A stretch of 64,000 bases of DNA from Candidatus Omnitrophota bacterium. Lineage in GTDB: Bacteria > Omnitrophota > Gorgyraeia > Zapsychrales > Zapsychraceae. The stretch is taken from assembly GCA_020429915.1 (NCBI GenBank), contig JAGQKV010000002.1:329552-393551 (forward strand), read 5' to 3'. The notes below the pieces were generated by a model. The model was given only the letters and a program-made list of their open reading frames with translations. It searched no databases and was not told where the DNA came from. Positions 1 to 64,000 of this stretch are shown here, one piece after another (position 1 is the first letter of the stretch; each line of letters opens with the position of its first letter). A program made the position numbers and the translations under genes.

Positions 1-204
1 ACTTTCCGTGCCGTAGTTAAGGTGATGATCCAATTCGAAGGCCTCGTGAGTCAGCTGTTCCTCGAACAGTGAGTGCATCACCACGGCGGCGATCCCCGCG
101 TCTTCAAGTTTCCTGAAGTTGCCCACATTTTCCGACAACGGAGAAGCGGACGCCACGAGCGGATTTTTTAATATCAGGCCCATATATCGTGTAGTGAAAT
201 CCAT
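1..204 (-). CDS. Dihydroorotate dehydrogenase-like protein, partial; the C-terminal part lies beyond the window start
   Basis: Minus-strand ATG at 204-202 preceded by AAGGA; the N-terminus [51 protein letters not shown] resembles the DHODH / dihydropyrimidine dehydrogenase family. It starts 25 nt after the PFOR stop, same strand. Not in the ORF track because it runs off the window edge. Confidence 0.5.
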
Positions 205-229
205 GATCTGTGTCCTTCTTTCGCTAGAG

Positions 230-3200
230 TTAAACCTCGTTTTCCGGCGGATTACCGGCCGCGGCTATTTCATTGTACGCCTTCAGGCGCCGGTTGACGT
301 CCGCCTGGGCCTCGCGAATGAGCTCCCGGGAGATTTCCGGTTGACTCTTGAGCAGCATTTTGTAGCGGTTTTCTTTGTATGCGTAATCCCGGAAGGAGAT
401 CTTCGGTTCTCCCGAATCCAGGACCAACGGATTTTTGCCTTCGGTTTTGAGCGTCGGGTTGTAACGGAATAACGGCCAATGTCCCGAGAGTACCGCGTCC
501 TTCTGGTTCTGCATGCCCTGGCTCATGTTGATCCCGTGAGCGATGCAGTGACTGTACGCGATAATCAATGAAGGGCCAGGGTAGCGTTCCGCTTCGAGAA
601 AGGCCTTGACGGTGTGTTCGTCTTTGGCTCCGAGCGCGACATTGGCGACATAAACGTACTCGTAGGACATGGCGATGCGCGCCAGGTCCTTTTTAGGCAT
701 CGGTTTCCCGGCCGCGGCAAACTTGGCCACCGCCGCTCTCGGCGTGGATTTGGACATTTGACCGCCCGTGTTTGAATACACCTCCGTATCGAGCACCAGG
801 ATGTTGAGGTCTTCGCCTGAGGCCATCACGTGGTCCAGTCCGCCGAAGCCGATGTCATAGGCCCAACCGTCGCCGCCGACGATCCAGACACTTTTCTTAA
901 CGAGCATATCGGCCAGACTGAGCAGCTGTCTCGCCTCAGGGGAAGCATCGTCGCGAAGCTTCTCTTTGACGGCGGCCACTCGCTGGCGCTGTTCATATAT
1001 GTCGGCCTCCTCCACTTGTTTGGCCAGGAGGAGACCCTCCACGAGATCCGTCCCTAACCGGGACTCGAATCCCCTGAGGAGTTCTCCGGCAAACTCGCGC
1101 TGCTTATTGACGGACAATCGAAATCCGAGACCGAATTCCGCATTGTCTTCGAACAAGGAGTTGGACCAGGCCGGTCCGCGCCCATCGGCATTTTTGGTCC
1201 AGGGAGTCGTCGGCAGGTTGCCGCCGTAAATCGACGAACATCCCGTCGCGTTGGCGATCAAGGCCCGGTCACCGAACAGCTGCGACATGATCTTGATGTA
1301 GGGCGTCTCCCCGCATCCGGCGCAGGCACCGGAAAATTCGAACAAGGGTTCCAGTGCTTGAATCCCGCGAATGGAATTGTGCTTTACCTTGGCGCGGTCG
1401 ATCTCCGGCAGCTTTTGAAAGAGTTCCCAGTTGGCGACTTCCTGTTCGCGCAGCGGTGCCTGAGGTTCCATATTGATGGCTTTCAGACGTGTTTCCGACT
1501 TGTTCTTGACCGGGCAGACTTCCACGCAGATGGCGCAGCCGGTGCAGTCTTCCGGCGCCACCTGAATGGTGAAGTTGTGATCCTTCAGTTCCCGGTCGCG
1601 ACACTGCGTGGTCTTGAATGTATCGGGCGCGCCGTTGAGCGCCGCAGGCTCATAAATCTTGGTCCGGATGACGGAATGCGGACAGACGGCCACACACTTC
1701 CCGCACTGGATGCATATATCCGGATCCCAGACAGGAATTTCCTGGGCGATATTGCGGCGCTCCCATTTCGCGGTCCCCGTCGGATAAGTCCCGTCATCCG
1801 GCAGGCAGCTCACCGGCAGAAGGTCACCCTGACGGGCCATCATCTTGGCGGTCACTTCGCGGACGAATTCAGGCGCCTCGGCAGCGACAGCGGGTTGAAA
1901 CTCCCGGTCGCTGGTGACCTTGGCCGGAACGTCGATCTCAAACAGATTGGCTAGCGTATGATCGACCGCTTCGAAGTTTTTCTTTACGATCTCCTCGCCT
2001 TTTTTCCCGTAGGCCTTTTGGATCTGCTCCTTAATGGCGCCGATCGCCTCGTCCTTGGGCAAGATTCCAGAAATCGCGAAGAAACATGTCTGCATAATAG
2101 TGTTGATCCGGATGCCCATGCCGGTTTCACGGGCGATCCGGTAGGCATCGATGTTGTAGAACTTGAGTTTGCGGTCGATGATGATCTGCTGCACCGGTCG
2201 CGGAAGATGTTCCCACACGGCGTCTTTGGCATACGGGCTGTTCAGCAGGAACACTCCGCCTGTATCAATCTTTTCAAGTACATCGTACTTGTCGAGAAAA
2301 TTGTACTGATGACACCCCACAAAACTCGCCCGGCTGACCAGATACGTGCTGCGGATCGGATCCGGACCGAAACGCAGGTGGGAAATAGTCATCGATCCCG
2401 ATTTTTTGGAATCATAAACGAAATAACCTTGAGCGAAATTGTCGGTGCTTTCCCCGATGATTTTAATGGAATTCTTATTGGCTCCTACGGTCCCGTCAGA
2501 ACCGAGTCCGTAAAAGATTGCGCGCACGCCGCTGGCCCCTTCTATAGTGTAGTCGGGATCATACTCCAGGCTGGTATGTGTCACATCGTCATTGATGCCG
2601 ATGGTGAAGTGATTTTTGGATTTGTCCTTCTTGAGCTCATCAAAAATCGCCTTGATCATGCCCGGCGTGAATTCTTTGGAGGATAGTCCGTAGCGGCCGC
2701 CGATGATCTTGGGCGTGACGGCAAACCGGCCCGGATTCTCGAACACGGCGTTGACTACGTCCAGGTAGAGAGGCTCTCCGGCGCTTCCCGGTTCCTTGGT
2801 ACGGTCGAGCACCGCGATCGCCCGGGTGGAATCCGGCAGACTCGTGAGCAGATCGGTTACGGAAAACGGACGGTAAAGCCGGACTTTCAGGACGCCTACT
2901 TTTTCCCCGGCCGCCGCCAAATGATCGACCGTCTCGTGCGCCGCTTCCGCACCGGACCCCATGATGATGATTACACGCTCGGCGTCCGCCGGTCCGTGAT
3001 AGTCAAACAAACGGTACTGCCGTCCGGTCAGCTTGGCAAAACGGTCCATAGTTTCCTGGACGATGCGCGGAGCTACTTCGTAGTATTTGTTGACCGTTTC
3101 CCTGGCCTGAAAGTAGACGTCTGGATTCTGGGCGGTCCCACGCAGGACCGGGCGGTCGGGTGTCAGACCGCGGCTGCGATGCGCGAACACCCACTCATCG

Positions 3201-3787
3201 TCGATCATTTTACGCACGGTTTCATCATCGATGGTTTCTATCTTGTTAACTTCATGTGATGTTCGAAATCCGTCAAAAAAATGAATGAAGGGAATACGGG
3301 ATTCGAGTGTCGCTGCGTGCGCAATCAGGGCCATGTCGGTGACTTCCTGGAGACTGCCGGACGCGAGCATCGCCATCCCCGTGGCCCGCGCGGCCATCAC
3401 GTCGGAATGATCACCGAAAATCGACAGCGCTTGGGCGGCCAGTGAGCGGGCCGCCACATGGAAGACGGCCGGGGTCAATTCACCCGCGATCTTGTACATA
3501 TTCGGGATCATCAACAGCAACCCCTGAGAAGCCGTAAAGGTCGTCGTCAATGACCCCGTCTGCAGGGCCCCGTGGATCGCACCGGCGGCCCCGCCTTCGG
3601 ACTGCATCTCTTGCACCAGCGGTGTGGTACCCCAGATATTCTTACGGTGCTGCGCGGCCCATTCGTCCGCGAACTCCCCCATGGGTGAGGACGGCGTGAT
3701 CGGATAGATTGCGATCACCTCACTGAGACGGAAGGCTATCCGTGCCGCCGCTTCGTTTCCGTCGATCGTGGCGTATTGTTTGCTCAT
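230..3787 (-). CDS. por: Pyruvate:ferredoxin (flavodoxin) oxidoreductase, single-chain PFOR
   Basis: 1185 aa; N-terminus [46 protein letters not shown] is typical of NifJ/PFOR; two 4Fe-4S ferredoxin motifs ([24 protein letters not shown]); TPP-binding [16 protein letters not shown]. Confidence 0.95.
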
Positions 3788-3805
3788 GTTACCCTCTTTC
3801 CTTAA

Positions 3806-4768
3806 TCAACTGATTTTCCAAAAGTCCTTTAATTTATCCTCAAGCTCGAACAGGCGATGGTCGAACTCATCCACCGCCTGAATCATTGAATCGGTCCGGT
3901 GTTCGCTGAATTTGAGCGGATCACCGTTAACTCCGTCCTTAAAATTATGAACACATTGCGAAAGATACGCGGTGTTGTAACCGCCCTCAAGTGCCGCAAA
4001 CATCTGCGGGAAAGCCAGACCGAGTTCACGGCCGAGATCATAGTAAGTGTCGGCGCTTAACCGCAAATTTAAAAGCGGGTCGGCGTGATGCGCATCGAAA
4101 CCGGCTGAAACGGCCAGGCTGTCCGGTGCAAATTGTTCGGCAATTTGCATAATCAGCTCCATTCCCTTCCAAAACAGATCGTCCCCGCTTTGAGGCGGTA
4201 ACGGAACATTCACGGTAAAACCGCGCCCACGGCCTTCGCCTATTTGGTCCGCCGTTCCGGTAAACGGAAACGCGGGGAATTGATGCAGCGAACAATAGAG
4301 CACCGTATCCCAGCGGTAAAAAATGTCCTCGGTCCCGTCTCCGCAGTGACCGTCAAAATCAAGGATCATCACCCGCTTGCCTTCCCGAACCAAAGCGGCG
4401 GTCGCAATCGCCACATTGTTAAACAGACAAAAACCGCTGGCCCGGGCGATGAACGCGTGATGCCCCGGCGGCCTGACCATGGCAAAACCGTTGGTACGCG
4501 AAGCCTTGACCGTCGCAGCCACGGCGGCCACGGCGACATCAAAGCTGCGGGGACTGACCAGGGTATCACCATCCAGCGGTCCGCCTCCTGTACGGCACGT
4601 CCTGCGGACATCGGCGATATAGTCCCCGGCATGCACAAGTTCCAAATACTCGCTCCCGTCCTCAAGCTCCGACTGCGGGATGCCCTTCAGGAAGTCTAAC
4701 CGTGCGACATTCTCCGGATGGGCTCCCGTATCATGACGTCGAAAAATATCGTTGTAAATGAACTCCAT
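3806..4768 (-). CDS. Histone deacetylase-family amidohydrolase (AcuC / acetoin-utilisation deacetylase-like)
   Basis: 320 aa; HDAC-family motifs: HPENVARL near the N-terminus, RPPGHHA, FDGHCGDGTEDIF, LEGGY. 18-nt gap to por downstream, 6-nt gap to the upstream gene. Confidence 0.85.
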   Translation of the reverse strand: MEFIYNDIFRRHDTGAHPENVARLDFLKGIPQSELEDGSEYLELVHAGDYIADVRRTCRTGGGPLDGDTLVSPRSFDVAVAAVAATVKASRTNGFAMVRPPGHHAFIARASGFCLFNNVAIATAALVREGKRVMILDFDGHCGDGTEDIFYRWDTVLYCSLHQFPAFPFTGTADQIGEGRGRGFTVNVPLPPQSGDDLFWKGMELIMQIAEQFAPDSLAVSAGFDAHHADPLLNLRLSADTYYDLGRELGLAFPQMFAALEGGYNTAYLSQCVHNFKDGVNGDPLKFSEHRTDSMIQAVDEFDHRLFELEDKLKDFWKIS

Positions 4769-4774
4769 AGCCGA

Positions 4775-6679
4775 TTAAGTCGCGTTATGCGTCTTCTGTC
4801 CGGGAAGGATCTCTTCGTTTTCCAGGTCAAGCTTGACATAGTAGCCGTCCACTTCGGAACTCGGCTTAACGGTAAAGTTATGATTCTTGAAAATTTTGAG
4901 CATCACGCCATTGGTTTGTGCGACATAGGCATAGAGTTGCCTGATACCGTGCTCGCGGGCCGCCTGAATCAGCATATCGCACAAAAAGTTTCCGATCCCG
5001 ATGCCCTGGAAGTCTTCCTTGACCACGATGCCGATTTCCGCCTCCGCCGACTCATCGTGACGGATGTAGCGTCCGATGCAGACCATTCTGCCGATCGGCA
5101 TCCAGTGATCGTAACCGGCGATGGCCATATCTTTATTGTAGTCGACACTCACTCGTGCGCCGGCCTCCATAAACGACAGAGACTCCACATTGGCCAGGTA
5201 GCGTTGATAAATCGTCTGCGGCCGATGACTGTAGAAGAAGTCCTGGATAGCCTTTTGGTCGAACGGCCGCAGCGGACGGAAGTAAATGTCTTTGTCCTGA
5301 AATTTAACGTGATGCGGAATCAGCTCTTTGACCTTGCTGTCGTCATCCTTGAGAATTTTTTGCTCCGGATAGATATAGTGTTTTTGCTTCAGGTAATCGA
5401 GCAGTTCCTCCCGAAAATCAGGATGGGCGATTTGGGCCAACGCCAGGGCCCGTTCCCGCACGTTTTTTCCATGCAAATAAGCAGTGCCGTACTCCGTGAC
5501 CACATAGTGCACATCCGCGCGTGAGGTAACCACCCCGGCTCCCGGTGACAGCTGCGGGACGATGCGTGACAGCGTCCCGTTCTTGGCAGTGGACGGCAGG
5601 GCAATAAAAGAGCGCCCCATCCGGGACCGCTTTGCCCCGCGGACAAAGTCAACCTGACCGCCGAAACCGCTGTAAAAGTTCGCTCCCAAGCTGTCCGCGC
5701 ACACCTGTCCGGTCAGGTCGATTTGAATCGCAGAATTGACCGAGACCATAGCGTTATTTTGAGCGATCACAAACGGATCGTTGGTGTACTCTGACGGGTA
5801 AAACTGAAAATCTTTATTGCGGTGGATTAAGTCGAAGATTCGCCTTGTCCCCAGGACAAAGCTGACAATGGATCGACCGCGGTTGATTCCCTTTTTGTTA
5901 TTCGTAATGTTCCCGTTGCGGTATAACTCGATGATCCCGTCCGAGACCATTTCGGAGTGGATCCCCAGATCGTTTTTCTCTTTAAGGTTGAGCAGCATCG
6001 CGTCGGGAATATTTCCGATCCCCAGCTGGAGCGTGTCCCCATCCTGAATGTACTTGGCCAGATGTTTGCCGATCCGCATCGACACATCATCCGGTTCGCC
6101 CTGCGGAAATTCGATGAGAGCCTCGTCAGCCTCGACCAGATAATCGATGCATTGCAGCGGGATCTTGGACACACCGTATGTTTCGGGCATATTACGATTA
6201 ACCTGGGCAATGACCAAATCCGCGCTGGCGATGGCCGCCGGCAGGATATCCACACTGACCCCCAGCGACACATAATTCCGGTTGTTCGGCGGAGAAACTT
6301 GAATGAGGACCGCGCTGAGCGGCATCTGTCCCGTTTTAAACAAATTGGGCACCTCGGAAAGGAAAATCGGCATATAATCCGCGTGCCCCTCGGCCACGGA
6401 CTGACGAATGTTGTGACCGATAAAAAAAGCGTTATGCCGAAAGTTCTTGGCATAACGCACGTCCGCGTATGGCGCGATTCCGACCGTAAGAATATGGACG
6501 ACTTCATTGTCGCGGAAACAATCGGCGTTTTGTATGAGGGCCCGTACCAGATGTTGCGGTTCGGCGCATCCCGATCCGATGAGGATGCGTCCGCCCTTAC
6601 GGATTTGACGAACGGCTTTGGCCGCGTCGACTAATCGTGTATTCTTTTTGGGATAAACATACGGTTCGTAAAGTAACAT
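4775..6679 (-). CDS. Bifunctional acetyl-CoA hydrolase/transferase family domain fused to a C-terminal GNAT N-acetyltransferase domain
   Basis: 634 aa; the first ~430 aa resemble acetyl-CoA hydrolase/transferase (Cat1/Ach1/ScpC-like) proteins; the last ~180 aa carry GNAT motif A (FQGIGIGNFLCDMLIQAAREHG); AGGAAA SD before the ATG at 6679. Confidence 0.8.
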   Translation of the reverse strand: MLLYEPYVYPKKNTRLVDAAKAVRQIRKGGRILIGSGCAEPQHLVRALIQNADCFRDNEVVHILTVGIAPYADVRYAKNFRHNAFFIGHNIRQSVAEGHADYMPIFLSEVPNLFKTGQMPLSAVLIQVSPPNNRNYVSLGVSVDILPAAIASADLVIAQVNRNMPETYGVSKIPLQCIDYLVEADEALIEFPQGEPDDVSMRIGKHLAKYIQDGDTLQLGIGNIPDAMLLNLKEKNDLGIHSEMVSDGIIELYRNGNITNNKKGINRGRSIVSFVLGTRRIFDLIHRNKDFQFYPSEYTNDPFVIAQNNAMVSVNSAIQIDLTGQVCADSLGANFYSGFGGQVDFVRGAKRSRMGRSFIALPSTAKNGTLSRIVPQLSPGAGVVTSRADVHYVVTEYGTAYLHGKNVRERALALAQIAHPDFREELLDYLKQKHYIYPEQKILKDDDSKVKELIPHHVKFQDKDIYFRPLRPFDQKAIQDFFYSHRPQTIYQRYLANVESLSFMEAGARVSVDYNKDMAIAGYDHWMPIGRMVCIGRYIRHDESAEAEIGIVVKEDFQGIGIGNFLCDMLIQAAREHGIRQLYAYVAQTNGVMLKIFKNHNFTVKPSSEVDGYYVKLDLENEEILPGQKTHNAT

Positions 6680-6694
6680 GTCTTTTCCTGTGGT

Positions 6695-7741
6695 TCAGCA
6701 TATTCGCGGCAATTGATCGGCGCTGAGCATATCGATGATCCGATCGTGACCGAGAGGATTTTTCAGTGTGACTAAATGATCCGGATCGTCCGCGCAATGC
6801 CCGATGACCGTAGCCGCGCTTCCGAGCGCAGTGGCCCGAAGAGCAGTGACCGCGGATGCCGCCTCCGCATTCGGAACAAAGGCGATGAAACGGCCTTCAT
6901 TGGCCACATAGAGCGGGTCCATTCCCAAAATCTCACAAGCTGCCCTGACGTCTTCACGCACCGGAATGGCGTCTTCACGCAGACGGATTCCCATATGGGC
7001 GGCTTCGGCAATTTCGTTGCAGGCGCTGGCCAGGCCGCCGCGCGTTAAATCGCGCAGACACCGGATTGTGATCCCGGCTTGTAAGAGCGCCCGAACACAT
7101 GCCCAGACCGGCGCCGAGTCCGAAGTAATATCACTTTCGAATGACAATCCTTCGCGGACCGCCATGATCGCCATGCCGTGCCGTCCGATATCCCCGCTGA
7201 GGATCACTGCATCTCCGGGACGGGGCGCGGCCGGACTGATGTGCTGATCGTGCTCGATCAAGCCGATGCCCGCGGTGTTGATATAAATGCCGTCGCCTTT
7301 CCCTTTATCCACGACCTTGGTGTCTCCGGTGACCACACTCACACCGGTCGCCGCTGCAGCCGCGGCGATCGATTCGGTAACGACTTCGAGATCCCTTATC
7401 GGAAAACCTTCCTCCAGGATAAGCCCCAAACTCAGATGCAAGGGGCGCGCGCCTGCCATGCACAAATCGTTGACCGTGCCGTGCACGGCCAGCTGTCCGA
7501 TATCGCCCCCCGGAAAAAAGATCGGATTGATCACATAGGAATCCGTGGTGAAAGCGATTTTCTGACCGTTCACAGGGATCACCGCCGCATCATGCAACGG
7601 TCCATCACGCTCGGGAGACAGACGCGGGATCAAGCGCTCGCGGATCAGCTGATTCATCAGCCGCCCGCCCCCGCCATGTCCCAGCAAAATTCGGTCCTGA
7701 TCGTGCAAAGGCCGTGGACAACTTATCTGAAATTCACTCAT
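6695..7741 (-). CDS. hypE: Hydrogenase maturation protein HypE (carbamoyl dehydratase)
   Basis: 348 aa; AIR-synthase-like fold motifs; the C-terminus ends with the characteristic PRIC. Confidence 0.95.
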   Translation of the reverse strand: MSEFQISCPRPLHDQDRILLGHGGGGRLMNQLIRERLIPRLSPERDGPLHDAAVIPVNGQKIAFTTDSYVINPIFFPGGDIGQLAVHGTVNDLCMAGARPLHLSLGLILEEGFPIRDLEVVTESIAAAAAATGVSVVTGDTKVVDKGKGDGIYINTAGIGLIEHDQHISPAAPRPGDAVILSGDIGRHGMAIMAVREGLSFESDITSDSAPVWACVRALLQAGITIRCLRDLTRGGLASACNEIAEAAHMGIRLREDAIPVREDVRAACEILGMDPLYVANEGRFIAFVPNAEAASAVTALRATALGSAATVIGHCADDPDHLVTLKNPLGHDRIIDMLSADQLPRIC

Positions 7742-7745
7742 CGAA

Positions 7746-8858
7746 TTAATTCTTGGCTGCCGGGGTCACGGACTTCCTTCCCCGGTAACGGTAATAGGCG
7801 GAGCATGCGCCCTCTGACGAAACCATGGTCGCCCCGAGCGGATGGTCGGGCGTGCAGGTCTTGCCAAAGGCCGGGCACTCCGGTGGTTTTTTCAGCCCCT
7901 GGAGGATTTCACCGCTGATACATTCGGGACTCTCCTCGGTCACGATGTCGCCCGTTTGGAATTTCGTCTCCGCGTCAAACGCGCGGAACGCCTCTCGCAA
8001 AGCCAAACCGCTGGCCGGAATTTCCCCCACACCGCGCCATTTACGCGGCGTCACGTTAAATACTTCGTTGATAATGCGCCGGGCATGCTCGTTACCCTCC
8101 CGGCGGACCGATCGTGCATATTGATTTTCCACTTCGGCGCGGCCCTCCTCAAGCTGACGGACGCACATGCAGATCCCCTGCAGGATGTCCAGCGGCTCAA
8201 AACCGGTCACTACGATCGGGACGCGGTATTTGTCGGCTAGCGGAAAATACTCTTCGAATCCCATCACCGTGCACACGTGTCCGGCCGCCAAGAATCCCTG
8301 GACCCGGTTGCGTTCGGAGGAAAGTATCGCCTCCATGGCCGGTGGAACCAGTACATGCGAAACGAGAATCGAGAAATTGGTGAGCCCCTGTTGTCGGGCC
8401 TGATAAACGGCCATGGCATTGGCCGGAGCCGTTGTTTCAAAGCCGACGGCAAAGAAGACAACCTCCTTGTCCGGATGACGCGCGGCCAGCCCGACCGCGT
8501 CCAGCGGGGAATACAGTACGCGCACATCGGCCCCTTCGGCCTTGACCGTAAACAAATCCTGACGGGAACCCGGCACACGCAACATATCCCCGAAGGAACA
8601 AAAAATAACATCCCGCCGCGCGGCAATGGCCAGCGCCCGGTCAATCAGCTCCAAGGGCGTCACGCAAACCGGACAACCCGGCCCGTGGATTAATTCGATA
8701 TCATCCGGCAACAATCCGTCGATACCGAACTTCACAATCGCGTGGGTTTGCCCCCCGCACACCTCCATCAGTGTATGCGGCCGCGTGGTGATGCGGTGTA
8801 TTTCGGCTGAGAGTTGTCGCGCCAATTCCGGATCGCGATACTCATCGATGTACTTCAT
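7746..8858 (-). CDS. hypD: Hydrogenase maturation protein HypD
   Basis: 370 aa; [17 protein letters not shown]-terminus, [22 protein letters not shown] motifs. Confidence 0.95.
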
Positions 8859-9112
8859 TCGTCGCTCTCCTCAATTTCGTCCAACTCCCCCATCTCCTTC
8901 AAATATGCGAAGACTGTTTGCGCTTCCTGTTCATCGACTTTACTGATAGCGAAACCGACGTGTACGATGACGTACTCGCCGACACACGCGTCCGGCACGT
9001 AAGCCAAACAGACCTCTTTCACAACGCCGCCGAAATTCACCCGACCCCTGACTTGCAAGGGATCTTCATTAGTGACAATTTCCTCAATCTTACCGGGTAT
9101 GGCTAAACACAT
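8855..9112 (-). CDS. hypC: Hydrogenase maturation chaperone HypC
   Basis: 85 aa; [13 protein letters not shown]-terminus with conserved Cys2; 4-nt overlap with hypD. Confidence 0.9.
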
Positions 9113-9113
9113 G

Positions 9114-11408
9114 TCATATTTCCTGATGGGACGTTAACGGCAAAGTCGCCTTGGCCAACCGGCGCGAACCGGCTACCACGCATTGCCCCAGCGCGATGCC
9201 GCCGTCATTAGGCGGCACCAACTGCGGCCAATACACCTGATAATGCTGCTCCTGTAAACGATCAATGAGCCGTTCGGTGAGATACTTATTTTGAAAGCAC
9301 CCTCCGCTGAGGACCACGCGCTCCTCTCCAACCCGGTGGGCGACCCCGACGGCCATCTCCACCAGCGTGTTCTGAAAAGCCGTGGCGATGACTCCGGGCG
9401 CGCGCCCGGCGCGGAGATCTTCGATCATGGCACTTAACATGGGTCGCCAATCCACTTCACCATGCCCGATTCGGAACGGATAATGCTCCGGATGCGGGTG
9501 GTCATAGCCGGCAAACTCCAACCGTTGGGCGGCCTGGCCTTCATAATGATTTACGGTCGCCAGCCCGGTCAACGCGGACACAGCGTCAAAGAGGCGTCCG
9601 ACGCTGGAGGTTAAGGGAGCCGCGGTGCCGTTTTCCAGCAGGCGTAACATGTTCTTGAGGGCCGGACGGGTAAATGTCTGCAAGACGGACAAATCGTCAT
9701 AGGCTGCAAAATCTCTGCGGGCATAAGCCCACAACAGCCCCAATGCGGTGCGGCGTGGCTCGCGGACCGCCTGCTCGCCTCCCGGGAGCGGAAAAGTCCG
9801 CAGGTGATACACTCGGTGGTATCCTGTCTCGTCGCAGGTCATGAACTCCCCTCCCCACACCGTTCCGTCATCTCCCCAGCCGGTTCCGTCCCAGCAGATG
9901 CCGAGCACCCGTCCGCTGATTTTGTTTTCAGCCATGCAGGCCGCGATATGGGCATGGTGATGCTGAACGGGCTCGGGATCCGCCGACATGGTATGCGCCA
10001 GACGCGTGGTGAGATAATCGGGATGTTTATCGCATGCCAAAGGCGGTTCGGTCATACCATAGATACGTTGAAAATCATAAAGGACCGATTTATAAGTCTG
10101 CCAAGTCAGCGGATTCTCAAGGTCGCCGATATGTTGGCTGACAAACACATTGCGATCCTTCGCTACCGCGATCGTCGACTTGAGCTGACCGCCGCATCCG
10201 ACCATATCCGCGAGCGGATGGTCGACAGTGACCGGCAACGGCGCGTAGCCGCGCGCCCGGCGCAGGACCATGGGACGGCCGTGGATCATACGAACGATGG
10301 AGTCGTCGGCATGGCGGACAATCGGCCGGTCATGCACCAGCAAACAGTCACTGACATGGCTCAGACGTTCGAGCGCATCCATTTCGTCGATACAGATCGG
10401 TTCTTCCGCGATATTGGCACTGGTGGCGATCAGCGGCCGTCCCACACGCCGCATGATGAGATGATGCAACGGCGTGTATGGCAAAATGATTCCCCAAAAC
10501 GGATTCGCCGGCGCGACATTATCGGCCAGCAACGCCCCTTCCTTCTTCGGCAACAACACGATCGGGGCCTCTGGCGACATCAACAGATGACGTTCCTTTT
10601 GGGTGACGTAACTCAAGCGCTCAGCCCAGTCGATATCGGGGCACATCACGGCAAGCGGCTTTTGATCGTGCCCCTTCCGCTGGCGCAGACGCGCGACCGC
10701 ATCACTGTTGGCCGCATCGGCCATGAGGTGAAACCCGCTCAATCCCTTCACCATAACGATCTGCCCGGCAAAAAGACGGGCAACGGCTTCCTCAAGGGCC
10801 CGGGTACCTTCACAAAGAACTTCGCCGCAACAATTCCACAATGCCAGCTGCGGACCGCAGTTCGGACAGGCGTTGGGCTGCGCATGAAACCGGCGATTGG
10901 TCGGCTCCTCATACTCGGATTGACACTCCGGACACATCGTAAATCCACTCATCGATGTGTGCGGACGGTCATACGGCAGGCCGTAGATGATGCTATAGCG
11001 CGGTCCACAGTGCGTGCAATTGGTAAACGGGTACTCATAGCGGCGGTTGGAGGCATCCAACATCTCACTCAGACAATAGGGACACGTGGCCACGTCGGGC
11101 AGGATCAGGGCTGACGGTTCTCCGCCATCCGGGCTGGCACGGATCTCGAACCCCTCATACCCGAGCGGATCCAGGTAGGAATATTGCAGACTTTGAATGT
11201 ATGCATGCGGCGGCACGGCTGTCTGTAGCTGCCGCAGGAACCGTTCCAGCTGTTCGTCCGTCCCTTCGATTTCGATGGTTACTCCGGCAGAAGTGTTTTG
11301 GACATACCCGTTGAGATTCAGGGCACACGCATGGCGATAAACATAGGGGCGGAAACCCACCCCCTGCACCAGCCCCAAAATTTTTATACCGATCCGTTTA
11401 GTAGCCAT
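9114..11408 (-). CDS. hypF: [NiFe]-hydrogenase maturation carbamoyltransferase HypF
   Basis: Acylphosphatase domain (RIGIKILGLVQGVGFRPYV), two CxxC-x18-CxxC zinc fingers, YrdC and Kae1-like domains. The ORF track starts at a GTG at 11489; the ATG at 11408 (MATKRIGIK) is preferred because GGGAAATCGAGG precedes it and the acylphosphatase domain begins there. Confidence 0.93.
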   Translation of the reverse strand: MATKRIGIKILGLVQGVGFRPYVYRHACALNLNGYVQNTSAGVTIEIEGTDEQLERFLRQLQTAVPPHAYIQSLQYSYLDPLGYEGFEIRASPDGGEPSALILPDVATCPYCLSEMLDASNRRYEYPFTNCTHCGPRYSIIYGLPYDRPHTSMSGFTMCPECQSEYEEPTNRRFHAQPNACPNCGPQLALWNCCGEVLCEGTRALEEAVARLFAGQIVMVKGLSGFHLMADAANSDAVARLRQRKGHDQKPLAVMCPDIDWAERLSYVTQKERHLLMSPEAPIVLLPKKEGALLADNVAPANPFWGIILPYTPLHHLIMRRVGRPLIATSANIAEEPICIDEMDALERLSHVSDCLLVHDRPIVRHADDSIVRMIHGRPMVLRRARGYAPLPVTVDHPLADMVGCGGQLKSTIAVAKDRNVFVSQHIGDLENPLTWQTYKSVLYDFQRIYGMTEPPLACDKHPDYLTTRLAHTMSADPEPVQHHHAHIAACMAENKISGRVLGICWDGTGWGDDGTVWGGEFMTCDETGYHRVYHLRTFPLPGGEQAVREPRRTALGLLWAYARRDFAAYDDLSVLQTFTRPALKNMLRLLENGTAAPLTSSVGRLFDAVSALTGLATVNHYEGQAAQRLEFAGYDHPHPEHYPFRIGHGEVDWRPMLSAMIEDLRAGRAPGVIATAFQNTLVEMAVGVAHRVGEERVVLSGGCFQNKYLTERLIDRLQEQHYQVYWPQLVPPNDGGIALGQCVVAGSRRLAKATLPLTSHQEI

Positions 11409-11433
11409 GTCGACCTCGATTTCCCGGTCATCT

Positions 11434-11616
11434 TCACGGGGCTTTTCGCTTGTGTCTGTCCGCAGGATGCGGTTGATTCTTTCCGGCACACCAAATCAGT
11501 CCGAACAGGAGAAAACTGCCGGCTGTCAGTACGGTCAGATTCAAGATGGTCCGGTCGTCCAGGTGGATGCCTCCGCAGTGTGCCAGGTAGGTAACGGTTA
11601 AATGGTAGGCGTTCAT
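11434..11616 (-). CDS. Small hydrophobic hypothetical protein (60 aa) upstream of hypF
   Basis: ATG ORF MNAYHLTVTYLAHCGGIHLDDRTILNLTVLTAGSFLLFGLIWCAGKNQ... ends 25 nt before the hypF ATG and lies downstream of a strong promoter; no homology recognised; weak SD. Confidence 0.2.
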   Translation of the reverse strand: MNAYHLTVTYLAHCGGIHLDDRTILNLTVLTAGSFLLFGLIWCAGKNQPHPADRHKRKAP

Positions 11617-11682
11617 GATTTTTTCCGTTTCTTAAGAAGGTTTTTCGGTTCTCCGGGGGGCATTTCATGCGTCCGCCCGAAT

Positions 11683-11698
11683 CGTGAATTATTTCACA
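11683..11698. promoter_or_regulatory. CRP/FNR-family-like palindrome TGTGA-N6-TCACG immediately downstream of the hyp promoter -10
   Basis: Minus strand reads aTGTGAaataatTCACGa (9/10 match to the CRP-type TGTGA-N6-TCACA consensus). Confidence 0.35.
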
Positions 11699-11710
11699 TA
11701 TCTACATGCT

Positions 11711-11738
11711 ATTATACATTAATAGATGTATAAGTCAA
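11711..11738 (-). promoter_or_regulatory. Candidate strong sigma70 promoter TTGACT-N16-TATAAT for the hyp (and downstream) operon
   Basis: Minus strand reads TTGACTtatacatctattaatgTATAAT in the AT-rich 150-nt intergenic region upstream of the small ORF/hypF; an imperfect inverted repeat ACATGCTATTA/TAATAGATGT overlaps the spacer. Confidence 0.45.
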
Positions 11739-11773
11739 TATGGCCGGGTGTTTTATCGACGTGATTAGCGGGC

Positions 11774-12337
11774 CTACAGTTGTTGCTCTGTGATGATATT
11801 TCCGGATTTGATGTCAAAGGTGTATTCGACGTTATCAATCGTTTTCAGCTTGAACAGGTAACGAAAGGTATCGAATTCGGGATCCCGCCGGCTCCAGTAG
11901 TAGTGGCTCATCGATGGAAGAATTTGCGCTGGATCCTTCACCAGCTGTTTGGTGCTGTAGGATCGGATCAGCTGGCCGCGGTGGTAAAAGGCGATCGCGA
12001 GATGATTTTCGGACAGTTCATGTCCGCGCGGCCAATTGCCGTAGCGCACCAAATACTGACCGTCATGCGTCAAATAGACCCGGTTGGAATACCAGCCGGA
12101 GGTCTGCCACAGGATTTCATCCCCCGCCCCCGAAAGGACTTGGTAGCATATGCCGCGCCCCTTTTCACGGTCGAGCGGACTATCCGGTATCATTTTGAAG
12201 TAAAAATGCCCGTTGGCCGAGGCCCGCACAAATGGGACCGGCAAAAACTCATCATCCGCTCCCGAGCGGCCACCCGTCAAAAGGATTGTGGATATAATCA
12301 GCATTTGAACAATGATCATGATCAGAAGATTTCTCAT
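11774..12337 (-). CDS. Hypothetical secreted protein (187 aa)
   Basis: The start chosen is the ATG at 12337 (MRNLLIMIIVQMLIISTILL signal peptide), preceded by an AGGAAGG SD and overlapping the upstream stop (ATGA). No recognisable domain. Confidence 0.5.
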   Translation of the reverse strand: MRNLLIMIIVQMLIISTILLTGGRSGADDEFLPVPFVRASANGHFYFKMIPDSPLDREKGRGICYQVLSGAGDEILWQTSGWYSNRVYLTHDGQYLVRYGNWPRGHELSENHLAIAFYHRGQLIRSYSTKQLVKDPAQILPSMSHYYWSRRDPEFDTFRYLFKLKTIDNVEYTFDIKSGNIITEQQL

Positions 12338-12663
12338 ACGTCCTTCCTTTTGGTACGGATTTCTTCGCACTTCCATTGAGTGTGTTGACATTCGGGACAA
12401 CGGCGGCGGCGAAAATGTTCAAACTCCATACTCCGGCAGTAATCTCGAAGGAAAAGCGAAGCAATGATCACGACGGCCACAAATAGGACCGCGACCGCGG
12501 ATATTCGCAGCGGCTGGGGCCACAAGCGACAGAGTGACCAGCCGTAATAGCTGATAAACATTGCGGGAAACAAGGCAAAGAACGGCCATACCCAGAATTT
12601 TTGGCTTAACAGTCCGGGTTCCTCCATCTTGAAACCGCATTTTTGACAGATCAAAAGCAACAT
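12334..12663 (-). CDS. Small membrane protein with split zinc-ribbon (CQKC ... CPEC-x5-C) flanking two TM helices
   Basis: Start at the internal ATG 12663 (MLLLICQKCGF...); the longer track ORF would overlap the receiver gene. Two hydrophobic segments; translationally coupled to the downstream secreted protein. Confidence 0.45.
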   Translation of the reverse strand: MLLLICQKCGFKMEEPGLLSQKFWVWPFFALFPAMFISYYGWSLCRLWPQPLRISAVAVLFVAVVIIASLFLRDYCRSMEFEHFRRRRCPECQHTQWKCEEIRTKRKDV

Positions 12664-12757
12664 GAAGTTTGTTCGCTCCGGAGTGATCCGGGTACTTTTC
12701 GGGATTATATCCTCGCCGGCGGGTAAAAGCAAGAAGCCATCCAGGAGATTCCGCAAA

Positions 12758-13180
12758 CTAACGGTTGTCGCTGGGCAAGTTGACGAGGGTATAGAGTTTG
12801 TCCAACAGCTCGGTGTTATCAAAGGGTTTTGCGAGAAACTGGTCGATTCCGATCGCCGGCAGCTTGCCGGCTTCCACATCGGATATCATACCGGATATGG
12901 CAAATATCTTGACGCCTTTCCCCACGTCTTCCGTGCGGATCCGCCGGCACAACTCATATCCATCCAGACCCGGCATACGGATATCCATGACAATCACATC
13001 CGGTTGCCATTCCTTGAATCTCATCATGGCCATGAAACCGTCACAGGCCGTTCGAATCTCAAAATTGTCGGTAAGTGCCAGCAGTCGGGTAATGGCGTTA
13101 ACCATTTCCTTGTCATCATCGACGATAAGGACACGATGCATTTTGCTATTTGAATGCGGAAAAGGTGACTCTTGATTCAT
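12758..13180 (-). CDS. Standalone response-regulator receiver protein (CheY-like, no output domain)
   Basis: VLIVDDDKEM..., phospho-acceptor in VIVMDIRMPGLDG; start at ATG 13180 with a GGAG SD; paralogous to the receiver domain at 34172-34777. Confidence 0.85.
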   Translation of the reverse strand: MNQESPFPHSNSKMHRVLIVDDDKEMVNAITRLLALTDNFEIRTACDGFMAMMRFKEWQPDVIVMDIRMPGLDGYELCRRIRTEDVGKGVKIFAISGMISDVEAGKLPAIGIDQFLAKPFDNTELLDKLYTLVNLPSDNR

Positions 13181-13235
13181 GATTTCTCCCCACCGGAATA
13201 ACCGGCGAACAAACATTCACTCCCGGTATACCCTG

Positions 13236-13264
13236 AATATAAACCCCTCCCACAACAGTGTCAA
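13236..13264 (-). promoter_or_regulatory. Candidate sigma70 promoter TTGACA-N17-TATATT upstream of the standalone receiver gene
   Basis: Minus strand reads TTGACActgttgtgggaggggttTATATT, ~55 nt upstream of the ATG at 13180. Confidence 0.45.
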
Positions 13265-13387
13265 TACATACGGAAAGCGGGAGCACTTTATCTTTCAGGG
13301 GCCACAGGCAATAACCTTCCGCGACCGGGCCGGGACATTATTTAGGACTGTTCTCCCGGGACTTCTCATAAACACGTGCACCTGAAC

Positions 13388-16300
13388 TTACTCTTCCGCG
13401 CTGACAGAACCCTGTTGGTCCACCAGGTAGTAATCACCTTCATAATAAACCCGCCACACCGGATAATAGAAACTCCCCTCCGTATGGATCAGCTCCATTT
13501 CAGCGCCGTCTCGCATCTCGTGGATCATCCCCCGACGAACACGCCGGTCCGAGTCGGGATAGAGGTGCTTAGCGATTAAGCGCAAGGCCTGACGCTTACC
13601 GACGGGCATGTAGCTCATAGGATCCTTGACCCAGGAGACTTCCTTAAAGGCGCCGCTTTCAGCGTCGATTAAGGCGATGATGACGGTTCGCTGACGCATT
13701 TCCCGACGCATCCGGCGGCGCTCTTGACGCTGAGTCCGGTCAACCCGCTGACCTTCCTCACGCGTCAACTCGTCTCCGGATTCATTCAGCATACGCCCCT
13801 TGCGGAATCCACTGCGTAACTCCTGAACATTGTCCGCATCGACCGGCAGTTCAAACGGAATCAGATAGTAATCTCCGCGGAATCCGTCGACGAATATCGG
13901 TTTGCGCGGTATGGTCTGAACAAACAGCGCGGCAAACTCATCGTCGAACGGGACCAACTGCTCCTGCAGCCCCGTTATTGCCGCCTCAATTAATGCGAAG
14001 GCATCTTCATCAAGATGGTCCCGTACATACACATTTTTTTCCGAACCATCCTCCATTTCTACGGTCTGAAGCTGCAGGAAATTGCGCACGTGCTTTTTCA
14101 GACGCGGCACGCTGGCCACAATCGTTACCTGGCCGTTGTCATCTTGCGGTGGTTCCACTAGGGCCACGTAATGGTTGTACAACGGATCGTCCGGATTAAT
14201 TTCGGTCAGCGGCCAATAGTACATCGCAGTGAATTGATCCGCGGTGACATATGTGTCCTGACCGAGCCCCTGCGGATGCGGATCATTGATCCAGAAGCCG
14301 CAGATTCCAAAATCGGCGTTGCGGTAAGGATCGACCGTGGTTTGAATTCCTTTAATAATGACCCAATAGTCATAATTTCCGTACAAGGGAACGGCTCCCG
14401 GTATATGGACCGGATACCCGTCGACGCCGTGACCGTCGGGATTATCGCCTCCCCCTCCGGCGGGATAGGCCAGCCATTCGGCTATATCACGTAGCGCGTC
14501 CTCCAGGATAAGCCTGGCCTTTAGTCCGAAATTATAGTGAAACGGATTATATGGAGGATCAAGGTTCTGGATGGTCTGCCACAGGCCCCAGCCGTCCAGG
14601 CGCGCCAGTTCCTGATTGACAGCATAATTCATCGGCTGTCCGTACTCATATAACAGGGTCTGCATATTCATTAGCGGATCCTCCAGTTCGGGAGGCCCAT
14701 CCGGATCATCAAATCGGTTCCACCATATATATTGCAGGATCATCTTTAACACGGCCGGCCCGCTGAATTGCCTGACCGAATCGGCACCATTATCCAGGCT
14801 CTGGTGATACGGGAATTTCTCCACGTTCAATGTGAAGCCTCCCTCCACGACATAAATGGTGATAGTTTCCTGCTCGCTCAGTTGACCGTCCGTAATGGTG
14901 AAAGTCACGTCGTATTCTCCCGCGTCGCCCTTTTGCGTCTGCCAAGTGAATTTCGTATTGCCGGAGTCAAACACAGCCCCTTCAGGCAATACGTTCGCGC
15001 TGAAGGTCAGGGAATCCTCGTCCGGATCAGCGCCGGAAACTTCAAACATCAGCATCTCGCCCTCCTTCACTGTACGATCACCGATCGGGTCCAGGGCCGG
15101 CGGTGAATTGCCTGCCATCATCATGACCGTAACCGTAATCTCTTCGAAATCTGACTCGCTGCCGTCCGAGACGGAAACCGTCAGCAGATATGTCCCTGCG
15201 TCGCCTGTTTGCGGGGCGAGTATCAATGTGCTGCCGGAAAATGTCATCCAAGGCTGCCCGCCTGTCACGTTGAATGTCAGGTTATCTCCATCCGGATCAG
15301 TCGCCGTGAAGTTCAATGTTCGCGATTCTCCCTCCGCCAACATTTGATTGCCGACCGGATCGAGTTCCGGCGCCATATTCATGGGCAACGGAGTGACGAT
15401 GATGTCGAAGGTTTCCGTGTCGGTCAGATCGCCGTCACTCACATTTATGGAGACCGGATATGTGCCCGAGTCTCCAATCTGAGGAGTCAAGGTCAGCGTG
15501 GTCCCGTCAAAACTCATCCAACTTTCCGCACCGTTGAACATGAGGGTCAGACTGTCCCCGTCCAAATCACTGGCCGTAAAGGTGACATTAAGGGTCGCTC
15601 CCTCCTGGAGCGTTTGATCGGCTATCGGGTTCAGATCCGGTGCACGATTGGCTTGGGTAACCGTGATGGTAACAGTTTCCTGGTCCGTCCCCGTGTTACC
15701 GTCAGCGGCGGTGAAAGTCACCTGATAAGTTCCGGCGTCATTGTTGCCCGGAGTGCCCATAAAGGTCGTTCCGTCAAAATTCATCCAGGATTGAAGCGCC
15801 GACGTGGTCACAGTCACGGGATCTCCGTCAAGGTCGCTGGCTGATATCATAAAGCTGAGCATAGCATTTTCCGCGACCGATTTGTTACCGATCGTGGCCA
15901 GGACCGGATCGCGATTGACATTCGCCACGGTAATCTGCACGACCTCTGTGGCCGTATCCGTACCGTCGAAGATGGAAAACGTAACGTCAAAAACACCGGC
16001 GTCATTGAAGTCCGGCGTCGCGGTGAAAGTCGTGCCGACAAAGGACATGAATCCGGCCAACGGGGCCGCAGCGAATGTCAGACTGTCCCCGTCCGCATCG
16101 GAACCGGATACGTCGAAACTGAACGTGGCTCCTTCCATGGTCATTCGGTTACCGATGGGATTCAAGACCGGTGAGGTATTAGCGGTTGTTTGTACCGTAA
16201 CGGTTCCGTTGGTAATATTGTCTACGGGTGTGTTTCCTGACGCATCACTTCCGAAGTCCAGTCGTGTCAGGTTTATGGCAGATGTTCCCGGGGCCAGTGC

Positions 16301-17977
16301 CGTGAAGTTAATGACCAGCACCTGCCCGTTTGGTGCAGAAACGGCACTGAATCCGAATTGAGTGATTGCGGCTTGTCCCGGCGTGGTGAGATTTTCCACA
16401 CGCTGAAAGCCCGAGAAGGTCGAACCGTTTGATACGGAATTGGCCGTCAGAACGACAGGGTCCCAGGTGAGGGTCGTATCCACTCCGATGACATCCGCTG
16501 AATTATTGGAAAAGTCGATGGCGATATTAAACGAGTCGCCTTGCTGGACCGTGGCGCCACCCACCACCGCGTCTTGGACACCTCCTCCTGCTCCGGTTAC
16601 CGTAATGATCACCTCCTCCGAATCCATCGCTCCATTACCGTCGTCCGCGTCAAAGGTGACATTGTAGATACCGACTTGCCCAAGCGTCGGCGTCCAACTA
16701 AAGACCCCGGTCATCGGATCAAGCATGGCCCCGGCCGGCAAAGAAGTTGCCCCATAGGTCAAGCCATCGCCGTCGGCATCGGTGGCACTGAGCGTGAAGC
16801 TGAGATTCATTCCGGCCTGTACGGTCCGGCTTCCTATTGAATTCATTATAGGAGTATTGTTGGCGGGAACCTGGACTGTGACGGATCCTCCGGTGACGTT
16901 GTTGACCGGATAGGTGACGGTGTCCGTTCCAAAGTCAAGCCGGCTGAGGGTTAGGGCGGACGTTCCGGAGGCGATCGCCGTAAAATTGATTACGAAGACT
17001 TGTCCGCTGGATGCCGACACGGACGGACCGACGGAAAACTGGGCAATATTGGCTTGACCCGGCGTAGTCAGATTTTCGACATCCTGAAAGCCTGAGAAGG
17101 TCGAACCGTTCGACACGGAATTGGCCGCAAGGATGGCCGGATCCCAAGCCAGTATCGCGTCCACCCCCACCACATCCGCGACGTTATTGGAATACATGAT
17201 GGCGACGTCAAACGATTCCCCTTGACTCACCGTGGCACTGCCAACGACGGCATCATGGGCCGGGGGACCCACACGGGTAACGGTGATGGTAACGGGTGCG
17301 GAGTCAGTTCCTCCGTTACCGTCATCTACCGTAAATGTCACAACATGGAGCCCTTCGTCACCGGACTGCGGAGTCCAGCTGAAGGCGCCGGTGAAAGGGT
17401 CAATGGTTGCCATGCCCGGCAAGGGACTGGCCCCGTATGTCAAGGTATCGCCGTCCGCATCGGTTGCACTTATCGTAAAGCTGATAGCGTTCCCCACCGG
17501 CACGGATTGGCTGCCGACCGGATTAAGGACAGGAGCCGCGTTGCCGTTGTTGACCGTAACGAGACCCGCAAAGGGAATTGCGTTGGCCGGGATTGTCCCC
17601 GACGTATCCGACCCGAAGTCCAAACGGGTTACCTGCAGTTGCGAAGCTCCTGTGGGGGCGGCGGCCGACACTCTGAAGTTAAAGGTCAAAACGGTCCCGT
17701 CGGCATGGCTCATCGGAGACCCGAAGGTAAATTGCGCTATCCGGGCCTGACCCGGCACCGAAAGGTTAACGACCTTGGCGAAGGCCGCGAATTCAGCCCC
17801 GTTGTCAACGGAGTCAAGCGCCAGCACGGACGGATCGTAAACAAGCGTGGTGTCGACTGCCGAGACATCATCGACATTATTCGAAAACGCGATGGCAACG
17901 GATACGGACTGCCCTTGTTCCGCGGGAAGGTTTGTCAGTAAGGCATCCCATGCCTGCACCAAACCCGGGGACAACAT
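13388..17977 (-). CDS. Giant (at least 1529 aa) secreted multidomain protein: 3 x (cohesin-like + Ig-like/cadherin-like) modules, 4 further Ig-like repeats, and a ~550-aa C-terminal domain of unknown function
   Basis: Repeated motifs VSVAIAFSNNVDDVSAVDTTLVYDPSVLAL (cohesin-like) and NAAPVLNPVGSQSVPVGNAISFTISATDADGDTLTY (putative Ig / dystroglycan-type cadherin-like). The signal-peptide-like sequence KPNIKRIAWLLTLCGVMLSPGLVQA-WDA is encoded in frame upstream of the first ATG (see findings). Lies immediately downstream of gspD. Confidence 0.9.
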   Translation of the reverse strand: MLSPGLVQAWDALLTNLPAEQGQSVSVAIAFSNNVDDVSAVDTTLVYDPSVLALDSVDNGAEFAAFAKVVNLSVPGQARIAQFTFGSPMSHADGTVLTFNFRVSAAAPTGASQLQVTRLDFGSDTSGTIPANAIPFAGLVTVNNGNAAPVLNPVGSQSVPVGNAISFTISATDADGDTLTYGASPLPGMATIDPFTGAFSWTPQSGDEGLHVVTFTVDDGNGGTDSAPVTITVTRVGPPAHDAVVGSATVSQGESFDVAIMYSNNVADVVGVDAILAWDPAILAANSVSNGSTFSGFQDVENLTTPGQANIAQFSVGPSVSASSGQVFVINFTAIASGTSALTLSRLDFGTDTVTYPVNNVTGGSVTVQVPANNTPIMNSIGSRTVQAGMNLSFTLSATDADGDGLTYGATSLPAGAMLDPMTGVFSWTPTLGQVGIYNVTFDADDGNGAMDSEEVIITVTGAGGGVQDAVVGGATVQQGDSFNIAIDFSNNSADVIGVDTTLTWDPVVLTANSVSNGSTFSGFQRVENLTTPGQAAITQFGFSAVSAPNGQVLVINFTALAPGTSAINLTRLDFGSDASGNTPVDNITNGTVTVQTTANTSPVLNPIGNRMTMEGATFSFDVSGSDADGDSLTFAAAPLAGFMSFVGTTFTATPDFNDAGVFDVTFSIFDGTDTATEVVQITVANVNRDPVLATIGNKSVAENAMLSFMISASDLDGDPVTVTTSALQSWMNFDGTTFMGTPGNNDAGTYQVTFTAADGNTGTDQETVTITVTQANRAPDLNPIADQTLQEGATLNVTFTASDLDGDSLTLMFNGAESWMSFDGTTLTLTPQIGDSGTYPVSINVSDGDLTDTETFDIIVTPLPMNMAPELDPVGNQMLAEGESRTLNFTATDPDGDNLTFNVTGGQPWMTFSGSTLILAPQTGDAGTYLLTVSVSDGSESDFEEITVTVMMMAGNSPPALDPIGDRTVKEGEMLMFEVSGADPDEDSLTFSANVLPEGAVFDSGNTKFTWQTQKGDAGEYDVTFTITDGQLSEQETITIYVVEGGFTLNVEKFPYHQSLDNGADSVRQFSGPAVLKMILQYIWWNRFDDPDGPPELEDPLMNMQTLLYEYGQPMNYAVNQELARLDGWGLWQTIQNLDPPYNPFHYNFGLKARLILEDALRDIAEWLAYPAGGGGDNPDGHGVDGYPVHIPGAVPLYGNYDYWVIIKGIQTTVDPYRNADFGICGFWINDPHPQGLGQDTYVTADQFTAMYYWPLTEINPDDPLYNHYVALVEPPQDDNGQVTIVASVPRLKKHVRNFLQLQTVEMEDGSEKNVYVRDHLDEDAFALIEAAITGLQEQLVPFDDEFAALFVQTIPRKPIFVDGFRGDYYLIPFELPVDADNVQELRSGFRKGRMLNESGDELTREEGQRVDRTQRQERRRMRREMRQRTVIIALIDAESGAFKEVSWVKDPMSYMPVGKRQALRLIAKHLYPDSDRRVRRGMIHEMRDGAEMELIHTEGSFYYPVWRVYYEGDYYLVDQQGSVSAEE
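15922..17920 (-). repeat. Three tandem ~660-nt intragenic repeat modules (cohesin-like + Ig-like, ~220 aa each) within the giant gene; modules 2 and 3 are near-identical at the DNA level
   Basis: E.g. 16380-16560 vs 17040-17220 (cggcgtggtgagattttccacacgctgaaagcccgagaaggtcgaaccg vs cggcgtagtcagattttcgacatcctgaaagcctgagaaggtcgaaccg), roughly 85% identity by eye. These are protein-domain repeats, not CRISPR. Confidence 0.7.
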
Positions 17978-18240
17978 GACTCCGCACAGGGTGAGTAACC
18001 ATGCAATTCGTTTAATGTTAGGTTTTCCTCTCGTTTGGAGTCATCCGCGACGCCCTGGCCGGCTCCGTCATGAGCTCGCTTAGCGAACCATCCGCACGAT
18101 CCTGGACAGTATAATTGCCGGATGTGGAAAATACATTGGAAATTGTGTGGTTTTTGGAACCCGATCACGCAGCATAAATCGTTCGCAGACCGAATGCAAA
18201 GAAAATGAGAATCCGGGGAGAATTTACTGCAGCTAGACGC

Positions 18241-20460
18241 TTACTTGATAATATCGCCGACTTTAATATCGTACTTCTGATCCGTGATGGTCGCCGCGAC
18301 CAATTCGCCGCGAATCCTGGTCACTTCCAGGCTGGCGATGTATTCGGAATCGCGGTAGACATTGACCTTCTCTCCGATCATTAAAGACGTACTTTGGCTG
18401 AGGTGGATGATGACGAACGTCAAGTTCTTGTTGACGCGGCGAATGGATCCCAAGACTGCGCCGGATAGTCCATCACGATAGACGTCGTCCAAGTTTCCGT
18501 CACCGGCCTGTGCGGCCTGGGCCTTTGCCGCGAGCCTGATCCGGTCCGTGGCGATGCCGCCGGACTCATGGCCGTTACTATCTTGGGGCTGTTCCCAACG
18601 CTTGGCCGCCATATCGTAATCGTCATTATCCCCGCTAGAATAAGCCGCTCGGCTTCCGATCTCACCATTCCGGTTGTCCTGCTCATAAGCGTCTGTTGCG
18701 GACTGATGGCTATCTTTGAAAAATCGGCTCGGTTCCGGAGAGATGACCCCAACACGCTCGCGAGGCAAATATGTGGTCTGCGCGGGAATGTCTCCGGTAA
18801 TAATTTTGGGAGAAAGAAATATCACCGTCTCGGTTTTACGCACGAATTCGTCCTGACCACGAAAGGCCGCCCCGATAACCGGAATACTGCCCAGAACGGG
18901 CACTTTATTATGTGAATTGATCGTTTCATCCCGGATCAGTCCGCCGATAAAGATGGTGACGCCGTCTTTGACGGTCACCGTTGTTTCGGCCTCCGAAGTC
19001 TCGACGACCGGAATGGAATTGTTATTGCTGGTAATGACATTGCGCGTCACGGAACTGATCTCCGGCTTGACCTTCATGGTGATAAAATCGTCTCTATGGA
19101 TGGTGGGTGTGACAAACAATTTAACGCCGACTTCAATAAAATTGACGGATTCCGCTGTGGTTGTCGGCCCGGAAGCCGGCGTGGTCGTGGTGGATGTGAC
19201 ATACGGTTCGGTTGAACCCACGATAATCTTGGCCTCCTCGTTATTCAGGGTGGCGATACTCGGACTGGACAGGATATTGGTTTCCCCGATAGTTTCCAGG
19301 GCCTGGACCATAACCGCGTAATCATCCTTTTCCAGCGTACCGATGCTGAGCTGACCGCGTTTGTCTGTTGACTGCAGGACATCAAAGTTGCTGAGGAGGT
19401 TAAAATTGTGATGCTCCACCATCAGCTTTTCCCAATCCACACCCAGCTTGAACTCGTCGCTCAGGGTCACTTGCACGATCTTGGCCTCGATCAGCACTTC
19501 CAGATCTTTGTTGTCGAATGCGCGGACCATCTGGCGGATCTCGTTGAGTTTATCGGCCGTATCCGAGACGATTACCTTATTGGAACGTTTGTCCGTCCGA
19601 ACGGAGCCGATATCCGGCGTTAGCTCCTCGGTAATCTTCGCGGCGATATCTTCCGCCTCCGCGTAAACCAGGTCGAAAATCTCGGTGACAACCATTCCGT
19701 CCACCCAATTTACGATGTTTTCCATCTCATCCAACACATGCGGCTCGTCGGTCAGGATCAGCGTACTTGTCTTATCATCCGCCACCACTTTGCCGCCCGT
19801 ACTTTTCACCTGATTAAGCAAGGCAACGACGTCACCGATTTTGGCGTCTTCCAATCGTAAAATACGAGTCTCAAACTCTTGCCCGAAGGCACTGCGATAT
19901 TTGGCGAGATACTCCTCGGCCGTCATGATGTTAATGATGTTTCCGGTACGCAGAAAGGCCAGATTGTATGATTCAATAATGCTCTTGAGGGCCTCAAATA
20001 CCTCCACATTCTTAAGGTACACCGTGACTTTTCCCGAAACATTGGGGCTGACGATAATGTTGAGATCACTTTTTTGGGAGATGATCTTGATTAAATCCAG
20101 AATATCCATTTCTTTAACGTTGAGGACGTCAAAGACCATCATTTCGCTTTCCGCATCCCCATAGTTTGCCTTGACCCTGGATATATCGATCGTGCCGCTG
20201 ATTTCGGTCTTACCGTTTTGTCCGTTTTTGGCAATCTGCGTGCGGTGAAGTTCGTTGGTAATATCTCCATTGAAACGGTTTGCCGGCTGGTTCCGCTCAA
20301 TCCGCTGGATTCCGCGCAGTTGTCGGCGACCCTCGTCGAGACTATCGTTTTGAGCGTAAGCGGTTCCGGATAGCGCCGTAAACAGAACAAAAACAGGCAG
20401 AAGAAGTAGGGTGAGGTGGTATTGATTTTTGTGGTTGGGTGTTTTTTGGCATTCCTTCAT
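18241..20460 (-). CDS. gspD: Type II secretion system secretin GspD
   Basis: Signal peptide MKECQKTPNHKNQYHLTLLLLPVFVLFTALSGTAYA-Q (ATG at 20460 preferred over the track GTG at 20505); N0/N1-like domains and a secretin domain (VPVLGSIPVIGAAF); unusual ~130-aa C-terminal extension. Confidence 0.9.
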   Translation of the reverse strand: MKECQKTPNHKNQYHLTLLLLPVFVLFTALSGTAYAQNDSLDEGRRQLRGIQRIERNQPANRFNGDITNELHRTQIAKNGQNGKTEISGTIDISRVKANYGDAESEMMVFDVLNVKEMDILDLIKIISQKSDLNIIVSPNVSGKVTVYLKNVEVFEALKSIIESYNLAFLRTGNIINIMTAEEYLAKYRSAFGQEFETRILRLEDAKIGDVVALLNQVKSTGGKVVADDKTSTLILTDEPHVLDEMENIVNWVDGMVVTEIFDLVYAEAEDIAAKITEELTPDIGSVRTDKRSNKVIVSDTADKLNEIRQMVRAFDNKDLEVLIEAKIVQVTLSDEFKLGVDWEKLMVEHHNFNLLSNFDVLQSTDKRGQLSIGTLEKDDYAVMVQALETIGETNILSSPSIATLNNEEAKIIVGSTEPYVTSTTTTPASGPTTTAESVNFIEVGVKLFVTPTIHRDDFITMKVKPEISSVTRNVITSNNNSIPVVETSEAETTVTVKDGVTIFIGGLIRDETINSHNKVPVLGSIPVIGAAFRGQDEFVRKTETVIFLSPKIITGDIPAQTTYLPRERVGVISPEPSRFFKDSHQSATDAYEQDNRNGEIGSRAAYSSGDNDDYDMAAKRWEQPQDSNGHESGGIATDRIRLAAKAQAAQAGDGNLDDVYRDGLSGAVLGSIRRVNKNLTFVIIHLSQSTSLMIGEKVNVYRDSEYIASLEVTRIRGELVAATITDQKYDIKVGDIIK

Positions 20461-20810
20461 AACGGCCACCGACAAAATTAAACGCGCCAATATGGTCAGA
20501 TACACAAAATGCGTCTAAATCGACCGAGCGAAGATTGAAGGAATTAGCGGGGAAACATATTGGTCAGATATGGCTAAATCCGATCAATTCCTGTGTTTAA
20601 TTAGGGAAAACAGGATATTTACACGATATACCATAACCCGCGGCATGTCAAGCCGCCTATTTAGACTCTGAACGACACACTTTATGTCCGGGTTTGTCAG
20701 GGACTGTCCTGGATCATCCTGTATAGCTTAAACCCGCCTTGTAGGAAAACCGGCATATCCATGGGCGGTCAGCGATGAGATAATCCGTCCCGGGGCTCTC
20801 TTTCCGGCCT

Positions 20811-21344
20811 TTAGGGGTACATTTCAATCACTTCATCCCCGATCCGAAAAATTACTTTATCCTCGAAAATATCACTCAGTATAGCGCCCTTGATTTCATC
20901 GCCCAACGAAACGAAAAGCGTCTCCCGATTGATCAAGTCCTCCACCACGGCCTTGGGATTTTCGTCCCGGATGATCCCTACGAGACGCACACTCTGGGTA
21001 AATTCCATAACGGATTTCGCGCCTTCGAAATCGTCCGGTGGTTGCTCGGGCACCTCGCTTTGCTTCTCCCAGGGGGCTTCGAACAAATCCCGTTTGGTAA
21101 GATCCGTCAGGTAAGCTGCGAGTGGCTGTGCGCTTTTCAGCGTAGGATTGACCGGCTTCCCGGAGCGGGCCGGCACGCTGACGTCAATCGGCTCTCCTTG
21201 ACTCTCTCCCAAGGCGCCGCGGTACAGCTGTGCGGCATACAGCAAGGCGGCGCACAACCCCGCCAACAGCACACAATTAAGCCCCCGGAGCATCAGCATG
21301 CCCACGTTGCCGGCCTTGGATTGGAAAAGATGTGAATACAGCAC
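20811..21344 (-). CDS. GspC / PilP-like T2SS inner-membrane component
   Basis: 177 aa; N-terminal TM helix and a beta-rich C-terminal segment (VRLVGIIRD...ETLFVSLGDEIKGAILSDIFEDKVIFRIGDEVIEM) as in the GspC HR / PilP domain; its position between gspM-like and gspD supports this. Confidence 0.5.
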   Translation of the reverse strand: MLYSHLFQSKAGNVGMLMLRGLNCVLLAGLCAALLYAAQLYRGALGESQGEPIDVSVPARSGKPVNPTLKSAQPLAAYLTDLTKRDLFEAPWEKQSEVPEQPPDDFEGAKSVMEFTQSVRLVGIIRDENPKAVVEDLINRETLFVSLGDEIKGAILSDIFEDKVIFRIGDEVIEMYP

Positions 21345-21361
21345 ACGTCCCTTTCTGATAA

Positions 21362-21889
21362 CTATGGAATCAAGACCTTGCTAAGAATCAGCCTTATGCT
21401 GATCTCTTGAGAGCGCCGGGCCTTTTTGTCGTAATAAAACTCGTCTACCGTGAACATATACGGCTGCTTTTGCAGATGGTATAAGAAGTTTATGCTGTTT
21501 ACAAAGTTAGTGGTAATATTCAAACTTACCGAGAATTCGTTATAAAACTTGTTTTCGTTCACTCGTTGCGGTTGCAGACTGGCAATACGGACATCAAAAT
21601 TCCTGGCGACCTCTTCGATTTCCTTGAGTATTCCGGACATAACCTGTTCATTTCGTCCCTCCTGCCGGAAAAGATTCTGATAGTACTCATAATTGGTTGT
21701 CTTGGCCATACCGCGTGCAATGACACGTCGTTTTTCATTCAACAACTGCCGCTGGGCAACAATCTGATCCTCAGCGGCCTCCTGCCGGCGGCGCATCGGG
21801 ACGACTACGAATTGATAGCTGAGATAAACGGCCCCCAGGATCACCGTTGCGACAAACAGATTGCGTTCTCTATTAGACAGCGCGGCCAT
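21362..21889 (-). CDS. GspM / PilO-like T2SS component
   Basis: 175 aa, single N-terminal TM, coiled-coil and a periplasmic domain; position after gspL-like. Confidence 0.55.
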   Translation of the reverse strand: MAALSNRERNLFVATVILGAVYLSYQFVVVPMRRRQEAAEDQIVAQRQLLNEKRRVIARGMAKTTNYEYYQNLFRQEGRNEQVMSGILKEIEEVARNFDVRIASLQPQRVNENKFYNEFSVSLNITTNFVNSINFLYHLQKQPYMFTVDEFYYDKKARRSQEISIRLILSKVLIP

Positions 21890-21891
21890 GA

Positions 21892-23331
21892 CTAGGGCTC
21901 CTCTTCATCACACAGGGATGCCGTAAATTTGAAATCCGTGACCTGCATTGTGAAAATGCGACGGGACGTAGCGAATTCAAGATTGACCTTCCGAAACATC
22001 GGTTCATTGACCAACCGGGCTTGAAAATCATTCAAGGCCTCCCGCGTCTGCGCATAACCTTGTATCGTAAACACACATCGTTCATTAAGGTACAGTGAGT
22101 TCAGGGAAATATCCTCAGGCACAAGCTTCGCCAACTGGCCCATGACTTCCGGAATAAAGATGCGTCCGTCGACATACTGATCGAAATATTCAATAAGCCT
22201 CATCTTTCGTTTGGCTTCATCGATCTGCGGATCGAGCTCACTGACGGCAGAACGCAGCCGCTCTACCTGCTTCTCTTTTTCACTCAATCTGATCGACCAA
22301 ACAAACAATGCGGTGGCGTACAGCAGCATGACGCACAAAAAGAGTTTGATCAACTCACGTTTAAGAATCCTATTTTGCTTCGAAGCACGGATGGAGCGCG
22401 GCAGCAAACTGACCACTTGCTTAGGGTCCGCAAAATGGATTCCCATCGGCGCCGTCAGCGTTAACCCCGCATCTGCTTCAAGGACCGCATCACGCAAATG
22501 GCGGGGCAGGCTCACGCCGTCTGTCGGCGATATCGATTCGCAGGGCATTTGCAATTGCCCCTCCAACTGTCCGATAAACTCCTGCAAATCACTCTGTCCG
22601 GAGACTACGACAAACCGTGATAACGGACCGCCCATTCTTTCGCTTTCGTAGTATTTGATGCTCAAGGCTATCTGCTGGATCAATTCATCAGGCGTAGAGC
22701 GCAATTCCCTAAGGCCTACATTGACATTGCGGGAAAATATCAATCTTTGTTTCTCTAAAAAGCAAATCTCTGTATGATTCAAATCGATATTGCATAAGGC
22801 CAGCGGTGATTTGGCATCGAGACGGTTGCGGCCCGCCTGGTACCGGAACCATCCCAGCAATCCGAATGAACTGATGGTTATTCCGGCCAGCGTAAAACGT
22901 GCCTGCTCGGCCAGATCGATAAAACGTTCGGTGACATCTTTGGGTATGACGATCAGCAGGACCTTGGTATATCCTTCTTCATCACGGCTAATGACCCGAA
23001 TGTCGTATTCGACCTCATCCATGGTGTAAGGTGTCTGACTGCTTATCTGAATCTCCGCCATCTGTCGAAGCTCACGCTCGTCCTGGGACGGAAGGCGTAA
23101 TACCTTGAGAATCGCCAAATGCCGAGGGAGAACCAGATATGCCCCGCCTGCTTTGACGGCCTTGAGCCTGGCAAGTTCCCGCAGTGCCGGCAGCAGCTCC
23201 GCGTCGGCGTCTCCATTGACATGTTGAACCTCCAAAGCAGTCATCTGGCCTTGTCCGCGCACATACCGAGCCCGCACAAGCTTGAGGCAGTTGTCCGTCA
23301 TTGCTATCGCTGTAGGAATGTTTTTACTCAT
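21892..23331 (-). CDS. GspL-like protein (cytoplasmic actin-like PilM-type domain, TM helix, periplasmic PilN-like domain)
   Basis: 479 aa; domain order and a central TM (LIKLFLCVMLLYATALFVWSI); position between gspK and gspM-like. Confidence 0.7.
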   Translation of the reverse strand: MSKNIPTAIAMTDNCLKLVRARYVRGQGQMTALEVQHVNGDADAELLPALRELARLKAVKAGGAYLVLPRHLAILKVLRLPSQDERELRQMAEIQISSQTPYTMDEVEYDIRVISRDEEGYTKVLLIVIPKDVTERFIDLAEQARFTLAGITISSFGLLGWFRYQAGRNRLDAKSPLALCNIDLNHTEICFLEKQRLIFSRNVNVGLRELRSTPDELIQQIALSIKYYESERMGGPLSRFVVVSGQSDLQEFIGQLEGQLQMPCESISPTDGVSLPRHLRDAVLEADAGLTLTAPMGIHFADPKQVVSLLPRSIRASKQNRILKRELIKLFLCVMLLYATALFVWSIRLSEKEKQVERLRSAVSELDPQIDEAKRKMRLIEYFDQYVDGRIFIPEVMGQLAKLVPEDISLNSLYLNERCVFTIQGYAQTREALNDFQARLVNEPMFRKVNLEFATSRRIFTMQVTDFKFTASLCDEEEP

Positions 23332-23344
23332 ATCCTTGAGCCCG

Positions 23345-24436
23345 TCAATTGCGTTTCCAATACACCATATCCAAATTGTCGCGACCGATCACCGCTTCGA
23401 TCGTCGATGTGACCATCCGGTTTTGATCGACACCCGTTACAAAAACCCGAACGAAATTCGCTTTACGGGTCCGGTGCAAATTAGACATCCGGATAAACAG
23501 TGCCTGCTCCCTGCGGTTGAGCATGAGACCGTCCGCCTCGATAATCCGGTCATCGCCTGTATTCTCGATTCGATCATCGCCGCGGCGGTAATCCAGCATT
23601 TTTCGTACCAAGGACTCGGCATCGTTCTCATCGGTACCGCTGGCGCGTCCGGAAACCGCGATAGCGAGTGAGCGCAACATGATTTCGGGAGCCGTGTTAA
23701 AATTGATCCGCAACTCGCCACCCGGCGGAAATAAGGTCACGTACGGCTTTAAGTCGGCAAACAACTCCGGAGTGACCCCGCGAATCAGCAGAAGTTCTTC
23801 CAAGGATTCGAACTGCATATTCTTGGGTCGATAAGGCTTCTCCAATCCTTGGTAATATTCCAATTCCGCTCCGTACTCCGAATCATTCAAGACGTCATCC
23901 GGATCACGCCAGTCAATCACCCCGTGCGTCACCGTAAGGGCGACTTCTTCCTCATACCCCAACTCCTGGATGAGCGTACTCAGGATAAGGAAGTTATTTT
24001 TGGTAACCGTATTCAGATTAATGCGCCGCTCCTCGTCGGCCATTCCGTAGGCATGCACCGGCTTCGCCCCATCCGCTTGCCGATGCCAATAGCCGATTTC
24101 AAAGTAACCGTCGCCGAGTTCATGCCGCTGGAAGAGATCTTCGGCCGTCTTGTCTGCGACCGGCCGGACTGCACACCAGGTCAGGCTGTCGAATTTGGCA
24201 GACTCTTCATCCGCCGTATCTTCCTCGATAAGATGCAGCGCATACTGAACGCCGCCCCAGGCCAAATACTTCGACTTAATCTTCCCGATAAAATTGTTGG
24301 CCAAGGCAAATTCTATGCGCGTACTTTGTCCGAGGCTTAGCGATAAGAAGCTGAGCAGAACCAGGACCCACAGAACAGTGATAATCACCATCCCCCCGCG
24401 ATTGCCGGCCAAGCGGCCTAACCTTAAGCGCCTCAT
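23345..24436 (-). CDS. gspK: T2SS minor pseudopilin GspK
   Basis: 363 aa; N-terminus RGGMVIITVLWVLVLLSFLSLSLG is typical of GspK; large periplasmic domain. Confidence 0.8.
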   Translation of the reverse strand: MRRLRLGRLAGNRGGMVIITVLWVLVLLSFLSLSLGQSTRIEFALANNFIGKIKSKYLAWGGVQYALHLIEEDTADEESAKFDSLTWCAVRPVADKTAEDLFQRHELGDGYFEIGYWHRQADGAKPVHAYGMADEERRINLNTVTKNNFLILSTLIQELGYEEEVALTVTHGVIDWRDPDDVLNDSEYGAELEYYQGLEKPYRPKNMQFESLEELLLIRGVTPELFADLKPYVTLFPPGGELRINFNTAPEIMLRSLAIAVSGRASGTDENDAESLVRKMLDYRRGDDRIENTGDDRIIEADGLMLNRREQALFIRMSNLHRTRKANFVRVFVTGVDQNRMVTSTIEAVIGRDNLDMVYWKRN

Positions 24437-25167
24437 CTCAACCGGCTCCAGACCTGTGGGGGGATCAGCACTTCGTTATCGAAAGTGACGATCCCGTCCG
24501 GATTATCGGGAGGAACCAAATTGAGCTCAATCCGCACGCTGAGAGGTAAATCATTACCTTCCCACTCGTCTGCCCAACTGACGGAGGCGGCCTCATTTTC
24601 TTCTGCGACTCCCAGCGTACTGTACGAGAATCGTAACCCTTCCGGTTTAACATGAATGGCAATCACTTCCAGGTCATCATCATCGGTAATATCCGCATCG
24701 CGTTGACCGGTGACGAAATCGGGGAAATCCGTCTGACGACGGACGAGCAGCCGGGTTTGTTCCGGCTGACTGTCGCCGAGAGTGACACGCACGTTCTTTT
24801 TGTAGGCCTGATAGTTGACAATGGTCTTGTGAACCTTCCCGGATTCCTCCGCCAATAAAAAATAGCTCACCGCTTTTAGACCGTTGGGTGTGGGTGCCAT
24901 AAAGGTTATTTTGTCCTTTGTTCCCATGAAACTGAATCTTTCGGGATACGATTCGGACAGATTATACTTCACCATATTTTCAATTTCCCGGCTCATCATG
25001 TCCAGGGACCAGTAGGCCTGACGGTAAACTTCTTGCGAGGCATCGGTTTTGTAACTCAACCTGACGCCGCCCCAGAAAACCGAATAAATGGTCAGCATGA
25101 CCACCGACAGCAGGCTCAGCCCAAGAATTAACTCGATAAGGGTAAAGCCTTCCCGCCGCCGGATCAT
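24433..25167 (-). CDS. T2SS minor pseudopilin GspJ-like
   Basis: Prepilin-type N-terminus REGFTLIELILGLSLL (start at internal ATG 25167). Confidence 0.65.
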   Translation of the reverse strand: MIRRREGFTLIELILGLSLLSVVMLTIYSVFWGGVRLSYKTDASQEVYRQAYWSLDMMSREIENMVKYNLSESYPERFSFMGTKDKITFMAPTPNGLKAVSYFLLAEESGKVHKTIVNYQAYKKNVRVTLGDSQPEQTRLLVRRQTDFPDFVTGQRDADITDDDDLEVIAIHVKPEGLRFSYSTLGVAEENEAASVSWADEWEGNDLPLSVRIELNLVPPDNPDGIVTFDNEVLIPPQVWSRLR

Positions 25168-25568
25168 GGGGCTGTCCGTACGTACGTCGCGATCTGAAAG
25201 CGACTGGTCTTGCCACCATTTTGCCACTCCGCGGTCAAGGTATCGATCTCCAGATCACTCGCCTCCGGACTGGCCGCAGCGTCGATGGTAAAAATAAACG
25301 CGTCCGGCTCGTCATTCCCGCCTTCCGGCCTGCCAGACGGTCCCGCGCCCTGAATACGCGATTCCTTCAACAAACGGGTCATTTCCGTGTCGGCGGCCAT
25401 CGCGGCCTGGGTGTATTGAGCGGCATAGCGGGCCCCCCGCAGACTGGAGGTCATTGACTGGATGATCACACCCAGACTGATCGACATGATGACCAATGCC
25501 AACAGGACCTCCAGGAGAAGTGTTCCACGCCGGTCACGAGTCAAGCGGCTTCCTGTGTGATAGTTCAA
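25164..25568 (-). CDS. T2SS minor pseudopilin GspI-like
   Basis: 134 aa; RRGTLLLEVLLALVIMSISLG prepilin-type N-terminus. Confidence 0.65.
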   Translation of the reverse strand: MNYHTGSRLTRDRRGTLLLEVLLALVIMSISLGVIIQSMTSSLRGARYAAQYTQAAMAADTEMTRLLKESRIQGAGPSGRPEGGNDEPDAFIFTIDAAASPEASDLEIDTLTAEWQNGGKTSRFQIATYVRTAP

Positions 25569-26104
25569 CTGTAACCCTCCGAATCAAAACTGCGAATGAA
25601 ACCGCGCTGGATGCGCGTCGAAATAATTTTACAGCGCTCTTGCTTGCACACGGCCAACTCCGCCTTGTCCATCCGTCCGTCCGGATAAAATGTCAGCCCT
25701 GCGATAGTCGCATCGATCTTCACGACCAATTCCGCCGGCACTCGTCGCTTGGCCCCCATGCGTCCGGAGAGCCGCTCAAACTCGTTCGACGCCTCTTCCA
25801 CGCTGGGATCCGCGCTACGGACCTCCGTCAGCCAATACTCCGTCAATTCCGTATTGAATTCAAGACGCACCGGCCGGCTTCTGGTAATCGCCCGGCTTTG
25901 CGCATAGCGCATCAGGTTGATCAGTTCAGCGGCACTTTTTTCGAATTGATATTTGGTGAGAGATTTTGATAGGCTCGGGGCACTTAATCCCGCGATGACC
26001 GTCAGAATAAGCAAAACCAGAATGATCTCGACCAACGTAAATGCCCGAACGTCGTCCGCCAACTGACGGTACGGGTCCGGCCAAATTCTTTCGTAATTCG
26101 CCAT
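25565..26104 (-). CDS. T2SS minor pseudopilin GspH-like
   Basis: 179 aa; VRAFTLVEIILVLLILTVIAGLSAPS prepilin-type N-terminus. Confidence 0.65.
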   Translation of the reverse strand: MANYERIWPDPYRQLADDVRAFTLVEIILVLLILTVIAGLSAPSLSKSLTKYQFEKSAAELINLMRYAQSRAITRSRPVRLEFNTELTEYWLTEVRSADPSVEEASNEFERLSGRMGAKRRVPAELVVKIDATIAGLTFYPDGRMDKAELAVCKQERCKIISTRIQRGFIRSFDSEGYS

Positions 26105-26138
26105 AACATCCTCATCCCCGCCTCGCTGCCAGATTTAT

Positions 26139-26573
26139 TCACGAGTTCCAGTTCGTGATATCGTCGGCGCTTTCCTTACCGTCGGCTCCGAACGAATACA
26201 AATCGAAAGACTCCGGATTATTGACTCCCGGAGACACATATACATAGGAATTTCCCCACGGGTCAGAAGGGACATCCTTTTTCTTAAGGTACGGACCATT
26301 CCAGGTATCGCCCGAACCGATGCCCGAATCCGGCTTACGAATGAGCGCCTTCAACCCCTGATCCGTCGTGGGATAACCGCCATTTTCAATCTCAAACATA
26401 TCCAAGGCCATAGGTATCGCCACTTCGATATCGTTCTTGGTCGCCTTCAACTGCGCGTCTTTGGACCTTCCCGCGAAATTCGGTATGACCATGGCGGCCA
26501 ATATCCCGATGATGATGACGACCAGCATTATTTCAACAAGTGTAAAACCAGCGGTTCTTCGGTTCAAATTCAT
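26139..26573 (-). CDS. gspG: T2SS major pseudopilin GspG
   Basis: 144 aa; MNLNRRTAGFTLVEIMLVVIIIGILAAMVIPNF is canonical for GspG. Confidence 0.9.
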   Translation of the reverse strand: MNLNRRTAGFTLVEIMLVVIIIGILAAMVIPNFAGRSKDAQLKATKNDIEVAIPMALDMFEIENGGYPTTDQGLKALIRKPDSGIGSGDTWNGPYLKKKDVPSDPWGNSYVYVSPGVNNPESFDLYSFGADGKESADDITNWNS

Positions 26574-26587
26574 ACTTTGTCCTCCTA

Positions 26588-27823
26588 TTATGAAATCAGC
26601 AGGTTCATTTGGAAAATCGGGAGAAGCATCGCCACCACCATAAAACCGACGATGCCCACAATAATCATAAGGACCAGCGGCCCGACCAAAGATACCAAGG
26701 TCTTCATGATATCATCGGCAAGCCGTTCCGAAGTGTGCGCAACTTTATTGAATCCCTTGCCGAGATTTCCGGTCTCTTCTCCCACGGTAATAATATTGAT
26801 GGCCATTTCCGAAAAAAAAGAGCATTTCTTTAGGGCGGTATGCACGGCAGCCCCCTGACTGACTTCCCTGGGGACATGACTGAACTCCTCCCTGAGAATG
26901 TTGTTTTGGACGGTGCTACAGGCCGAATTCAGCGCGGAGGTGATATCCAGACGGCTTTCGATCAGGGTCCCCAACGTGCGGCTGACCCTTCCGAGCTCGA
27001 CCATCCGGATAAATCCTCCCAGAAGAGGAATGCGCAGTTTAAACTCATCGATCGCGGCGGCCCCCTGAGGCGTCCCCGCGTACGCCGTGCCGCCCGCAAT
27101 CAAGCCGATCACAGCCGCCAGCAGCACCCACCAGTACCCGGCGAAAAATTCGCTTATACCGATCAGGACCATGGTAACGGTCGGCAACTCTTGGCCGAGG
27201 TCGTCAAACATGACCGTAATGCGCGGAATGACCCATGTCAACAGAACAAAGACGGTGGCGATTCCCACCAGTAAAATCAGAAAAGGATAAGCCAGACTCG
27301 ACAGAACGCGCCCCTGCACTTCCTGCTCCTTCTCGAGATAATTGGCCAACCGGTCGAGAATCATGGCCAGCTGGCCGCTGGCCTCGCCGGTTCGCACCAG
27401 CTCCACATAAAAGTTTGAAAACAATTTCCGATGACCCCGCAAGGCTTCGGAAAGCGAGCTGCCGTTCTCCAGGGCCGAATAGATCCTTTGATACAATTCT
27501 TTGAGCGCAGGACGATCGGTTTGCCTGCGGACAATCGCCATCGCACGCAGAATAGGCACCGAGGCATCGACCAAGTCGCTCAGCTGCCGGGTAAAAACGA
27601 CGATATCCCTGGGGCGGACCCCGCTCACTCCCAATGTGGCGACACGCGACCGCTGCCCCGCTTTCTTCTTGGGCTTCGCGCCTGCCATGGCAAGGGACAC
27701 ATCGATCGGCGTGTAACCGGACTGGATCACTTTACGGATGGCCATCTCCTTGTTTTCCGCCTCGATCGTTCCCTGCACGATATTCCGGGGACCCTGCTTC
27801 GCTCTGTAATTAAATGTATTCAT
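26588..27823 (-). CDS. gspF: T2SS inner-membrane platform protein GspF
   Basis: 411 aa; duplicated GspF domains, three TM helices. Confidence 0.93.
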   Translation of the reverse strand: MNTFNYRAKQGPRNIVQGTIEAENKEMAIRKVIQSGYTPIDVSLAMAGAKPKKKAGQRSRVATLGVSGVRPRDIVVFTRQLSDLVDASVPILRAMAIVRRQTDRPALKELYQRIYSALENGSSLSEALRGHRKLFSNFYVELVRTGEASGQLAMILDRLANYLEKEQEVQGRVLSSLAYPFLILLVGIATVFVLLTWVIPRITVMFDDLGQELPTVTMVLIGISEFFAGYWWVLLAAVIGLIAGGTAYAGTPQGAAAIDEFKLRIPLLGGFIRMVELGRVSRTLGTLIESRLDITSALNSACSTVQNNILREEFSHVPREVSQGAAVHTALKKCSFFSEMAINIITVGEETGNLGKGFNKVAHTSERLADDIMKTLVSLVGPLVLMIIVGIVGFMVVAMLLPIFQMNLLIS

Positions 27824-27830
27824 AGCCGTT

Positions 27831-29546
27831 TTAGCCTATCTCATCGTGAGTGACGCGCAGCACTTCCTGGGGAGTGGTCAGCCCCAGTTTGACTTTCTCC
27901 CACCCGTTATGGTTCAAAGTCCGCATGCCGCGCCGGAGCGCGAGCTTTTTGATATCACCCGCTGTCGCCCGGTTGATGATCAAACTCTGAATTTCATCAT
28001 TGAGAACGAGGAACTCGTAGATCCCCTCCCGACCGCTGTAACCGGAGAATTTGCAGGCTTCGCATCCGGCACTGTCATAAATGACATCACCCTCCTTGAT
28101 TCCCACCAACGGATCAATATCCTCCAGCATACTGCCGGTTACCGTCACCGGCATGCGGCATTCGGGACATATCTTGCGCACCAAGCGCTGGGCGATAAAA
28201 CACTGCACCGTACTGGTAATCAGGTAAGGTTCGATCCCCATATCCAGCAACCGCGCAACTCCGCTGGCGGCATCATTGGTATGAAGCGTGGAAAAAACGA
28301 GGTGTCCGGTCAAAGCGATCTGAACCGCGATCTCCGCCGTTTCCCGGTCACGGACCTCCCCGACCATCATCACATCCGGGTCCTGGCGCAACATCGAACG
28401 CAGTCCGTTGGCAAAGGTCAGTTTGATTTCCGGATTCACCTGAATCTGTGTAATACCCGGCAGCTGATACTCGATGGGGTCTTCAATGGTAATGATCTTC
28501 TTCTCGTCACTGTTGATCGAGGAGAGGGCGGCGTACAAAGTTGTCGTCTTCCCCGAACCGGTGGGACCTGTCAAAAAGATTATGCCGTGCGGTTTGCTGA
28601 GTAAATTATCGACGATATGCCGTTCGCCGGGAGAAAACCCCAAATCGTCGAGCCTATAGAGCGTCGTTGTGTTCAGGAGGCGCATGACCACCGTTTCACC
28701 GTGCGGTGTCGGCATGAATGATATGCGCAAATCGATATCGATATCCTTAATGCGGACCTTGAACCGCCCGTCCTGCGGCCGTCGTTTTTCGGCAATATTC
28801 AGGTTAGATAAAATCTTGATGCGAGAGTTGATTGAATCCTTGAAATATTTAATATTCGACGGGGCCTTAGCGTCGAACAACACACCGTCAACCCGATAAC
28901 GTATACGCAGTTGGTCTTCAAAAGGTTCGATGTGAATATCCGAAGCGCGCTCCTGATAAGCTTCCAGTAATATTTGATTCAAGAATTTGCTGATCGAGGC
29001 CTCAGAATCCTGTTCGTCGATCTCCTCGACCACCGACTCAGCAATCTCGGTTTGCACGCCGCCCATCATCTTGTCGATGGTCTCCGCCCCCAGCCCGTAA
29101 TATTTGCGGATGGCCTCCAGGATATCCTTTTCACTCGTGCGGATCGGTTTCAAGCGGTACTTTACCACCAGTTGCAATTCATCCAGGGTTTGCACGTCCT
29201 CCGGATCGACCATGGCGATGCTTAAAACATTGTCATTCAACTGGACCGGTATGACCTTGTAATGATTGGCAAACTTGGAAGGAATCAAATCGATAACGGG
29301 TCGCGGGATTTCTGCTGTCTTCAGTTGAAGGCCTCCGGCGGCTCCTGAGTTTGCAGTGGAAAGAGACCGGTTCTGCTCGGCCTTCATGAACCCCATCTCC
29401 ACAAGGAGTTCCCCGAGACGTTCCCCACGCCCGTTTTGTTGGGCCTCCAGGGCCAGCTCCAGTTGATGCGGGGTGATGATGCCGCGCTCCAAAAGTTTTT
29501 GTCCGTACAAAGGCTGTCCGTCATTGTTGTCATTTGCTCTGATCAT
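27831..29546 (-). CDS. gspE: T2SS ATPase GspE
   Basis: 571 aa; GspE N-terminal domain, Walker A GPTGSGKTT, Asp box, His box, tetracysteine motif (CPECRMP...CEAC). Confidence 0.95.
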   Translation of the reverse strand: MIRANDNNDGQPLYGQKLLERGIITPHQLELALEAQQNGRGERLGELLVEMGFMKAEQNRSLSTANSGAAGGLQLKTAEIPRPVIDLIPSKFANHYKVIPVQLNDNVLSIAMVDPEDVQTLDELQLVVKYRLKPIRTSEKDILEAIRKYYGLGAETIDKMMGGVQTEIAESVVEEIDEQDSEASISKFLNQILLEAYQERASDIHIEPFEDQLRIRYRVDGVLFDAKAPSNIKYFKDSINSRIKILSNLNIAEKRRPQDGRFKVRIKDIDIDLRISFMPTPHGETVVMRLLNTTTLYRLDDLGFSPGERHIVDNLLSKPHGIIFLTGPTGSGKTTTLYAALSSINSDEKKIITIEDPIEYQLPGITQIQVNPEIKLTFANGLRSMLRQDPDVMMVGEVRDRETAEIAVQIALTGHLVFSTLHTNDAASGVARLLDMGIEPYLITSTVQCFIAQRLVRKICPECRMPVTVTGSMLEDIDPLVGIKEGDVIYDSAGCEACKFSGYSGREGIYEFLVLNDEIQSLIINRATAGDIKKLALRRGMRTLNHNGWEKVKLGLTTPQEVLRVTHDEIG

Positions 29547-29692
29547 GGCATTCTATCCGTTGAAGGCCGATTCCCCCCCCTGCCCGTTGTTATGCGTTCG
29601 CTGCTCTTCGCTGATGACAGGCGGCAATATTTGGCACGATGATTTAGTTGATACGTCAAAACAGACGTTTACCGGGCCAAGATGTAACAGGA

Positions 29693-29721
29693 TTATATCA
29701 AAATTGTCGAAAACCGTAAAA
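29693..29721 (-). promoter_or_regulatory. Candidate sigma70 promoter (TTTACG-N17-TATAAT with TGn extended -10) for the gsp operon
   Basis: Minus strand reads TTTACGgttttcgacaattttgaTATAAT about 150 nt upstream of the gspE ATG. Confidence 0.3.
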
Positions 29722-29812
29722 AACTAAATTTTTGCCCAATATTTAGGCACAATCTGACGTATTTCTAGGCAGGATAAGATCCACTCTAATGTATGGAAGC
29801 GTATACCGGAGG

Positions 29813-31447
29813 CTATGACAGTTGGGGACCAGCAGCTTCAAGGGCCTTGCCCATGCTGGAGTCGGTAAACGTCTTGAAGTTGTCGACAAACATCTGGGCC
29901 AACTTGCGGCAGACACGATCGTATTCTTCTTTGTTCTCCCAGGCGTCACGTGGGTTGAGTTGGGACTTCAGACCGGAAAGGCCCTTCGGGATGTCCAGAT
30001 TCAACGTGTGCAGATGCTCGTATTCGGCACTGTCTAATTCCCCGTTGAAGATATGGTCTATGATTATCCGGTTATCTGTGATCGGGAAACGATGACCAAC
30101 ACCGTACTGGCCCCCCACCCAGCCAGTATTGATTAGGTAGGCGCTGGAGCCGTGCAGGTCCATCTTTTCGGCAAGGATTTCGGCGTACTTCACCGGATGT
30201 ACGGTCAAAAACGCCTTACCGAAGCATGCCGAAAAGGTGGCTTGCGGTTCGGTCACCCCGAGTTCGGTGCCGGCAACCTTGGCGGTGTAACCACTTAGGT
30301 AATGGTACATCGCTTGCTCTTTGCTCAGTCGGGCCACCAGCGGCAATACGCCGAAGGCATCGCAGGTGAGAAATATGATGTTTTTGGGATGCGTCCCTTT
30401 GGATATCGGTTTTACGATATTTTCGATATGGTAAATGGGGTAGGAGACCCGGGTGTTCTGAGTTTTCTTGGCCGACGCGAAATCAATGTGACCTTCGGCG
30501 TCGATATCAACATTCTCCAACAAGGCGTCGCGCTTGATGGCCCGGTAGATATCCGGCTCTCTCTCTTCGGTAAGATTGATGCATTTCGCATAGCAGCCAC
30601 CTTCGAAATTAAAAACGCCCTCATCGTCCCAGCCATGTTCGTCGTCTCCGATCAATGCGCGTTTGGGATCCGTGGAAAGACTCGTCTTTCCCGTGCCCGA
30701 AAGGCCGAAAAAGAGTGCCGTGTCACCGGAGCGGCCCTGGTTCGCCGAACAATGGAACGCCCCGATCCCCTTCAGCGGCAAAAAGTAATTCATAATTGAG
30801 AAGATCCCCTTCTTGATCTCTCCTCCGTACCACGTTCCCCCGATACAGGTCATCCGTTCCTTGATGTTAAACGCCACAAACACCTCCGAACGCATATTGT
30901 GCTTCTCAAAATCGGAAAAGGTGGTTCCGCACGCGTTAAGAATTGTCCAGTCCGGCTGGAAATCCCACAATTCCTCCTCGGTCGGGCGGATAAACATATT
31001 CTTGAAGAAATGCGCCATCCACGGCACCTCGGTGATCAGACGGATTTTCATACGTGTATCAAGGTTGGCGCCGCAAAAGCCGTCCATAACGTAGAGCTTT
31101 TTACCCGACAATTCTTCAACCGAAATCTTCTTGAGGATCTCCCAGGCCTCCGGGGAAAGAGGTTTATTGTCGGACCCTGACGGATTTCCGTTAGCCCACC
31201 AAACCGTATCACGCGTAAGATCGTCTTCCACGATATACTTATCCTTGGGAGAACGTCCCGTAAACGATCCGGTCTCCACGGCCACGGCCCCGAGCTTGGA
31301 AACAACCCCTTTCTTCAGTCCGAGCATCTCCGGATGAAGCTCATGAGCGTACAAGTCGTCATAGCTCAGGTTATAGAAAATATCCTTGCTGTTTTGAATC
31401 CCCAGTTTATCCAGATTAACCTGCACTTGCGTCTGTTCTTTTTCCAT
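29813..31447 (-). CDS. pckA: Phosphoenolpyruvate carboxykinase (ATP)
   Basis: 544 aa; [13 protein letters not shown] kinase-1a motif, [16 protein letters not shown]. Confidence 0.95.
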
Positions 31448-31574
31448 GATTTAACTCCCATGTATAATCGTTACGGAATCGTCGCCATTACGTGTTTGAC
31501 AGACGACGGATCCCTATTCTACAGTTGATATCCCCAAAAAACAACCGTGACGCCCCGGGCCGCCCCCCCCCTGA

Positions 31575-33932
31575 TTATGCGGGGGCATTGGACATGGTCA
31601 CGGATTCCTTGGGCTTGAGAGCGACCTCTTCGCCCCGGTGTTTAATGATAAAATTTGACCCAGCCCGCATAGAGTAGCGAGTTTCCTTTTGATTCATTTC
31701 AATATCCACGGTCCGGCCGCGCAGGACCAGGCTGAATTTAAGATGTTCCACGTATCCTCCGAGATGGGGATCAAAGCTGAAGGCACCGTTGTCGTCCCGG
31801 AATCCGGCAATTCCGTAGATCGCGCACAACCAAGCCCCGCCCATAGCAGCAATATGCGCCCCGTCTGCGACATTCCCACCGACATCGGCAAAGTCGATGA
31901 GAATATTGTGGCGAAAATACCGCTCGGCCAAGTCGTCATAGCCGAGCTCCGCGGCCATGATCCCCTGCGCACAAGCCGACAATGAAGAATCGCCGGTGGT
32001 CAACGGATCATAGTAATCAAAATTGCGCTTCTTTTCGTACGGTGTAAATTCTTCGTTCAACAAAAACATGGCCATGACGACGTCAGCCTGCTTGATGACC
32101 TGATGCCGGTACAATACCAGCGGGTGGTAATTCAGCAAAAGTGGGTATTTGCTTTCTGGCGTGTTCTTAAAGTCCCACACGTCCCGTTTGAGAAAATTAT
32201 CGTCCTGGGGATGGATCTCGGCTTCCTTGTCATAGGGGATGTACATCCCGTCCGCCGCCTTTTTCCATTCCTCGATTTCCTCGGGTTCCAAACGGGTTTC
32301 GCGAAGCAATTTGATAAACTTCTTGGGACTGTTGTCTTGCAGCTGCTGCACCGCTGTTACCGCATTGTGAAGATTTCGCCGGGCCATCATGTTGGTGTAA
32401 AGATTGTTGTTCACAATCGCGGTATACTCATCCGGACCGGTCACTCCGTGAATATGAAACTCTCCGTTGCTACCGTGCGGAAAAGCACCCAGATCGTACC
32501 ACAGGCGCGCCGTGTCAATCAGCATCTCAACACCGTAATCATCCATAAAGGCCGTGTCTTCCGTGGCGTCGACATATTTGCGTAACGCGTACATGATATC
32601 GGCATTAATGTGATACTGCGCCGTACCCGCCGCGAAATAGGCCGATGATTCCTCTCCGTTGATGGTCCGCCACGGAAACAACGCGCCTTTTTGATTAACC
32701 TGGCGCGCCCGGGTACGCGCCTTGTTCAGAATGCTGTGCCGGAACTTCAGCAGATTCCTGGCTATACGCGGCTCCGTGTAGATGAGAAACGGCAGCACGA
32801 AAATCTCGGTATCCCAAAAATAGTGTCCGTCATACGCCGATCCCGTGAGCCCCCGGGCCCCAATCCCGGTCCCCTCCGCCCGCGCAGCGGCCTGCCACAC
32901 ATGGAACAGGTTGAAGCGCATCATCTGCTGGACCCGCGGATCGCGGGTCTTGATCTCAATATCACTGATATCCCAAAATTTGGACATGTAGACACGCTGG
33001 TCGTCGACAATCTTCTGATAGCCCATATCAATCGCGTTGGACAACGTACGCTCACAACGGTCCGACAAATCCCGCGGATCCGCGCTGCGCGAAGTGTGAT
33101 ACGTAATGAATTTTGTAATCTCTATAGGAGAATTGGGTTTGGCGTAGATGTTGTAGATAATCTTGACTTCGTGTTCGGCTTTGGTGACATGCTGGTTAAA
33201 AACATTCTCGGTTTGGATAATATGATCCACGCCGCATCCCATCGTCATCCCGCTCTGTTTGGTGCGATATCCGTATATCATGCGATTATCCCGGTGACGC
33301 TGCAGTTCAATGTCGAAAACCGGACTCTCGAAGCGTCCGGCCTTGCGCGGATCATGAATCGCACTGTGCTCAAACTGCTCGTCCTCGAAATGGATCAGCT
33401 TGGAAGACAAAATGATATTGGCTGCGGCATTCAGGACGGTCAAATTGTAACGGATCACGGCCAGATGGCGATACTCCATGGAAACCATGCGGGTGGAATG
33501 AATCAGCACCTGCTTTCCGGTCGGCGTCTCCCAGAGCAATTCCCTTTCCAGCAAGGCCTCCTTCATATTTAACGCCCGCTCGTACTTGAGCAAATGGGCG
33601 ACGGGCAGATAAAACGGTTCGTCGTCCACATACAGCTTGATAATCTTGGCGTCCGGCACATTGACCATCGATTGTCCGGTCTCGGCGAAACCGAAGGCCT
33701 TTTCCCCGTAATTAATGGGGAAAGATTCAAAGAATCCGTTGATAAACGTACCGCGCTGAAAAGTCGGTTTGCCTTCATCCACATTTCCGCGCAGCCCCAG
33801 ATAGCCGTTGGAAACCGAAAAAACAGTCTCGTTGTGGGGCATGAATTGATCCAGAAACTCCGTCTGTACAATTCGCCACGGATCCACCGGATAGATGTCA
33901 TCAGGAGGCAAAATGATTTTATGTTCTCTCAT
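31575..33932 (-). CDS. Glycoside hydrolase family 65 phosphorylase (kojibiose/trehalose/maltose phosphorylase family; substrate not assignable)
   Basis: 785 aa; N-terminal pattern FSVSNGYLGLRGNVDEG is typical of GH65, which also has a central (alpha/alpha)6 domain. Confidence 0.85.
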   Translation of the reverse strand: MREHKIILPPDDIYPVDPWRIVQTEFLDQFMPHNETVFSVSNGYLGLRGNVDEGKPTFQRGTFINGFFESFPINYGEKAFGFAETGQSMVNVPDAKIIKLYVDDEPFYLPVAHLLKYERALNMKEALLERELLWETPTGKQVLIHSTRMVSMEYRHLAVIRYNLTVLNAAANIILSSKLIHFEDEQFEHSAIHDPRKAGRFESPVFDIELQRHRDNRMIYGYRTKQSGMTMGCGVDHIIQTENVFNQHVTKAEHEVKIIYNIYAKPNSPIEITKFITYHTSRSADPRDLSDRCERTLSNAIDMGYQKIVDDQRVYMSKFWDISDIEIKTRDPRVQQMMRFNLFHVWQAAARAEGTGIGARGLTGSAYDGHYFWDTEIFVLPFLIYTEPRIARNLLKFRHSILNKARTRARQVNQKGALFPWRTINGEESSAYFAAGTAQYHINADIMYALRKYVDATEDTAFMDDYGVEMLIDTARLWYDLGAFPHGSNGEFHIHGVTGPDEYTAIVNNNLYTNMMARRNLHNAVTAVQQLQDNSPKKFIKLLRETRLEPEEIEEWKKAADGMYIPYDKEAEIHPQDDNFLKRDVWDFKNTPESKYPLLLNYHPLVLYRHQVIKQADVVMAMFLLNEEFTPYEKKRNFDYYDPLTTGDSSLSACAQGIMAAELGYDDLAERYFRHNILIDFADVGGNVADGAHIAAMGGAWLCAIYGIAGFRDDNGAFSFDPHLGGYVEHLKFSLVLRGRTVDIEMNQKETRYSMRAGSNFIIKHRGEEVALKPKESVTMSNAPA

Positions 33933-34122
33933 CGTTTTATATTGATCCTTACGGGTAGTGGTTTTTCAGGCAGGAAACCTTGCGTTCAAGCCTTTGTTAT
34001 AACACTCCTACGGCCGAATTGCGATTCAAAAATTGGATTTGATTGACGGCCGGCGGCAGATCAACCTCTGGGACAGAGGAATTTCCGGCAGACGAGGAGC
34101 ATATTGAGGCAGAATGCCATCA

Positions 34123-34146
34123 CGGCAGTATACTGCTGCCGTTTTT
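34123..34146 (+). terminator. Orphan hairpin (CGGCAG-loop-CTGCCG) followed by T5 on the plus strand in the GH65/regulator intergenic region
   Basis: 6-bp stem, 7-nt loop, TTTTT; it is followed by a second GC hairpin (CGGGCGG...CCGCCCG, 34148-34168) 4 nt after the regulator stop. No annotated plus-strand gene lies upstream. Confidence 0.25.
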
Positions 34147-34171
34147 CCGGGCGGGGATGCACCGCCCGCGG

Positions 34172-34777
34172 TTACTTTAACTGCTTCGCCTGTTGCCGTG
34201 GTGCCCGAATTTCCCTGATTTTGGCAAGCAGGTCTTCGTTGCTGAATGGCTTGAGCAGAAAGGCATCGGCGCCGATTTGCTTCATCTTGGTCGGCAGATT
34301 CGTGTCCGCATCCGCCGTTATGGCCAAGATTTTAACATTCTTATGTTCAGGACACGAACGGATACTTTCGCAAACGTCAATTCCGCTGATACCGGGCATA
34401 CGGATATCCAGGATGACAACGTGGGGTTTGAATTGTACAAATTTTGTCCCGGCCGAAAAACCGCCGTACGCGGTATCCACCTCAATATTATCCTGCAGAC
34501 ACAGGTAACGCTTGAGGGCGGAGACCATCTGCTTATCGTCATCAACGATCAGCACGCGGTCTTTTCCGTTGTCAGAGCCTCCGGTTAGCTCTTCATCCAC
34601 AGGAATATTATATTCACGGCAAAAATCGATAAAATCGTGGATCAGGACGCGCGTATGGCGGCCCGGAGTTTGGTAGGCCTTGATCTTTCCCTGGATGACC
34701 CAATCCAGAACGGTACGGTGGGTTACCTGACAGTAGTCGGCGATATCCCCGGTCGTCAACGCCTTTTTCATACCCAT
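34172..34777 (-). CDS. Response regulator with N-terminal excisionase/MerR-like HTH (HTH_17) DNA-binding domain and C-terminal receiver domain
   Basis: 201 aa; MGMKKALTTGDIADYCQVTHRTVLDWVIQGKIKAY (HTH) then VLIVDDDKQM...VVILDIRMPGISG receiver; paralog of 12758-13180. Confidence 0.85.
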   Translation of the reverse strand: MGMKKALTTGDIADYCQVTHRTVLDWVIQGKIKAYQTPGRHTRVLIHDFIDFCREYNIPVDEELTGGSDNGKDRVLIVDDDKQMVSALKRYLCLQDNIEVDTAYGGFSAGTKFVQFKPHVVILDIRMPGISGIDVCESIRSCPEHKNVKILAITADADTNLPTKMKQIGADAFLLKPFSNEDLLAKIREIRAPRQQAKQLK

Positions 34778-34919
34778 TCCCCTTTGTTGGTGAAGAACAA
34801 TCTTGTCTATATGGCACTACATCTGATAGATGGGTGGTCTTGCCGAGCCGAGTTCCCCGCCCACCGCAGGTTCAAGAAGTTCCCAAAATACTGCTTTCTT
34901 CCTGAGTTCGGCCTCTTCT

Positions 34920-34948
34920 AATATATGGAAACTCTACACTTGTGTCAA
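34920..34948 (-). promoter_or_regulatory. Candidate sigma70 promoter TTGACA-N17-TATATT upstream of the HTH-receiver regulator
   Basis: Minus strand reads TTGACAcaagtgtagagtttccaTATATT; same architecture as the promoter at 13236-13264. Confidence 0.4.
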
Positions 34949-34994
34949 GCTCTATGCCGCGCCCCCTCAAACATGCCGCATCGGGCCGCCGTCC

Positions 34995-35681
34995 CTATCG
35001 AGGCCCCTGCTCCTGCGCCCACATGCGGCTCCTTTGCTCCATCTCCTGCCGAAAAGCCTCCACGGTTTCCCGATGAATCTTCGGCCAATCTTCAGCAGGC
35101 AGGCTGAAGGGCTGGTCATCCCTGAGGCTCATTCCGTTCTGCGCCGCCTTCACCGCCCGCGCGGTCCGCATGCCGTGCAGATTAATCCAGCGGTGATCAT
35201 AATTGTGCGGTGTATCATACTCAAATTGAGTAACATGGGCGATAATTTGCCGGAAGGTGGGAAGCTGTTCACGGGCATACTGCTCAATGTTGCCGCCGAA
35301 CTTGGTGGCCATAATCTTTAATGCGGCATGCACGGACTCATCCGTGCAACGGTTGGCATCATATTGCGCGCGCAACAATGCGGCGTAAAACCAAAACATC
35401 GCCTCGGTACGCCGGTCTGATTCATACAACTTGTCGGAGAGGACGAACATCACCGCCGGTGAGTATATGTCGGGATGTGCAAGAATATGCTTGAAGAGGC
35501 CTTCCGGTCGAATCCCTTTTTCCTTCCGGAGTTCGTCAACGGCACGGTTTTGAAGCTGCACGTCAATATCCGCGTAAGGTGTCTCCCGGATTAAATCCTG
35601 CAAATCCAGGGCCGACGCGCGCGATCCGCCCGAAGTCAGCAACAAGGCCAGGACAATCGGCATCACAAATTTGGCAGCCAT
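34995..35681 (-). CDS. Hypothetical secreted protein
   Basis: Start at ATG 35681 (MAAKFVMPIVLALLLTSGGSRASA signal peptide) preceded by an AAGGAGG SD; no recognised domain. Confidence 0.5.
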   Translation of the reverse strand: MAAKFVMPIVLALLLTSGGSRASALDLQDLIRETPYADIDVQLQNRAVDELRKEKGIRPEGLFKHILAHPDIYSPAVMFVLSDKLYESDRRTEAMFWFYAALLRAQYDANRCTDESVHAALKIMATKFGGNIEQYAREQLPTFRQIIAHVTQFEYDTPHNYDHRWINLHGMRTARAVKAAQNGMSLRDDQPFSLPAEDWPKIHRETVEAFRQEMEQRSRMWAQEQGPR

Positions 35682-35713
35682 CCGGCCTCCTTTCAATTCT
35701 CCCCGAAGAGGGG

Positions 35714-36184
35714 TCATCGGTTCGGTAAGAAAGACATGTTCATCCGACGCAGCATATTTTGATCGTAGCGCCGCGGCGAAACGTGAAATCGGCGCGGCTC
35801 ATGAATACGTATAACCGGATTCAGCAGCGATTGAGCCTGATCGAACCGGTTTTGCATGTCGGTCAGTTGTTGATCCGAAACGCCACGTTCTGCCATATCT
35901 TCCAAAAACGTCTGGGTAAAACTGATCTCCAGGCCGGCCATTTCCACGCTGATCACGCAACTGAGATCCGATGCCCCCAAGATTTCATGACGAAAGCAGT
36001 AGGTTTGGCGGGATACGGCTCCGGCCTGCCGGCGTTCACAAGAGCGCAAAGCGGCCGGCCGGCACTGGCGGACAGCTTGGAGAAAACACCCCTCGTCTTC
36101 GCCGCACTCCACCGCACCGGACTCCGCGGCCATGGCGATCACCGGCTGGATTGCGATCAGGCAAACAAGGATGTATCGGAGCAT
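35714..36184 (-). CDS. Hypothetical secreted protein
   Basis: 156 aa; MLRYILVCLIAIQPVIAMA signal peptide; begins 10 nt after the glgP stop. Confidence 0.45.
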   Translation of the reverse strand: MLRYILVCLIAIQPVIAMAAESGAVECGEDEGCFLQAVRQCRPAALRSCERRQAGAVSRQTYCFRHEILGASDLSCVISVEMAGLEISFTQTFLEDMAERGVSDQQLTDMQNRFDQAQSLLNPVIRIHEPRRFHVSPRRYDQNMLRRMNMSFLPNR

Positions 36185-36194
36185 ACTTATGGCG

Positions 36195-38702
36195 TTACTC
36201 AGCGATCTGTCCGCTCAGAGCCTTTTTTTTTACATCATCCAGTTTCCAAATGTCCTCGGCATAAGACCGGATGGTCCGGTCACTGGAAAAGAAGCCGGCC
36301 TTGGCAACATTCAGAACGGACTTATTGTTCCAGCGCAGGGTATCTTTGTAGAGATTGGACACCTGTGCCTGCGTGTGACAATAGTCGTCGAAATCGGCGC
36401 AAATGAGATAGGGATCGTGATAAGATAACATTTCGACGATCGGCCGGAAGATATCCGGCTCGTTCAGGGAAAAATAATTGCCGCGAATGAGTTTGATAAT
36501 TTCCGCCAAATACGGTGATTTGGCGATATAAACCTGCGGACGGTATCCTTCCGATTTCAGTTGTTCGACATCATTGGCCCGCAGCCCGAAAATAAAGATA
36601 TTATCTTCGCCAACCTGCTCGGCAATCTCGATATTCGCCCCGTCATAGGTCCCGATCGTGAGGGCCCCGTTCAGAGTGAATTTCATGTTGCCCGTACCTG
36701 AGGCCTCGGTCGAGGCCATGGAAATTTGCTCGGACAATTCACTGCCCGGAAAGACCCGTTCGGCCAGCGAGACACGATAATTTTCGAGAAAGACGAGACG
36801 GATCTTGTCGTTGACGCCTTTATCGTGATTCACGACCTTGGCGACATTGTTGATAAATTTGATGATCAACTTCGCCATCTGATAACCGGGAGCCGCCTTG
36901 CCGCCCACCATAAAGGTCCGCGGCTGGATGAATTCCGAGGGCGTGTTTTTGATCAACAGATATTGCTGAATAATATACAGCGCGAACAGCAATTGCCGTT
37001 TGTACTCGTGGATGCGTTTCACCTGCACATCAAACATGGAAGCGGTATCGATTTTAATTCCCTGGTGTTTATCGAGATATTTGGCCAACACCTTTTTGTT
37101 CTCCAGTTTGACCTTGCGCCACCGCTCGATGAAAGCTTCATCTTTGGCCAGCTTCGCCAGCCCCTGTAACTGATCGAGCTCCCGGACCCAACCGTCGCCG
37201 ACGGCCTCGGTAATCAAAGCCGCCTGGGACGTATTGGCTTTCAACAGCCAACGCCGCTGGGTGATCCCGTTTGTTTTGTTGTTGAAGCGCTCCGGGTACA
37301 TTTCGTAAAAATCCTTCAAGACACGGGATTTCAGCAGGTCCGTATGCAGCGCGGATACCCCGTTAACCGAGAAGCTGCCGATAATGGACAAATGCGCCAT
37401 GCGGACCATCTTCGATTCCCCCTCCCGAATGATCGACATCCGGGACATCCGCTCGGCGTCCATCGGAAAGCGCCGGGAAACTTCTTCCAGAAAACGCATG
37501 TTTATTTCGTAAATGATCTGCATGTGGCGCGGCAGCAAACTTTCCATCAAATTAACCGACCAGCATTCCAGGGCTTCGGGCATCAGCGTGTGATTGGTGT
37601 AGGCAAAGGTCTTGGACGTCACCCCCCATGCCGTCTCCCACGTCAAATCATGCTCATCAACGAGGACACGCATCATTTCGGGGATGGCCAACGACGGATG
37701 GGTGTCGTTCAACTGGATGACGGTTCTGTCGGCCAGATTGCGGATATCCATATTTTCGCTGCGGTACCGCCGGATAATATCCGCAATGGATGCGGACACG
37801 AAGAAATACTGTTGTTTCAAACGCAGCTCCATGCCGCGTTGAAACTGGTCGTTCGGATAAAGCACCTTGGAAATATTCTCCGAGGCAATTTTCTGATCGA
37901 CCGCCTGTTCATAGTCCCCGCTGTTGAAATACTCGAAATCAAAATCTTCCGTACTGCGGGCGGACCATAGCCGAAGCGTATTGACGACATCGTTTTTGTA
38001 TCCGATCACCGGAATGTCGTACGGCACGGCCAAAACATCCTGCGTCTCCCGCCAACGGCAGTACAGTTTGTTGTGATCGTCCGTAAACAAATGCACCTTG
38101 CCGTAAAAACGGACCGGGACCGCGTATTCCATACGCGCGAATTCCCAGGGATTACCGAATTTCAGCCACTCGTCGGGGCGCTCAATCTGATGACCGTTCT
38201 GAATTTTCTGATTAAAAATCCCGTAGTCGTAGCGGATCCCGTAGCCGTGCGAAGGGATCCCCAGAGTCGCCATCGAATCGAGAAAGCATGCCGCCAACCG
38301 GCCCAGGCCGCCGTTGCCCAAACCAGCATCCTGTTCTTCATCGCGAAGTTCATCTAGGTCGCGATCTTCAATGACATCGGCCATGGCATCGGCGACCTCC
38401 TTGTCCAGACCCAGATTGTAGATATTTGCTCCTAGCAGTCGCCCGATAAGGAACTCGAGGGACAAGTAGTACACGCGCTTCACGTTGTCTTTATGATAGC
38501 GTTGCTGAGTGGCGATCCAGCGCTCTACGATACGGTCGCGAATCGAGATAGCCAGGGCCCAAAACTCATCTTTGCGGGTGGCCGAGTACTGGTCCTTGGA
38601 CAAATAATACAGCAGGTTTTTGCGATAGGATTTGACCAGATCTTCCTTGGTCATGCCCTTGTAGCTCAGTTGCCACTTGATGTTCGAATTCTTTTTTGCC
38701 AT
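36195..38702 (-). CDS. glgP: Glycogen/maltodextrin phosphorylase
   Basis: 835 aa; PLP-site motif EASGTGNMKFTLNGALTIGTYDGANIE; typical alpha-glucan phosphorylase N-terminus. Confidence 0.95.
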   Translation of the reverse strand: MAKKNSNIKWQLSYKGMTKEDLVKSYRKNLLYYLSKDQYSATRKDEFWALAISIRDRIVERWIATQQRYHKDNVKRVYYLSLEFLIGRLLGANIYNLGLDKEVADAMADVIEDRDLDELRDEEQDAGLGNGGLGRLAACFLDSMATLGIPSHGYGIRYDYGIFNQKIQNGHQIERPDEWLKFGNPWEFARMEYAVPVRFYGKVHLFTDDHNKLYCRWRETQDVLAVPYDIPVIGYKNDVVNTLRLWSARSTEDFDFEYFNSGDYEQAVDQKIASENISKVLYPNDQFQRGMELRLKQQYFFVSASIADIIRRYRSENMDIRNLADRTVIQLNDTHPSLAIPEMMRVLVDEHDLTWETAWGVTSKTFAYTNHTLMPEALECWSVNLMESLLPRHMQIIYEINMRFLEEVSRRFPMDAERMSRMSIIREGESKMVRMAHLSIIGSFSVNGVSALHTDLLKSRVLKDFYEMYPERFNNKTNGITQRRWLLKANTSQAALITEAVGDGWVRELDQLQGLAKLAKDEAFIERWRKVKLENKKVLAKYLDKHQGIKIDTASMFDVQVKRIHEYKRQLLFALYIIQQYLLIKNTPSEFIQPRTFMVGGKAAPGYQMAKLIIKFINNVAKVVNHDKGVNDKIRLVFLENYRVSLAERVFPGSELSEQISMASTEASGTGNMKFTLNGALTIGTYDGANIEIAEQVGEDNIFIFGLRANDVEQLKSEGYRPQVYIAKSPYLAEIIKLIRGNYFSLNEPDIFRPIVEMLSYHDPYLICADFDDYCHTQAQVSNLYKDTLRWNNKSVLNVAKAGFFSSDRTIRSYAEDIWKLDDVKKKALSGQIAE

Positions 38703-38730
38703 GACTTATCCTCACGTAAGGCGGACACAA

Positions 38731-38750
38731 CCCGGGAAACAGTTCCCGGG
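38731..38750. promoter_or_regulatory. Perfect 20-bp palindrome CCCGGGAAacagTTCCCGGG between the transglutaminase-like gene and glgP
   Basis: 8-bp stem / 4-nt loop; on the minus strand it is followed by UUGUGU, so a weak intrinsic terminator for the upstream gene or an operator/5'-UTR element for glgP. Confidence 0.3.
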
Positions 38751-38816
38751 TCGATTGTGGGTGCATGACCATGATAACCAAGATAATCCTGACGGTCAAT
38801 ACGAGGCTGGATAAAT

Positions 38817-41426
38817 TTAGCGACCGTCGGTGACGGGCTCCGGGGGCTTGGGAGGGGCGGGAATCAGGGGGATTCCGGCGCCCAGGGCGCGGGCCATCTT
38901 TTCGTAGTCGGCCAAGAAGGCGGCGTACTCATCCTTACCGATATCCGTTTTCTTTTCGGCAAAGCGCGCCTCCAGAACCAGGCTTCCCTGATCGTCCTTG
39001 CGAAAACGCGCCGCGTAGGATAAATACTCCGTCTCGACCAGCACATCCTCCGGCAGGTCGCCGACGGCGATGGATTCCGGAAGCTTGACACGGCTGGTGA
39101 CCCGGACATCCCGCAATCCTGACAAATGAACCCCGTGCACACGGCCTTTCCGGACGTAGTCAGGAAAAAATGCATCCGGCCCGATCAACACCACGATCCA
39201 CGGGGCCTCCCCCGTAATCCACGGCGTTGTCACTTGCAAGCCGAGCTGTATCCGGGCATTGCGGGTCCGCTTTTCCTGATTGAACAGATTCGCTTTGTCG
39301 AAATTACCGCCCGGAATGTAGTCGCTCAGCTGCCGGCGCAGAAAAGCGGCAATTCCGTTTTGGTCCCAGCTGTTAAACTCATTCTTCATTTCCGCGTCCA
39401 TACGGCCGAAGTACTCGATCCGCAATTTGCCGCTCACATTAAATTCCTTATTCATGGTCAGCGAGATATTGACCTGCGTATGGCCTTCAGAGGGATCTTG
39501 GGCCGGGACTGTCACGGACCGGACTTCGCCTCCGCCGACAACGACCCCCTCCGCTCCGTACGTCCTTGTCGGCAATGTCCAGCCCCGATAGTACCGGGCC
39601 AGCGGATCCAGAACGTACTCGTCTCCTCCGATTCGGGTTATCGCCACCACGTGATTGAATTCGCCCAATCCGCACACGCCCGGCGCCAGCCGCCCGTGCT
39701 CGGCCGTTCTCAGCAGCACGGTCTGCGATTCAAAACCGGCTGCCCGGAGTAAGGTGCGCAACAGCACGACGCGATTTTTCGCGTCCCCGTTCTTCTTCTC
39801 CAGCGTGGTCTCGGCCGGGACAGGTTCCGGATCGGCCCATGCAAAATCAAAACCGACCGGATCTGTGTCGTAACGGACAAAATCGTAGATATCCCTCAGG
39901 AATTCGCGCAATTGATCTCCCGTATCCCGCAAAGCCGTTGTCAGATCCCGGTACATCTCCGTTGCCACTTCCTGTCGATCAGCCGCCCGGAGCCAAACAC
40001 CGACCGGCTGTAAACTCGCTTCAAAAACCGGCAGCCGGGTTATCCATGCGGTGATCGCTGTCGACTCAACCCGGGGGGCGCCTTTGTCCGGCCGTGACCA
40101 GCCGAATTCATCATCGATTATGATGCCGGCGATCACCGGACGTTCTGCCACCCCGGAGACGATGGGCAGTAAAGCATCGGCGCTCGTCCGTTGCCGGTTG
40201 CGGATGTCCCGGACAACTTCTTCAATCGCATCGGTTAATTGAAGCTTTTTGCGCGTATGCGCCTGCCACCAATCGGCAACCTGCACCCATTCCCTTGCCG
40301 AACTGATAATCACCGATTCGCCCAGGCGCCGGTAGTCCGGCATAGCCGGTTCACCGGCAACGGGCGGAATATTACGCCGCTCCCAAGTGAGCTGGTTTTG
40401 AGCGGCGGCCGGAATACGCGTGACCGTCGGTTCGGCAGCCGTATTGAGCATGTTGTATTGTAAATCCATACTGTCGGGAACGGTGACGGTGTAGCGTGCC
40501 TCAAGGACCGGCATTCCCTCGGAGATAAAAAACTCGTCGTACACCAAATCCTCCGCCGGCAAAAAAGGTTCCTCGAAAATCATCTCGTACTCCACGATGT
40601 CACCCGGCTCCGCCTGCAACATGCGCACAAACATCACCCGCGCCGACCGGTAGTGCGGCGGGACCCGTTGCAACACGCCGGCGAACTGCTGCGCGTCGGA
40701 ATTTATGCTGCCGTCCGGCTTGACCGTATGCGCGAACTTGATCCGTGGAAACTGCCGTTCCTTGTACGGTTCATAGAATTCATTAAAGGCCTTGCCGGCC
40801 TCGGTCAGGATCTTGATCTTCTTGTAAACGGTTTTGGTAATGCCGTGCTCCCCATGGACTTTGTAACGCACATCGTTCAACAGGACCACGGCATCGGCGT
40901 CCTTAATATCGTAGGCGGCATTGTCCCAGCGGCTCGCCGGATCGGGCATCAGGATATTCATCGCGGGACCGACATAGAAACGTTCGCGTAACATAATGTC
41001 ACCGGTGGCATCCTGGATCTGCAGCACCCACTGCCCCAGCAATTCCGCCCCCTTCTTCTTGGGAAACTTCATTTCCGAACGGTATTCGGATGTCCCGCCC
41101 CATCGGCACCGTTCATGTTGGCGCTCCGTCCCGTCGGGACCGAACCAGATGGCATAGAGTTCATACGGTTTGGTTTGTAAGTCGGTCTTTCCGATCCAGT
41201 AGACATGCCGTACGGTCTCAGGAAACAAATGCGAAATCTTGCCGATTTCTATTTTGGGACTGAAGACGGAAGTTTTGTAGTGGTCCGTGAGCTGCGAAGA
41301 GGAAAAATTGGGCTTTTTTTCACTGAAATAGTAAAAATTGTTGGCCTCAGCCGGACGACCGGCGACTACGGCCAGCATCAATCCCGTGACGGTCGCAAAC
41401 ACGAGGTTTCGGATCACCTGTTTCAT
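38817..41426 (-). CDS. Large secreted DUF3857 / transglutaminase-like domain protein
   Basis: 869 aa; signal peptide MKQVIRNLVFATVTGLMLAVVAGRPAEA; the C-terminal half is transglutaminase-like (LLRTLLRAAGFESQ ... FNHVVAITRIGGDEYVLDPL) preceded by a long N-terminal domain typical of DUF3857 proteins. The catalytic Cys position is not clearly conserved. Confidence 0.7.
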   Translation of the reverse strand: MKQVIRNLVFATVTGLMLAVVAGRPAEANNFYYFSEKKPNFSSSQLTDHYKTSVFSPKIEIGKISHLFPETVRHVYWIGKTDLQTKPYELYAIWFGPDGTERQHERCRWGGTSEYRSEMKFPKKKGAELLGQWVLQIQDATGDIMLRERFYVGPAMNILMPDPASRWDNAAYDIKDADAVVLLNDVRYKVHGEHGITKTVYKKIKILTEAGKAFNEFYEPYKERQFPRIKFAHTVKPDGSINSDAQQFAGVLQRVPPHYRSARVMFVRMLQAEPGDIVEYEMIFEEPFLPAEDLVYDEFFISEGMPVLEARYTVTVPDSMDLQYNMLNTAAEPTVTRIPAAAQNQLTWERRNIPPVAGEPAMPDYRRLGESVIISSAREWVQVADWWQAHTRKKLQLTDAIEEVVRDIRNRQRTSADALLPIVSGVAERPVIAGIIIDDEFGWSRPDKGAPRVESTAITAWITRLPVFEASLQPVGVWLRAADRQEVATEMYRDLTTALRDTGDQLREFLRDIYDFVRYDTDPVGFDFAWADPEPVPAETTLEKKNGDAKNRVVLLRTLLRAAGFESQTVLLRTAEHGRLAPGVCGLGEFNHVVAITRIGGDEYVLDPLARYYRGWTLPTRTYGAEGVVVGGGEVRSVTVPAQDPSEGHTQVNISLTMNKEFNVSGKLRIEYFGRMDAEMKNEFNSWDQNGIAAFLRRQLSDYIPGGNFDKANLFNQEKRTRNARIQLGLQVTTPWITGEAPWIVVLIGPDAFFPDYVRKGRVHGVHLSGLRDVRVTSRVKLPESIAVGDLPEDVLVETEYLSYAARFRKDDQGSLVLEARFAEKKTDIGKDEYAAFLADYEKMARALGAGIPLIPAPPKPPEPVTDGR

Positions 41427-41436
41427 AAATTCACCC

Positions 41437-41469
41437 TAAATAAAAGGGTATCCTATAGAAGGGATACCC
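41437..41469 (-). terminator. Rho-independent terminator-like hairpin (GGGUAUCC-loop-GGAUACCC followed by UUUUAUUU) downstream of the membrane-protein gene, abutting the SD of the transglutaminase-like gene
   Basis: 8-bp perfect stem, 8-nt loop, U-tract on the minus strand; 60 nt after the stop at 41530 and about 10 nt before the AGGGTG SD / ATG 41426. Confidence 0.55.
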
Positions 41470-41499
41470 GCAAAGCTGTCGCACGAATTGAACTCAGAA

Positions 41500-41527
41500 A
41501 TTATAAACCAAAATATCAAAAACTCAA
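41500..41527 (-). promoter_or_regulatory. Candidate promoter TTGAGT-N16-TATAAT upstream of the terminator-like hairpin and the transglutaminase-like gene
   Basis: The spacer is the conserved 17-mer TTTTGATATTTTGGTTT (see findings). Confidence 0.3.
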
Positions 41528-41529
41528 GA

Positions 41530-42489
41530 TCATTGCCCTATCCGACGGCTCATCAACCGGACGGGTATGCCGGCCGGACGCGGCCGCCGCACCAACAACC
41601 ACAGAAAAAGCAGCCCGCACAACAAAAACGTCATGGCGGCATAATAACGAAACCGCTGAAACTGCTCCCAGGACTTGTACTGCGATTGGTACCTCTGATA
41701 AGCCGCGAATTGCGCGCCGTCTGCCACATAGAACGGCACGTCTTCAATCAACCGGAACTCCTCGGTGCGGTATTCACCGTTTTGAAGCAGGTAGGGATAT
41801 ACGCCTGTCATTTCCACATGAACCGCGGACTCACGGCCGCCGATGGATTCATCATAGGGGACGTTAAACTCTATCCAGGGGACCATCGTTTCGTTCTTGA
41901 ATTTGGGAATAGCCGAATCCTGGCGTGTCGGCCGAAAATAGAGCTTGCCGTCCCGGGGATTGACATCCTCCCAGGTCTCTTCCGCCGGGAGCGAACTCGT
42001 ATCCGGCAAGGGGAGCAGCCGCCGCGGTTCATCCAACACCAGTGTGGCCTTTATAACATTGGCCTTCCAGAGGCCGGAAATCGACGTCAGGGGCAACCGC
42101 CTCTCCGGCTGAATATATACTCGGACCGCATCGCCGGGCCGGACAACTTCCGGGGCCTTGTAGCCGTTTTCTCCCTCCTGCTGGACCGGAAAAGATAAAC
42201 GGGTGATATCCGGAGGTCCCCACAGCAGGCCGGTCAGCGTGAGTAAAATCGCGCACCCCAGGCAGAAAATACAAGTAAATCCGTATTTACGATGCAGTTG
42301 GGCGCGAACAGCTCCCAGCGTGACGGGATGCCAGGATCCGCTCAAATACCAAGCCACACCGCATACGGCGATCAGGTAACTGATCATTTCCAGCAATGGG
42401 AGATGAACAATTTCGCGAACGTGAAGAAACCTGATAAGACTTATCAGCACCACGGTCGCAGCAAGAATGATGTATTTGGCGATCGACAT
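41530..42489 (-). CDS. Hypothetical integral membrane protein (three N-terminal TM helices, ~200-aa extracytoplasmic domain, C-terminal TM helix)
   Basis: 319 aa; hydrophobic segments ILAATVVLISLI, ISYLIAVCGVAWYL, CIFCLGCAILLTLTGLLW, AAMTFLLCGLLFLWLLV; no recognised family. Confidence 0.5.
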   Translation of the reverse strand: MSIAKYIILAATVVLISLIRFLHVREIVHLPLLEMISYLIAVCGVAWYLSGSWHPVTLGAVRAQLHRKYGFTCIFCLGCAILLTLTGLLWGPPDITRLSFPVQQEGENGYKAPEVVRPGDAVRVYIQPERRLPLTSISGLWKANVIKATLVLDEPRRLLPLPDTSSLPAEETWEDVNPRDGKLYFRPTRQDSAIPKFKNETMVPWIEFNVPYDESIGGRESAVHVEMTGVYPYLLQNGEYRTEEFRLIEDVPFYVADGAQFAAYQRYQSQYKSWEQFQRFRYYAAMTFLLCGLLFLWLLVRRPRPAGIPVRLMSRRIGQ

Positions 42490-42572
42490 GGACGTTACAA
42501 AAGGACGGGTTAAACTTTTAAGTAATTATGCCCGGAATCAGACGGAATAGCAAACAGAAAACCCGCGATAAC

Positions 42573-42601
42573 AAAAAAGGCGGCCCAGTCACTGGGCCGC
42601 C
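42573..42601 (-). terminator. Rho-independent terminator after the Spy/CpxP-like gene
   Basis: Minus-strand RNA GGCGGCCCA-gugac-UGGGCCGCC (9-bp GC stem) followed by UUUUUU; 36 nt downstream of the stop at 42637. Confidence 0.75.
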
Positions 42602-42636
42602 TCTCGCTTACTATACCTTTAAGAAAGTACGAAAAA

Positions 42637-43260
42637 CTACATGGATCCTTTCATGGATCCTTTGTCTTGAACCAAGGGTTTGCCCGTAATGGGGCAAATT
42701 CCGTCAGGCGTCTTCTTGCTGCACTTGGCGCATTTTCCACCCATTTTCTCACACATGTCGCAACCGCCTTTTTGCTTTCCGCAGCAGGACTTGGACATCT
42801 TCTTCCACATCCGCATCTCCAGCCAGGTCGCCCGCTGATCGTCGGTCAGGACACTTTGCATATCGGCCAGGGCCTGGACATACCTCTTGGCAATATTACT
42901 TTTGGAGCCGTATTTGGTATCGATCAATTTACTGACCTTGCCGGGGTCAATCTGCGCATCCCACATCGCCGCATTGATATCGACTTTGGTGATATCCACA
43001 TCGGCTTGCAGGCGGATCATATCCTTGATGGCTGCATGTTTGATCTTCTTCAGGTCCTTCATTTGCTCATCCGTGAGGCCCAGCGCATCCTTGTGTTTCC
43101 AGAGCATCATGGCCGTGTCCTTGAGTTTCGCGATCTTGCACTTTTCGGCCTTGTCGCATTTCTTGCACTGGGAGCCGGCCTCCGCCACGGTGCCGGACAG
43201 CAAGGCGAAACTCAAAGCTGTGATAGCGGCTAGCGCGAGTAGTGACGTACGTTTCTTCAT
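42637..43260 (-). CDS. Periplasmic LTXXQ-motif (Spy/CpxP/ZraP family) protein with Cys-rich N- and C-terminal tails
   Basis: 207 aa; signal peptide MKKRTSLLALAAITALSFALLSGTVAEA; two LTxxQ motifs (LTDEQMKDL, LTDDQRATWLEMRMW); Cys clusters CKKCDKAEKCK and SCCGKQKGGCDMCEKMGGKCAKCSKK suggest metal binding; perfect AGGAGG SD. Confidence 0.7.
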   Translation of the reverse strand: MKKRTSLLALAAITALSFALLSGTVAEAGSQCKKCDKAEKCKIAKLKDTAMMLWKHKDALGLTDEQMKDLKKIKHAAIKDMIRLQADVDITKVDINAAMWDAQIDPGKVSKLIDTKYGSKSNIAKRYVQALADMQSVLTDDQRATWLEMRMWKKMSKSCCGKQKGGCDMCEKMGGKCAKCSKKTPDGICPITGKPLVQDKGSMKGSM

Positions 43261-43364
43261 GAACTTCCTCCTGTCGTTTGATGATTGCCATTGTGAGGAC
43301 GCAGAAAACGGTATAAATAAGCCAAAATGACTGCGTGTAAATCCCCTTATACAGCGCCCAACGA

Positions 43365-43393
43365 ATTATACGAAGACTTTATTCATATTTCAA
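43365..43393 (-). promoter_or_regulatory. Candidate sigma70 promoter TTGAAA-N17-TATAAT for the Spy/CpxP-like gene
   Basis: Minus strand reads TTGAAAtatgaataaagtcttcgTATAAT; the -35 overlaps the last codons of the upstream SGNH gene. Confidence 0.45.
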
Positions 43394-44551
43394 GGGCGGG
43401 AGTTTAAGTTTGGCGATCCAGGCGCTCAGGACGGGTGCAATCCGTTCCGTAAACGCATTAACGCCAAGAGGGTGGGTCGGATGGACGTGGTCATAGAACA
43501 GCTCCTTGCGGCCGGAGAGGCCCCGCAGATCGATGATATCGGCGGCCACGATCTCCTCATCAATTTCCCGATAAATCTCGTTATAGGCCCGGACATGCGC
43601 GTCATGGTCAAAACCGTGATGGTGGTACCCGCATTCCTTGCGCAGCGCATCAGGCAAATCCGGTACAATTAATGTCGGCTGCTTGATAACGAAGAGCTTC
43701 GCCCCCATGACAGCGGCGGCCGACTTGATTAATTTGAGATTGTCACGGAAGATGGCAGGTCCGCGCGGATCAAAGTTCTCGGCCAACGGTCCCGAGGGGT
43801 CGTTCTCGGTCATCTCTCCCTGATCGCTGCTGCGTGTCAGCATCAGCCGGACGTAGGTCAGGGCCTGTGAATGCCGGATCAGCGGATCGATCGGCAGCGG
43901 TTCAAACAGGCGGCGCAGGCGCGGCCGGTTAAACCGCCACTCGCCGTCCTCCGTCTCACGCCACTGGAGGATCTCATCCGGTTTGCCGTTTTGAAAATAC
44001 GACATTTCATTCCAGCCATGATTGAGTACCAGGATATCGGGTTCGAAGAATCTGATCCGGCTCCACAACCGGCCGTAGGATTCAAATGATGTGTAACCGC
44101 CGACCGCCGCATTGATAAATTCGATCCGGATGCCCGGAAAGTTTTTCTTCAGGGTCTCGGCGACACGCCATGGCCAGGTCTCGGTGTCACTCAGGTTAAT
44201 CCCGGTCCCGGCCGTCGAGGATCCGCCGAGAAAAACAATCCGTACCGTCCCCGCCGGTTTCTTCACAGCCAGGTCGGGCGTGGAAATAAATCCGTGGCGG
44301 TTTATCGTTTTTGTCAGTTCCTCCTCAACATAGGAGAAACCCGGCCGTCCTTTGAACGCGGCAAAGGCATCCGTCGCAGCCCATTCATTGCCCACCAGGG
44401 TGGGTTTGCGCCCGGTCATTTCATAAAGATCTCGGTAAGGAATCGTGGTCCGCACCAATAGTTCCGCCCATACGAGGGAGACCAAGGCGACCATCAGAAA
44501 TCCCCACACGTAAAATTGTAGCAAGCGTGATTTTTTCATATTTTTTCCCAA
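43379..44551 (-). CDS. SGNH/GDSL-family hydrolase with N-terminal membrane anchor
   Basis: 390 aa; N-terminal TM (LLQFYVWGFLMVALVSLVWA); VRIVFLGGSSTAG (GDS-like block I), DHVHPT (block V DxxH). Confidence 0.65.
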   Translation of the reverse strand: MGKNMKKSRLLQFYVWGFLMVALVSLVWAELLVRTTIPYRDLYEMTGRKPTLVGNEWAATDAFAAFKGRPGFSYVEEELTKTINRHGFISTPDLAVKKPAGTVRIVFLGGSSTAGTGINLSDTETWPWRVAETLKKNFPGIRIEFINAAVGGYTSFESYGRLWSRIRFFEPDILVLNHGWNEMSYFQNGKPDEILQWRETEDGEWRFNRPRLRRLFEPLPIDPLIRHSQALTYVRLMLTRSSDQGEMTENDPSGPLAENFDPRGPAIFRDNLKLIKSAAAVMGAKLFVIKQPTLIVPDLPDALRKECGYHHHGFDHDAHVRAYNEIYREIDEEIVAADIIDLRGLSGRKELFYDHVHPTHPLGVNAFTERIAPVLSAWIAKLKLPPLKYE

Positions 44552-44569
44552 ACTGACGCGTTGGCCGGA

Positions 44570-45370
44570 CTAGACCTGCTCAGGAAGCGCCGGCGTCCGT
44601 GGCCCCGGACATAACATCCACCCCCCGATCAGCATCCCGATCATGCATCCCAGCACCGAGAAAATCAATATTGTATTGGTGACCGGCATCATAAAAACCA
44701 TAAGTGTGATTGCGATGCCGGCTCCCCAACGGTAGGGTAACAACGGGATGGCGGCCATCGTCCATTCCGCGCCGATCATAAGCCGCGACATAATCACGCT
44801 GATTTCTCCCAGACGGGAATCGCCGAAAACGCGATGGATCCAGCCGGACAACCAAAACCGTTCATGTGATAGGAACATCTGCCGCCACGCTTCGCCGTCC
44901 GTATAGGCCGCAGTCATCTTACCGGCGGCGCCTCCCAGGAAAACCATCGCCACAATCAACTGGGCCAGGAAACAGGCCTGCCACTGAAAGGTTTCATCTT
45001 CCCTGTTTATGTTGACAGAGGCCCACAGCAACCACCCCCCAACCCAAAAACAGGTCACGTTCGTGGCATCGTTATAGGTATCTATGTGCCAGGCCGACAG
45101 AGCGGACGTCACCGTGACCAGCGCGCTAGCCACTATGTAGCTTGTACGAGACGGGCGGATTAAAGCGGGAACGGCAAGCAGCGGCAAGAAGTACAACAAG
45201 ACCGAGAGTTCGCCGCTTAAAAACAAATCCGGGAAAAAATCAAAACGAACCGGATAACGCAGAATATGGCCGAACAGGTACGTTAAGAAATACTTGGTTC
45301 GAACGAACCAGCCCACCAGCCAGAATAACAGCACGATGCCGACGACTCTTTGATTGCGCTCAACGCTCAT
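44570..45370 (-). CDS. Hypothetical polytopic membrane protein
   Basis: ~266 aa from MSVERNQRVVGIVLLFWLVGWFV; at least 6 predicted TM helices; 4-nt overlap with the upstream gene. Confidence 0.45.
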   Translation of the reverse strand: MSVERNQRVVGIVLLFWLVGWFVRTKYFLTYLFGHILRYPVRFDFFPDLFLSGELSVLLYFLPLLAVPALIRPSRTSYIVASALVTVTSALSAWHIDTYNDATNVTCFWVGGWLLWASVNINREDETFQWQACFLAQLIVAMVFLGGAAGKMTAAYTDGEAWRQMFLSHERFWLSGWIHRVFGDSRLGEISVIMSRLMIGAEWTMAAIPLLPYRWGAGIAITLMVFMMPVTNTILIFSVLGCMIGMLIGGWMLCPGPRTPALPEQV

Positions 45371-45899
45371 CGCACAGATCCCCTTCTTCATACCGGCTGA
45401 GCAACAGTTCGCCGCGCACATTCTTCATCCGGTAGCACGAGATCATTTCCATCTCCCGGAATCGCGAACGCATCACGATATAGTGCGCATCCGGGCCGAC
45501 AAAAAAGAGATCGCGGTAATGATTGTAAGTGGCGAAATGCAACGGGAAGTGATTCAACCACAAATAGTAGCGCCGAGTAATGTCCGCATTCTCATAGAAC
45601 AGACTCGTCTGCGTCAGCGGATGCCGATCCCACCACAGTTCATTGCCGAAGCTGTACATGGTCGGGACCATTTGTTGCACGGCCCAGCGCACAAAGCTGC
45701 GGTCCTTGAAGTGAAATTGACGCAGGAACATCAATTGAACGGACGGAACGGCTATTTTGGCCAATTGCAAAAAACACAGGGCGATAACAGCCGTTACGAG
45801 CAGATAAAAGCGCCAAAAGCGCGGGTGAACACTGCGAACAACGTGGTACGCAGGATACCTGTGCAGAATTCGATTTACGAAACTGTTGCCTGACGCCAT
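45360..45899 (-). CDS. Hypothetical protein with one predicted TM helix
   Basis: 179 aa; no recognised domain; tight spacing within the same-strand gene string. Confidence 0.35.
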   Translation of the reverse strand: MASGNSFVNRILHRYPAYHVVRSVHPRFWRFYLLVTAVIALCFLQLAKIAVPSVQLMFLRQFHFKDRSFVRWAVQQMVPTMYSFGNELWWDRHPLTQTSLFYENADITRRYYLWLNHFPLHFATYNHYRDLFFVGPDAHYIVMRSRFREMEMISCYRMKNVRGELLLSRYEEGDLCDER

Positions 45900-45927
45900 A
45901 TCCGGTGCCCCACTACACCATCACGCG

Positions 45928-46992
45928 CTATGGCGTGAAATCAGTCTGCGGGCTGAGTCGCATAATCGTATCCGCAATCAATTTGGCCGCATTCTCGCAA
46001 TCGTTATAGGAGCAAGTCTCGACCATTGTATGCATGTACCGTGTGGGAATGGCCACCAGGGCGGTCGCCACACCGCTGCGGCTGACCTGTATCGCGGCCG
46101 TGTCCGTGCCGCCGGGACGCCCCAGTGAGGTGAACTGGTAAGGTATTTTCTTGGCCTTGGCCGTCTCGATTAACATCCGTCCAAGGACCCGGTTAATGAC
46201 CGGTCCGGCGTGCAGCAACGGCCCTTTCCCCAGGGATACGTCACCGACCAGACGCTTGTCGATATCGGGCATATCGGAAGCATGCCCGACATCAACGGCA
46301 AAGGCGGCTTTGGGTTCAATGCCGAAGGAACTGGTCACCGCACCGCGCAACCCCACTTCTTCCTGGACCGTCGACACGGCGTAGACACCGACATCACTGC
46401 CCAACTCACGTTCACTTAAAATCTTGATCACTTCGTTAACCACAAACGCACCGGTGCGATTGTCGGCGGACTTGGAACTGAAACGGTTATTGGCCAACTC
46501 AATAAAATTCGGCGCGAAGGTAACCGGATGACCAGGCTGGACGGTTTTCAGGGCATCCTGCTTGTCCTTGGCTCCGATATCCACCCACATCTCTTTGATG
46601 GGCAGGACATTCTTCCGCTCCTCCGGCTCAGTCAAATGGATCGCCTTCTTGCCGATCACACCGTCAATATGGCCGGCTTCCGTCAGGACTTTAACTTGCG
46701 TTCCCGGCAGGGTGCCCGGGTCGATGCCTCCGATCGGAATCACATGCAAAAAACCCTCATCGTTGATATGCGAGACGATAAAACCGATCTCATCGCAATG
46801 CCCCGACAGCATGACTTTAAAAGAGGCCTTCGGGTTCAATACGGCAAAGGCGTTGCCGTGAATGTCTTTGTACGTTTTATGAGCAAACTTCTCCGCACGC
46901 TTGATCCACACATTTTGCGGCGCCTCCTCAAAACCGGACGGGCCGCACTGCGAGAGAAGTTCGATAAGAAATTTCTTGGATTCTGCGTTCAT
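45928..46992 (-). CDS. M42-family metallo-aminopeptidase (glutamyl aminopeptidase / FrvX-like)
   Basis: 354 aa; typical M42 N-terminus (FLIELLSQCGPSGFE, HGNAFAVLNP, MLSGHCDEIGFIV) and metal-binding D/E/H pattern. Confidence 0.88.
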   Translation of the reverse strand: MNAESKKFLIELLSQCGPSGFEEAPQNVWIKRAEKFAHKTYKDIHGNAFAVLNPKASFKVMLSGHCDEIGFIVSHINDEGFLHVIPIGGIDPGTLPGTQVKVLTEAGHIDGVIGKKAIHLTEPEERKNVLPIKEMWVDIGAKDKQDALKTVQPGHPVTFAPNFIELANNRFSSKSADNRTGAFVVNEVIKILSERELGSDVGVYAVSTVQEEVGLRGAVTSSFGIEPKAAFAVDVGHASDMPDIDKRLVGDVSLGKGPLLHAGPVINRVLGRMLIETAKAKKIPYQFTSLGRPGGTDTAAIQVSRSGVATALVAIPTRYMHTMVETCSYNDCENAAKLIADTIMRLSPQTDFTP

Positions 46993-47025
46993 GTTTTCTC
47001 CTGGCTGTTAGTCTAAGTTTGATCG

Positions 47026-48753
47026 TCAGCGGATGCTGAAGGTCGCCGTCGGCTTGGCGTTGACTTCCGCGACAAATGAGGCGGTGGTGGTGCTGCAATG
47101 AGTTTGAGAATTATCGTCGACTGTCAAAACGACCTTGTAAGAGCCGCTCTTTTCGTAGCGATGCTGGACGAGCGCGCCCTCCTGGACGGTTCCGTCACCG
47201 AAAGTCCAGGTATACAATAACGGATCGTCATCGGCGTCGCTGGACGCAGTGGCATTGAATTCAGCGCTCTGTCCCACACAACATGTCAAATTCGGACCGG
47301 CGTCGGCAACGGGAGGTGTGTTTATCCGGACTCGCGCCTCGGCACTTGCCGTCGAGCAGGCCGTCCCCTGTCCGTCGTCCACGATAACAGTCACCCGATA
47401 TTCTCCTCCCTGAGTGTAGGTGTGGCTGACAATCGACGGCCCCTGGCTGACCGTACCGTCGCCGAAGGTCCAATAATATTCCAGTGAATCACCGTCCGGA
47501 TCGAGCGCGGACGTCGCGCGAAACTCGATTTGATCGCCCACACACGCCAACTTTTCGGCGGTGATGGACACCTGAGGAGCCGCGTTGATGACCACCTTCC
47601 GCGTATCCATTGACGGAGGGCACATTTGATTCATTTTATCTTCCACGGTTAACACGGCCTGGTAAGTCCCGGATTTGGAATACGCATAGCTTGTTCGAAT
47701 CCCCTCCGCAGACTGTCCGTTGCCGAAGTCCCAGCGGCCGTGCAGCGTGCCTTTGAGTTCCGCCGCGGACTGGCGGCCGTCGAAGTCGATTTTCTCTCCG
47801 GTGCAGCCCACGACATCAGGCCCGGCCACCGCCTCCGGCGCTTTGCTCAGGCGTACCTGAAAAAAAGCGACATCCGAGGCGCACTCCAATCCGGAATTGT
47901 CGTTAACCAGCAATTTCACGTCATATGTTCCGTGCCCGGGATAGGTATGCGAGATTTTGGCTCCGGTCTGCGTCCGACCGTCACCGAGGTCCCAGGTAAA
48001 TGTCAAATTGTCCGCGTTCGTATCATAGGTGTTGGAAGCATCCAGCTGGACGGTTAAGTCGGCTTCGCGCTGCACGCATTGAAACTTGTTCCGCGGGCCG
48101 GCATCGATCCGCGGGGCTTCATTGACGTAGATCATCCGCGTGGCGGTGGCGGTATTGCAGACCGAATGCATGTTATCGTCCACAGTCAGAGTCATTTCAT
48201 AAGTCCCGCCGATGTTATAGGTTTTTTCGGCCACCGCCTTCTGGGTCGTCAAATGAGTTCCATCGCCGAAGTTCCACAAATAGGATAACGGTTTGCCGGC
48301 ATCGTCCCGGCTCGGTGAGGCATCCAGTTTTACCGGCATATTGGCGCATACCCGGCTGGGAGACGAGAATTCCACATACGGCGGGATATTAACCTCTACC
48401 TCCTGGGTGACACTGTCCTCCGAACATTCGGAGCCGGAATTGTCGGTGATTTTAAGAAGGACCGGATATTTCCCGGACTTTTCGTAGCGATGGTCCACCA
48501 CCGGCCCCACGGCCGTCCGACCGTCGCCGAAGTCCCAGCTGTAACTGATCTTTTCGTTATTGGGATCAGCAGAGCCGCTGGCATCGAATGTAAACTCGTT
48601 GCAATTAGGCGACATGACCGGTTGCGAAATCTCGGAGAAAGCCTCCGGTGCGATTCCGGCCCAGACACAAAGAAAAACAGCCGCCCCCAATATTGATGGA
48701 AATAAGGCAGGCACCTTCAAAATCCTTAAAGCTCCGTGATAAGCGGAAAACAT
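47026..48753 (-). CDS. PKD-domain repeat protein, secreted or membrane-anchored
   Basis: 575 aa; N-terminal hydrophobic segment; at least six PKD repeats with the W(D/N)FGDG signature (SYSWDFGDGRTAVG, YLWNFGDGTHLT, FTWDLGDGRTQTG, RWDFGNGQSAEG, YYWTFGDGTVSQG, YTWTFGDGTVQEG). Confidence 0.85.
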   Translation of the reverse strand: MFSAYHGALRILKVPALFPSILGAAVFLCVWAGIAPEAFSEISQPVMSPNCNEFTFDASGSADPNNEKISYSWDFGDGRTAVGPVVDHRYEKSGKYPVLLKITDNSGSECSEDSVTQEVEVNIPPYVEFSSPSRVCANMPVKLDASPSRDDAGKPLSYLWNFGDGTHLTTQKAVAEKTYNIGGTYEMTLTVDDNMHSVCNTATATRMIYVNEAPRIDAGPRNKFQCVQREADLTVQLDASNTYDTNADNLTFTWDLGDGRTQTGAKISHTYPGHGTYDVKLLVNDNSGLECASDVAFFQVRLSKAPEAVAGPDVVGCTGEKIDFDGRQSAAELKGTLHGRWDFGNGQSAEGIRTSYAYSKSGTYQAVLTVEDKMNQMCPPSMDTRKVVINAAPQVSITAEKLACVGDQIEFRATSALDPDGDSLEYYWTFGDGTVSQGPSIVSHTYTQGGEYRVTVIVDDGQGTACSTASAEARVRINTPPVADAGPNLTCCVGQSAEFNATASSDADDDPLLYTWTFGDGTVQEGALVQHRYEKSGSYKVVLTVDDNSQTHCSTTTASFVAEVNAKPTATFSIR

Positions 48754-48823
48754 AACCTATAATTCACATCCATTTTATCACACCCAAAGATTTCGACAGG
48801 ATTTAGTTGGGAAATTTTGCGGA

Positions 48824-49213
48824 CTAGTTCTGCATGAGAATGCCCTGCGTCGTCATCGAGAAGCTGGCCGAACCCGTGGAAGTGCTGACCGGAAGGGCGA
48901 CAATGGAATAGGTGTAGGCGGCCAGCGCGGCGCTGAAATTGTATCCCTGATGGGGTGCACTAAAATAGTCCGTATTCAGATATGGGGGCGTATCGCCCAG
49001 CAAGGCGCTGGTCGATGAAGGGTATTGGCTGTTGATGCTGTAATAATTTTCGAGGGCGTTACTGATCGACTTAAGCGTGGCTTTGGCTGCGGATTCATTC
49101 GCGGTAATCCGGGCCTGCAGGAGATTCGGGATCGCCAAGGTCGCCAGCAGGGCCACGATAAAAACGACGATCATGATTTCCACTAGTGTGAATCCAGAGC
49201 GGTTTATTTTCAT
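48824..49213 (-). CDS. Type IV pilin / T2SS pseudopilin-like protein (orphan, outside the gsp cluster)
   Basis: 129 aa; prepilin N-terminus MKINRSGFTLVEIMIVVFIVALLATLAIPNL (G-F-T-L-V-E class III signal). Confidence 0.8.
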   Translation of the reverse strand: MKINRSGFTLVEIMIVVFIVALLATLAIPNLLQARITANESAAKATLKSISNALENYYSINSQYPSSTSALLGDTPPYLNTDYFSAPHQGYNFSAALAAYTYSIVALPVSTSTGSASFSMTTQGILMQN

Positions 49214-49264
49214 AGGCTCAGAATAACATGATTCAAACGGATTGGAAGAAATATTTTATGATTT

Positions 49265-50044
49265 TTAAGGCGTTAATGTTCTCAGATCAAAAACGTTAGC
49301 ACCGAGAACACGCATCGTTCCGCTGTCCTGGATGTAGCCAACGATACTCGCACGGGTCAGGTCGATCTTCCCGGGTATATCAATACTGATCTCGCCGCTT
49401 TCACTCGTCATCCGGACCGAGGCGAAGCGCCGCACGGTATTATCGTGTTGCAAGAGACGCCCCGCGTTCTCCCCGCGCGCCACGTCGACCTTCAAGCCCC
49501 TCTCAACCAAAGCCATATTCAAGACATTGTCGCTGCCGTAGCCGCTGGCTTGATAACCCACCTTCAACTTATCGCGGTCGCGGCGCACGCCGGTCAATAT
49601 CAACGTCGCCGGTGACGGGGTGGCCAGTGCGCGGTCGATCGCTCGTTGCCCCCGGTCGCGGCGGTATCCGCCGAAGGCATCCATGCCGTTAACAATCATT
49701 TGCGGTGTATAGACGGTCTGTTCGCGCAGGGCCTGGGCATAGCGGCGTTGACGATTGCTGAATGCCCGGCTGGCATAGGGATCACGCCAACCCAGATAAT
49801 CCCAGTAATCCACGTGAAAACCCAGGGTGAAAATCCGCAAGTTCTGCTCCCGGGCCAGCGAAGTTATGTCACGTAAAAAGGTATCGGCGGGCGGACAACT
49901 GGAACATCCTTCGGAGGTAAAGAGTTCAACGACGGCAAAGGGCTGATTCCCGTCTTGACGTTCGGCGGCCAACGGCGCTTCGATCCCAGCAAAGAAACTC
50001 CCCAGGATGAGGCTGGCCGCAACGGTTAGGCGAAGCAGACTCAC
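49265..50044 (-). CDS. DUF1223-family secreted protein
   Basis: 259 aa; signal peptide; ELFTSEGCSSCPPAD motif characteristic of DUF1223. Confidence 0.75.
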   Translation of the reverse strand: MSLLRLTVAASLILGSFFAGIEAPLAAERQDGNQPFAVVELFTSEGCSSCPPADTFLRDITSLAREQNLRIFTLGFHVDYWDYLGWRDPYASRAFSNRQRRYAQALREQTVYTPQMIVNGMDAFGGYRRDRGQRAIDRALATPSPATLILTGVRRDRDKLKVGYQASGYGSDNVLNMALVERGLKVDVARGENAGRLLQHDNTVRRFASVRMTSESGEISIDIPGKIDLTRASIVGYIQDSGTMRVLGANVFDLRTLTP

Positions 50045-50760
50045 TCCGTGGGCCCCTTCTCCTGCTGTTCCGCTTCTTCAAGCGGTTTGTATTCCATGCT
50101 GGCTGCGATTTTTTCCTGCCACTCCTTAAATAATTTCTCCGGATGAATGATCAATCGGCTCAGCACTTTCCACGTCCCTTTCAAGAGCCAGACGCAACCG
50201 TTAAATATAAAGGTCAGGACATCGGCGATGACGTCGACCTTCTTTTCCAATTCCTTCAGGTCGGCCGGCGTTTCCGGGATCGTCTCCTTTTCCTTGAGCC
50301 CCGCCCCTTTTTCCTGCAACGCCTCCTCTTTCTCGATTTCCTTGATCTTCCGTGCAATCTCGGCTGCCTCATCCGTGGGGAAGAATTCTTCGTCCGGAAT
50401 TTCCTCCTCTTCTTCCTCCTCAAGTTCTTCCGGCAATTCGTACTCAATCGGTTCTTCGGGCGGCTCGTCCTCCCACAGTTCCAACAGAGTATTACTCAGC
50501 ACGATCAGTTCGTTGAGACCGCCGTACCAGATGGTAATCTCGTTGCGCTTTTTTGTTCGTTCAGCGGTGGAGAAAAAAGAAATGCGCCGCAAAAAGCGGA
50601 TTTGGTGGCAGTTGTCGCCGAAAGACTTCTTCAAAAACGCTTCGTATTTATTGAGGATATATTCCAGTTCTTCCTTGGAAAGATAAGGAACATTCCGGAT
50701 GTCCTCAACAAACGCGCGAACCTGGGCGACGTTTTCCTTCTTGGTTACGGCTTCATCCAT
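50041..50760 (-). CDS. Hypothetical acidic Glu-rich protein
   Basis: 239 aa; poly-E tract (EELEEEEEEEIPDEEFF), one hydrophobic segment (VIADVLTFIFNGCVWLL); overlaps the downstream gene start; no recognised domain. Confidence 0.4.
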   Translation of the reverse strand: MDEAVTKKENVAQVRAFVEDIRNVPYLSKEELEYILNKYEAFLKKSFGDNCHQIRFLRRISFFSTAERTKKRNEITIWYGGLNELIVLSNTLLELWEDEPPEEPIEYELPEELEEEEEEEIPDEEFFPTDEAAEIARKIKEIEKEEALQEKGAGLKEKETIPETPADLKELEKKVDVIADVLTFIFNGCVWLLKGTWKVLSRLIIHPEKLFKEWQEKIAASMEYKPLEEAEQQEKGPTE

Positions 50761-50775
50761 GATGATTGCTGGGAG

Positions 50776-52086
50776 TCAAATTTCTTCAATTATACCATAG
50801 ACCTTTCCTGCGTCTACCCTATCGATCCTAATTTTGCCTATCTGATTGGCAATATTGTGCTTCGTCGCAACATGCACGCGCACATAGTTATCCGTCAGCC
50901 CGCTGAACCAGCCGCCTTTCGTCTGCTCGAACAGGACCCGCTGGAAAGTGCCGATCAGGGACCGATAATACGCCTCACGCTGGCGCTGGCCCATGGACCG
51001 CAGGATCTTGCTGCGTTCACGGATAACTGCATCCGGCACAGGCGCGGCCGCGCGCCGGCTGCGGGCGAGTTGCCGCTGGGAATAGCTGAACACGTGGTAA
51101 TAATGGACCGGCAGGGACAGCAGCGCGTCCCGGGTCGCATGGAACTCGGCTTCGCTCTCCCCGGGGAAACCCACAATTACGTCGGTGCCGATACACACCT
51201 CGTCAACCGTATCTCTCACCATGCCCACAAATTCCGCAAACTCGGCCAGGGTATATTTACGCTGCATGGCCGCCAGCACGGCGTCCGAACCGCTTTGCAA
51301 AGGGATGTGCAGATGCCGGCAAAGTTTGGAGGTCTTGTTCATACGGCTGAAAAGCTCGCGGGGAATGGTGGTCGGTTCGATCGAGGAAATCCTGATCCGC
51401 TCCAATCCGGAGATATCCTCCAACGCATTGATGACATCCATAAATCCGTAAGCGCCGTACCGGTAAGTTCCGACATTGATGCCTGTTACGACCAATTCCC
51501 GGTGCCCGGCTTCAACCAACAACCGCGCTTCGCGCAAGATATCCGGGAAGACTCGGGAGCGGGCGCGGCCGCGGGCGTACGGGATCTCGCAAAAAGAACA
51601 AAAGAAATCGCAACCGTCCTGAATCTTGATATTGGCCCGGGTGCGGTGTTCGCGCAGACCGGCTACCGGCGAAACGAACGGATCACGGGATATGGTCGGG
51701 GTGATCACCTGCGGTTCCGTTTGGGACTCGAATTCAGATACGATGGCCGCCAAATCCATTTTGCGTTGGTTGCCGACGACCCATTGCACATTCGGCAAAG
51801 ACAGCAACTGATCCTTCTGGATCTGCGCCTGACAGCCGATCAGGGCGATACGGACACGCGGATTGATGCGGCAGGCTTTATTTACCAGACGGCGTGCGTC
51901 CGCATCACCGTTCTCCGTGACAGTACACGTATTGATGACAGCGATATCCGCCGGTTCGTCAAAGGATACGACGCGGTATCCGTCGCGGTCGAAGGCGGTC
52001 TCAATGACCGCGGTTTCGCTTTGGTTCAGACGACATCCCAGCGTGTAAAAGGAAACCGTGGTGAGTTTTTTATTTAAGGTGATCAT
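50776..52086 (-). CDS. mtaB: MiaB-like radical-SAM tRNA methylthiotransferase (MtaB-type) with C-terminal TRAM domain
   Basis: 436 aa; N-terminal MTTase domain (TLGCRLNQSE), radical-SAM CDFFCSFC (CxxxCxxC), TRAM-like C-terminus. Confidence 0.88.
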   Translation of the reverse strand: MITLNKKLTTVSFYTLGCRLNQSETAVIETAFDRDGYRVVSFDEPADIAVINTCTVTENGDADARRLVNKACRINPRVRIALIGCQAQIQKDQLLSLPNVQWVVGNQRKMDLAAIVSEFESQTEPQVITPTISRDPFVSPVAGLREHRTRANIKIQDGCDFFCSFCEIPYARGRARSRVFPDILREARLLVEAGHRELVVTGINVGTYRYGAYGFMDVINALEDISGLERIRISSIEPTTIPRELFSRMNKTSKLCRHLHIPLQSGSDAVLAAMQRKYTLAEFAEFVGMVRDTVDEVCIGTDVIVGFPGESEAEFHATRDALLSLPVHYYHVFSYSQRQLARSRRAAAPVPDAVIRERSKILRSMGQRQREAYYRSLIGTFQRVLFEQTKGGWFSGLTDNYVRVHVATKHNIANQIGKIRIDRVDAGKVYGIIEEI

Positions 52087-52438
52087 AGCAACTAAAAAAC
52101 AATAGTCCCCAACCGATCAGGAACGACACGCCCCCCAACGGAGTGATCGGCCCGAACCATTTGATGTGGGTGACGGCCAGACAATACAGGGACCCCGAAA
52201 ACAAAATGATGCCCGCGACCATGAAATATCCGGCCGAGGTCACCTTGGGATCCGAACTGACGGACGTCAGCCAGGCAACGACGAACAGGGCCAGGGCATG
52301 AATAAATTGATAGAGCACGGCGGTCTGATAGACCGACAAATGGTACTCCGAGAGTTTTCCCCTGAGGGCATGCGCACCGAAGGCGCCCAAGGCCACGGCA
52401 AGGAACATAAATAAACTTCCCAGCTTAATCCAAATCAT
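52070..52438 (-). CDS. DUF423 (YgdD-like) small membrane protein
   Basis: Start at internal ATG (MIWIKLGSLFMFLAVALGAFGAHAL...); GAFGAHAL motif and four TM helices typical of DUF423; 17-nt overlap with mtaB. Confidence 0.65.
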   Translation of the reverse strand: MIWIKLGSLFMFLAVALGAFGAHALRGKLSEYHLSVYQTAVLYQFIHALALFVVAWLTSVSSDPKVTSAGYFMVAGIILFSGSLYCLAVTHIKWFGPITPLGGVSFLIGWGLLFFSCYDHLK

Positions 52439-52446
52439 AGCTCCCC

Positions 52447-53700
52447 TCACTTTCCGGCATGACAACTGATCCATTCTACGGCCTCGGCCAACCCGGCACA
52501 AGTAACTTTCACACGATCGTCAAATTGCGGATTGTCGGTGGCTCCGCGCTTACAAAAGGTTTGAATCAGCCGCGTATTGACCGCCAAGTCGGGCTCGGTC
52601 AATATTTCTTCTTTTGCATACGGTCGCGTCAAGGTCTTCGCCGGATCGAAAATAATTTCATGCCGTCGGTACTCGCCTGAACCAAGCCGCACGCTGCACA
52701 GGATCCGGGCCGAACGGATCAGCGGAAAGGCGATCGTCCCCTCCATGCCGTTGCGGACCACAATGCTGGCCGGATATCCGGCCCGTTCACAGATAGTCAG
52801 CATTTTCTCTCCGTAGGGCGGGTGGAATGCCGAGGCGACCATAAGCTCCGCGCGGCACGGATCGACAAAACGCTCCAGGGTGGCCAAAAAAGGACGCTTG
52901 ATGATCTCGCGCCGGATCTCCACCCAGCGATCCAAAGCCGGCGATAAAGCCGCCTGATCGAGAAACCAGCCGTAGGGGTGATCCTCATCGGTTAAGTCCT
53001 GATTCCCGGACAGAAATCGCGCGTCCAGGGCATCGGCCACGGCCTTCAGGTTGTTGCCGAATTTCGGTCCGCCGCTCCGCCCGCACATCCCCACGACGCG
53101 GAAACCCCGATGCTGCAAATCGCGCATCACCAGCGGTGTAATCATATAGGAGCGCCGCACGCCGTCAAACGGTTCGGCCAGATTCATTACCGGTCTTCCA
53201 GGCGGGACCGGGGTTTGAAACGCGGGTTCAAAGGTGTCGCGGATACTGGCGAGCAGGCCTTCGTATTCGTCCGGAGTCTCATACCGCACACGCAGCACGG
53301 ACGCGGCCATGCCGCAAATCGCCTCGGCCGCATCCGGAGCGAACAGATAACGCCCCAGATTCCGGGCCTCATCCACGTTTAATTCTTCACCGGCCAGGAG
53401 CCTGGCGCATATAGCGTGAATCGGCTCCGGAGCGGCTCCGGCCAGGAGATCCGCCAGAGCAGCCGGATCATCCAGCACCGGTTTGCCGAAAAACGCGTTC
53501 AGCCGCCGCTCGTTCGTATCCGGCCCCTTCATGACTAACCCCGCCATAAAGGCCCCGAGGACAGCCCCGGGTACCCGGCCGGCTCGTACTTCGGCGCCGA
53601 TGCGGTCTACCAGGTCCGCAGACAGCAGGCGGCTGCCCTTACGGCCCACTCCGACGTGCTTAATTCCTTCCTGTGTTGCCGATAATTCCATTTTCGTCAT
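52447..53700 (-). CDS. Anthranilate phosphoribosyltransferase-family (TrpD N-terminal-like / TrpD2-like) protein, function uncertain
   Basis: ~418 aa from MTKMELSATQ; segment GAVLGAFMAGLVMKGPDTNERRLNAF matches the TrpD-family helical N-domain pattern; the canonical GTGGDG block was not identified. Confidence 0.4.
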   Translation of the reverse strand: MTKMELSATQEGIKHVGVGRKGSRLLSADLVDRIGAEVRAGRVPGAVLGAFMAGLVMKGPDTNERRLNAFFGKPVLDDPAALADLLAGAAPEPIHAICARLLAGEELNVDEARNLGRYLFAPDAAEAICGMAASVLRVRYETPDEYEGLLASIRDTFEPAFQTPVPPGRPVMNLAEPFDGVRRSYMITPLVMRDLQHRGFRVVGMCGRSGGPKFGNNLKAVADALDARFLSGNQDLTDEDHPYGWFLDQAALSPALDRWVEIRREIIKRPFLATLERFVDPCRAELMVASAFHPPYGEKMLTICERAGYPASIVVRNGMEGTIAFPLIRSARILCSVRLGSGEYRRHEIIFDPAKTLTRPYAKEEILTEPDLAVNTRLIQTFCKRGATDNPQFDDRVKVTCAGLAEAVEWISCHAGK

Positions 53701-53783
53701 ATCCTGTTCTTCTGCCTTTATTTCCGCAGCTATTTTGAGTATACTAGTACTACTTCGCCGGGGAAGCTGACGGAGGCAATGAT

Positions 53784-53812
53784 TTGCTTTCCGTAAAATC
53801 ATAGATTATACT
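53784..53812 (+). promoter_or_regulatory. Candidate sigma70 promoter TTGCTT-N17-TATACT for the plus-strand small ORF-dus unit
   Basis: In the 130-nt divergent intergenic region; about 28 nt upstream of the GGAGG SD. Confidence 0.4.
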
Positions 53813-53840
53813 ACAAATTTCCTAATTTGGGGAGGTGGCC

Positions 53841-54047
53841 ATGCCTAGTATGCCGCCGGGCCTTATCTTGCTGATATGCGGCCTGAGCTTATTTGCCTGG
53901 TTTATGATCGGCGAACGTAAAAACTTCGGTGAAAAGCTCATGTCCATCGTAATCGTTGTCGTCCTTTTTGTTTTGTACCGTTTGTGCAACGGAGACACCC
54001 TGGGTAATATGCTCTCCATCGCACGGGACTGGATTTTTTCGAGATAA
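53841..54047 (+). CDS. Small two-TM membrane protein (68 aa), translationally coupled to dus
   Basis: GGGGAGGTGG SD 5 nt before the ATG; hydrophobic segments LILLICGLSLFAWFMI and SIVIVVVLFVLYRL; its stop TAA sits 1 nt before the dus ATG. Confidence 0.35.
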   Translation: MPSMPPGLILLICGLSLFAWFMIGERKNFGEKLMSIVIVVVLFVLYRLCNGDTLGNMLSIARDWIFSR

Positions 54048-54048
54048 T

Positions 54049-55035
54049 ATGCAAATCGGATCCATCAATATCGACCAGCCGGTCATGCTCGCTCCCATGG
54101 AGGACGTGACCGACCTTCCGTTCCGGGTCATCTGCCGCGAAATCGGCGCGGACGTGGTCTATACGGAGTTCACCAGCTCAGAAGCAATCATCCGCAACAT
54201 CCCCCGGGCGATCAACAAGATCGAGGTGTGCGATCAGGAACGGCCGGTGGCCATTCAGATCTTCGGCGGCGTGGAAGAAAACATGATGGACGCCGCGCGT
54301 ATGGCCGAAAGTCTGGGCCCTGATTTTATCGACATCAACTGCGGCTGCTGGGTTAAGAACCATGTCGCCCGCGGTCAAGGCGCGGCCCTTCTCAAGGATC
54401 TTCCCCATTTTGAAAAGATTGTGCGTTCCACCGTCAACGGCACAGACCTGCCTGTGACGGTCAAGACCCGCCTGGGTTGGGATGAGGACAACATTGTCAT
54501 CCTGGACGTCGCCCGGATGGTCGAGGACGCCGGTGCCAAGGCCCTAACCGTACACTGCCGGACCCGCAGCCAAGCCCACAACAAGGCCCCTGCCGAATGG
54601 AGTTGGCTGACAAAAATCAAGCAGGCCGTCTCCATTCCGATTGTTGGTAACGGCGACGTAACTTGTGCCGAAGACTGCCGGCGCATGCTGGAGACCGGCT
54701 GTGACGGAGTAATGATCGGCCGTGCCGCGATCGGTAATCCATGGATATTTCGCGAGTGCCGGCAGTACCTGGATACCGGGATCGTCCCTCTTCCGCCAAC
54801 CCTGAATGAGCGCATTGAAGTCTGCCTGCGTCACCTGAAGATGGCCGTGGAACTGAAAGGTCTCCGGGGCGGCTTGAAACCCTTCCGCAAATTCTACGCC
54901 GGCTATCTGCACGGCCTGCCGAATGCGGCGAAACTCCGCGGTGAGCTGATGCGGCTGGACAGCTACCAGGAAATTTCCGACCGCCTCTACCGTTTTCTGG
55001 ATGAAAGCGCCGCTTGCCAAGCCTGTTGGGTTTGA
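54049..55035 (+). CDS. dusB: tRNA-dihydrouridine synthase (DusB-like)
   Basis: Start at internal ATG (MQIGSINIDQPVMLAPMEDVTDLPFRVICRE); FMN-binding TIM-barrel motifs; C-terminal helical domain. Confidence 0.9.
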   Translation: MQIGSINIDQPVMLAPMEDVTDLPFRVICREIGADVVYTEFTSSEAIIRNIPRAINKIEVCDQERPVAIQIFGGVEENMMDAARMAESLGPDFIDINCGCWVKNHVARGQGAALLKDLPHFEKIVRSTVNGTDLPVTVKTRLGWDEDNIVILDVARMVEDAGAKALTVHCRTRSQAHNKAPAEWSWLTKIKQAVSIPIVGNGDVTCAEDCRRMLETGCDGVMIGRAAIGNPWIFRECRQYLDTGIVPLPPTLNERIEVCLRHLKMAVELKGLRGGLKPFRKFYAGYLHGLPNAAKLRGELMRLDSYQEISDRLYRFLDESAACQACWV

Positions 55036-55041
55036 TTTTGG

Positions 55042-55069
55042 TTGCATTTCCAATCCGGCTTGTTACAAT
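55042..55069 (+). promoter_or_regulatory. Candidate sigma70 promoter TTGCAT-N16-TACAAT upstream of the oxidoreductase-ABC transporter unit
   Basis: Followed by the short inverted repeat ATGAC-agac-GTCAT. Confidence 0.4.
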
Positions 55070-55121
55070 GACAGACGTCATCAATACATAATCAGCAGCG
55101 CCAAGATATTTCTAATTTCGA

Positions 55122-56522
55122 ATGAAACAGTATGACGTCATCGTTATCGGTTCGGGCGGGGGATCGAAAATCACGACCCCGGCCTCAAAGCTCGGACTGA
55201 AAGTCGCCGTAATCGAAAAAGACCGATTGGGCGGCACCTGCCTCAACCGGGGATGCATACCCTCAAAGATGTTGATCCATCCAGCCGACGTGGCCCAGGA
55301 AATCCGCGACGCGGCGCGCTTCGATATCCACAACAATCCCAACTTTACCGTCGATTTCAATAAGCTCGTCACACGCATTTCCAATACCGTCGACGCCGAT
55401 TCCTACGGAATATCGGCCGGTTACGGAAAGAATCCCAACATTGACTTTTATCACGGCACGGCGCGTTTCACCGCCGACAAAATCATAGCCGTTAACGGTG
55501 AGGAACTCACCGCCGACAAGATCTTTGTGGCCGTCGGTTCAAGACCGGGGATCCCCGACATCCAGGGGATTACCGAAACTCCCTACTGGACAAGTACCGA
55601 GGCCCTGCGAAACACCGCGTTGCCGCGTAAAATGACGATCATCGGCGCCAGCTACATCGCTGTCGAGCTCGGACATGCCTACGGCGCTCTGGGAACGGAA
55701 GTACATTTTCTGGTGCGTTCGCGTTTTCTCCGCCAGGAGGATCAGGAAACGGCGGCCGAATTTTCCCGCGTTTTTGCGCAGCGGTATGACTGTCACTTCG
55801 GAGCCGTGCCAGAGAGAGTGGAACATCGCAACGGCCGGTTCCGCGTGGCGTACCAACAGGACGGGGATTCCAAAACCATGATGTCCGACGCGCTACTTAT
55901 CGCCACCGGAGTTGTCCCGAATACCGATACGCTGGACCTTCACAATACCAGCATGGAATTGACGGACGAAGGGTATATCCGGGTTGACGATTACCTCTGC
56001 ACCAGCATCCCCGGGGTATACGCCATGGGCGACTGCATCGGACGGCATTTTTTCCGCCACACCGTTAATTTTGAAGGAGAATATCTCTTTCGTTCCGTGT
56101 TCAAGGAGTCCGACCCGAAACCTTTGCGATACCGCCCGGTCCCCCATGCGATTTTCTCCAATCCGCAGGTGGCCGGTGTCGGCAAGACCGAGGAAGAACT
56201 GAAGGCCGAAGGCGTCGAATACGTGGCTGCCGTCAATCCGTACAAAAAAAGCGCCATGGGAATGGCCTTGCTGTCGGACCACGGTTTTTGTAAACTGTTG
56301 CTTTGTGCGCGGACCCGAAAGATTCTGGGAGCTCACATCGTCGGCCCGGAAGCATCGAATATGCTCCACATGATTATCGCCTTTATGAACAAAGACGGCA
56401 CCCTGGACGATCTGCTCAACATGATCTACATCCATCCCGCCCTACCCGAGATCGTTCGCAATACGGCCCGCAACGCCCAGGCCGAGTTCGACAAAAGAGT
56501 AGCCCAAACCGTGAGCGGTTAA
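55122..56522 (+). CDS. FAD-dependent pyridine nucleotide-disulfide oxidoreductase (class I; dihydrolipoamide dehydrogenase / glutathione-mycothione reductase-like)
   Basis: 466 aa; GSGGGS FAD motif, redox-active disulfide GGTCLNRGCIPSK, C-terminal HPALPE dimerisation-domain His. Confidence 0.85.
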   Translation: MKQYDVIVIGSGGGSKITTPASKLGLKVAVIEKDRLGGTCLNRGCIPSKMLIHPADVAQEIRDAARFDIHNNPNFTVDFNKLVTRISNTVDADSYGISAGYGKNPNIDFYHGTARFTADKIIAVNGEELTADKIFVAVGSRPGIPDIQGITETPYWTSTEALRNTALPRKMTIIGASYIAVELGHAYGALGTEVHFLVRSRFLRQEDQETAAEFSRVFAQRYDCHFGAVPERVEHRNGRFRVAYQQDGDSKTMMSDALLIATGVVPNTDTLDLHNTSMELTDEGYIRVDDYLCTSIPGVYAMGDCIGRHFFRHTVNFEGEYLFRSVFKESDPKPLRYRPVPHAIFSNPQVAGVGKTEEELKAEGVEYVAAVNPYKKSAMGMALLSDHGFCKLLLCARTRKILGAHIVGPEASNMLHMIIAFMNKDGTLDDLLNMIYIHPALPEIVRNTARNAQAEFDKRVAQTVSG

Positions 56523-56525
56523 TCC

Positions 56526-57254
56526 ATGCGCGACTCCAAGCACGCCATCGAAATCGATCAACTGACCAAATATTACGGCAATCAGCAGGCCTTGCAAAAT
56601 GTCACCCTGCGGGTTCGGCGCGGGGATTTTTTCGCCTTTCTCGGCCCCAACGGCGCCGGCAAAACCACAACGATCAATGTGCTCACCGGCCTGTCCAATT
56701 TTCAAGGCGGACACGCCAAGATCTTCGGGTACGATACCCGCCGGGAATATCTCTTCGCCCGCCGGCTGGTCGGACTGTGCGCGCAGGAATTCAATTTCGA
56801 TCCTTTTCTCAAAATCCGTGACTTACTGGTTTTTCAAGCCGGTTATTTCGGGATCCTCCCGCCTAAGGCGGCGCGCCGGGCCGACGAACTCCTGAAGCGC
56901 TTTAATCTGTACGATAAACGCAACGTCAAACACCGGGCCCTCTCGGGCGGGATGAAAAAACGCCTGCTGTTGTGCCGCGCCCTTATCCATGATCCGGAAA
57001 TCATCATCCTGGATGAACCGACAGCCGGCTGCGATTTGGAATTGAAATTTCAGATTTGGGACTACCTTAAACAACTCAACGATGAAGGCAAAACCGTCTT
57101 TCTCACTACGCATTATATGGAAGAAGCGGAAAAACTTTGCAAAACCATCGGCATCATTAACCACGGACAAATCGTCCGCATCGGTGAGAAAAAGAGCATC
57201 CTCCAGGATAAATCCCTACAGGATGTGTTTATGGAAGTGACGGGACTCGAATGA
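56526..57254 (+). CDS. ABC transporter ATP-binding protein (ABC-2 type)
   Basis: 242 aa; Walker A GPNGAGKTT, signature LSGGMKKRL, Walker B IIILDEPT. Confidence 0.9.
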   Translation: MRDSKHAIEIDQLTKYYGNQQALQNVTLRVRRGDFFAFLGPNGAGKTTTINVLTGLSNFQGGHAKIFGYDTRREYLFARRLVGLCAQEFNFDPFLKIRDLLVFQAGYFGILPPKAARRADELLKRFNLYDKRNVKHRALSGGMKKRLLLCRALIHDPEIIILDEPTAGCDLELKFQIWDYLKQLNDEGKTVFLTTHYMEEAEKLCKTIGIINHGQIVRIGEKKSILQDKSLQDVFMEVTGLE

Positions 57255-58021
57255 TTACGAATCCGATCGGCACCGCCTCGCTGGCCAAACGCGAGATATT
57301 CCGCTTTCTGTCGGTTTCCACCCAAAGCGTTTTTCCGCCGGTGCTCACTTCCACGCTGTTTATCTTCGTTTTCGGTGTAGCATTGGGCAACCGGATCGAT
57401 TTCAGCTCAACGGGATTGACCTACCTTACTTTCATCGTCCCCGGGTTGATGACAATGCACCTGATTTCCACTTCTTATGAAAACACCTCATTTTCCCTGT
57501 TCTTAGGCCGCTGGCACAATCACATTCAGGAGATCCTGCTTTCGCCGTTGTCGTATTTAGAAATGGTCCTCGGCCTCTTGGCCGGCGGGGTGATGCGGGG
57601 CGTGATGGTTTGCACCGGAATTTATCTGGTATCGCTAATTTTCGGGAACATCCCGGCGCTGCATCCGATGCTGCTGCTTTATTTCATGGTCATGATTTCC
57701 GTCATTTTCTCATGCGTGGGCATGATCGCCGCGTTGTGGGCGGAAGATTTCAATATGCTCAACATGTGGAATATCTATATCATCTTCCCGTTGGTCCTCC
57801 TCGGCGGAGTCTTTCATCCGATCCACCTTCTCCCCGCGCTCGTTCAGGACATCTCCAAATTCAATCCGATGTTCTACCTCGTCCAGGGCATGCGGTTCAG
57901 CGTCACCGGCGTATCCGACATTTCGGTACTGATCAGCGCGCTGGTGACCTTGGGCATGGCACTCCTCTTCTTTCTGATCAGCGTCTGGCTTTTCAAAATC
58001 GGCTACAAATTACGCACCTGA
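57251..58021 (+). CDS. ABC-2 family transporter permease
   Basis: 256 aa; six TM helices; 4-nt overlap with the ATPase gene. Confidence 0.8.
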   Translation: MITNPIGTASLAKREIFRFLSVSTQSVFPPVLTSTLFIFVFGVALGNRIDFSSTGLTYLTFIVPGLMTMHLISTSYENTSFSLFLGRWHNHIQEILLSPLSYLEMVLGLLAGGVMRGVMVCTGIYLVSLIFGNIPALHPMLLLYFMVMISVIFSCVGMIAALWAEDFNMLNMWNIYIIFPLVLLGGVFHPIHLLPALVQDISKFNPMFYLVQGMRFSVTGVSDISVLISALVTLGMALLFFLISVWLFKIGYKLRT

Positions 58022-58309
58022 CTTTTCCCATTCGGCGGGAGTGTGCGCGCTGATACCCAAGGCGTGTATTTGCGCCCGGAGCGGCACGACAGCGCGATAC
58101 ACCAGGCGATGGCGGGCGACGGAATTCTCCCCTTCAAAAAGATCACTGACCACGGTCACCAGATAATGTCCGCCGCCGGATTCGCGGGCTCCGGCGTGAT
58201 GGGCATGCTGTGCGGTTAGGTCATCCACGTGAACATGGGACGCCGCCAGCTCACTTCGCAGCAGCTGCTCGATCCGGGTCTTCAATGTGGGCGGGTAAGC
58301 GTTTGTCAA
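58010..58309 (-). CDS. BolA-family protein
   Basis: 99 aa; conserved BolA-family C-terminal motif HALGISAHTP. Confidence 0.8.
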   Translation of the reverse strand: MTNAYPPTLKTRIEQLLRSELAASHVHVDDLTAQHAHHAGARESGGGHYLVTVVSDLFEGENSVARHRLVYRAVVPLRAQIHALGISAHTPAEWEKSGA

Positions 58310-59609
58310 ACGGGGCCATCCAATCCAGGAAACTTTGCGATGTGCGGATTTGAGTTAAGTCCGTTTCGGGTGATATTTTGAGCTGATATTCCCGGCCGTT
58401 GATCGAATGCCAATTTTCGGCATAAACCTTGGCTCCCGGAATCCCCGAGCGCCGCGCCAAGTAGTGCGCAAACTGCAAAATGAATCGGGGGCGGGTCTTC
58501 ATCACGATAAATTGGCGGAAATTAATCAAGCCTTCCTCCGGCTTAATTTTCTCACCCGTGCGCGGATCGACGATATACATCTTCAGATTCGCCCGCTCCC
58601 GTTTGAGAATCATGCGCCAGGCAAAATGTTCTCCCTGCGATGTCCAGAATATATCCCCGGGGTACAGATGATGCCTCAGCGGCAACGCGATCTGGACCGC
58701 CGCGTACAATCCGAGAAGAATCGGCACCCAGCACCGCTGCCGGGCCGTCGGATCCGTCGATTCGGGTGTGGACACCTTGCAATAATATTTCAGAAAACGA
58801 TTTCGCGTAGGCCAGTCCGAGTTGAAGAACACGACCAAAGAGAACATCATCAAAAAGGGAAATATCAAAATGTTCGGAAAAATCAGGTGATTGCAACTGT
58901 GAAAGAAAATGGAGACCAGCGCGGCGTATTTGCGCGTGGCGCGATTAATCAAGAAAAAAGGCACCAGCAAATCAAACATTGCCCCGCCATAGATCATCAA
59001 ATAAATAAACACGTCAAGGCCGTACAGCGGCGACAATACCCCCCCTTTGCCCGCCGCCGCTCCGGCCCGCAGCAGGTGCCGGACCGGTTCACCGTACCAC
59101 CAGTCCCAGTTGAGCTTCGCAAGCCCCGCATAGAAATACACCACACAAAACTGAAAACGGATCAGATAAACGTGCCAACTGAAACACGGAACCGTCCGCT
59201 CTGGCGCCCGGAAGACAAAGCAATAGTTGGCCGGCGTAAACCATAACAACATCCCGGTGAGAAAGGTCAGATAGTAATGATTTTTATAATAGGCCGCATC
59301 GATCAGGAAGGTGTAGAGGTACAGACAGAGGAAGGCGCCCAGACAGGTTCGGAAACGGATTCCGAGCAATATCCCAACGGCCAGCACCGCCATCAGCCCG
59401 TGAACAACATACATCCCGGCCCCCGGCAACGGATGTATCCAGGAAAGTCCCGGGTAGGAGAAGTGAAACTCGGGCTCAATAAAATTGACGGCGATATGGG
59501 GCCACTGATCCCATAAGTGCACCAGCAGGATAACCCCGTACAACAGACGGAACAACCCCAACGCGGCTGGATGTGCCGGCCGGAACAAAAATTCGTGTAT
59601 GGTCTTCAT
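58251..59609 (-). CDS. HTTM-domain (vitamin K-dependent gamma-carboxylase-like) integral membrane protein
   Basis: 452 aa; N-terminal LGLFRLLYGVILLVHLW pattern and multi-TM HTTM domain, ~120-aa C-terminal soluble domain; its 3' end overlaps the BolA start by 59 nt in a different frame. Confidence 0.7.
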   Translation of the reverse strand: MKTIHEFLFRPAHPAALGLFRLLYGVILLVHLWDQWPHIAVNFIEPEFHFSYPGLSWIHPLPGAGMYVVHGLMAVLAVGILLGIRFRTCLGAFLCLYLYTFLIDAAYYKNHYYLTFLTGMLLWFTPANYCFVFRAPERTVPCFSWHVYLIRFQFCVVYFYAGLAKLNWDWWYGEPVRHLLRAGAAAGKGGVLSPLYGLDVFIYLMIYGGAMFDLLVPFFLINRATRKYAALVSIFFHSCNHLIFPNILIFPFLMMFSLVVFFNSDWPTRNRFLKYYCKVSTPESTDPTARQRCWVPILLGLYAAVQIALPLRHHLYPGDIFWTSQGEHFAWRMILKRERANLKMYIVDPRTGEKIKPEEGLINFRQFIVMKTRPRFILQFAHYLARRSGIPGAKVYAENWHSINGREYQLKISPETDLTQIRTSQSFLDWMAPFDKRLPAHIEDPDRAAAAK

Positions 59610-59699
59610 CTTGCCCCAAAAAGGTTTCGATTTCCGATGGTAATTAGTGTAACATAATCACATATCATTCAAACCAAAATATCAAAATAAGATACTCGT

Positions 59700-60926
59700 A
59701 TGCGATTAAGTTTGAATGCGCAAATCTTGACCGGGGCTCTCGCCGGGGTTGCCTTCGGATTTCTCCTAAACTGGCAAGGAACTCAGTCCGGTTGGTCCGC
59801 GACCAGCCTCCAGGTGTGCGGAACGGGCGGAAAACTCTTTGTTTCCCTGTTAAAAATGATCCTGATCCCGCTGGTCTTTACCTCCATCGCGGTCGGGATC
59901 GCCAACCTCCGGGCTCACGCGCAAATGCAACGGGTTTGGAAACTCGCCCTGCTCTACTACGTCTCAACCACCATGTTGGCGGTTTTGCTCGGCCTGACCG
60001 TGGTAAATATATTCCGTCCCGGCGAGGGCATTGAGATCGGCATGTTCCAGGAAGCCATGTCTCACTCCAGCATCCAGCAGCTCACCGTCGGAGAATTTAT
60101 CAAGAATTTTCTCGCCAATCTTTTTATCAATCCCATTCAGGCCATGGCCGAGGGCCAGGTGCTTCCCACCATAATCTTTGCGATGTTCCTCGGTATCGCG
60201 TTGGTCGTCATGGGCGACAAGGCCGGCACGACCCTTAACCTCCTGAATGAACTCTTTGAACTGATTATGCTGATCGTCAACTGGATCATGGTCATCCTGC
60301 CGGTGGGGATTTTCTGTCTGCTGACCAAGCTGGTCGCCACCCAGGACCCCTCCCTGTTCGCCGCCCTGGGAAAATTCATGCTGGTGGTCATCGGGGCCAC
60401 GCTCTTTCACGGCTTTGTCACGCTTCCGGTATTGCTGATCGTCTTTACGCAGATCAAGCCCCTGGACTATTATCGAGGGGTCCGGGAGGCCCTGGTTACG
60501 GCCCTGTCAACCAGTTCGTCTTCAGCCACCCTCCCTATCACCTACCGCTGTCTCGAAGAAAACCTTGAGGCGGATAAGGATGTGGCCGGCTTTGTCCTGC
60601 CGTTGGGGGCCACAATTAATATGGACGGCACGGCGATGTACGAGGCCGTGGCGGCTATCTTCGTGGCCAATCTGGTCGGCGTTGATCTGCATCTCGGTCA
60701 GCAGCTCATGGTGTTTTTCATGGCTATCCTGGCCTCGGTGGGGGCGCCGGGCATCCCCAGCGCGGGGATGGTGACCATGGTCATGGTCCTCCAATCAGTT
60801 GGGCTGCCGGCCGAAGCCATCGCCATTTTGCTCCCCATCGACCGGCTGTTGGATGCGATCCGCACCATGGTCAACGTCAAAGGCGACACCATCGGCACCC
60901 TCATCGTGGATCAACACACCGCATAA
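59700..60926 (+). CDS. Dicarboxylate/amino acid:cation symporter (DAACS; GltP/SstT-like)
   Basis: 408 aa; ~8 TM helices plus re-entrant loops; conserved NMDGTA / PxGxSxP-type motifs (ATINMDGTAMYE, GAPGIPSAGMVTM). Confidence 0.88.
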   Translation: MRLSLNAQILTGALAGVAFGFLLNWQGTQSGWSATSLQVCGTGGKLFVSLLKMILIPLVFTSIAVGIANLRAHAQMQRVWKLALLYYVSTTMLAVLLGLTVVNIFRPGEGIEIGMFQEAMSHSSIQQLTVGEFIKNFLANLFINPIQAMAEGQVLPTIIFAMFLGIALVVMGDKAGTTLNLLNELFELIMLIVNWIMVILPVGIFCLLTKLVATQDPSLFAALGKFMLVVIGATLFHGFVTLPVLLIVFTQIKPLDYYRGVREALVTALSTSSSSATLPITYRCLEENLEADKDVAGFVLPLGATINMDGTAMYEAVAAIFVANLVGVDLHLGQQLMVFFMAILASVGAPGIPSAGMVTMVMVLQSVGLPAEAIAILLPIDRLLDAIRTMVNVKGDTIGTLIVDQHTA

Positions 60927-60940
60927 ACTCAAATAAAAAC

Positions 60941-60984
60941 TGGACACTCCCTGCAAAATGGGACATAATACCCACAAATTATGT
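60941..60984 (+). promoter_or_regulatory. Candidate sigma70 promoter TGGACA-N17-CATAAT with an overlapping inverted repeat ACATAAT-N8-ATTATGT (operator-like) upstream of the gshA-like-gshB-grx-bolA-grxD operon
   Basis: The inverted-repeat arms are perfect 7-mers, one covering the -10 hexamer. Confidence 0.4.
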
Positions 60985-61004
60985 GTATATAAACGTATTT
61001 GCTT

Positions 61005-62294
61005 ATGAATCCCATTCAAACAACAGCAACCATGTCCCCCGCGATGTCCTCTCTGATCGGCCGAATCCAGGCGAAACAAGCGCTGATCCACAAGTGGCTC
61101 ACCTCTTATGAAGGCTCCAAGGAACTCCCGATCTACTCTTCGGTCGATATACGCGAATCCGGATTCAAGATGGCCGTGGTGGACACTAATATTTTTCCGG
61201 CCGGCTTCAATAATCTGTGCGAACACGGTCAGGCCGATGCGGTGCGCTATATTAAACAAGCCATCGAGCGGCGCGTGGCCGGTTGCCGTAACATCCTGAT
61301 CGTGGCGGAGGAACACACGCGCAACACATGGTATCTCGAGAATATCCGCATCTTGCAGGAGATCACCGAGAAAGCCGGCTTCAACGTCAAGATCGCCACC
61401 TTTCTTACGATCCAACCCGACTTTTGCGAAAAGACGCGTTTCGTCGAACTGGAAACGGCCACCGGCCATCCGGTCCGCGTTCATTGCTTTCGAAAGATTC
61501 TGCAAGATTATGAAGCGGGTCGCGAAAGCTTCTGTTTGATTATTCTCAATAACGATCTGAGTACCGGCATTCCGGATATCCTTAAAGAGGCCAATGTCCC
61601 GATCTATCCCTCCATTGCCGCCGGCTGGCACTCACGGTTAAAGTCGCATCATTTTGCGCACACGGCTGACCTCATGAAGGAATTTGCCGCCATCATCGAT
61701 GTCGATCCGTGGCTGTTGACGTGTCAGTTCCAGGAAGTCAGCCCCATCGACATCAATGTAGAATCCGACCGGCACCGCTTGGCAGACGCCGCCGCCGGGC
61801 TGTTTGCGGATATCGCTAGAAAATATCGTGAGCACCACATCAATGAAAAACCCTACATTGTCCTGAAAAGCAATTCCGGTACCTACGGCATGGGTGTCAT
61901 GGCGATTGAAGATGCCGCCGATATTTTGCATTTGAACCGCAAAAAGCGCAATTCCATGTCCGTCGGCAAGAGCTCGCAGGCCATCTCCCAATTTCTGCTC
62001 CAGGAGGGCGTCCCGACCATATACAATGTGGCGCAACAGGTCAGTGAGGTTGTGATTTATCAAATCGAAAACAATCTCATCGGCGGTTTTTACCGCATGC
62101 ACGGTTCCAAGGGGCAGCGGGACAATCTCAACTCTAAAGGAATGAGTTTTCAAACCATCTGCCCGCACTCGGCAAAATACGGCGACTGCGTGGCGCATCC
62201 CGATATCAATATGTTTGACGTGTACCGCATTCTCGCCCGGATCGCCGGGATCGCCGCACACCGGGAGATTATACAGCTCAAATCGAAGGCCTAA
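61005..62294 (+). CDS. Putative glutamate-cysteine ligase (bacterial GshA-type, non-E. coli family), assigned mainly by context
   Basis: ~430 aa; immediately upstream of gshB (9-nt gap with a GAGGTG SD); size and composition fit the ~430-aa bacterial glutamate-cysteine ligase family. Start taken at the first ATG (the track uses a TTG 6 nt earlier). Confidence 0.45.
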   Translation: MNPIQTTATMSPAMSSLIGRIQAKQALIHKWLTSYEGSKELPIYSSVDIRESGFKMAVVDTNIFPAGFNNLCEHGQADAVRYIKQAIERRVAGCRNILIVAEEHTRNTWYLENIRILQEITEKAGFNVKIATFLTIQPDFCEKTRFVELETATGHPVRVHCFRKILQDYEAGRESFCLIILNNDLSTGIPDILKEANVPIYPSIAAGWHSRLKSHHFAHTADLMKEFAAIIDVDPWLLTCQFQEVSPIDINVESDRHRLADAAAGLFADIARKYREHHINEKPYIVLKSNSGTYGMGVMAIEDAADILHLNRKKRNSMSVGKSSQAISQFLLQEGVPTIYNVAQQVSEVVIYQIENNLIGGFYRMHGSKGQRDNLNSKGMSFQTICPHSAKYGDCVAHPDINMFDVYRILARIAGIAAHREIIQLKSKA

Positions 62295-62303
62295 AACCGC
62301 GAG

Positions 62304-63266
62304 GTGACTATGAATTTTGTCTTTCTGGTAGACAAGTATGAGCAGTGGGACATCGATAAGGATACATCCTTCTGTTTCATGTTAGGTGCCGCCCGGCGCG
62401 GCCATGCGGTGTACATCCTCAACGAAGGCGGCATTACCCGTAAGAACGGACGGATCCTGATGTGCGTCAACCGGATTACCCCGCAACGTGATCCGGCTAA
62501 TCCGTTCGGAGAAGTCACCGGATTGATCCTGACGGAAGGGCAAATCGATGCCGTCTTTATCCGGACCGATCCTCCCTTTGATGAAACGTACTTGATGCAA
62601 ACATGGATGCTCGACCTGCTCCCCAAACACATTCCGGTCATTAATGAACCCTCGGGCCTGCGCGAATGCAACGAAAAAATCTGGGCGACCCAGTTTCCTG
62701 AACTCATGCCGCCCACACTGGTTTCACAGCAAGAAAACGAGATCCTGCAGTTTATCGATGAAAACGAATTGGTGGTCGCCAAACCGGTCAACGGATTCGG
62801 GGGCCAAGGTATCATCCGCCTGTCGAACACCAATTATGTGGAGGAAAGCCTCATCAAACTCACGCGCCGTTGGTCACAGGAAATTATTGTGCAGAAGTAT
62901 ATTCCCGAGGCGGAGCAAGGCGACAAACGCATCCTTCTGCTCAACGGCGAACCGATCGGTGCGGTTCTGAGGGTCCACGGCCCCCACGATTTTCGCAATA
63001 ATTTCATGTCCGGCGGATCCGCCCATCCCGCCGAGATTACACTGCACGAACTGGACATCTGCCAAACGCTCAAACCGCATCTCCAGGAAAAAGGACTCTA
63101 CTTTGTCGGGATTGATGTCATCGGCCCTTATCTGACGGAAGTCAACGTAACCTCTCCCACCTGCGTGCAGGAAATCAACAAGCTGAATAACGTGCAACTG
63201 GAAGACCAGGTGATCGACTTCACCGAAAAACTTATTGACCAATTCCGGTCTCCCAGTACAATATGA
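62304..63266 (+). CDS. gshB: Glutathione synthetase (prokaryotic ATP-grasp type)
   Basis: 320 aa; collinear similarity to E. coli GshB (DSSF, RKDPPFD, LRDCNEK, KPLDGMGG-like, DGDKRIL, EINVTSPTC). Confidence 0.9.
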   Translation: MTMNFVFLVDKYEQWDIDKDTSFCFMLGAARRGHAVYILNEGGITRKNGRILMCVNRITPQRDPANPFGEVTGLILTEGQIDAVFIRTDPPFDETYLMQTWMLDLLPKHIPVINEPSGLRECNEKIWATQFPELMPPTLVSQQENEILQFIDENELVVAKPVNGFGGQGIIRLSNTNYVEESLIKLTRRWSQEIIVQKYIPEAEQGDKRILLLNGEPIGAVLRVHGPHDFRNNFMSGGSAHPAEITLHELDICQTLKPHLQEKGLYFVGIDVIGPYLTEVNVTSPTCVQEINKLNNVQLEDQVIDFTEKLIDQFRSPSTI

Positions 63267-63294
63267 GCGGTTATCCCGAGGAAAGGACGCTTGT

Positions 63295-63534
63295 ATGCCC
63301 AATCTGAATCTCTACTACTTGGAGACGTGTCCCTACTGCCGTAAAGTCCTCCATTTCATGGATGAAAACGGCATCCAACTGGGAATGAAAAACGCATCCG
63401 CGCATCCGGAACTGCGCGCCGAGCTCAGCGCAAAGGGCGGCCGCTCCCAGTTCCCGGCTCTTGAAATCGACGGTGAGATCATGTACGAATCCGATGACAT
63501 CATCGTCTGGCTCAAGGAGAATTACTCCCAATGA
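63295..63534 (+). CDS. Glutaredoxin (dithiol, CPYC active site)
   Basis: Start at internal ATG (MPNLNLYYLETCPYCRKV...) with an AGGA SD; 79 aa. Confidence 0.88.
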   Translation: MPNLNLYYLETCPYCRKVLHFMDENGIQLGMKNASAHPELRAELSAKGGRSQFPALEIDGEIMYESDDIIVWLKENYSQ

Positions 63535-63791
63535 CACTCGATCAAATCAAACGCATCATCGAAGAACATGTGCCTGACTGCCGGGCCATCGTGCTGGACC
63601 CGTACAATGACGGAGAACACCTGCAGGCGCTGGTCATATCACCGGAGTTTGAAGGAAAAATGTTGGTCAAACAGCATCAAATGGTTATGAAACCCCTCAA
63701 AGAAGCCTTTGCGACCACCGTACACGCGCTCGGACTGAAGACGTTTACACCGTCGGAGTGGGAAAAAGTACGGCAGGATTTTGGGTATTGA
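63531..63791 (+). CDS. BolA-family protein
   Basis: 86 aa; HALGLKTFTP BolA motif; 4-nt overlap with grx. Confidence 0.85.
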   Translation: MTLDQIKRIIEEHVPDCRAIVLDPYNDGEHLQALVISPEFEGKMLVKQHQMVMKPLKEAFATTVHALGLKTFTPSEWEKVRQDFGY

Positions 63792-63805
63792 ACAAGGAGA
63801 ATATT

Positions 63806-64000
63806 ATGGACGACGCTTTGAAAGCCAGAATAGAAGACGCCATCAAAAGCAAAAAGATTTATCTCTTCATGAAAGGAACACCCGAACAGCCGATGTGCGG
63901 TTTTTCAAGTCAGGCCGTCAACCTGTTGCTTCATTACAAGGCGGATTTCGGCTCAACCAATGTCTTGGCAGACGATGATATCCGTCAGGGCATCAAGGAA
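63806..64000 (+). CDS. grxD: Monothiol glutaredoxin Grx4/GrxD (CGFS), partial at window end
   Basis: AAGGAGA SD; KIYLFMKGTPEQPMCGFSSQAVNLL is diagnostic of CGFS-type Grx. Confidence 0.9.
   Translation, partial: MDDALKARIEDAIKSKKIYLFMKGTPEQPMCGFSSQAVNLLLHYKADFGSTNVLADDDIRQGIKE

Follow-up and report, generated by a model that had tools for sequence, protein, structure and literature searches.

A CoA-transferase–GNAT fusion protein and an adjoining HDAC-family deacetylase as a putative acetylation switch in Candidatus Omnitrophota

The window analysed here, a stretch of 64,000 nucleotides from a Candidatus Omnitrophota bacterium, carries two adjacent genes that appear to form a switch on acetyl-CoA metabolism. 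One encodes a 634 aa protein in which a CoA-transferase domain is fused to a GNAT acetyltransferase domain, the other a 320 aa deacetylase of the HDAC family. We consider it fairly probable that the two proteins are writer and eraser of reversible lysine acetylation on enzymes of central metabolism. The Pat-type GNAT domain of the writer would move the acetyl group from acetyl-CoA onto lysines of target proteins, and the class II-like Zn-dependent deacetylase would strip this mark. The N-terminal CoA-transferase domain would take the place of the acyl-CoA-synthetase-like domain of Pat. It is predicted to bind acyl-CoA and, in the clade of the window, probably still reacts with acyl-CoA via Glu243. 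Thereby, the acetyltransferase output could be made to depend on the acyl-CoA/carboxylate pool. The likely targets are found at the acetyl-CoA/acetate node of fermentative metabolism, since the module is located together with ADP- or AMP-forming acetyl-CoA synthetases in other genomes and, here, with pyruvate:ferredoxin oxidoreductase (PFOR) and hydrogenase maturation genes.

Gene arrangement in the window

A sequence-only reading had placed the two genes between hyp genes and the PFOR gene. ORFs, junctions and profile matches located all noted features where they had been expected, on the minus strand (Table 1). The junctions were read directly. The TAA stop codon of the fusion gene is followed by the 6 nt TCGGCT and the ATG of the HDAC gene, which confirms the gap reported before. 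Upstream, 15 nt comprising AGGAAA separate the hypE stop codon from the ATG of the fusion gene. Downstream, 18 nt comprising GGAAAGAGGG are located between the HDAC stop codon and the ATG of the PFOR gene. Both flanking gaps are therefore within the 20 nt that had been given as upper limit. HypE matches TIGR02124, and hypD, hypC and hypF were confirmed by Pfam. A transcript comprising hypFCDE, the fusion gene, the HDAC gene and the PFOR gene might possibly start at the promoter match upstream of hypF. An Rfam scan of positions 1-14000 yielded no RNA elements. Plus-strand antisense ORFs extend over both genes (e.g. 4718-5524 and 5957-6634). They were treated as by-products of the high G+C content and set aside because the minus-strand products have strong full-length homologues. 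An identical copy of the fusion protein is present on 23 public contigs that were read, and the HDAC protein has an identical counterpart in MCA9392979.1 (Candidatus Omnitrophota).

Table 1. Features of the locus (positions counted from the first nucleotide of the window)
Feature	Position	Strand	Evidence
PFOR (pyruvate:ferredoxin oxidoreductase) gene; context and candidate target	230..3787	-	TIGR02176, 1866 bits (cut-off 911)
Class II-like Zn-dependent deacetylase gene (proposed eraser)	3806..4768	-	ORF, 320 aa; PF00850, E=6e-69
CoA-transferase–GNAT fusion gene (proposed writer)	4775..6679	-	ORF and translation, 634 aa; Pfam and NCBIfam matches
Pat-type GNAT domain, residues 465-606	4862..5287	-	PDB and NCBIfam matches
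Glu548 codon, predicted GNAT general base	5036..5038	-	Aligns with Glu809 of the 886-aa Pat chain (9it0)
Family-I CoA-transferase domain, residues 13-433, 4-hydroxybutyrate/butyryl-CoA:acetate transferase type	5381..6643	-	PDB and Foldseek matches
GGQVDF motif, residues 340-345, conserved CoA-transferase active-site loop	5645..5662	-	Sequence check; conservation
Glu243 codon, catalytic-glutamate position, in motif GIHSEM	5951..5953	-	Sequence check and alignments
hypF-hypC-hypD-hypE, same orientation, upstream of the fusion gene	6695..11489	-	Pfam and NCBIfam matches
Sigma-70-like promoter match TTGACT-16-TATAAT, upstream of hypF	11711..11738	-	Consensus match only, 11 of 12 positions

Domains and catalytic residues

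The four Pfam domains that the reading implies, AcetylCoA_hydro, AcetylCoA_hyd_C, Acetyltransf_1 and Hist_deacetyl, were all matched far beyond chance. In addition, Pfam, PDB and Foldseek matches agree on the fusion of a GNAT domain with a CoA-transferase domain of about 430 aa. AcetylCoA_hydro comprises residues 15-189 (E=1e-25) and AcetylCoA_hyd_C residues 277-429 (E=9e-66), which together make up the two-lobed fold. PDB chains matched by sequence include 9vag (E=7e-129), 3eh7 and 3gk7. AbfT (3gk7), Shewanella 2oas, Yersinia RipA and butyryl-CoA:acetate CoA-transferase share the fold (TM 0.90-0.96, normalised to target length), 36-44% identity, the catalytic Glu and the GGQxDF motif with the transferase domain, but they are stand-alone enzymes of about 430-450 aa without an acetyltransferase domain. 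Identity is 41-44% to the solved 4-hydroxybutyrate CoA-transferases and 36% to the putative butyryl-CoA transferase RipA; Foldseek superimposed the domain on 3gk7 and 2oas with TM 0.92-0.96 (again normalised to target length) and an rmsd of 1.8-2.1 Å. With TIGR03948, the model of butyryl-CoA:acetate CoA-transferase, the fusion protein scores 273 bits, below the cut-off of 675, and is therefore not an equivalog of this enzyme.

The catalytic glutamate of family-I CoA-transferases forms a thioester with CoA. The corresponding Glu243 is invariant in all 110 sequences of one alignment (A2) and in all 72 fusion proteins taken from the loci. G340 and D344 are likewise invariant in the latter. Identity is 52% in the transferase domain vs. 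30% in the GNAT domain. A pure sensor would not need to keep an active site so strictly, and this conservation suggests that in the window's clade the domain performs real transferase chemistry. The AlphaFold2 model of the whole fusion protein has a pLDDT of 91.4 and a pTM of 0.89; the latter indicates that the two domains are packed in a fixed arrangement in this model. A Foldseek search of the PDB found no two-domain analogue.

The C-terminal region adopts the beta-alpha topology of a GNAT at residues 457-618 in the model and matches Acetyltransf_1 (PF00583) at residues 540-601 with 30.5 bits (cut-off 20.7). Motif A (Q558-G-I-G561-I-G563) is present, as is N590. The position of Glu548 is occupied by E in 67 and by D in 4 of the 72 fusion proteins. 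Its counterpart Glu809 was proposed as the general base of SePat (PMC3195501). The sequence-only reading had made the GNAT assignment depend on GNAT motifs in a profile search, and these are there. The best PDB matches are Pat (9it0/9isq, E=5e-14), the GNAT domain of SlPatA (4nxy, 6e-8) and mycobacterial Pat (4oll and 4ava, 2e-7), whereas small-molecule GNATs match at 7e-6 or weaker. Similarly, the NCBIfam model of Pat is matched with E=1.6e-14 and that of RimI with 1e-5. Judged by sequence, the GNAT domain is of the Pat type, and its nearest relatives are characterised protein acetyltransferases, not small-molecule GNATs. Pfam found neither Succ_CoA_lig nor ATP-grasp_5 in the fusion protein, so that it does not have the architecture of type I/II Pat.

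The deacetylase predicted by the reading as partner is equally complete. The His-His dyad (H103, H104), the Asp-His-Asp Zn ligands (D139, H141, D225) and the catalytic Tyr (Y264) are present and invariant in 29 neighbour HDACs. Its best PDB matches are the catalytic domains of HDAC6, HDAH/PA3774 and a 'lysine deacylase' (5zmp); the literature search found no paper on the latter entry. The 60 PDB matches listed comprise class II enzymes (HDAC6, HDAC4/7, HDA1/Clr3, HDA15, HDAC10), bacterial enzymes of the HDAH/deacylase type and acetylpolyamine amidohydrolases, the last being weaker (E about 1e-33 to 1e-36). No class I enzyme is among these 60. This ranking points to a class II-like Zn deacetylase with a predicted protein substrate.

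Distribution of the pair and verrucomicrobial triple fusions

The fusion family extends over more than 20 phyla of bacteria and archaea and hundreds of species, including methanogen-related and Asgard archaea. The neighbourhood of the two genes, on which the sequence-only reading had also been made to depend, proved to be conserved in other genomes. Among 80 distant genomes from more than 20 phyla, an HDAC gene is located within 6 kb of the fusion gene in 31, and in 19 of these it is the immediate neighbour on the same strand. Among eight closer relatives, it adjoins the fusion gene in three (L004, L086, L091). The flanks of the fusion gene contain no HDAC gene in 49 of the 80 distant loci and five of the eight closer ones. 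The pairing is frequent, not obligatory. Both class I-like and class II-like HDACs occur at the neighbour position, class I enzymes (HDAC1/2/8-like) replacing the class II-like one in other genomes, which suggests that two different HDAC classes were recruited beside the fusion gene.

Further neighbours across the family seem to point to the acetyl-CoA node. An ADP-forming acyl-CoA synthetase (ACD) is encoded in 31 of the 80 distant loci, mostly directly upstream of the fusion gene, which it often overlaps by 4-8 nt. The nearest match of these ACD neighbours is a 4-hydroxybutyrate-CoA ligase. AMP-forming Acs with the motif PKTRSGKIMRR is found in 12 of the 80 loci, and a full-length AcuB homologue in three (L071, L075, L078) with the order HDAC-AcuB-ACD-fusion. 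The Acs genes in these 12 loci would indirectly support a predicted acetylation of the active-site lysine of AMP-forming acyl-CoA synthetases, as is expected of a Pat-type GNAT. The 64-kb window itself contains no homologue of Acs, ACD, AcuB or MFS. As Acs and ACD are missing there, a canonical Pat/AcuA target in this organism lacks support. The adjacency to PFOR is repeated in only one other locus (L063); PFOR was therefore rejected as a family-wide partner, and as a target it is weakly supported.

At least 79 clusters of verrucomicrobial proteins combine CoA-transferase, GNAT and HDAC in single polypeptides of 900-961 aa, among them proteins of cultured Rubritalea, Coraliomargarita and Haloferula. 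In these organisms, the proposed writer and eraser are one protein. One such triple fusion (L092) was verified as a single ORF, and assembly or gene-calling artefacts are unlikely, given that cultured Rubritalea and Coraliomargarita have complete genomes. Gly replaces the catalytic Glu of the transferase in every one of the 119 verrucomicrobial members. By contrast, the GNAT base is E in all 119, and the catalytic residues of GNAT and HDAC are invariant. This suggests that acetylation and deacetylation are the constant function. The reading had left open whether the transferase domain supplies acetyl-CoA, senses it or is regulated by it. The loss of the Glu favours sensing as the putative family-wide role.

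Alternative explanations, related systems and significance

An active transferase could also be the centre of the module. In this case, the fusion protein would chiefly be a fermentative CoA-transferase for acetate or short-chain acids, whose GNAT domain acetylates its own transferase domain or a translationally coupled ACD, with the HDAC reversing the modification: a local throttle instead of a general switch. The strictly kept active site in the window's clade, the upstream and often overlapping ACD gene, the fixed domain packing in the model and the pyruvate-fermentation context of PFOR and hydrogenase genes would agree with this. However, members without the Glu retain GNAT and HDAC, the Acs and AcuB neighbours suggest targets in trans of the Pat/Acu type, and ACD is absent from the window. 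We regard this explanation as unlikely.

Alternatively, the transferase might generate the donor. It would use acetyl-CoA to convert free short-chain acids such as butyrate, 4-hydroxybutyrate, propionate or lactate into the respective acyl-CoA for the fused GNAT. Lysine acylation would then follow the organic-acid pool, and the HDAC would erase it. A precedent exists in E. coli, where lysine lactylation involves YdiF, YiaC and CobB: the CoA-transferase YdiF makes lactyl-CoA as acyl donor, and the GNAT YiaC writes it to lysines (PMC9636275). There, both proteins cooperate too, but they are encoded by separate, unlinked genes and belong to other subfamilies. The invariant Glu243 and GGQxDF loop in the best-conserved part of the fusion protein, its similarity to solved 4-hydroxybutyrate CoA-transferases and the kinship of the ACD neighbours with a 4-hydroxybutyrate-CoA ligase fit such a role. 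Nevertheless, the loss of the Glu in Verrucomicrobiota with retention of GNAT and HDAC means that donor generation does not explain the fusion across the family, and we hold it to be a rather unlikely account.

Many GNATs have small-molecule substrates, and acetylpolyamine amidohydrolases belong to the HDAC family. Thus, a cycle could be envisaged in which the GNAT N-acetylates a polyamine, an amino acid or a similar amine and the HDAC-family enzyme acts as acetylpolyamine or amide amidohydrolase, without protein modification. The weak NCBIfam matches to the RimI and ArsN models and the weaker PDB matches to amidohydrolases would be in line with this cycle. On the other hand, the top GNAT matches are Pat-type protein acetyltransferases over the whole domain, and those of the HDAC are HDAC6, HDAH and a lysine deacylase. 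Moreover, class I enzymes take the place of the class II-like one in other genomes, and the module is flanked by genes for Acs, ACD and AcuB instead of polyamine genes. In PMC11532494, bacterial polyamine deacetylases are placed in a cluster of their own, marked by an extended L2 loop. We regard the small-molecule cycle as quite improbable. Finally, incidental adjacency of two genes with unrelated functions, for which the lack of a neighbouring HDAC gene in most of the closer relatives and the variable flanking genes could be quoted, is effectively refuted by the 19 distant genomes with immediate neighbours (19 of the 31 with an HDAC gene nearby), by the two HDAC classes involved and, above all, by the existence of the triple fusions.

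Among the known systems that come near the preferred reading, writer and eraser of lysine acetylation, is Pat/PatZ (Pka) of Salmonella enterica and E. coli. Pat is a type I bacterial GNAT lysine acetyltransferase whose effect is reversed by the sirtuin CobB, and its N-terminal domain drives oligomerisation and cooperativity. In sequence type its GNAT agrees with that of the fusion protein, both the base Glu and motif A can be aligned, and in both cases a large N-terminal domain derived from an acyl-CoA-handling enzyme precedes the GNAT. The inactive synthetase-like domain of Pat binds acetyl-CoA and is needed for activity (PMC3195501; PMC8556138). The verrucomicrobial members resemble Pat in that their N-terminal domain has lost its catalytic residue. 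[quoted passage not shown] Furthermore, the eraser is an adjoining Zn-dependent HDAC-type enzyme instead of an NAD-dependent sirtuin, and, unlike in Pat, an active ADP-forming synthetase is often encoded by a separate upstream gene. Mycobacterial Pat (cNMP-binding domain and GNAT) and other type III GNATs (ACT-GNAT, NADP-binding MxKat) similarly carry a ligand-binding N-terminal domain on a Pat-type GNAT and are under metabolite control. Their sensors for cAMP, amino acids or NADP are small, whereas the ligand domain of the fusion protein has the fold of a 430-residue acyl-CoA enzyme.

The parallel with AcuA/AcuC that had been drawn holds for function, not for descent. As in AcuABC, the gene of a Zn-dependent HDAC-type eraser adjoins that of a writer, and the system is linked to acetate/acetyl-CoA enzymes; adjacency, the triple fusions, the AcuB homologues in three loci and Acs or ACD in other clusters speak for this functional likeness. 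Orthology does not stand, as AcuA is a stand-alone GNAT of another subfamily and AcuC is class I-like, whereas the GNAT here is Pat-type and the HDAC class II-like; AcuB, the regulator with Bateman and ACT domains, and a neighbouring acsA are also absent from the window. For the fusion GNAT, neither the PDB matches at E<=0.01 nor the NCBIfam matches included AcuA.

That the function of the fusion is uncharacterised, as had been supposed, agrees with a full-text literature search, which found no paper on the CoA-transferase–GNAT architecture. It is mentioned neither in a survey of classical deacylases (PMC11532494) nor in a review (PMC8556138), whose classification of bacterial lysine acetyltransferases into types I-V has no CoA-transferase-linked type. 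One may speculate further, although we consider it doubtful, that CoA-transferase–GNAT proteins form a class of prokaryotic lysine acyltransferases that is very widespread but has escaped recognition. Clades with an intact transferase would either make the acyl-CoA donor from free short-chain acids or report the acyl-CoA/carboxylate ratio via covalent glutamyl-CoA. The fermentation-acid pool would then determine the acylation of the proteome, and a dedicated HDAC, welded to the writer in Verrucomicrobiota, would erase the marks.

If the proposed switch is true, it would represent a major new class of writers with a novel link between protein acetylation and acyl-CoA chemistry, and many orphan bacterial HDAC-type enzymes would gain a cognate writer. 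Natural writer-eraser fusions from cultured Rubritalea, Coraliomargarita and Haloferula would make the system directly testable. The intact and the Glu-less clades would form a natural experiment in the conversion of an enzyme domain to a metabolite sensor, a change that has also been proposed for Pat. In uncultured anaerobes such as Omnitrophota, the pair points to a post-translational control of the branch that leads from pyruvate via acetyl-CoA to acetate and H2.

The gene pair and its surroundings

An ORF reading of the window placed every gene between positions 230 and 11489 on the minus strand. For this block, the sequence-only reading had claimed a fusion gene and an HDAC-family gene separated by 6 nt and flanked by hyp genes and PFOR, and ORFs, junctions, Pfam and NCBIfam confirmed all of this (Table). 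The three junctions were read directly: The fusion gene ends with ACT TAA, followed by TCGGCT (6 nt) and the ATG of the deacetylase gene. The 15 nt between the end of hypE and the fusion ATG comprise the ribosome-binding-like AGGAAA, and the 18 nt between the deacetylase gene and the PFOR ATG contain GGAAAGAGGG. The start of hypE is ambiguous (longest ORF 348 aa vs. 330 aa from a start further downstream in the public call, L001:6993-7985, on a public contig extending past the window), and either choice leaves the 15-nt gap unaffected. An Rfam scan of window positions 1-14000 yielded no matches. Since the only strong promoter-like site near the cluster on the same strand is located upstream of hypF, co-transcription of the fusion and HDAC genes with hyp and PFOR is plausible. 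The deacetylase is identical to MCA9392979.1 (Candidatus Omnitrophota), and the fusion gene recurs unchanged, in the same gene context, on many public metagenome contigs.

Features of the window around the fusion gene
Feature	Position	Strand	Basis or content
CoAT-GNAT fusion gene	4775-6679	-	ORF, 634 aa
Deacetylase gene	3806-4768	-	ORF, 320 aa; Hist_deacetyl E=6e-69 (Pfam)
hypFCDE	6695-11489	-	Pfam/NCBIfam matches to hypE, hypD, hypC, hypF
hypE	6695-7741	-	longest ORF
PFOR	flank downstream of deacetylase gene	-	TIGR02176, 1866 bits
Promoter-like site	11738-11711	-	upstream of hypF
1529-aa protein	13388-17977	-	public gene call; repeated Cohesin, He_PIG and Big_9 domains; probably a large surface or adhesin-like protein
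Type II secretion/type IV pilus-like cluster	18241-29546	-	secretin, PilM/PilN fusion, GspK-like, GspF-like, GspE/MshE ATPase
Carbohydrate and gluconeogenesis genes	29813-38702	-	ATP-dependent PEP carboxykinase, GH65 glycoside phosphorylase, glycogen/starch phosphorylase

Past the left edge of the window, on the downstream side of PFOR, L001:14476-16215 encodes a DHO_dh-family protein and a Rex-type redox-sensing repressor (Put_DNA-bind_N and CoA_binding domains), followed by hypA and hypB (L001:16225-17270). The whole block may be subject to NADH/NAD control.

Domains and catalytic residues

The fusion protein comprises AcetylCoA_hydro (residues 15-189, E=1e-25), AcetylCoA_hyd_C (277-429, E=9e-66) and Acetyltransf_1 (540-601, 30.5 bits, cut-off 20.7) in Pfam. 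Solved 4-hydroxybutyrate CoA-transferases match residues 13-433 (E=7e-129 to 4e-102, PDB sequence search). AbfT (3gk7) and Shewanella 2oas superpose on the AlphaFold2 model (mean pLDDT 91.4, pTM 0.89) with TM values of 0.92-0.96, normalised by target length, and an rmsd of ~2 Å. A structure search with the model found no PDB entry spanning both domains. Glu243 (in GIHSEM) and GGQVDF (340-345), whose codons were confirmed in the window, represent the catalytic glutamate and the active-site loop of the family-I CoA-transferases.

GNAT residues 465-606 align along their full length with the protein lysine acetyltransferase Pat (886 aa; 9it0/9isq, E=5e-14), and likewise with the Streptomyces PatA GNAT (4nxy) and mycobacterial Pat. 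Motif A reads Q558-G-I-G-I-G563, and Glu548 is aligned with Pat Glu809, the proposed general base in SePat (PMC3195501). Thus, profile search, motif A and Glu548 bear out a GNAT fused to a CoA-transferase-type domain, as proposed. The deacetylase displays the His-His dyad 103/104, the zinc ligands D139, H141 and D225, and Tyr264. As its nearest solved relatives are the HDAC6 catalytic domains, bacterial HDAH/PA3774 and a 307-aa 'lysine deacylase', it is, by sequence relationship, class II-like and not AcuC/class I-like. Both proteins have their catalytic features intact; the fusion is a bona fide member of the GNAT superfamily (Pat-type) and of the family-I CoA-transferases, and the 320-aa protein is one of the classical Zn deacetylases.

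Conservation of the proposed writer-eraser linkage

Nearly all of the best 120 database matches (48-88% identity) have the CoAT-GNAT architecture, under generic names like 'GNAT family N-acetyltransferase' or 'acyl-CoA hydrolase/GNAT'. A scan with one genome per species confirmed at least 598 relatives, of which 80 loci (41-50% identity, >20 phyla) were kept. They include Planctomycetota, Verrucomicrobiota, Myxococcota, Desulfobacterota, Chloroflexota and Acidobacteriota, cultured Gammaproteobacteria (Colwellia, Cognaticolwellia, Rheinheimera, Alteromonas, Aestuariibacter) and archaea (Thermoplasmata, Methanolliviera, Thorarchaeota, Promethearchaeota). In one Thorarchaeota MAG (L054), the fusion gene is present twice in tandem (5899-7863 and 7934-9826), adjoined by genes for an AMP-forming acetyl-CoA synthetase (Acs) and an MFS transporter. 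Over the 72 full-length fusion proteins from these loci, identity to the window protein amounts to 52% in the transferase domain, 30% in the GNAT and 15% in the linker. Glu243, G340, D344 and Asn590 are present in 72/72; position 548 is Glu in 67 and Asp in 4 of the 72.

Using tblastn with the window deacetylase and clustering of all neighbouring ORFs, an HDAC-family gene was detected within ~6 kb of the fusion gene in 31/80 loci. In 19 of these 31 it directly adjoins the fusion gene on the same strand (17 downstream, with overlap of the fusion stop codon in several, and 2 upstream), and in 8 further loci it lies just past an intervening ADP-forming synthetase gene. Genomes have only a few HDAC genes, and by estimate far fewer than 1% of 12-kb stretches taken at random should contain one. 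The clustering at the adjacent position provides an internal control against chance, and a merely fortuitous adjacency can practically be dismissed. Of the eight closer relatives (54-74% identity), L004, L086 and L091 have the two genes side by side and L005, L087, L088, L089 and L090 do not, so that the anticipated conservation as neighbours holds in 19/80 distant loci and 3/8 closer relatives. In the 59%-identical relative L005 (5.4-Mb contig), an alpha/beta-hydrolase gene (9854-10888) overlaps the fusion stop by 4 nt and occupies the slot held elsewhere by HDAC; it may encode an alternative eraser or be unrelated. By sequence, the neighbouring deacetylases split into at least four groups, none of which has lost catalytic residues. 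A 378-aa group is class I-like (best matches HDAC1, HDAC2, HDAC8 and Rpd3) and the window-type and gammaproteobacterial groups are class II-like, indicating that two different deacetylase lineages have come to occupy this place next to the fusion gene.

When the GNAT part alone was searched against 1.84 billion representative proteins, the matches included P0220, a 955-aa protein that combines AcetylCoA_hydro, AcetylCoA_hyd_C, GNAT and Hist_deacetyl in a single ORF (L092:2122-4989, 18.8-kb contig) and has a Lys-rich linker ahead of the HDAC. By homology to P0220, at least 79 distinct protein clusters (900-961 aa; P0220 and P0277-P0354) were identified that share its four Pfam domains. All those with an organism name are from Verrucomicrobiota, except for one flagged as contaminant in an isopod assembly. 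Cultured hosts include Rubritalea spongiae, R. tangerina, R. marina, R. squalenifaciens DSM 18772, Coraliomargarita sp. W4R53 and Haloferula sargassicola. Of the computational evidence available, such a single writer-eraser polypeptide speaks most strongly for joint action of the two window genes.

In 79 triple fusions and 40 related verrucomicrobial double fusions, the Glu243 position is Gly in 119/119 members and GGQ is replaced by G-A/S-x. No deviation occurs in the GNAT base Glu, in motif A or Asn590, or in any of the six catalytic residues of the deacetylase. Judged by these residues, the verrucomicrobial transferase domain should be unable to form the glutamyl-CoA intermediate and must serve for something else, for example to bind a ligand, to regulate or to act as a scaffold. 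Since the GNAT and HDAC residues are invariant in a clade that lost the transferase Glu, acetylation and deacetylation would be the common denominator of the family, with transferase catalysis apparently dispensable in this sister clade. The strictly conserved active site in the window's clade suggests that there the transferase domain is catalytically intact and its chemistry kept in addition to the acetylation role.

Metabolic neighbours and proposed function

Enzymes of the acetyl-CoA node are associated with the family. An ADP-forming acyl-CoA synthetase (ACD, ~700 aa) is encoded in 31/80 loci, in ~27 directly upstream on the same strand and often overlapping. It comprises CoA_binding_2, Succ_CoA_lig, Ligase_CoA_2 and ATP-grasp_5 domains with the SHTG histidine kept. 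Among solved structures it is closest to an ADP-forming 4-hydroxybutyrate-CoA ligase of thaumarchaeal type (E=1e-157; gene at L071:3881-5986 and in 30 other loci), and it aligns end-to-end with the Pat N-domain (E=5e-99). The order ACD gene, then CoAT-GNAT gene resembles a 'split Pat', which may be relevant to how type I Pat arose. Acs, found in 12/80 loci, has the PKTRSGKIMRR lysine motif that is acetylated by Pat/AcuA enzymes. Three of the 80 loci have the order HDAC-AcuB-ACD-fusion with a 221-aa AcuB homologue, which Geobacillus and Bacillus AcuB match along the entire length (E=3e-24). AcuB is an energy-charge sensor and inhibitor of AcuC (PMC13121692). At least one of HDAC, ACD, Acs and AcuB is encoded within 6 kb in 49/80 loci.

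In the Omnitrophota-like clade (window, L004, L086, L088), the context consists instead of PFOR and of genes for the structure or maturation of [NiFe]-hydrogenase, i.e. the fermentation branch from pyruvate to acetyl-CoA and reduced ferredoxin, and on to H2. The hydrogenase genes lie at window 6695-11489, L088:1-5954, L086:9455-13875 and L004:15283-17899; hyp genes also adjoin the fusion gene in a Methanolliviera archaeon (HypE, HypD, HypF; L049) and an Eisenbacteria MAG (HypF; L015). This recurrence may tie the acetylation module to fermentative H2 metabolism or reflect mere shared operon context. Response regulators are encoded in 9/80 loci; in the Desulfobacterota loci L067, L071 and L078 (about 7844-8700) their genes overlap the fusion 3' end, and the representative examined (L071:7844-8695) also has an Hpt domain.

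We consider it fairly probable that the pair is a writer and an eraser with a built-in sensor. [quoted passage not shown] The transferase domain would bind acyl-CoA, probably react with it in the window protein, and tune GNAT activity to the acyl-CoA/carboxylate state in analogy to the Pat N-domain. By adjacency only, PFOR is a candidate target; this arrangement recurs in one other locus, L063. That the module is instead a self-regulated transferase/ACD enzyme is unlikely. Donor generation by the transferase domain for non-acetyl acylation, with YdiF and YiaC as precedent, appears rather improbable, as the Glu-less clade weakens it as a family-wide rationale. A small-molecule acetylation cycle is quite doubtful, since the GNAT is Pat-type, the HDACs belong to two classes and resemble protein deacetylases, and the context comprises Acs and AcuB.

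The proposed parallel to AcuA/AcuC stands with respect to function: The pair would work like AcuA/AcuC, and similarly like Pat/CobB, but belongs to neither system. NCBIfam and PDB matches found no AcuA-type GNAT in the fusion, and by PDB matches the HDAC is not AcuC-type. Whereas the AcuABC system has AcuB and acsA, neither these nor ACD were found in the 64-kb window. The N-domain that defines type I/II Pat is absent from the fusion (Pfam). In Pat, this synthetase-like domain has lost its catalytic His, yet acetyl-CoA binding persists, and activity depends on the domain, which also brings about tetramerisation and positive cooperativity (PMC3195501, PMC8556138); the verrucomicrobial transferase domain mirrors this loss of a catalytic residue. 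Among the five types into which bacterial GNAT acetyltransferases are classified, none is CoA-transferase-linked (PMC8556138). The view of the fusion as uncharacterised was upheld: full-text literature, a scope outside which most subscription-journal papers lie, yielded no description of the CoAT-GNAT architecture or the triple fusion. The CoAT-GNAT family is a widespread, testable and apparently unstudied class of writers with a cognate eraser, for which cultured bacteria supply natural writer-eraser fusions, and it offers a built-in enzyme-to-sensor transition.

Follow-up and report, generated by a model that had tools for sequence, protein, structure and literature searches.

A type II secretion operon and a neighbouring cohesin protein gene in Candidatus Omnitrophota: a plausible cargo with a widespread, undescribed C-terminal module

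Whether a secretion machine exports the product of the gene beside it is the question raised by a 64,000-nt stretch of DNA from a Candidatus Omnitrophota bacterium (GCA_020429915.1 JAGQKV010000002.1:329552-393551; hereafter the window). A type II secretion system (T2SS) gene cluster occupies positions 29546-18241 on the minus strand, in the order gspE-F-G-H-I-J-K, a PilM/PilN-type gspL, gspM, a weakly recognised gspC and the secretin gene. Downstream of the secretin gene lies a large gene for an exported protein comprising three cohesin + He_PIG modules, four extra He_PIG repeats and an unannotated C-terminus. A first reading, made from the sequence alone, had proposed this protein as dedicated cargo of the machine. 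All twelve open reading frames (ORFs) that it had placed here were recovered on the minus strand with the same boundaries, and the canonical gsp gene order that it had described agrees with the order found.

The large gene and its possible transcript

Pfam analysis of the whole large ORF identified three Cohesin, seven He_PIG/Big_9 and PKD matches. The three cohesin + He_PIG modules (16178..17950, minus strand) scored 87.1 bits for Cohesin (PF00963, E 1.6e-24) in three stretches and 217 bits for He_PIG, and are followed by four further He_PIG, tandem-95 or PKD-like repeats (14843..16177, minus strand; NF012211 131.8 bits, cut-off 90). The three cohesin-Ig modules and four more Ig repeats of the sequence-only reading were therefore borne out, whereas the C-terminal region measures 485 aa and not the ∼550 aa given there. 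No sequence-level match to solved cohesins was found for these modules, and neither SecA nor HEAT domains were matched in the protein by Pfam or NCBIfam models.

The ORF beginning at ATG 17977 (1529 aa) lacks a signal peptide, which appears only when translation is taken to start at an ATT codon at 18016 (signal peptide encoded by 18016-17951). The in-frame sequence upstream of ATG 17977 is conserved, the related locus L005 has ATT in place of that ATG, and the orthologue in locus L061 starts with ATG and has a signal peptide that aligns with that of the window protein (KKRLWLLILCGAVGCPGLAQA against IKRIAWLLTLCGVMLSPGLVQA). Because a Sec signal peptide, as kept by the orthologues, is present only with this start, the rare ATT codon at 18016 is most likely the true start of the gene, predicting a 1542-aa exported cohesin/He_PIG/C39-like protein (13388..18016, minus strand). 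An 8-codon upstream ORF (MTPNERKT followed by a stop codon; 18018..18044, minus strand) ends 1 nt before the ATT and is conserved in L005.

A scan of the coding strand with a sigma70 consensus, which has not been validated for Omnitrophota, returned three best matches, all intergenic and none upstream of the large gene. The first is a promoter candidate in the gap between the PEPCK gene and gspE (TTTACG-17-TATAAT with TG; 29692..29720, minus strand). The second precedes gspD within the 350-nt gspC-gspD gap (TTGACA-17-TATCGT; 20623..20651, minus strand) and is conserved in two relatives, and the third (TTGACA-17-TATATT, 11/12; 13236..13264, minus strand) precedes the downstream gene for a receiver-only response regulator (12758..13216, minus strand). 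The gspD leader also contains a 46-nt block (20534..20579, minus strand) that does not differ between three genomes, although its flanks do. The gap between gspD and the large gene measures 263 nt to the ATG or 224 nt to the ATT, rather than the 240 nt first given, but the earlier observation that it lacks a convincing promoter stands: its coding strand has neither a sigma70-like promoter match nor a terminator match, and its RNA shows less structure than do shuffled controls (z = +1.9). A conserved promoter-like site upstream of gspD, with none upstream of the large gene, suggests a gspD-cargo transcript, so it is plausible that the large gene is co-transcribed with the operon and, more specifically, with gspD.

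Gene neighbourhood in relatives and the question of cargo

Related loci show how this arrangement varies. L005, from the metagenome-assembled genome HK-STAS-OMNI-4, is syntenic with the window, with the same arrangement and 83-94% protein identity. In L061, whose secretin is 79% identical, the genes for M, C and D are followed by those for a 1854-aa cohesin/He_PIG protein, a response regulator and HypF. L062 encodes a long-form secretin (73% identity) and, directly after it, a large secreted-type CotH/LTD protein. In the distant, Omnitrophica WOR_2-type locus L063, which has a short secretin, the operon runs from gspF to gspD and then at once into response regulator genes, with the large gene absent. 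As the L063 operon passes directly from gspD to the response regulator gene, gene order identifies the large gene as a lineage-specific insertion between these two, and the T2SS must have other substrates. "Cargo" is thus a plausible term for the large protein, but "dedicated", in the sense of an apparatus devoted to it, is probably wrong.

On balance, we slightly favour a reading in which a T2SS operon has received an inserted cohesin gene that is co-transcribed with gspD and whose product is exported by the T2SS as a scaffold or adhesin. The large gene and gspD would be transcribed together from a promoter in the gspC-gspD gap, and the protein would cross the inner membrane via Sec and fold in the periplasm, from where the pseudopilus would push it through the adjacent long-form secretin. 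Once outside the cell it would function as an adhesin or scaffold, its cohesins recruiting partners that bear dockerins, with the C-terminal region serving for binding or anchoring and not as an active protease.

The strongest competitor, which we consider unlikely though it deserves serious weight, is that the neighbourhood is incidental: the large gene would occupy a permissive site behind a housekeeping T2SS that serves other substrates, and its Sec-exported product would remain in the periplasm or envelope or leave by another route. This would explain why the L063 operon is intact without the large gene, why proteins sharing the C-terminal module are hardly ever encoded beside T2SS genes, one of them lying in an archaeal-type context, and why the closest cohesin-type relatives, L059, L060 and L001, are found in clusters of CotH/LTD - Porin_5 - dockerin - giant HEAT-protein genes whose surrounding 10 kb contain no T2SS gene. 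However, a large secreted-type product is encoded right after gspD in four sequences with long-form secretins from at least three lineages (cohesin proteins in the window, L005 and L061; CotH/LTD in L062). Conserved synteny is in itself weak evidence of coupling, since the three cohesin-bearing genomes are fairly close (secretins 79-94% identical). The CotH/LTD + Porin_5 pair of L062 also stands ahead of the cohesin-module genes of L001 and L060, which links those clusters to the secretin. The large gene also has no detectable promoter or terminator signal of its own, and a folded multidomain protein of 1.5 kaa needs a route across the outer membrane, of which no other is encoded nearby. The organism is a PVC-group bacterium that we assume to be diderm, and the secretin gene fits this.

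The C-terminal module

The unannotated region (485 aa; residues 1046-1529, numbered from ATG 17977) consists of a C39/papain-like lobe (14138..14842, minus strand) and a C-terminal alpha/beta lobe with weak PepSY-like (YpmB) similarity and an internal charged helical linker (13391..14137, minus strand). The first lobe has a papain-like fold, and when the module was compared with peptidase family C39 (clan CA), the fold agreed but the catalytic Cys, the catalytic His and membership by sequence profile were all lacking. Indeed, no sequence match to a peptidase family was found for the module in Pfam, NCBIfam or the PDB, while its structural neighbours include active enzymes, namely the pseudomurein endoisopeptidase PeiR and staphopain.

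The catalytic positions were assigned from sequence register rather than from coordinates, and on this basis the window protein has Ser at the papain Cys position (SGPAV) and Tyr at the His position, just before an invariant Trp. Across the family, the Cys position is held by Ser in 40 members, Thr in 27, Cys in 25 and Ala in 4, so that a nucleophilic residue occupies it in 92 of the 99 aligned members and Ala or Asn in few. At the register-aligned His position 99 members have Asn and 21 have His; Cys and His are combined at the two positions in 0 of 150. The "NDP" strand has an almost invariant Asp (140/147), and other conserved His residues are found at H146 (77 members) and position 167 (88 members). 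The window protein has Gln in place of the "GIH" His of most members.

These residues bear on whether the module could be an active Ser/Thr/Cys peptidase that processes or releases its own protein or cleaves a target on another cell, a role compatible with T2SS export. The nucleophile position differs from that of a fully degenerate site, and together with the NDP Asp, the two conserved His positions and the enzymatic structural neighbours it gives this idea some footing. The rarity of His at the catalytic position, its replacement by Tyr in the window, the absence of any Cys-His pair, the lost GIH His and the lack of sequence-level peptidase matches nevertheless make such activity doubtful. 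In the favoured reading the module, a C39/papain-like fold without the canonical Cys-His pair followed by a weakly PepSY-like lobe, would be a binding or anchoring module.

The module defines a widespread, undescribed family of at least 501 clusters at 50% identity that is not annotated by the curated profile libraries searched (Pfam and NCBIfam). It is almost always C-terminal and follows secreted enzymes and binding domains of very different kinds. Beyond the window, the family was examined in 52 metagenome loci and in L001, L002/L003, L059, L060, L064 and L065, among which only L002/L003 have T2SS-like genes in their vicinity. The context of at least one locus is of archaeal type, where no T2SS exists. 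Since the family is mostly unlinked to T2SS genes and has a member in an archaeal-type context, the module is not a T2SS-specific signal. In L059 and L060, the closest cohesin-type relatives, the genes combining cohesin, He_PIG and the C-terminal module adjoin a gene for an LTD + Dockerin_1 protein.

At least one secreted protein from an archaeal-type context shares the module with Omnitrophota cohesin proteins encoded beside T2SS or giant HEAT-repeat genes. A more far-reaching proposal, which we regard as improbable, is that the module could be a new surface attachment or self-processing module, acquired by Omnitrophota possibly from archaea and displayed by the T2SS, that would tether a cohesin-dockerin complex to the cell's own envelope or to that of its prey.

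The secretion machine and comparable systems

The gspE gene (27831..29546, minus strand) encodes an ATPase (T2SSE 439 bits) with an N-terminal MshEN-type c-di-GMP-binding domain (NF053729 47.5, cut-off 38). Its best NCBIfam match is the gspE model TIGR02533 at 606.5 bits, just below that model's cut-off of 630, compared with 563 for pilB. The inner-membrane platform protein GspF (26588..27823, minus strand) has two Pfam T2SSF domains and its best match, TIGR02120 (340 bits), exceeds the PilC models, yet is under its own cut-off. The major pseudopilin GspG (26139..26573, minus strand; TIGR01710 141.8, cut-off 88.85; T2SSG + N_methyl) and the minor pseudopilin GspK (23345..24436, minus strand; T2SSK_1st 82.1, cut-off 26.2; NF037980 108 bits) both exceed curated cut-offs and are T2SS hallmarks. 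Between them lie a GspH-like minor pseudopilin (25565..26104, minus strand; Pfam GspH 33.3, cut-off 21; N_methyl) and two proteins recognised just as prepilin-type, with weak gspI or gspJ matches. The GspI-like protein (25164..25568, minus strand; start uncertain) was assigned partly by position, with TIGR01707 at 26.4 bits being under its cut-off. The GspJ-like protein (24433..25227, minus strand; probable start 25167) has N_methyl, the prepilin motif GFTLIEL and weak matches to GspJ and Verru_Chthon cassette C.

The GspL equivalent is a PilM-PilN fusion (21892..23331, minus strand; PilM_2 + PilN; TIGR01175) that also matches an Amuc_1101-family PilM-like model, and the GspM/PilO-like protein (21362..21889, minus strand) passes T2SSM narrowly (29.4, cut-off 27.8) and scores 28.6 for PilO. 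PilM/N/O-like L and M components are common outside Proteobacteria. The GspC-like gene (20811..21344, minus strand) has a weak match (NF041515 GspC_delta, 24.5 bits, cut-off 150), and its position and size are repeated in L005, L061 and L063. The secretin (18241..20460, minus strand) is a 739-aa long form that carries a signal peptide of its own, is extended at the C-terminus by ∼185 aa and starts at ATG 20460 rather than GTG 20505. Pfam identified Secretin (159.5 bits), two Secretin_N domains and type_II_gspD_N0 (34.7, cut-off 27), while NCBIfam scores of 248.6 bits for GspD and 241.1 for PilQ mean that the secretin alone cannot tell the two apart; there is a weak match to Amuc_1098 as well, and its homologues bear the name GspD of Candidatus Omnitrophica.

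Because GspG and GspK pass curated cut-offs, GspE and GspF favour gsp over pil models, and profile searches (Pfam/NCBIfam) of the cluster found no PilT/PilU, PilA-type pilin or PilY1, the cluster is, by its profile matches, a true T2SS operon that is conserved phylum-wide in Omnitrophota; the earlier assignment thus withstood the searches that had been proposed as its refutation. That the machine is instead a type IV pilus or other PVC-type pilus system, with the large protein as a pilus-associated adhesin, would suit the Pil-like matches of the L and M proteins, the near-equal secretin scores and the MshE-type domain of GspE, but is highly improbable given a GspG above its equivalog cut-off, the presence of GspK, the gsp preference of GspE and GspF, the missing pilus components and the canonical gsp gene order.

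The absence of gspO from the cluster, already remarked on in the sequence-only reading, was confirmed. Peptidase_A24 matched none of 38 long candidate ORFs of the window in Pfam (one ORF per locus, the larger where an antisense ORF overlapped, mostly >150 aa), and a six-frame scan of the window for the GxGDxK motif of GspO/PilD was empty; the prepilin peptidase may be encoded elsewhere in the genome. No dockerin protein is encoded in the window among the ORFs scanned.

T2SS machines with an adjacent substrate gene have been proven experimentally for Klebsiella pul and pulA, Pseudomonas Hxc and LapA, and E. coli T2SS-beta and SslE/YghJ. As in these classical pairs, the gsp operon of the window neighbours a gene for a large, putative Sec-dependent exoprotein, but here that gene is downstream of gspD and possibly co-transcribed, GspL is a PilM/N fusion and GspO is not encoded nearby. 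The window protein also resembles cellulosomal scaffoldins and non-cellulosomal cohesin-dockerin systems in carrying several cohesins on one exported polypeptide, with a dockerin protein next door in L059 and L060. In contrast to those systems, its cohesins alternate with He_PIG, it has no CBM, SLH or sortase anchor, and the window lacks a dockerin. The C39-like domain of HlyB and the degenerate C39 domains of ABC exporters are N-terminal on ABC transporters, whereas the window module is C-terminal on a secreted protein; it has no detectable sequence relationship to them and is fused to the weakly PepSY-like alpha/beta lobe, and the nucleophile position of its family is still Ser, Thr or Cys.

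Within the phylum, T2SS-like loci precede giant surface-protein genes (West-Roberts et al. 2023, 10.1101/2023.11.21.568195), a finding recapitulated in 2026 (10.64898/2026.06.07.730766), and C39-like and cohesin/dockerin-type folds are reported in the giant proteins (10.1101/2023.11.21.568195; 10.64898/2026.06.07.730766). Placement of a T2SS-like locus ahead of genes for very large surface proteins is therefore a published layout for Omnitrophota, of which the window is a further case, and a T2SS with a neighbouring substrate gene is itself not new. The window shares with the giant-gene loci the phylum and the presence of gspD, gspE, gspF and prepilin-type genes before a very large extracellular adhesion-type protein. 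Its 4.6-kb gene without a SecA match nevertheless departs from the giant-gene criterion (at least 25 kb, many TM segments, a SecA-like domain), and its 1.5-kaa protein differs from the giant proteins (at least 25 kaa) in having a cleavable Sec signal peptide and no detected SecA-like or HEAT domain. The gspE-D operon of the window is canonical and lacks the rcpC and rotamase genes that were described for giant-gene loci. Where those loci have dockerins the window protein has cohesins, and it could thus partner dockerin proteins.

Omnitrophota are uncultured, very small and probably predatory or host-dependent, including a member documented to prey on archaea. For studying how they adhere to other cells, the locus provides a compact and tractable alternative to their unwieldy giant genes: beside a canonical T2SS it encodes a 1.5-kaa Sec-dependent cohesin protein that could be expressed and assayed with dockerins. 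It also brings to light a large family of C-terminal modules that is unannotated in the curated profile libraries searched. Because dockerin proteins and "Dockerin-type" giant proteins exist in Omnitrophota, it suggests that the pairing of cohesins with dockerins may be a principle by which the Omnitrophota surface is organised.

The secretion gene cluster and its relatives

Pfam and NCBIfam searches resolved minus-strand positions 29546-13388 into twelve consecutive ORFs, consisting of a gsp cluster and a large gene 3' of gspD (the big gene, 13388-18016, minus strand). GspE matched T2SSE (439 bits) and scored higher with TIGR02533 (606 bits) than with pilB (563 bits), GspF was identified by the same searches, and both the major pseudopilin GspG (TIGR01710, 141.8 bits) and GspK (T2SSK_1st, 82 bits) exceeded their cut-offs of 88.85 and 26, respectively. 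Among the remaining products, one is GspH-like, the two in the I and J positions are of the prepilin type, and a PilM-PilN fusion takes the place of GspL; M is GspM/PilO-like, the 177-aa protein at the C position has only a weak GspC_delta match, and the secretin carries an N0 domain. The secretin model on its own gave no separation between GspD (248.6 bits) and PilQ (241.1 bits), and profile searches found neither PilT nor PilA in the cluster. The presence of GspG and GspK, the higher scores of GspE and GspF with gsp than with pil models, and the absence of PilT and PilA together identify this cluster as a type II secretion system (T2SS), as the sequence-only reading had proposed; the profile searches did not reassign it to a type IV pilus. 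The same reading noted that gspO was missing from the cluster, and no prepilin peptidase was detected anywhere in the 64-kb window, either as a Peptidase_A24 match among 38 long candidate ORFs or by a six-frame motif scan.

The N-terminal domain of GspE (29051-29546, minus strand) is of the c-di-GMP-binding MshEN type (NF053729, 47.5 bits against a cut-off of 38), so that the secretion ATPase may be under c-di-GMP control. The window's GspE has exact matches in 41 blocks of the indexed assembly collection, for example in ENA ERZ27309265, and was present in all 24 contigs read.

A scan of species-representative genomes identified Candidatus Omnitrophota bacterium HK-STAS-OMNI-4 (JACKFL01), which has the same C-terminal module as the big-gene product (86% identity) at a syntenic locus (L005; GspL, M, C and D are 90%, 94%, 83% and 94% identical), where gspD is followed by a 1982-aa big protein, small ORFs, HypF and HypD. 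Secretin homologues are annotated as GspD of Candidatus Omnitrophica, and three more loci with related secretins were compared. L061 (secretin 79% identical) retains M, C and D, after which come a cohesin/He_PIG protein of 1854 aa, a response regulator and HypF. In L062 (73% identical, long form), gspD precedes genes for a CotH/LTD protein of 1373 aa and for Porin_5, and L063 (~62% identical, short at 506 aa, Omnitrophica WOR_2-type) carries the entire operon from gspF to gspD, with response regulators immediately after it. Gene order thus makes the T2SS operon an ancestral feature of the phylum and identifies the big gene as an insertion, specific to its lineage, at the junction of gspD and the response-regulator gene. 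Presence of the big gene goes with a longer secretin. That of the window (18241-20460, minus strand) is 739 aa, compared with about 500-550 aa in most Omnitrophota homologues, with an additional N-terminal stretch and a ~185-aa C-terminal extension (a disordered region and a small beta domain). The other long-form secretins examined, those of L005, L061 and L062, likewise each have a large secreted-type gene 3' of them.

Elsewhere in the window, the minus strand encodes a bacterial homologue of vitamin-K-dependent gamma-carboxylase (58251-59609; HTTM 210 bits, VKGC lumenal domain 106 bits) and two candidate surface proteins, one of 575 aa with six PKD domains (47026-48753) and one of 869 aa with DUF3857 and transglutaminase-like regions (38817-41426).

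Start, architecture and transcription of the big gene

As delimited from ATG 17977, the big gene encodes no signal peptide. Upstream, the frame stays open as far as a TGA stop and encodes IKRIAWLLTLCGV, then MLSPGLVQA|WD. L005, the closest relative, has ATT in place of ATG and keeps the upstream frame, and L061, a more distant orthologue, has an ordinary ATG start and a signal peptide (KKRLWLLILCGAVGCPGLAQA) that aligns with the upstream stretch of the window. This retained frame and alignment point to a rare ATT codon at 18016 as the most likely start of the big gene. The codon lies some nine nucleotides past a Shine-Dalgarno-like GAGAGGA sequence, and initiation there would yield a 1542-aa precursor bearing a Sec signal peptide. 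Ahead of it is a conserved upstream ORF of 8 codons (ATG...TAA, MTPNERKT*; 18014-18044 region, minus strand) whose stop comes 1 nt before the ATT, an arrangement suggesting that termination-reinitiation coupling or regulation at the level of the start codon is possible. The database copy of the big protein starts 'MSPGLVQAW'; gene callers place the start downstream and lose the signal peptide.

The product has three Cohesin matches, seven He_PIG/Big_9 matches (NCBIfam 'tandem-95 repeat') and PKD matches. The predicted order of three cohesin and Ig modules followed by four Ig-like repeats stood, whereas the C-terminal region, put at ~550 aa, measured 485 aa. Protein length varies from 1542 aa in the window to 1854 aa in L061 (4657-10221) and 1982 aa in L005 (5504-11452), the last with about five extra repeats. 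Ig-like repeat number differs among close relatives although the flanking genes are 79-94% identical, a pattern expected for a fast-evolving surface protein.

In a consensus scan, the best three sigma70-like matches on the coding strand lay in the gaps before gspE, gspD and the response regulator. Neither a sigma70-like match nor a terminator-like hairpin was found on this strand before the big gene, in agreement with the earlier view that this gap holds no convincing promoter. The idea of a terminator or structured RNA in the gap after gspD was rejected: the hairpin scan revealed none, and RNA structure in these 224 nt was lower than in shuffled controls. The promoter-like site before gspD is conserved in both L005 and L061, in the latter with an intact -35 hexamer. 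Because this site is conserved and none precedes the big gene, the scan favours a shared gspD and big-gene transcript, with the proviso that the consensus is that of sigma70 and Omnitrophota promoters are not characterised.

The gspD 5' leader contains a 46-nt block (20534-20579, minus strand; ATTTAGCCATATCTGACCAATATGTTTCCCCGCTAATTCCTTCAAT) that shows 100% identity among the window, L005 and L061, whereas in L061 the leader around it has diverged. A hairpin is possible, and the identical copies give no covariation; neither the window nor the gspD leader had an Rfam match. The response regulator (12758-13216, minus strand) is receiver-only and has a strong promoter-like site of its own (13236-13264, 11 of 12 matches). 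It may be a conserved regulatory partner of the T2SS operon, as the same kind directly follows gspD in L063.

The C-terminal module family

A word-indexed search with the C-terminal module (residues 1046-1529 of the 1529-aa ORF) returned just 2 homologues, but an exhaustive profile search, run against 1.84 billion representatives, identified 501 (193 at E ≤ 1e-30), overturning the idea that the module is extremely rare. It nearly always forms the very C-terminal end of its protein, whose total length ranges from 300 to 2700 aa, and most full-length members start with a signal peptide. Their N-terminal parts are diverse (NosD/beta-helix, CARDB, PKD, dockerin, papain, subtilase, trypsin, M28, GH2, lectin and Hcp). 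No sequence match covering the module was found in Pfam, NCBIfam or PDB. An AlphaFold2 model built from a 48-sequence alignment was confident (pLDDT 90.9, pTM 0.88), whereas 3 sequences gave an unusable model (pLDDT 36.7).

The papain Cys position is Ser in the window protein (family: S 40, T 27, C 25, A 4) and the catalytic-His position, aligned by sequence register, is Tyr (family: N 99, H 21); none of 150 members compared pairs Cys with His at these two positions. With the canonical dyad apparently absent, a binding or anchoring role is favoured. A non-canonical enzyme may also be possible because S, T or C persists at the nucleophile position. A canonical Cys-His peptidase was rejected by these column statistics.

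A role as a T2SS sorting signal was likewise rejected, as almost all family loci lack T2SS genes nearby. Searches with all eleven Gsp proteins (tblastn and phmmer) found none near family members at 52 metagenome loci, and among L001-L006, the window's own relatives aside, only at L002 and L003, where genes for pseudopilins and a PilM-N fusion lie 3' of the family gene. Two further family loci (L064 and L065) have no T2SS operon, and clustering of neighbouring ORFs revealed no conserved partner gene. In L002 (12005-17640), the family member has a CBM96/disaggregatase-like N-terminus and precedes four or five prepilin-type genes and the PilM-PilN fusion; some of these genes have unusually long predicted leaders (~55 aa before GFTLLE). 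L002 provides a second, independent link of the module with a pseudopilus system.

Locus L030 (6968-15238) has an archaeal-type context, encoding a single 1433-aa protein that combines subtilase and NosD/beta-helix regions with the C-terminal module; a protein with PKD and PGF-CTERM regions is encoded nearby. Because of this member, the module appears to cross the bacteria-archaea boundary.

Cohesin-type relatives and the place of the locus

The nearest cohesin-type relatives, P0004 and P0006, have the same architecture of cohesin, He_PIG and C-terminal module as the big-gene product and lie in gene clusters of a layout that recurs in other MAGs. Such clusters in L059 (1-23822), L060 (1-23975) and L001 (1-22340; labelled 'uncultured Planctomycetales') encode CotH/LTD, Porin_5, LTD with Dockerin_1, one to three cohesin/He_PIG/module paralogues and a closing HEAT-repeat giant (3561+ to 4903 aa, or 3.5-4.9 kaa or more) resembling the 'Archaeovorin' class described for Omnitrophota. 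Because a dockerin protein adjoins the cohesin/He_PIG/module genes, the clusters support a putative true cohesin-dockerin system. The CotH/LTD and Porin_5 pair is also found 3' of the long-form secretin in L062, which ties these clusters loosely to the T2SS.

Classical T2SS operons with neighbouring substrate genes exist, such as pul/pulA. The pairing of a T2SS with an adjacent cohesin/Ig gene was confirmed here with a corrected start and C-terminus size, and its interpretation as apparatus and dedicated cargo is partly supported. West-Roberts et al. (10.1101/2023.11.21.568195), who described T2SS-like loci upstream of giant Omnitrophota surface-protein genes, found C39-like and dockerin-type regions in the giant proteins, and their observation was repeated in a 2026 preprint (10.64898/2026.06.07.730766). 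Compared with those loci, the window locus is a small, canonical version, in which a Sec-dependent cohesin-bearing protein takes the place of the giant. The foremost by-products of the analysis are an undescribed C-terminal module, a probable rare ATT start and a conserved leader element before gspD.

Follow-up and report, generated by a model that had tools for sequence, protein, structure and literature searches.

Where does translation of a large gene begin if the codons for its apparent export signal lie upstream of its first canonical start codon? This question is raised by a cohesin/Ig-repeat gene on the minus strand of a 64,000-nucleotide stretch of DNA from a Candidatus Omnitrophota bacterium, the whole of which is called the window below. 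Judging from the sequence and its relatives, the gene is quite probably translated from the AUU at 18016 through Shine-Dalgarno-directed initiation. The features discussed are collected in Table 1.

Table 1. Features of the start region and its neighbours, in window positions.
Feature	Position	Strand	Basis and remarks
gspD-type secretin, directly upstream of the cohesin gene	18241..20505	minus	Pfam Secretin, Secretin_N, GspD N0
Upstream ORF ATG ACT CCA AAC GAG AGG AAA ACC TAA (MTPNERKT-stop)	18018..18044	minus	other frame, spans the Shine-Dalgarno block
In-frame TGA, upstream bound of the main frame	18041..18043	minus	sequence reading
Shine-Dalgarno block GAGAGGA (AGAGGAAA)	18026..18032	minus	motif position
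ATT (AUU), proposed initiation codon read as fMet	18014..18016	minus	sequence and orthologue alignment
Predicted signal-peptide coding segment, 22 codons, (M)KRIAWLLTLCGVMLSPGLVQA	17951..18016	minus	simple rules; predicted cleavage after VQA
ATG-17977 and TTG-17974, public gene-caller starts; in the proposed reading internal Met14 and Leu15	17972..17977	minus	database records
Cohesin/Ig-repeat protein gene, mature region and stop	13388..17950	minus	Pfam matches: cohesin, Big_9, He_PIG and PKD repeats

Locus, reading frame and predicted signal peptide

The secretin gene that precedes the cohesin gene is the last of a type II secretion system (T2SS) cluster with the order gspE-F-pseudopilin-K-L/M-D; genes E, F, K and M and the pseudopilins lie upstream of gspD, whose start is put by public callers at ATG-20460. 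The order of secretin and then adhesin is kept in four lineages (the window, L001, L009 and L014), and because of this conserved position behind gspD the cohesin/Ig-repeat protein can reasonably be regarded as a probable T2SS cargo. When read from the ATT it joins a Sec-type N-terminal signal to T2SS linkage, as a type II secretion substrate would. The product is of about 1540 residues if read from ATT-18016 (1542 codons are open in the window), and its cohesin domain, as delimited by Pfam, starts directly after the predicted cleavage site.

After TGA-18043 the main frame runs through 21 codons without ATG, GTG or TTG up to ATG-17977. The minus-strand codons following the TGA are CTC CAA ACG AGA GGA AAA CCT AAC ATT(18016) AAA CGA ATT(18007), then GCA TGG TTA CTC ACC CTG(17989) TGC GGA GTC ATG(17977) TTG TCC CCG and, up to the cleavage site, GGT TTG GTG CAG GCA, with TGG GAT GCC behind it; they are translated as LQTRGKPN-IKRIAWLLTLCGVMLSPGLVQA/WDA, where the slash marks the predicted cleavage. 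Counted from ATT-18016, the n-region is MKR (+2) and is followed by 19 uncharged residues, with V-x-A at -3/-1, P-G at -6/-5 and a maximum 8-residue Kyte-Doolittle value of 2.36. By these simple rules (charge, hydrophobicity and -3/-1 residues, not SignalP) the segment has the features of a Sec signal peptide cleaved by signal peptidase I, and the mature N-terminus expected after VQA cleavage would be WDALLTNLPAEQGQ... A like layout is found in L001, L009 and L014 and in distant homologues, and this conservation, in three orthologues and in distant homologues, makes the predicted signal peptide more than a chance feature. A start at ATG-17977 leaves nine residues (MLSPGLVQA) with no h-region. 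A lipoprotein (SPase II) signal was considered and rejected: the lipobox L-[ASTVI]-[GAS]-C is not matched, the conserved LCG having Leu at -1 (LTLC, FILC, LILC), and the Cys is residue 11 counted from ATT-18016, which makes the leader too short.

From the Shine-Dalgarno block to the conserved K-R of the n-region, ATT-18016 is the sole near-cognate codon. AGGA ends 9 nt and GAGG 10 nt upstream of it. The distance from Shine-Dalgarno core to start is 5-11 nt in the other genes of the window, and GAGG stands 9 nt before the ATG in L014 and L016, so that by the spacing of both the family and the genome the AUU lies at a functional distance. At 9-10 nt, the spacing is towards the upper limit of the range. 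Among 48 window ORFs the cohesin gene is the only one in which a near-cognate codon preceded by a Shine-Dalgarno sequence lies well before the canonical start; infC and tRNA genes were looked for within the window as a comparison and none were found. A preliminary description of this DNA had reported the lack of in-frame ATG, GTG and TTG between TGA-18043 and ATG-17977, a Sec signal peptide with a VQA site in the upstream codons and a Shine-Dalgarno sequence about 10 nt before ATT-18016. The first was reproduced by re-reading the sequence, the second is supported by the simple rules and by homologues, and the third agrees with the distances given above; GGAG, which it had placed 3 nt before ATG-17977, was measured at 2 nt.

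Conservation of the start region among relatives

Orthologues were recovered by a full-length query together with an exhaustive phmmer search. When the N-terminal 253 aa served as the protein query, all matches were Ig-repeat ones of similar length and the orthologues were not among them, and the JGI metagenome collection, scanned with the N-terminal alignment and with the secretin, gave no matches.

Across the start region the window sequence recurs without change in seven other contigs, which come from at least three metagenome samples: six of them (L003-L008) represent three samples, with two assembly pipelines each, and L013 is the seventh. The organism occurs in the samples SAMN08389248, SAMN08389258 and SAMN08389223. 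The sister lineage OMNI-4, with a secretin 94% identical to that of the window, is known from independent assemblies, L001/L011 (NCBI) and L012 (Logan), both of which retain ATT AAA CGA ATT. The ATT is carried by the window lineage (8 contigs) and by the OMNI-4 lineage (2 assemblies). It is common to only two close lineages, possibly three. In OMNI-4 (L001) ATG-17977 is replaced by ATT and TTG-17974 by CTT, and the GGAG before the former reads GGTG; no canonical start follows in frame until a GTG 63 codons downstream, inside the cohesin domain, and starting there would delete about 40 residues of this domain. Neither in the window nor in L001 does a canonical start explain the conserved N-terminal coding sequence.

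The substitutions in the signal-peptide codons follow the pattern of a coding region. Between the window and L001 their dN/dS is 0.28, and that of the next 378 codons is 0.27. The main frame of this segment holds 7 synonymous and 6-7 conservative changes, compared with synonymous to nonsynonymous ratios of 2:8 and 0:11 in its other two frames and of about 4:13 in all frames of the intergenic DNA upstream. The 48-nt block 18049-17997 differs from L001 at one position and is among the top 6% most conserved windows.

A more distant syntenic orthologue, L014 (secretin 65% and N-terminus 43% identical), reads AAGAGGAAAtcacaaATG AGA AAA, with an ATG in the ATT-18016 column behind the same AGAGGAAA block, 6 nt from this block (9 nt counted from GAGG), and this ATG start yields a 22-residue signal peptide. 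Other homologues with a signal peptide and cohesin domain begin MKK or MRK in the same column, and signal peptides are of 22-23 aa in relatives. The AUU is conserved and positionally homologous to the canonical starts of relatives; L009 is ambiguous in this respect, its frame being open further upstream with canonical ATGs, and it therefore can do without an AUU start and gives no proof of one. L010 has a secretin 73% identical and is uninformative because the gene behind it encodes another cargo (LTD/CotH), whose ATG and signal peptide are normal.

The alignments suggest the following course of events. The AGAGGA Shine-Dalgarno sequence, 9-10 nt upstream, would position the 30S subunit at the AUU 18016-18014, where the initiator tRNA would insert fMet, and the product would begin MKRIAWLLTLCGVMLSPGLVQA. 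After Sec-dependent transport and signal peptidase I cleavage behind VQA the cohesin domain would head the mature protein in the periplasm, from which the adjacent T2SS probably exports it. The AUU would be a replacement of an ancestral AUG, retained in at least two species-level lineages. We infer from this comparison that AUU-18016 is the codon actually used. By analogy with infC and pcnB, an AUU start may lower expression or make it IF3-dependent; the IF3 response of AUU-start expression is described from E. coli work (PMC5499595, PMC9723500).

Other start sites and upstream elements

Three differing start calls are on record for the gene, namely ATG-17977 and TTG-17974, with products of 1529 aa and 1528 aa, and an internal GTG (NCBI record). 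All three are most likely wrong, and each loses the signal peptide. Because translation most likely starts at the AUU, the export signal appears to be cut off in public annotations, and localisation surveys, including those on large Omnitrophota proteins, would misclassify the protein as signal-peptide-free.

Initiation at ATT-18007, CTG-17989, ATG-17977 or TTG-17974 is improbable. It would truncate or remove the signal peptide, and the protein would remain cytoplasmic or leave by a different export route. ATG-17977 and TTG-17974 are canonical codons chosen by gene callers, and GGAG stands just before the former, but the distance between the two is only 2 nt, the resulting MLSPGLVQA has no h-region, and codons and GGAG alike are lost in L001. 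Synonymous changes and the conserved K-R n-region upstream of ATG-17977 also speak against it, and ATT-18007 lies 18-19 nt from the Shine-Dalgarno sequence and would lose the basic n-region. The uncleaved N-terminus expected if the start were Met14 (ATG-17977) is MLSPGLVQAWDA...

The short upstream ORF offers two further possibilities. It has 8 codons, stops 1 nt before ATT-18016 and has the counterpart MTPNERKN-stop in L001. Since it abuts the AUU, coupled or frameshift mechanisms are possible as minor alternatives. In a programmed +1 frameshift of the prfB type, translation would start at ATG-18044, an SD-like GAGG lying 3 nt upstream would stimulate a slip at ACC-TAA-C (18023-18017) to the main frame, and the product would begin MTPNERKTNIKRIAWLL... 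The layout GAGG-AAA-ACC-TAA-C, with a stop at the shift site and an SD-like element, resembles the RF2 (prfB) cassette AGGGGG-UAU-CUU-UGA-C, and a canonical AUG would come from the ORF, which both the window and L001 have. Nevertheless there is only a slight chance that such a shift takes place. The conserved block has one substitution, and this falls in the P-site codon, which is ACC in the window and AAC in L001; neither re-pairs well in the +1 frame without a mismatch, so that conserved re-pairing is missing. Both release factors recognise the stop, UAA. L014 uses the same Shine-Dalgarno block for ordinary ATG initiation in the ATT column, and the 22-23 aa signal peptides of homologues show no such extension. 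ORFs beginning with ATG abut the start of 7 of the 48 window genes in the same test, and ATG-18044 itself is preceded only by a weak AGGG. The peptide MTPNERKTNIKR... is a product not expected under the AUU-18016 start.

It is also conceivable, albeit doubtful, that the AUU and the 8-codon ORF form one regulatory device, by which adhesin synthesis would depend on termination-reinitiation or on IF3 availability; if so, production of a costly secreted protein would be tied to the translational state of the cell. L014 and L015 likewise have short upstream ORFs that overlap the main start (ATGA), and because these end on the main start the coupling might be ancestral to the gene family.

Several other elements of the leader were considered. 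A -1 frameshift from ORF 17935-18168 was rejected, with no slippery heptamer and with non-coding-like upstream substitutions in all frames, as was read-through of TGA-18043, upstream of which there are further in-frame stops and no start. An Rfam search of the leader returned no known RNA family, and the initiation region does not fold significantly (z -0.66 and -1.87); the hairpin predicted in both lineages, whose loop holds the AUU, is not relied on. A scan for promoters and terminators yielded neither a terminator behind gspD nor, by its criteria, a promoter on the minus strand. A promoter candidate seen by eye, TTGCAT-17-TATGCT (TATAAT in L001), is below the scan threshold.

That the gene is a decaying pseudogene, its ATG mutated to ATT and its expression lost, is very improbable. 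Gene decay often begins with loss of the canonical start, but since the split of the window and OMNI-4 lineages, both with ATT, the whole cohesin gene has evolved at a dN/dS of 0.18 with a dS of 0.43 (window versus L001), and the dN/dS of the signal peptide is 0.28, as stated above. The ORFs of the cohesin gene are intact in three lineages, with 1542 codons open in the window and 1982 in OMNI-4.

The preliminary description had left a choice between a rare AUU start and an error or frameshift in the sequence. The AUU option is supported by the ATG-free sister lineage, the coding-type substitutions and the ATG of L014 in the ATT column. A sequencing or assembly error (ATG to ATT, or a frameshift at the start), for which nothing speaks except the oddity itself, has a practically negligible probability and is refuted by the exact match of L003-L008 (three samples, two assemblers each) and L013 and by the ATT that L001/L011 and L012 carry independently.

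Relation to known non-canonical starts

To our knowledge, confirmed natural bacterial AUU starts are very few, namely those of E. coli infC and pcnB, and AUU is almost never called by annotation pipelines. The cohesin gene would be a new natural example of this known, rare mode of initiation, which makes it an incremental finding and not a new mechanism. What is added is a conserved candidate AUU start from an uncultivated phylum, in the gene of a secreted adhesin-like protein linked to a T2SS, and a comparative recipe for such starts: a conserved Shine-Dalgarno block, a near-cognate codon in the Met column of homologues and synonymous substitutions in the codons before the first canonical start.

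The precedents infC and pcnB are subject to IF3 discrimination (PMC5499595; bioRxiv 10.1101/063800; PMC3592434), and the activity of AUU in E. coli ranges from about 1-3% (in vivo reporters) to about 15% (6-8 times lower) of that of AUG (10.1101/063800; PMC3592434). In infC, which encodes IF3, the AUU start lies 3 nt after the thrS stop, UAA GGU AUU (PMC5499595; PMC3592434). The cohesin gene resembles it in having an AUU behind a Shine-Dalgarno sequence, a stop shortly before the AUU (here UAA C AUU) and conservation of the AUU across lineages (PMC5499595; PMC3592434). In contrast to infC, where the AUU serves autoregulation by the gene's own product IF3, the cohesin gene encodes a structural protein that is secreted, and it follows an ORF of 8 codons. 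The output of pcnB, encoding poly(A) polymerase I, is thought to be kept low by its inefficient AUU (Binns & Masters 2002, as cited in PMC5499595). Like pcnB, the cohesin gene would be a gene for a non-regulatory factor with an AUU start; pcnB, however, encodes a cytoplasmic enzyme whose start was mapped experimentally, whereas the start of the cohesin gene is proposed from comparison. In Streptomyces sigR a GTC start is repressed by IF3 (PMC5472188). In both cases one specific gene has kept a non-canonical start, for which control through IF3 is the rationale proposed, but the codon is different and sigR is a regulatory protein with experimental proof.

Within the phylum, large and giant surface proteins of Omnitrophota are described in two reports as encoded behind T2SS-like loci (bioRxiv 10.1101/2023.11.21.568195; 10.64898/2026.06.07.730766). 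Text searches of both reports gave no mention of non-canonical start codons. The present locus has the same arrangement, with gspD/E/F-type genes and then a large repeat protein that carries cohesin/dockerin-type and Ig-like adhesion domains; it differs in that the window protein has about 1.5 k residues and not 10 k or more.

Reading frame and predicted signal peptide

The protein considered here carries cohesin, Big_9, He_PIG, cadherin-like and PKD domains (Pfam), and its gene directly follows that of the GspD secretin, the last gene of a type II secretion system (T2SS) cluster with GspE, GspF, pseudopilins, GspK and PilM/N/O-like genes. From the Omnitrophota phylum, T2SS-like loci followed by genes for large surface proteins have been described (bioRxiv 10.1101/2023.11.21.568195; 10.64898/2026.06.07.730766). 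The closest genome is that of Candidatus Omnitrophota MAG HK-STAS-OMNI-4 (secretin 94% identical). Orthologues share their flanks (gspD upstream, a response regulator and hypF downstream) and are far apart in length, because the numbers of He_PIG/Big_9 repeat modules vary. In a related Omnitrophota contig, L010 (secretin 73% identical), gspD is followed by the gene for a different large secreted protein with LTD/CotH domains, a normal ATG and a signal peptide, which suggests an exchange of cargo genes downstream of a T2SS that is itself conserved. The secretin's longest ORF starts at GTG-20505 (754 aa); the public callers' ATG-20460 gives 739 aa, MKECQKTPNHKNQYHLTLLLLPVFVLFTALSGTAYA/QND (slashes mark predicted cleavage sites), with an unusually long polar n-region ahead of the signal peptide.

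The frame of the adhesin gene is open upstream as far as TGA 18043-18041, and ATG, GTG and TTG are absent from the 21 codons between this stop and ATG-17977, which bears out the preliminary description of a signal peptide encoded in frame upstream of the first ATG without a canonical start. These codons are translated as LQTRGKPN-IKRIAWLLTLCGV, followed by MLSPGLVQA/WDA. Counted from ATT-18016, the predicted signal peptide has 22 residues, comprising an MKR n-region (+2), 19 uncharged residues, a P-G turn at -6/-5 and V-x-A at -3/-1, and the first cohesin domain begins directly after the predicted cleavage site; MLSPGLVQA, all that ATG-17977 leaves, cannot serve as a signal peptide. Besides the GAGAGGA motif ahead of ATT-18016, a GGAG precedes ATG-17977 at a short distance, as had been described, the spacing being 2 nt rather than 3. 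A GTG-started ORF in another frame, open in the OMNI-4 locus L001 too, overlaps the leader and signal-peptide region; its 4 synonymous versus 12-16 nonsynonymous substitutions are a non-coding pattern, and it is probably spurious.

Table. Features of the adhesin locus and its relatives (window positions unless a locus is named)
Feature	Position	Strand	Remarks
Public start call	ATG-17977	minus	1529 aa; ORF 13388-17977, 1529 codons
Public start call	TTG-17974	minus	1528 aa, MSPGLVQA..
Public start call, OMNI-4	internal GTG		1919 aa, NCBI 'tandem-95 repeat protein', MLTLDSVDNG..
GAGAGGA motif	18032-18026	minus	9-10 nt ahead of ATT-18016
Upstream ORF MTPNERKT, stop	ATG-18044 to TAA-18020/18018	minus	8 codons, traverses SD, ends 1 nt before AUU; found in L001
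Short upstream ORF	L014 1289-1330		through SD, overlaps main start as ATGA
Short upstream ORF	L015 ~2451-2504		through SD, overlaps main start as ATGA
ORF in another frame	17935-18168	minus	77 codons
Intergenic leader, gspD-adhesin	18044-18240	minus	197 nt, 88.7% identical to L001
Sigma-70-like TTGCAT-17-TATGCT	about 18197-18169		weak, by eye; TATAAT in L001
Identical run	18236-18360	minus	125 nt, 100% identical to L001; gspD last ~40 codons and stop
GspD secretin gene	18241-20505	minus
Adhesin ORF	13388-18016		1542 codons
Orthologue, OMNI-4	L001 12490-18438		1982 codons
Orthologue, intermediate	L009 4657-10221		1854 codons
AGGAA and ATT	L009 4657-4690		ATT 6 nt after AGGAA
Post-gspD gene	L010 3994-8115		LTD/CotH protein

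Conservation of the start region

The OMNI-4 lineage is present in two independent assemblies (NCBI, L001/L011; Logan, L012), and its start region reads TGA CTC CAA ACG AGA GGA AAA ACT AAC ATT AAA CGA ATT GCA TGG, followed by TTC TTC ATC CTG TGT GGT GTC ATT CTT TCT CCA GGT TCG GTC CTG GCT / TGG GAT. ATT AAA CGA ATT is thus retained, ATT stands at the window's ATG-17977 and GGTG at its GGAG, and a canonical start first appears in this frame 63 codons further down, as a GTG within the cohesin domain. Over the 22 signal-peptide codons the main frame shows 7 synonymous and 6-7 conservative changes, the other two frames 2:8 and 0:11 (synonymous:nonsynonymous), and the intergenic DNA upstream about 4:13 whichever frame is read; dN/dS is 0.28, equal to that of the next 378 codons (0.27). 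The 48-nt block spanning the Shine-Dalgarno (SD) motif and ATT differs from L001 at one base and ranks, by conservation, in the top 6% of windows over 3.2 kb.

Conservation of the leader greatly exceeds that of synonymous sites in the flanking genes (pS about 0.33). Rfam had no match for it, its predicted folding was not significant, and the promoter scan did not report the sigma-70-like element. The identical run, with zero synonymous changes in about 41 codons (background 89.5% identity, dS about 0.43), could serve the adhesin gene as an internal promoter or RNA element; alternatively, it could stem from recent recombination.

With the N-terminal 159 residues as query, exhaustive phmmer searching recovered the distant homologue P0280, whose locus L014 is syntenic (secretin, then a cohesin/Big_9/He_PIG gene; secretin 65% and N-terminus 43% identical to the window). 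P0280 begins MRKFLGIMIFSMVMMLPGYAAA/LDATVDSLSA..FSNNVDDVFAVDTTL, a signal peptide of 22 residues whose Met is aligned exactly with ATT-18016; at the DNA level, AAGAGGAAAtcacaaATG AGA AAA corresponds to cgAGAGGAAAAcctaacATT AAA CGA in the window, with the same SD block and position, and the L014 start is canonical. Other homologues with signal peptide and cohesin start at the ATT-18016 column or one codon earlier (MKKFLGF.., MKKTLFT.., MKKILFL.., MIKRFL...), their SD cores 8-9 nt from ATG. Because of these shared columns and similar SD blocks, ATT-18016 is, as judged from the alignments, homologous in position to the AUG of ordinary starts and lies within a conserved initiation region.

The intermediate orthologue L009 (secretin 79% identical; ..FKKRLWLLILCGAVGCPGLAQA/FTAD) does not decide the start question, since it could use either start: the open frame extends further upstream and includes canonical ATGs there (public call MPIAIGISIFKKR..), and AGGAA is kept at the homologous place, with an in-frame ATT downstream of the publicly called ATG. 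Initiation there would give MFKKRLWLL..., and L009 may also use an ATT start.

Alternative readings

A prfB-type +1 frameshift from the upstream ORF, whose layout mimics the prfB cassette (SD-like block, 3 nt, codon, stop, C), is improbable, because the would-be shift codon holds the sole base differing between the lineages (ACC vs AAC) and re-pairs poorly, the stop there is UAA, and in L014 the same SD serves ordinary initiation. Were translation to start elsewhere, ATT-18007 would lie 18-19 nt from the SD and lose the basic n-region, and CTG-17989 or ATG-17977 would lose the h-region. The sequence error or frameshift considered earlier, and with it an assembly error, is ruled out: the exact 1529-aa product occurs on six ENA contigs (three samples, two pipelines each), and these and the 387-kb contig L013 match the window base for base throughout the start region (the 1528-aa variant call occurs in 45 blocks of the collection). 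Nor is the adhesin gene a pseudogene; it is a working gene, given whole-gene dN/dS of 0.18 at dS 0.43 and intact ORFs in all three orthologues.

Proposed AUU initiation and known systems

The best-supported reading is that the SD would direct initiation, with fMet, to AUU at ATT-18016; the ATT kept in OMNI-4, the coding-type substitutions and the canonical ATG of L014 make this rare start, one of the two options raised at the outset, likely. Within the 64-kb window this is the only gene in which a near-cognate codon with an SD before it lies well ahead of the first canonical start, and as far as can be seen the feature is gene-specific. The signal peptide is absent from all three publicly called products, each with a different start; the relevance for annotation is clear, and the biological interest modest.

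AUU is discriminated against by initiation factor IF3 and is the basis of infC autoregulation; in E. coli it reaches roughly 1-3% of AUG activity when measured with in vivo reporters, and up to about 15%, a value 6-8 times below AUG, and expression of E. coli pcnB is limited by AUU (PMC5499595; bioRxiv 10.1101/063800; PMC3592434). By analogy, a throttled or IF3-sensitive supply of the large secreted protein is plausible. Translational coupling of the upstream ORF to the AUU start is possible; of the window's 48 gene starts, 7 have a comparable abutting upstream ORF that begins with ATG. The AUU start would be a new natural example of a known, rare class, and its junction, TAAcATT in both the window and L001, resembles that of infC, UAA GGU AUU, at which reinitiation accounts for about half of the initiation events (PMC3592434).
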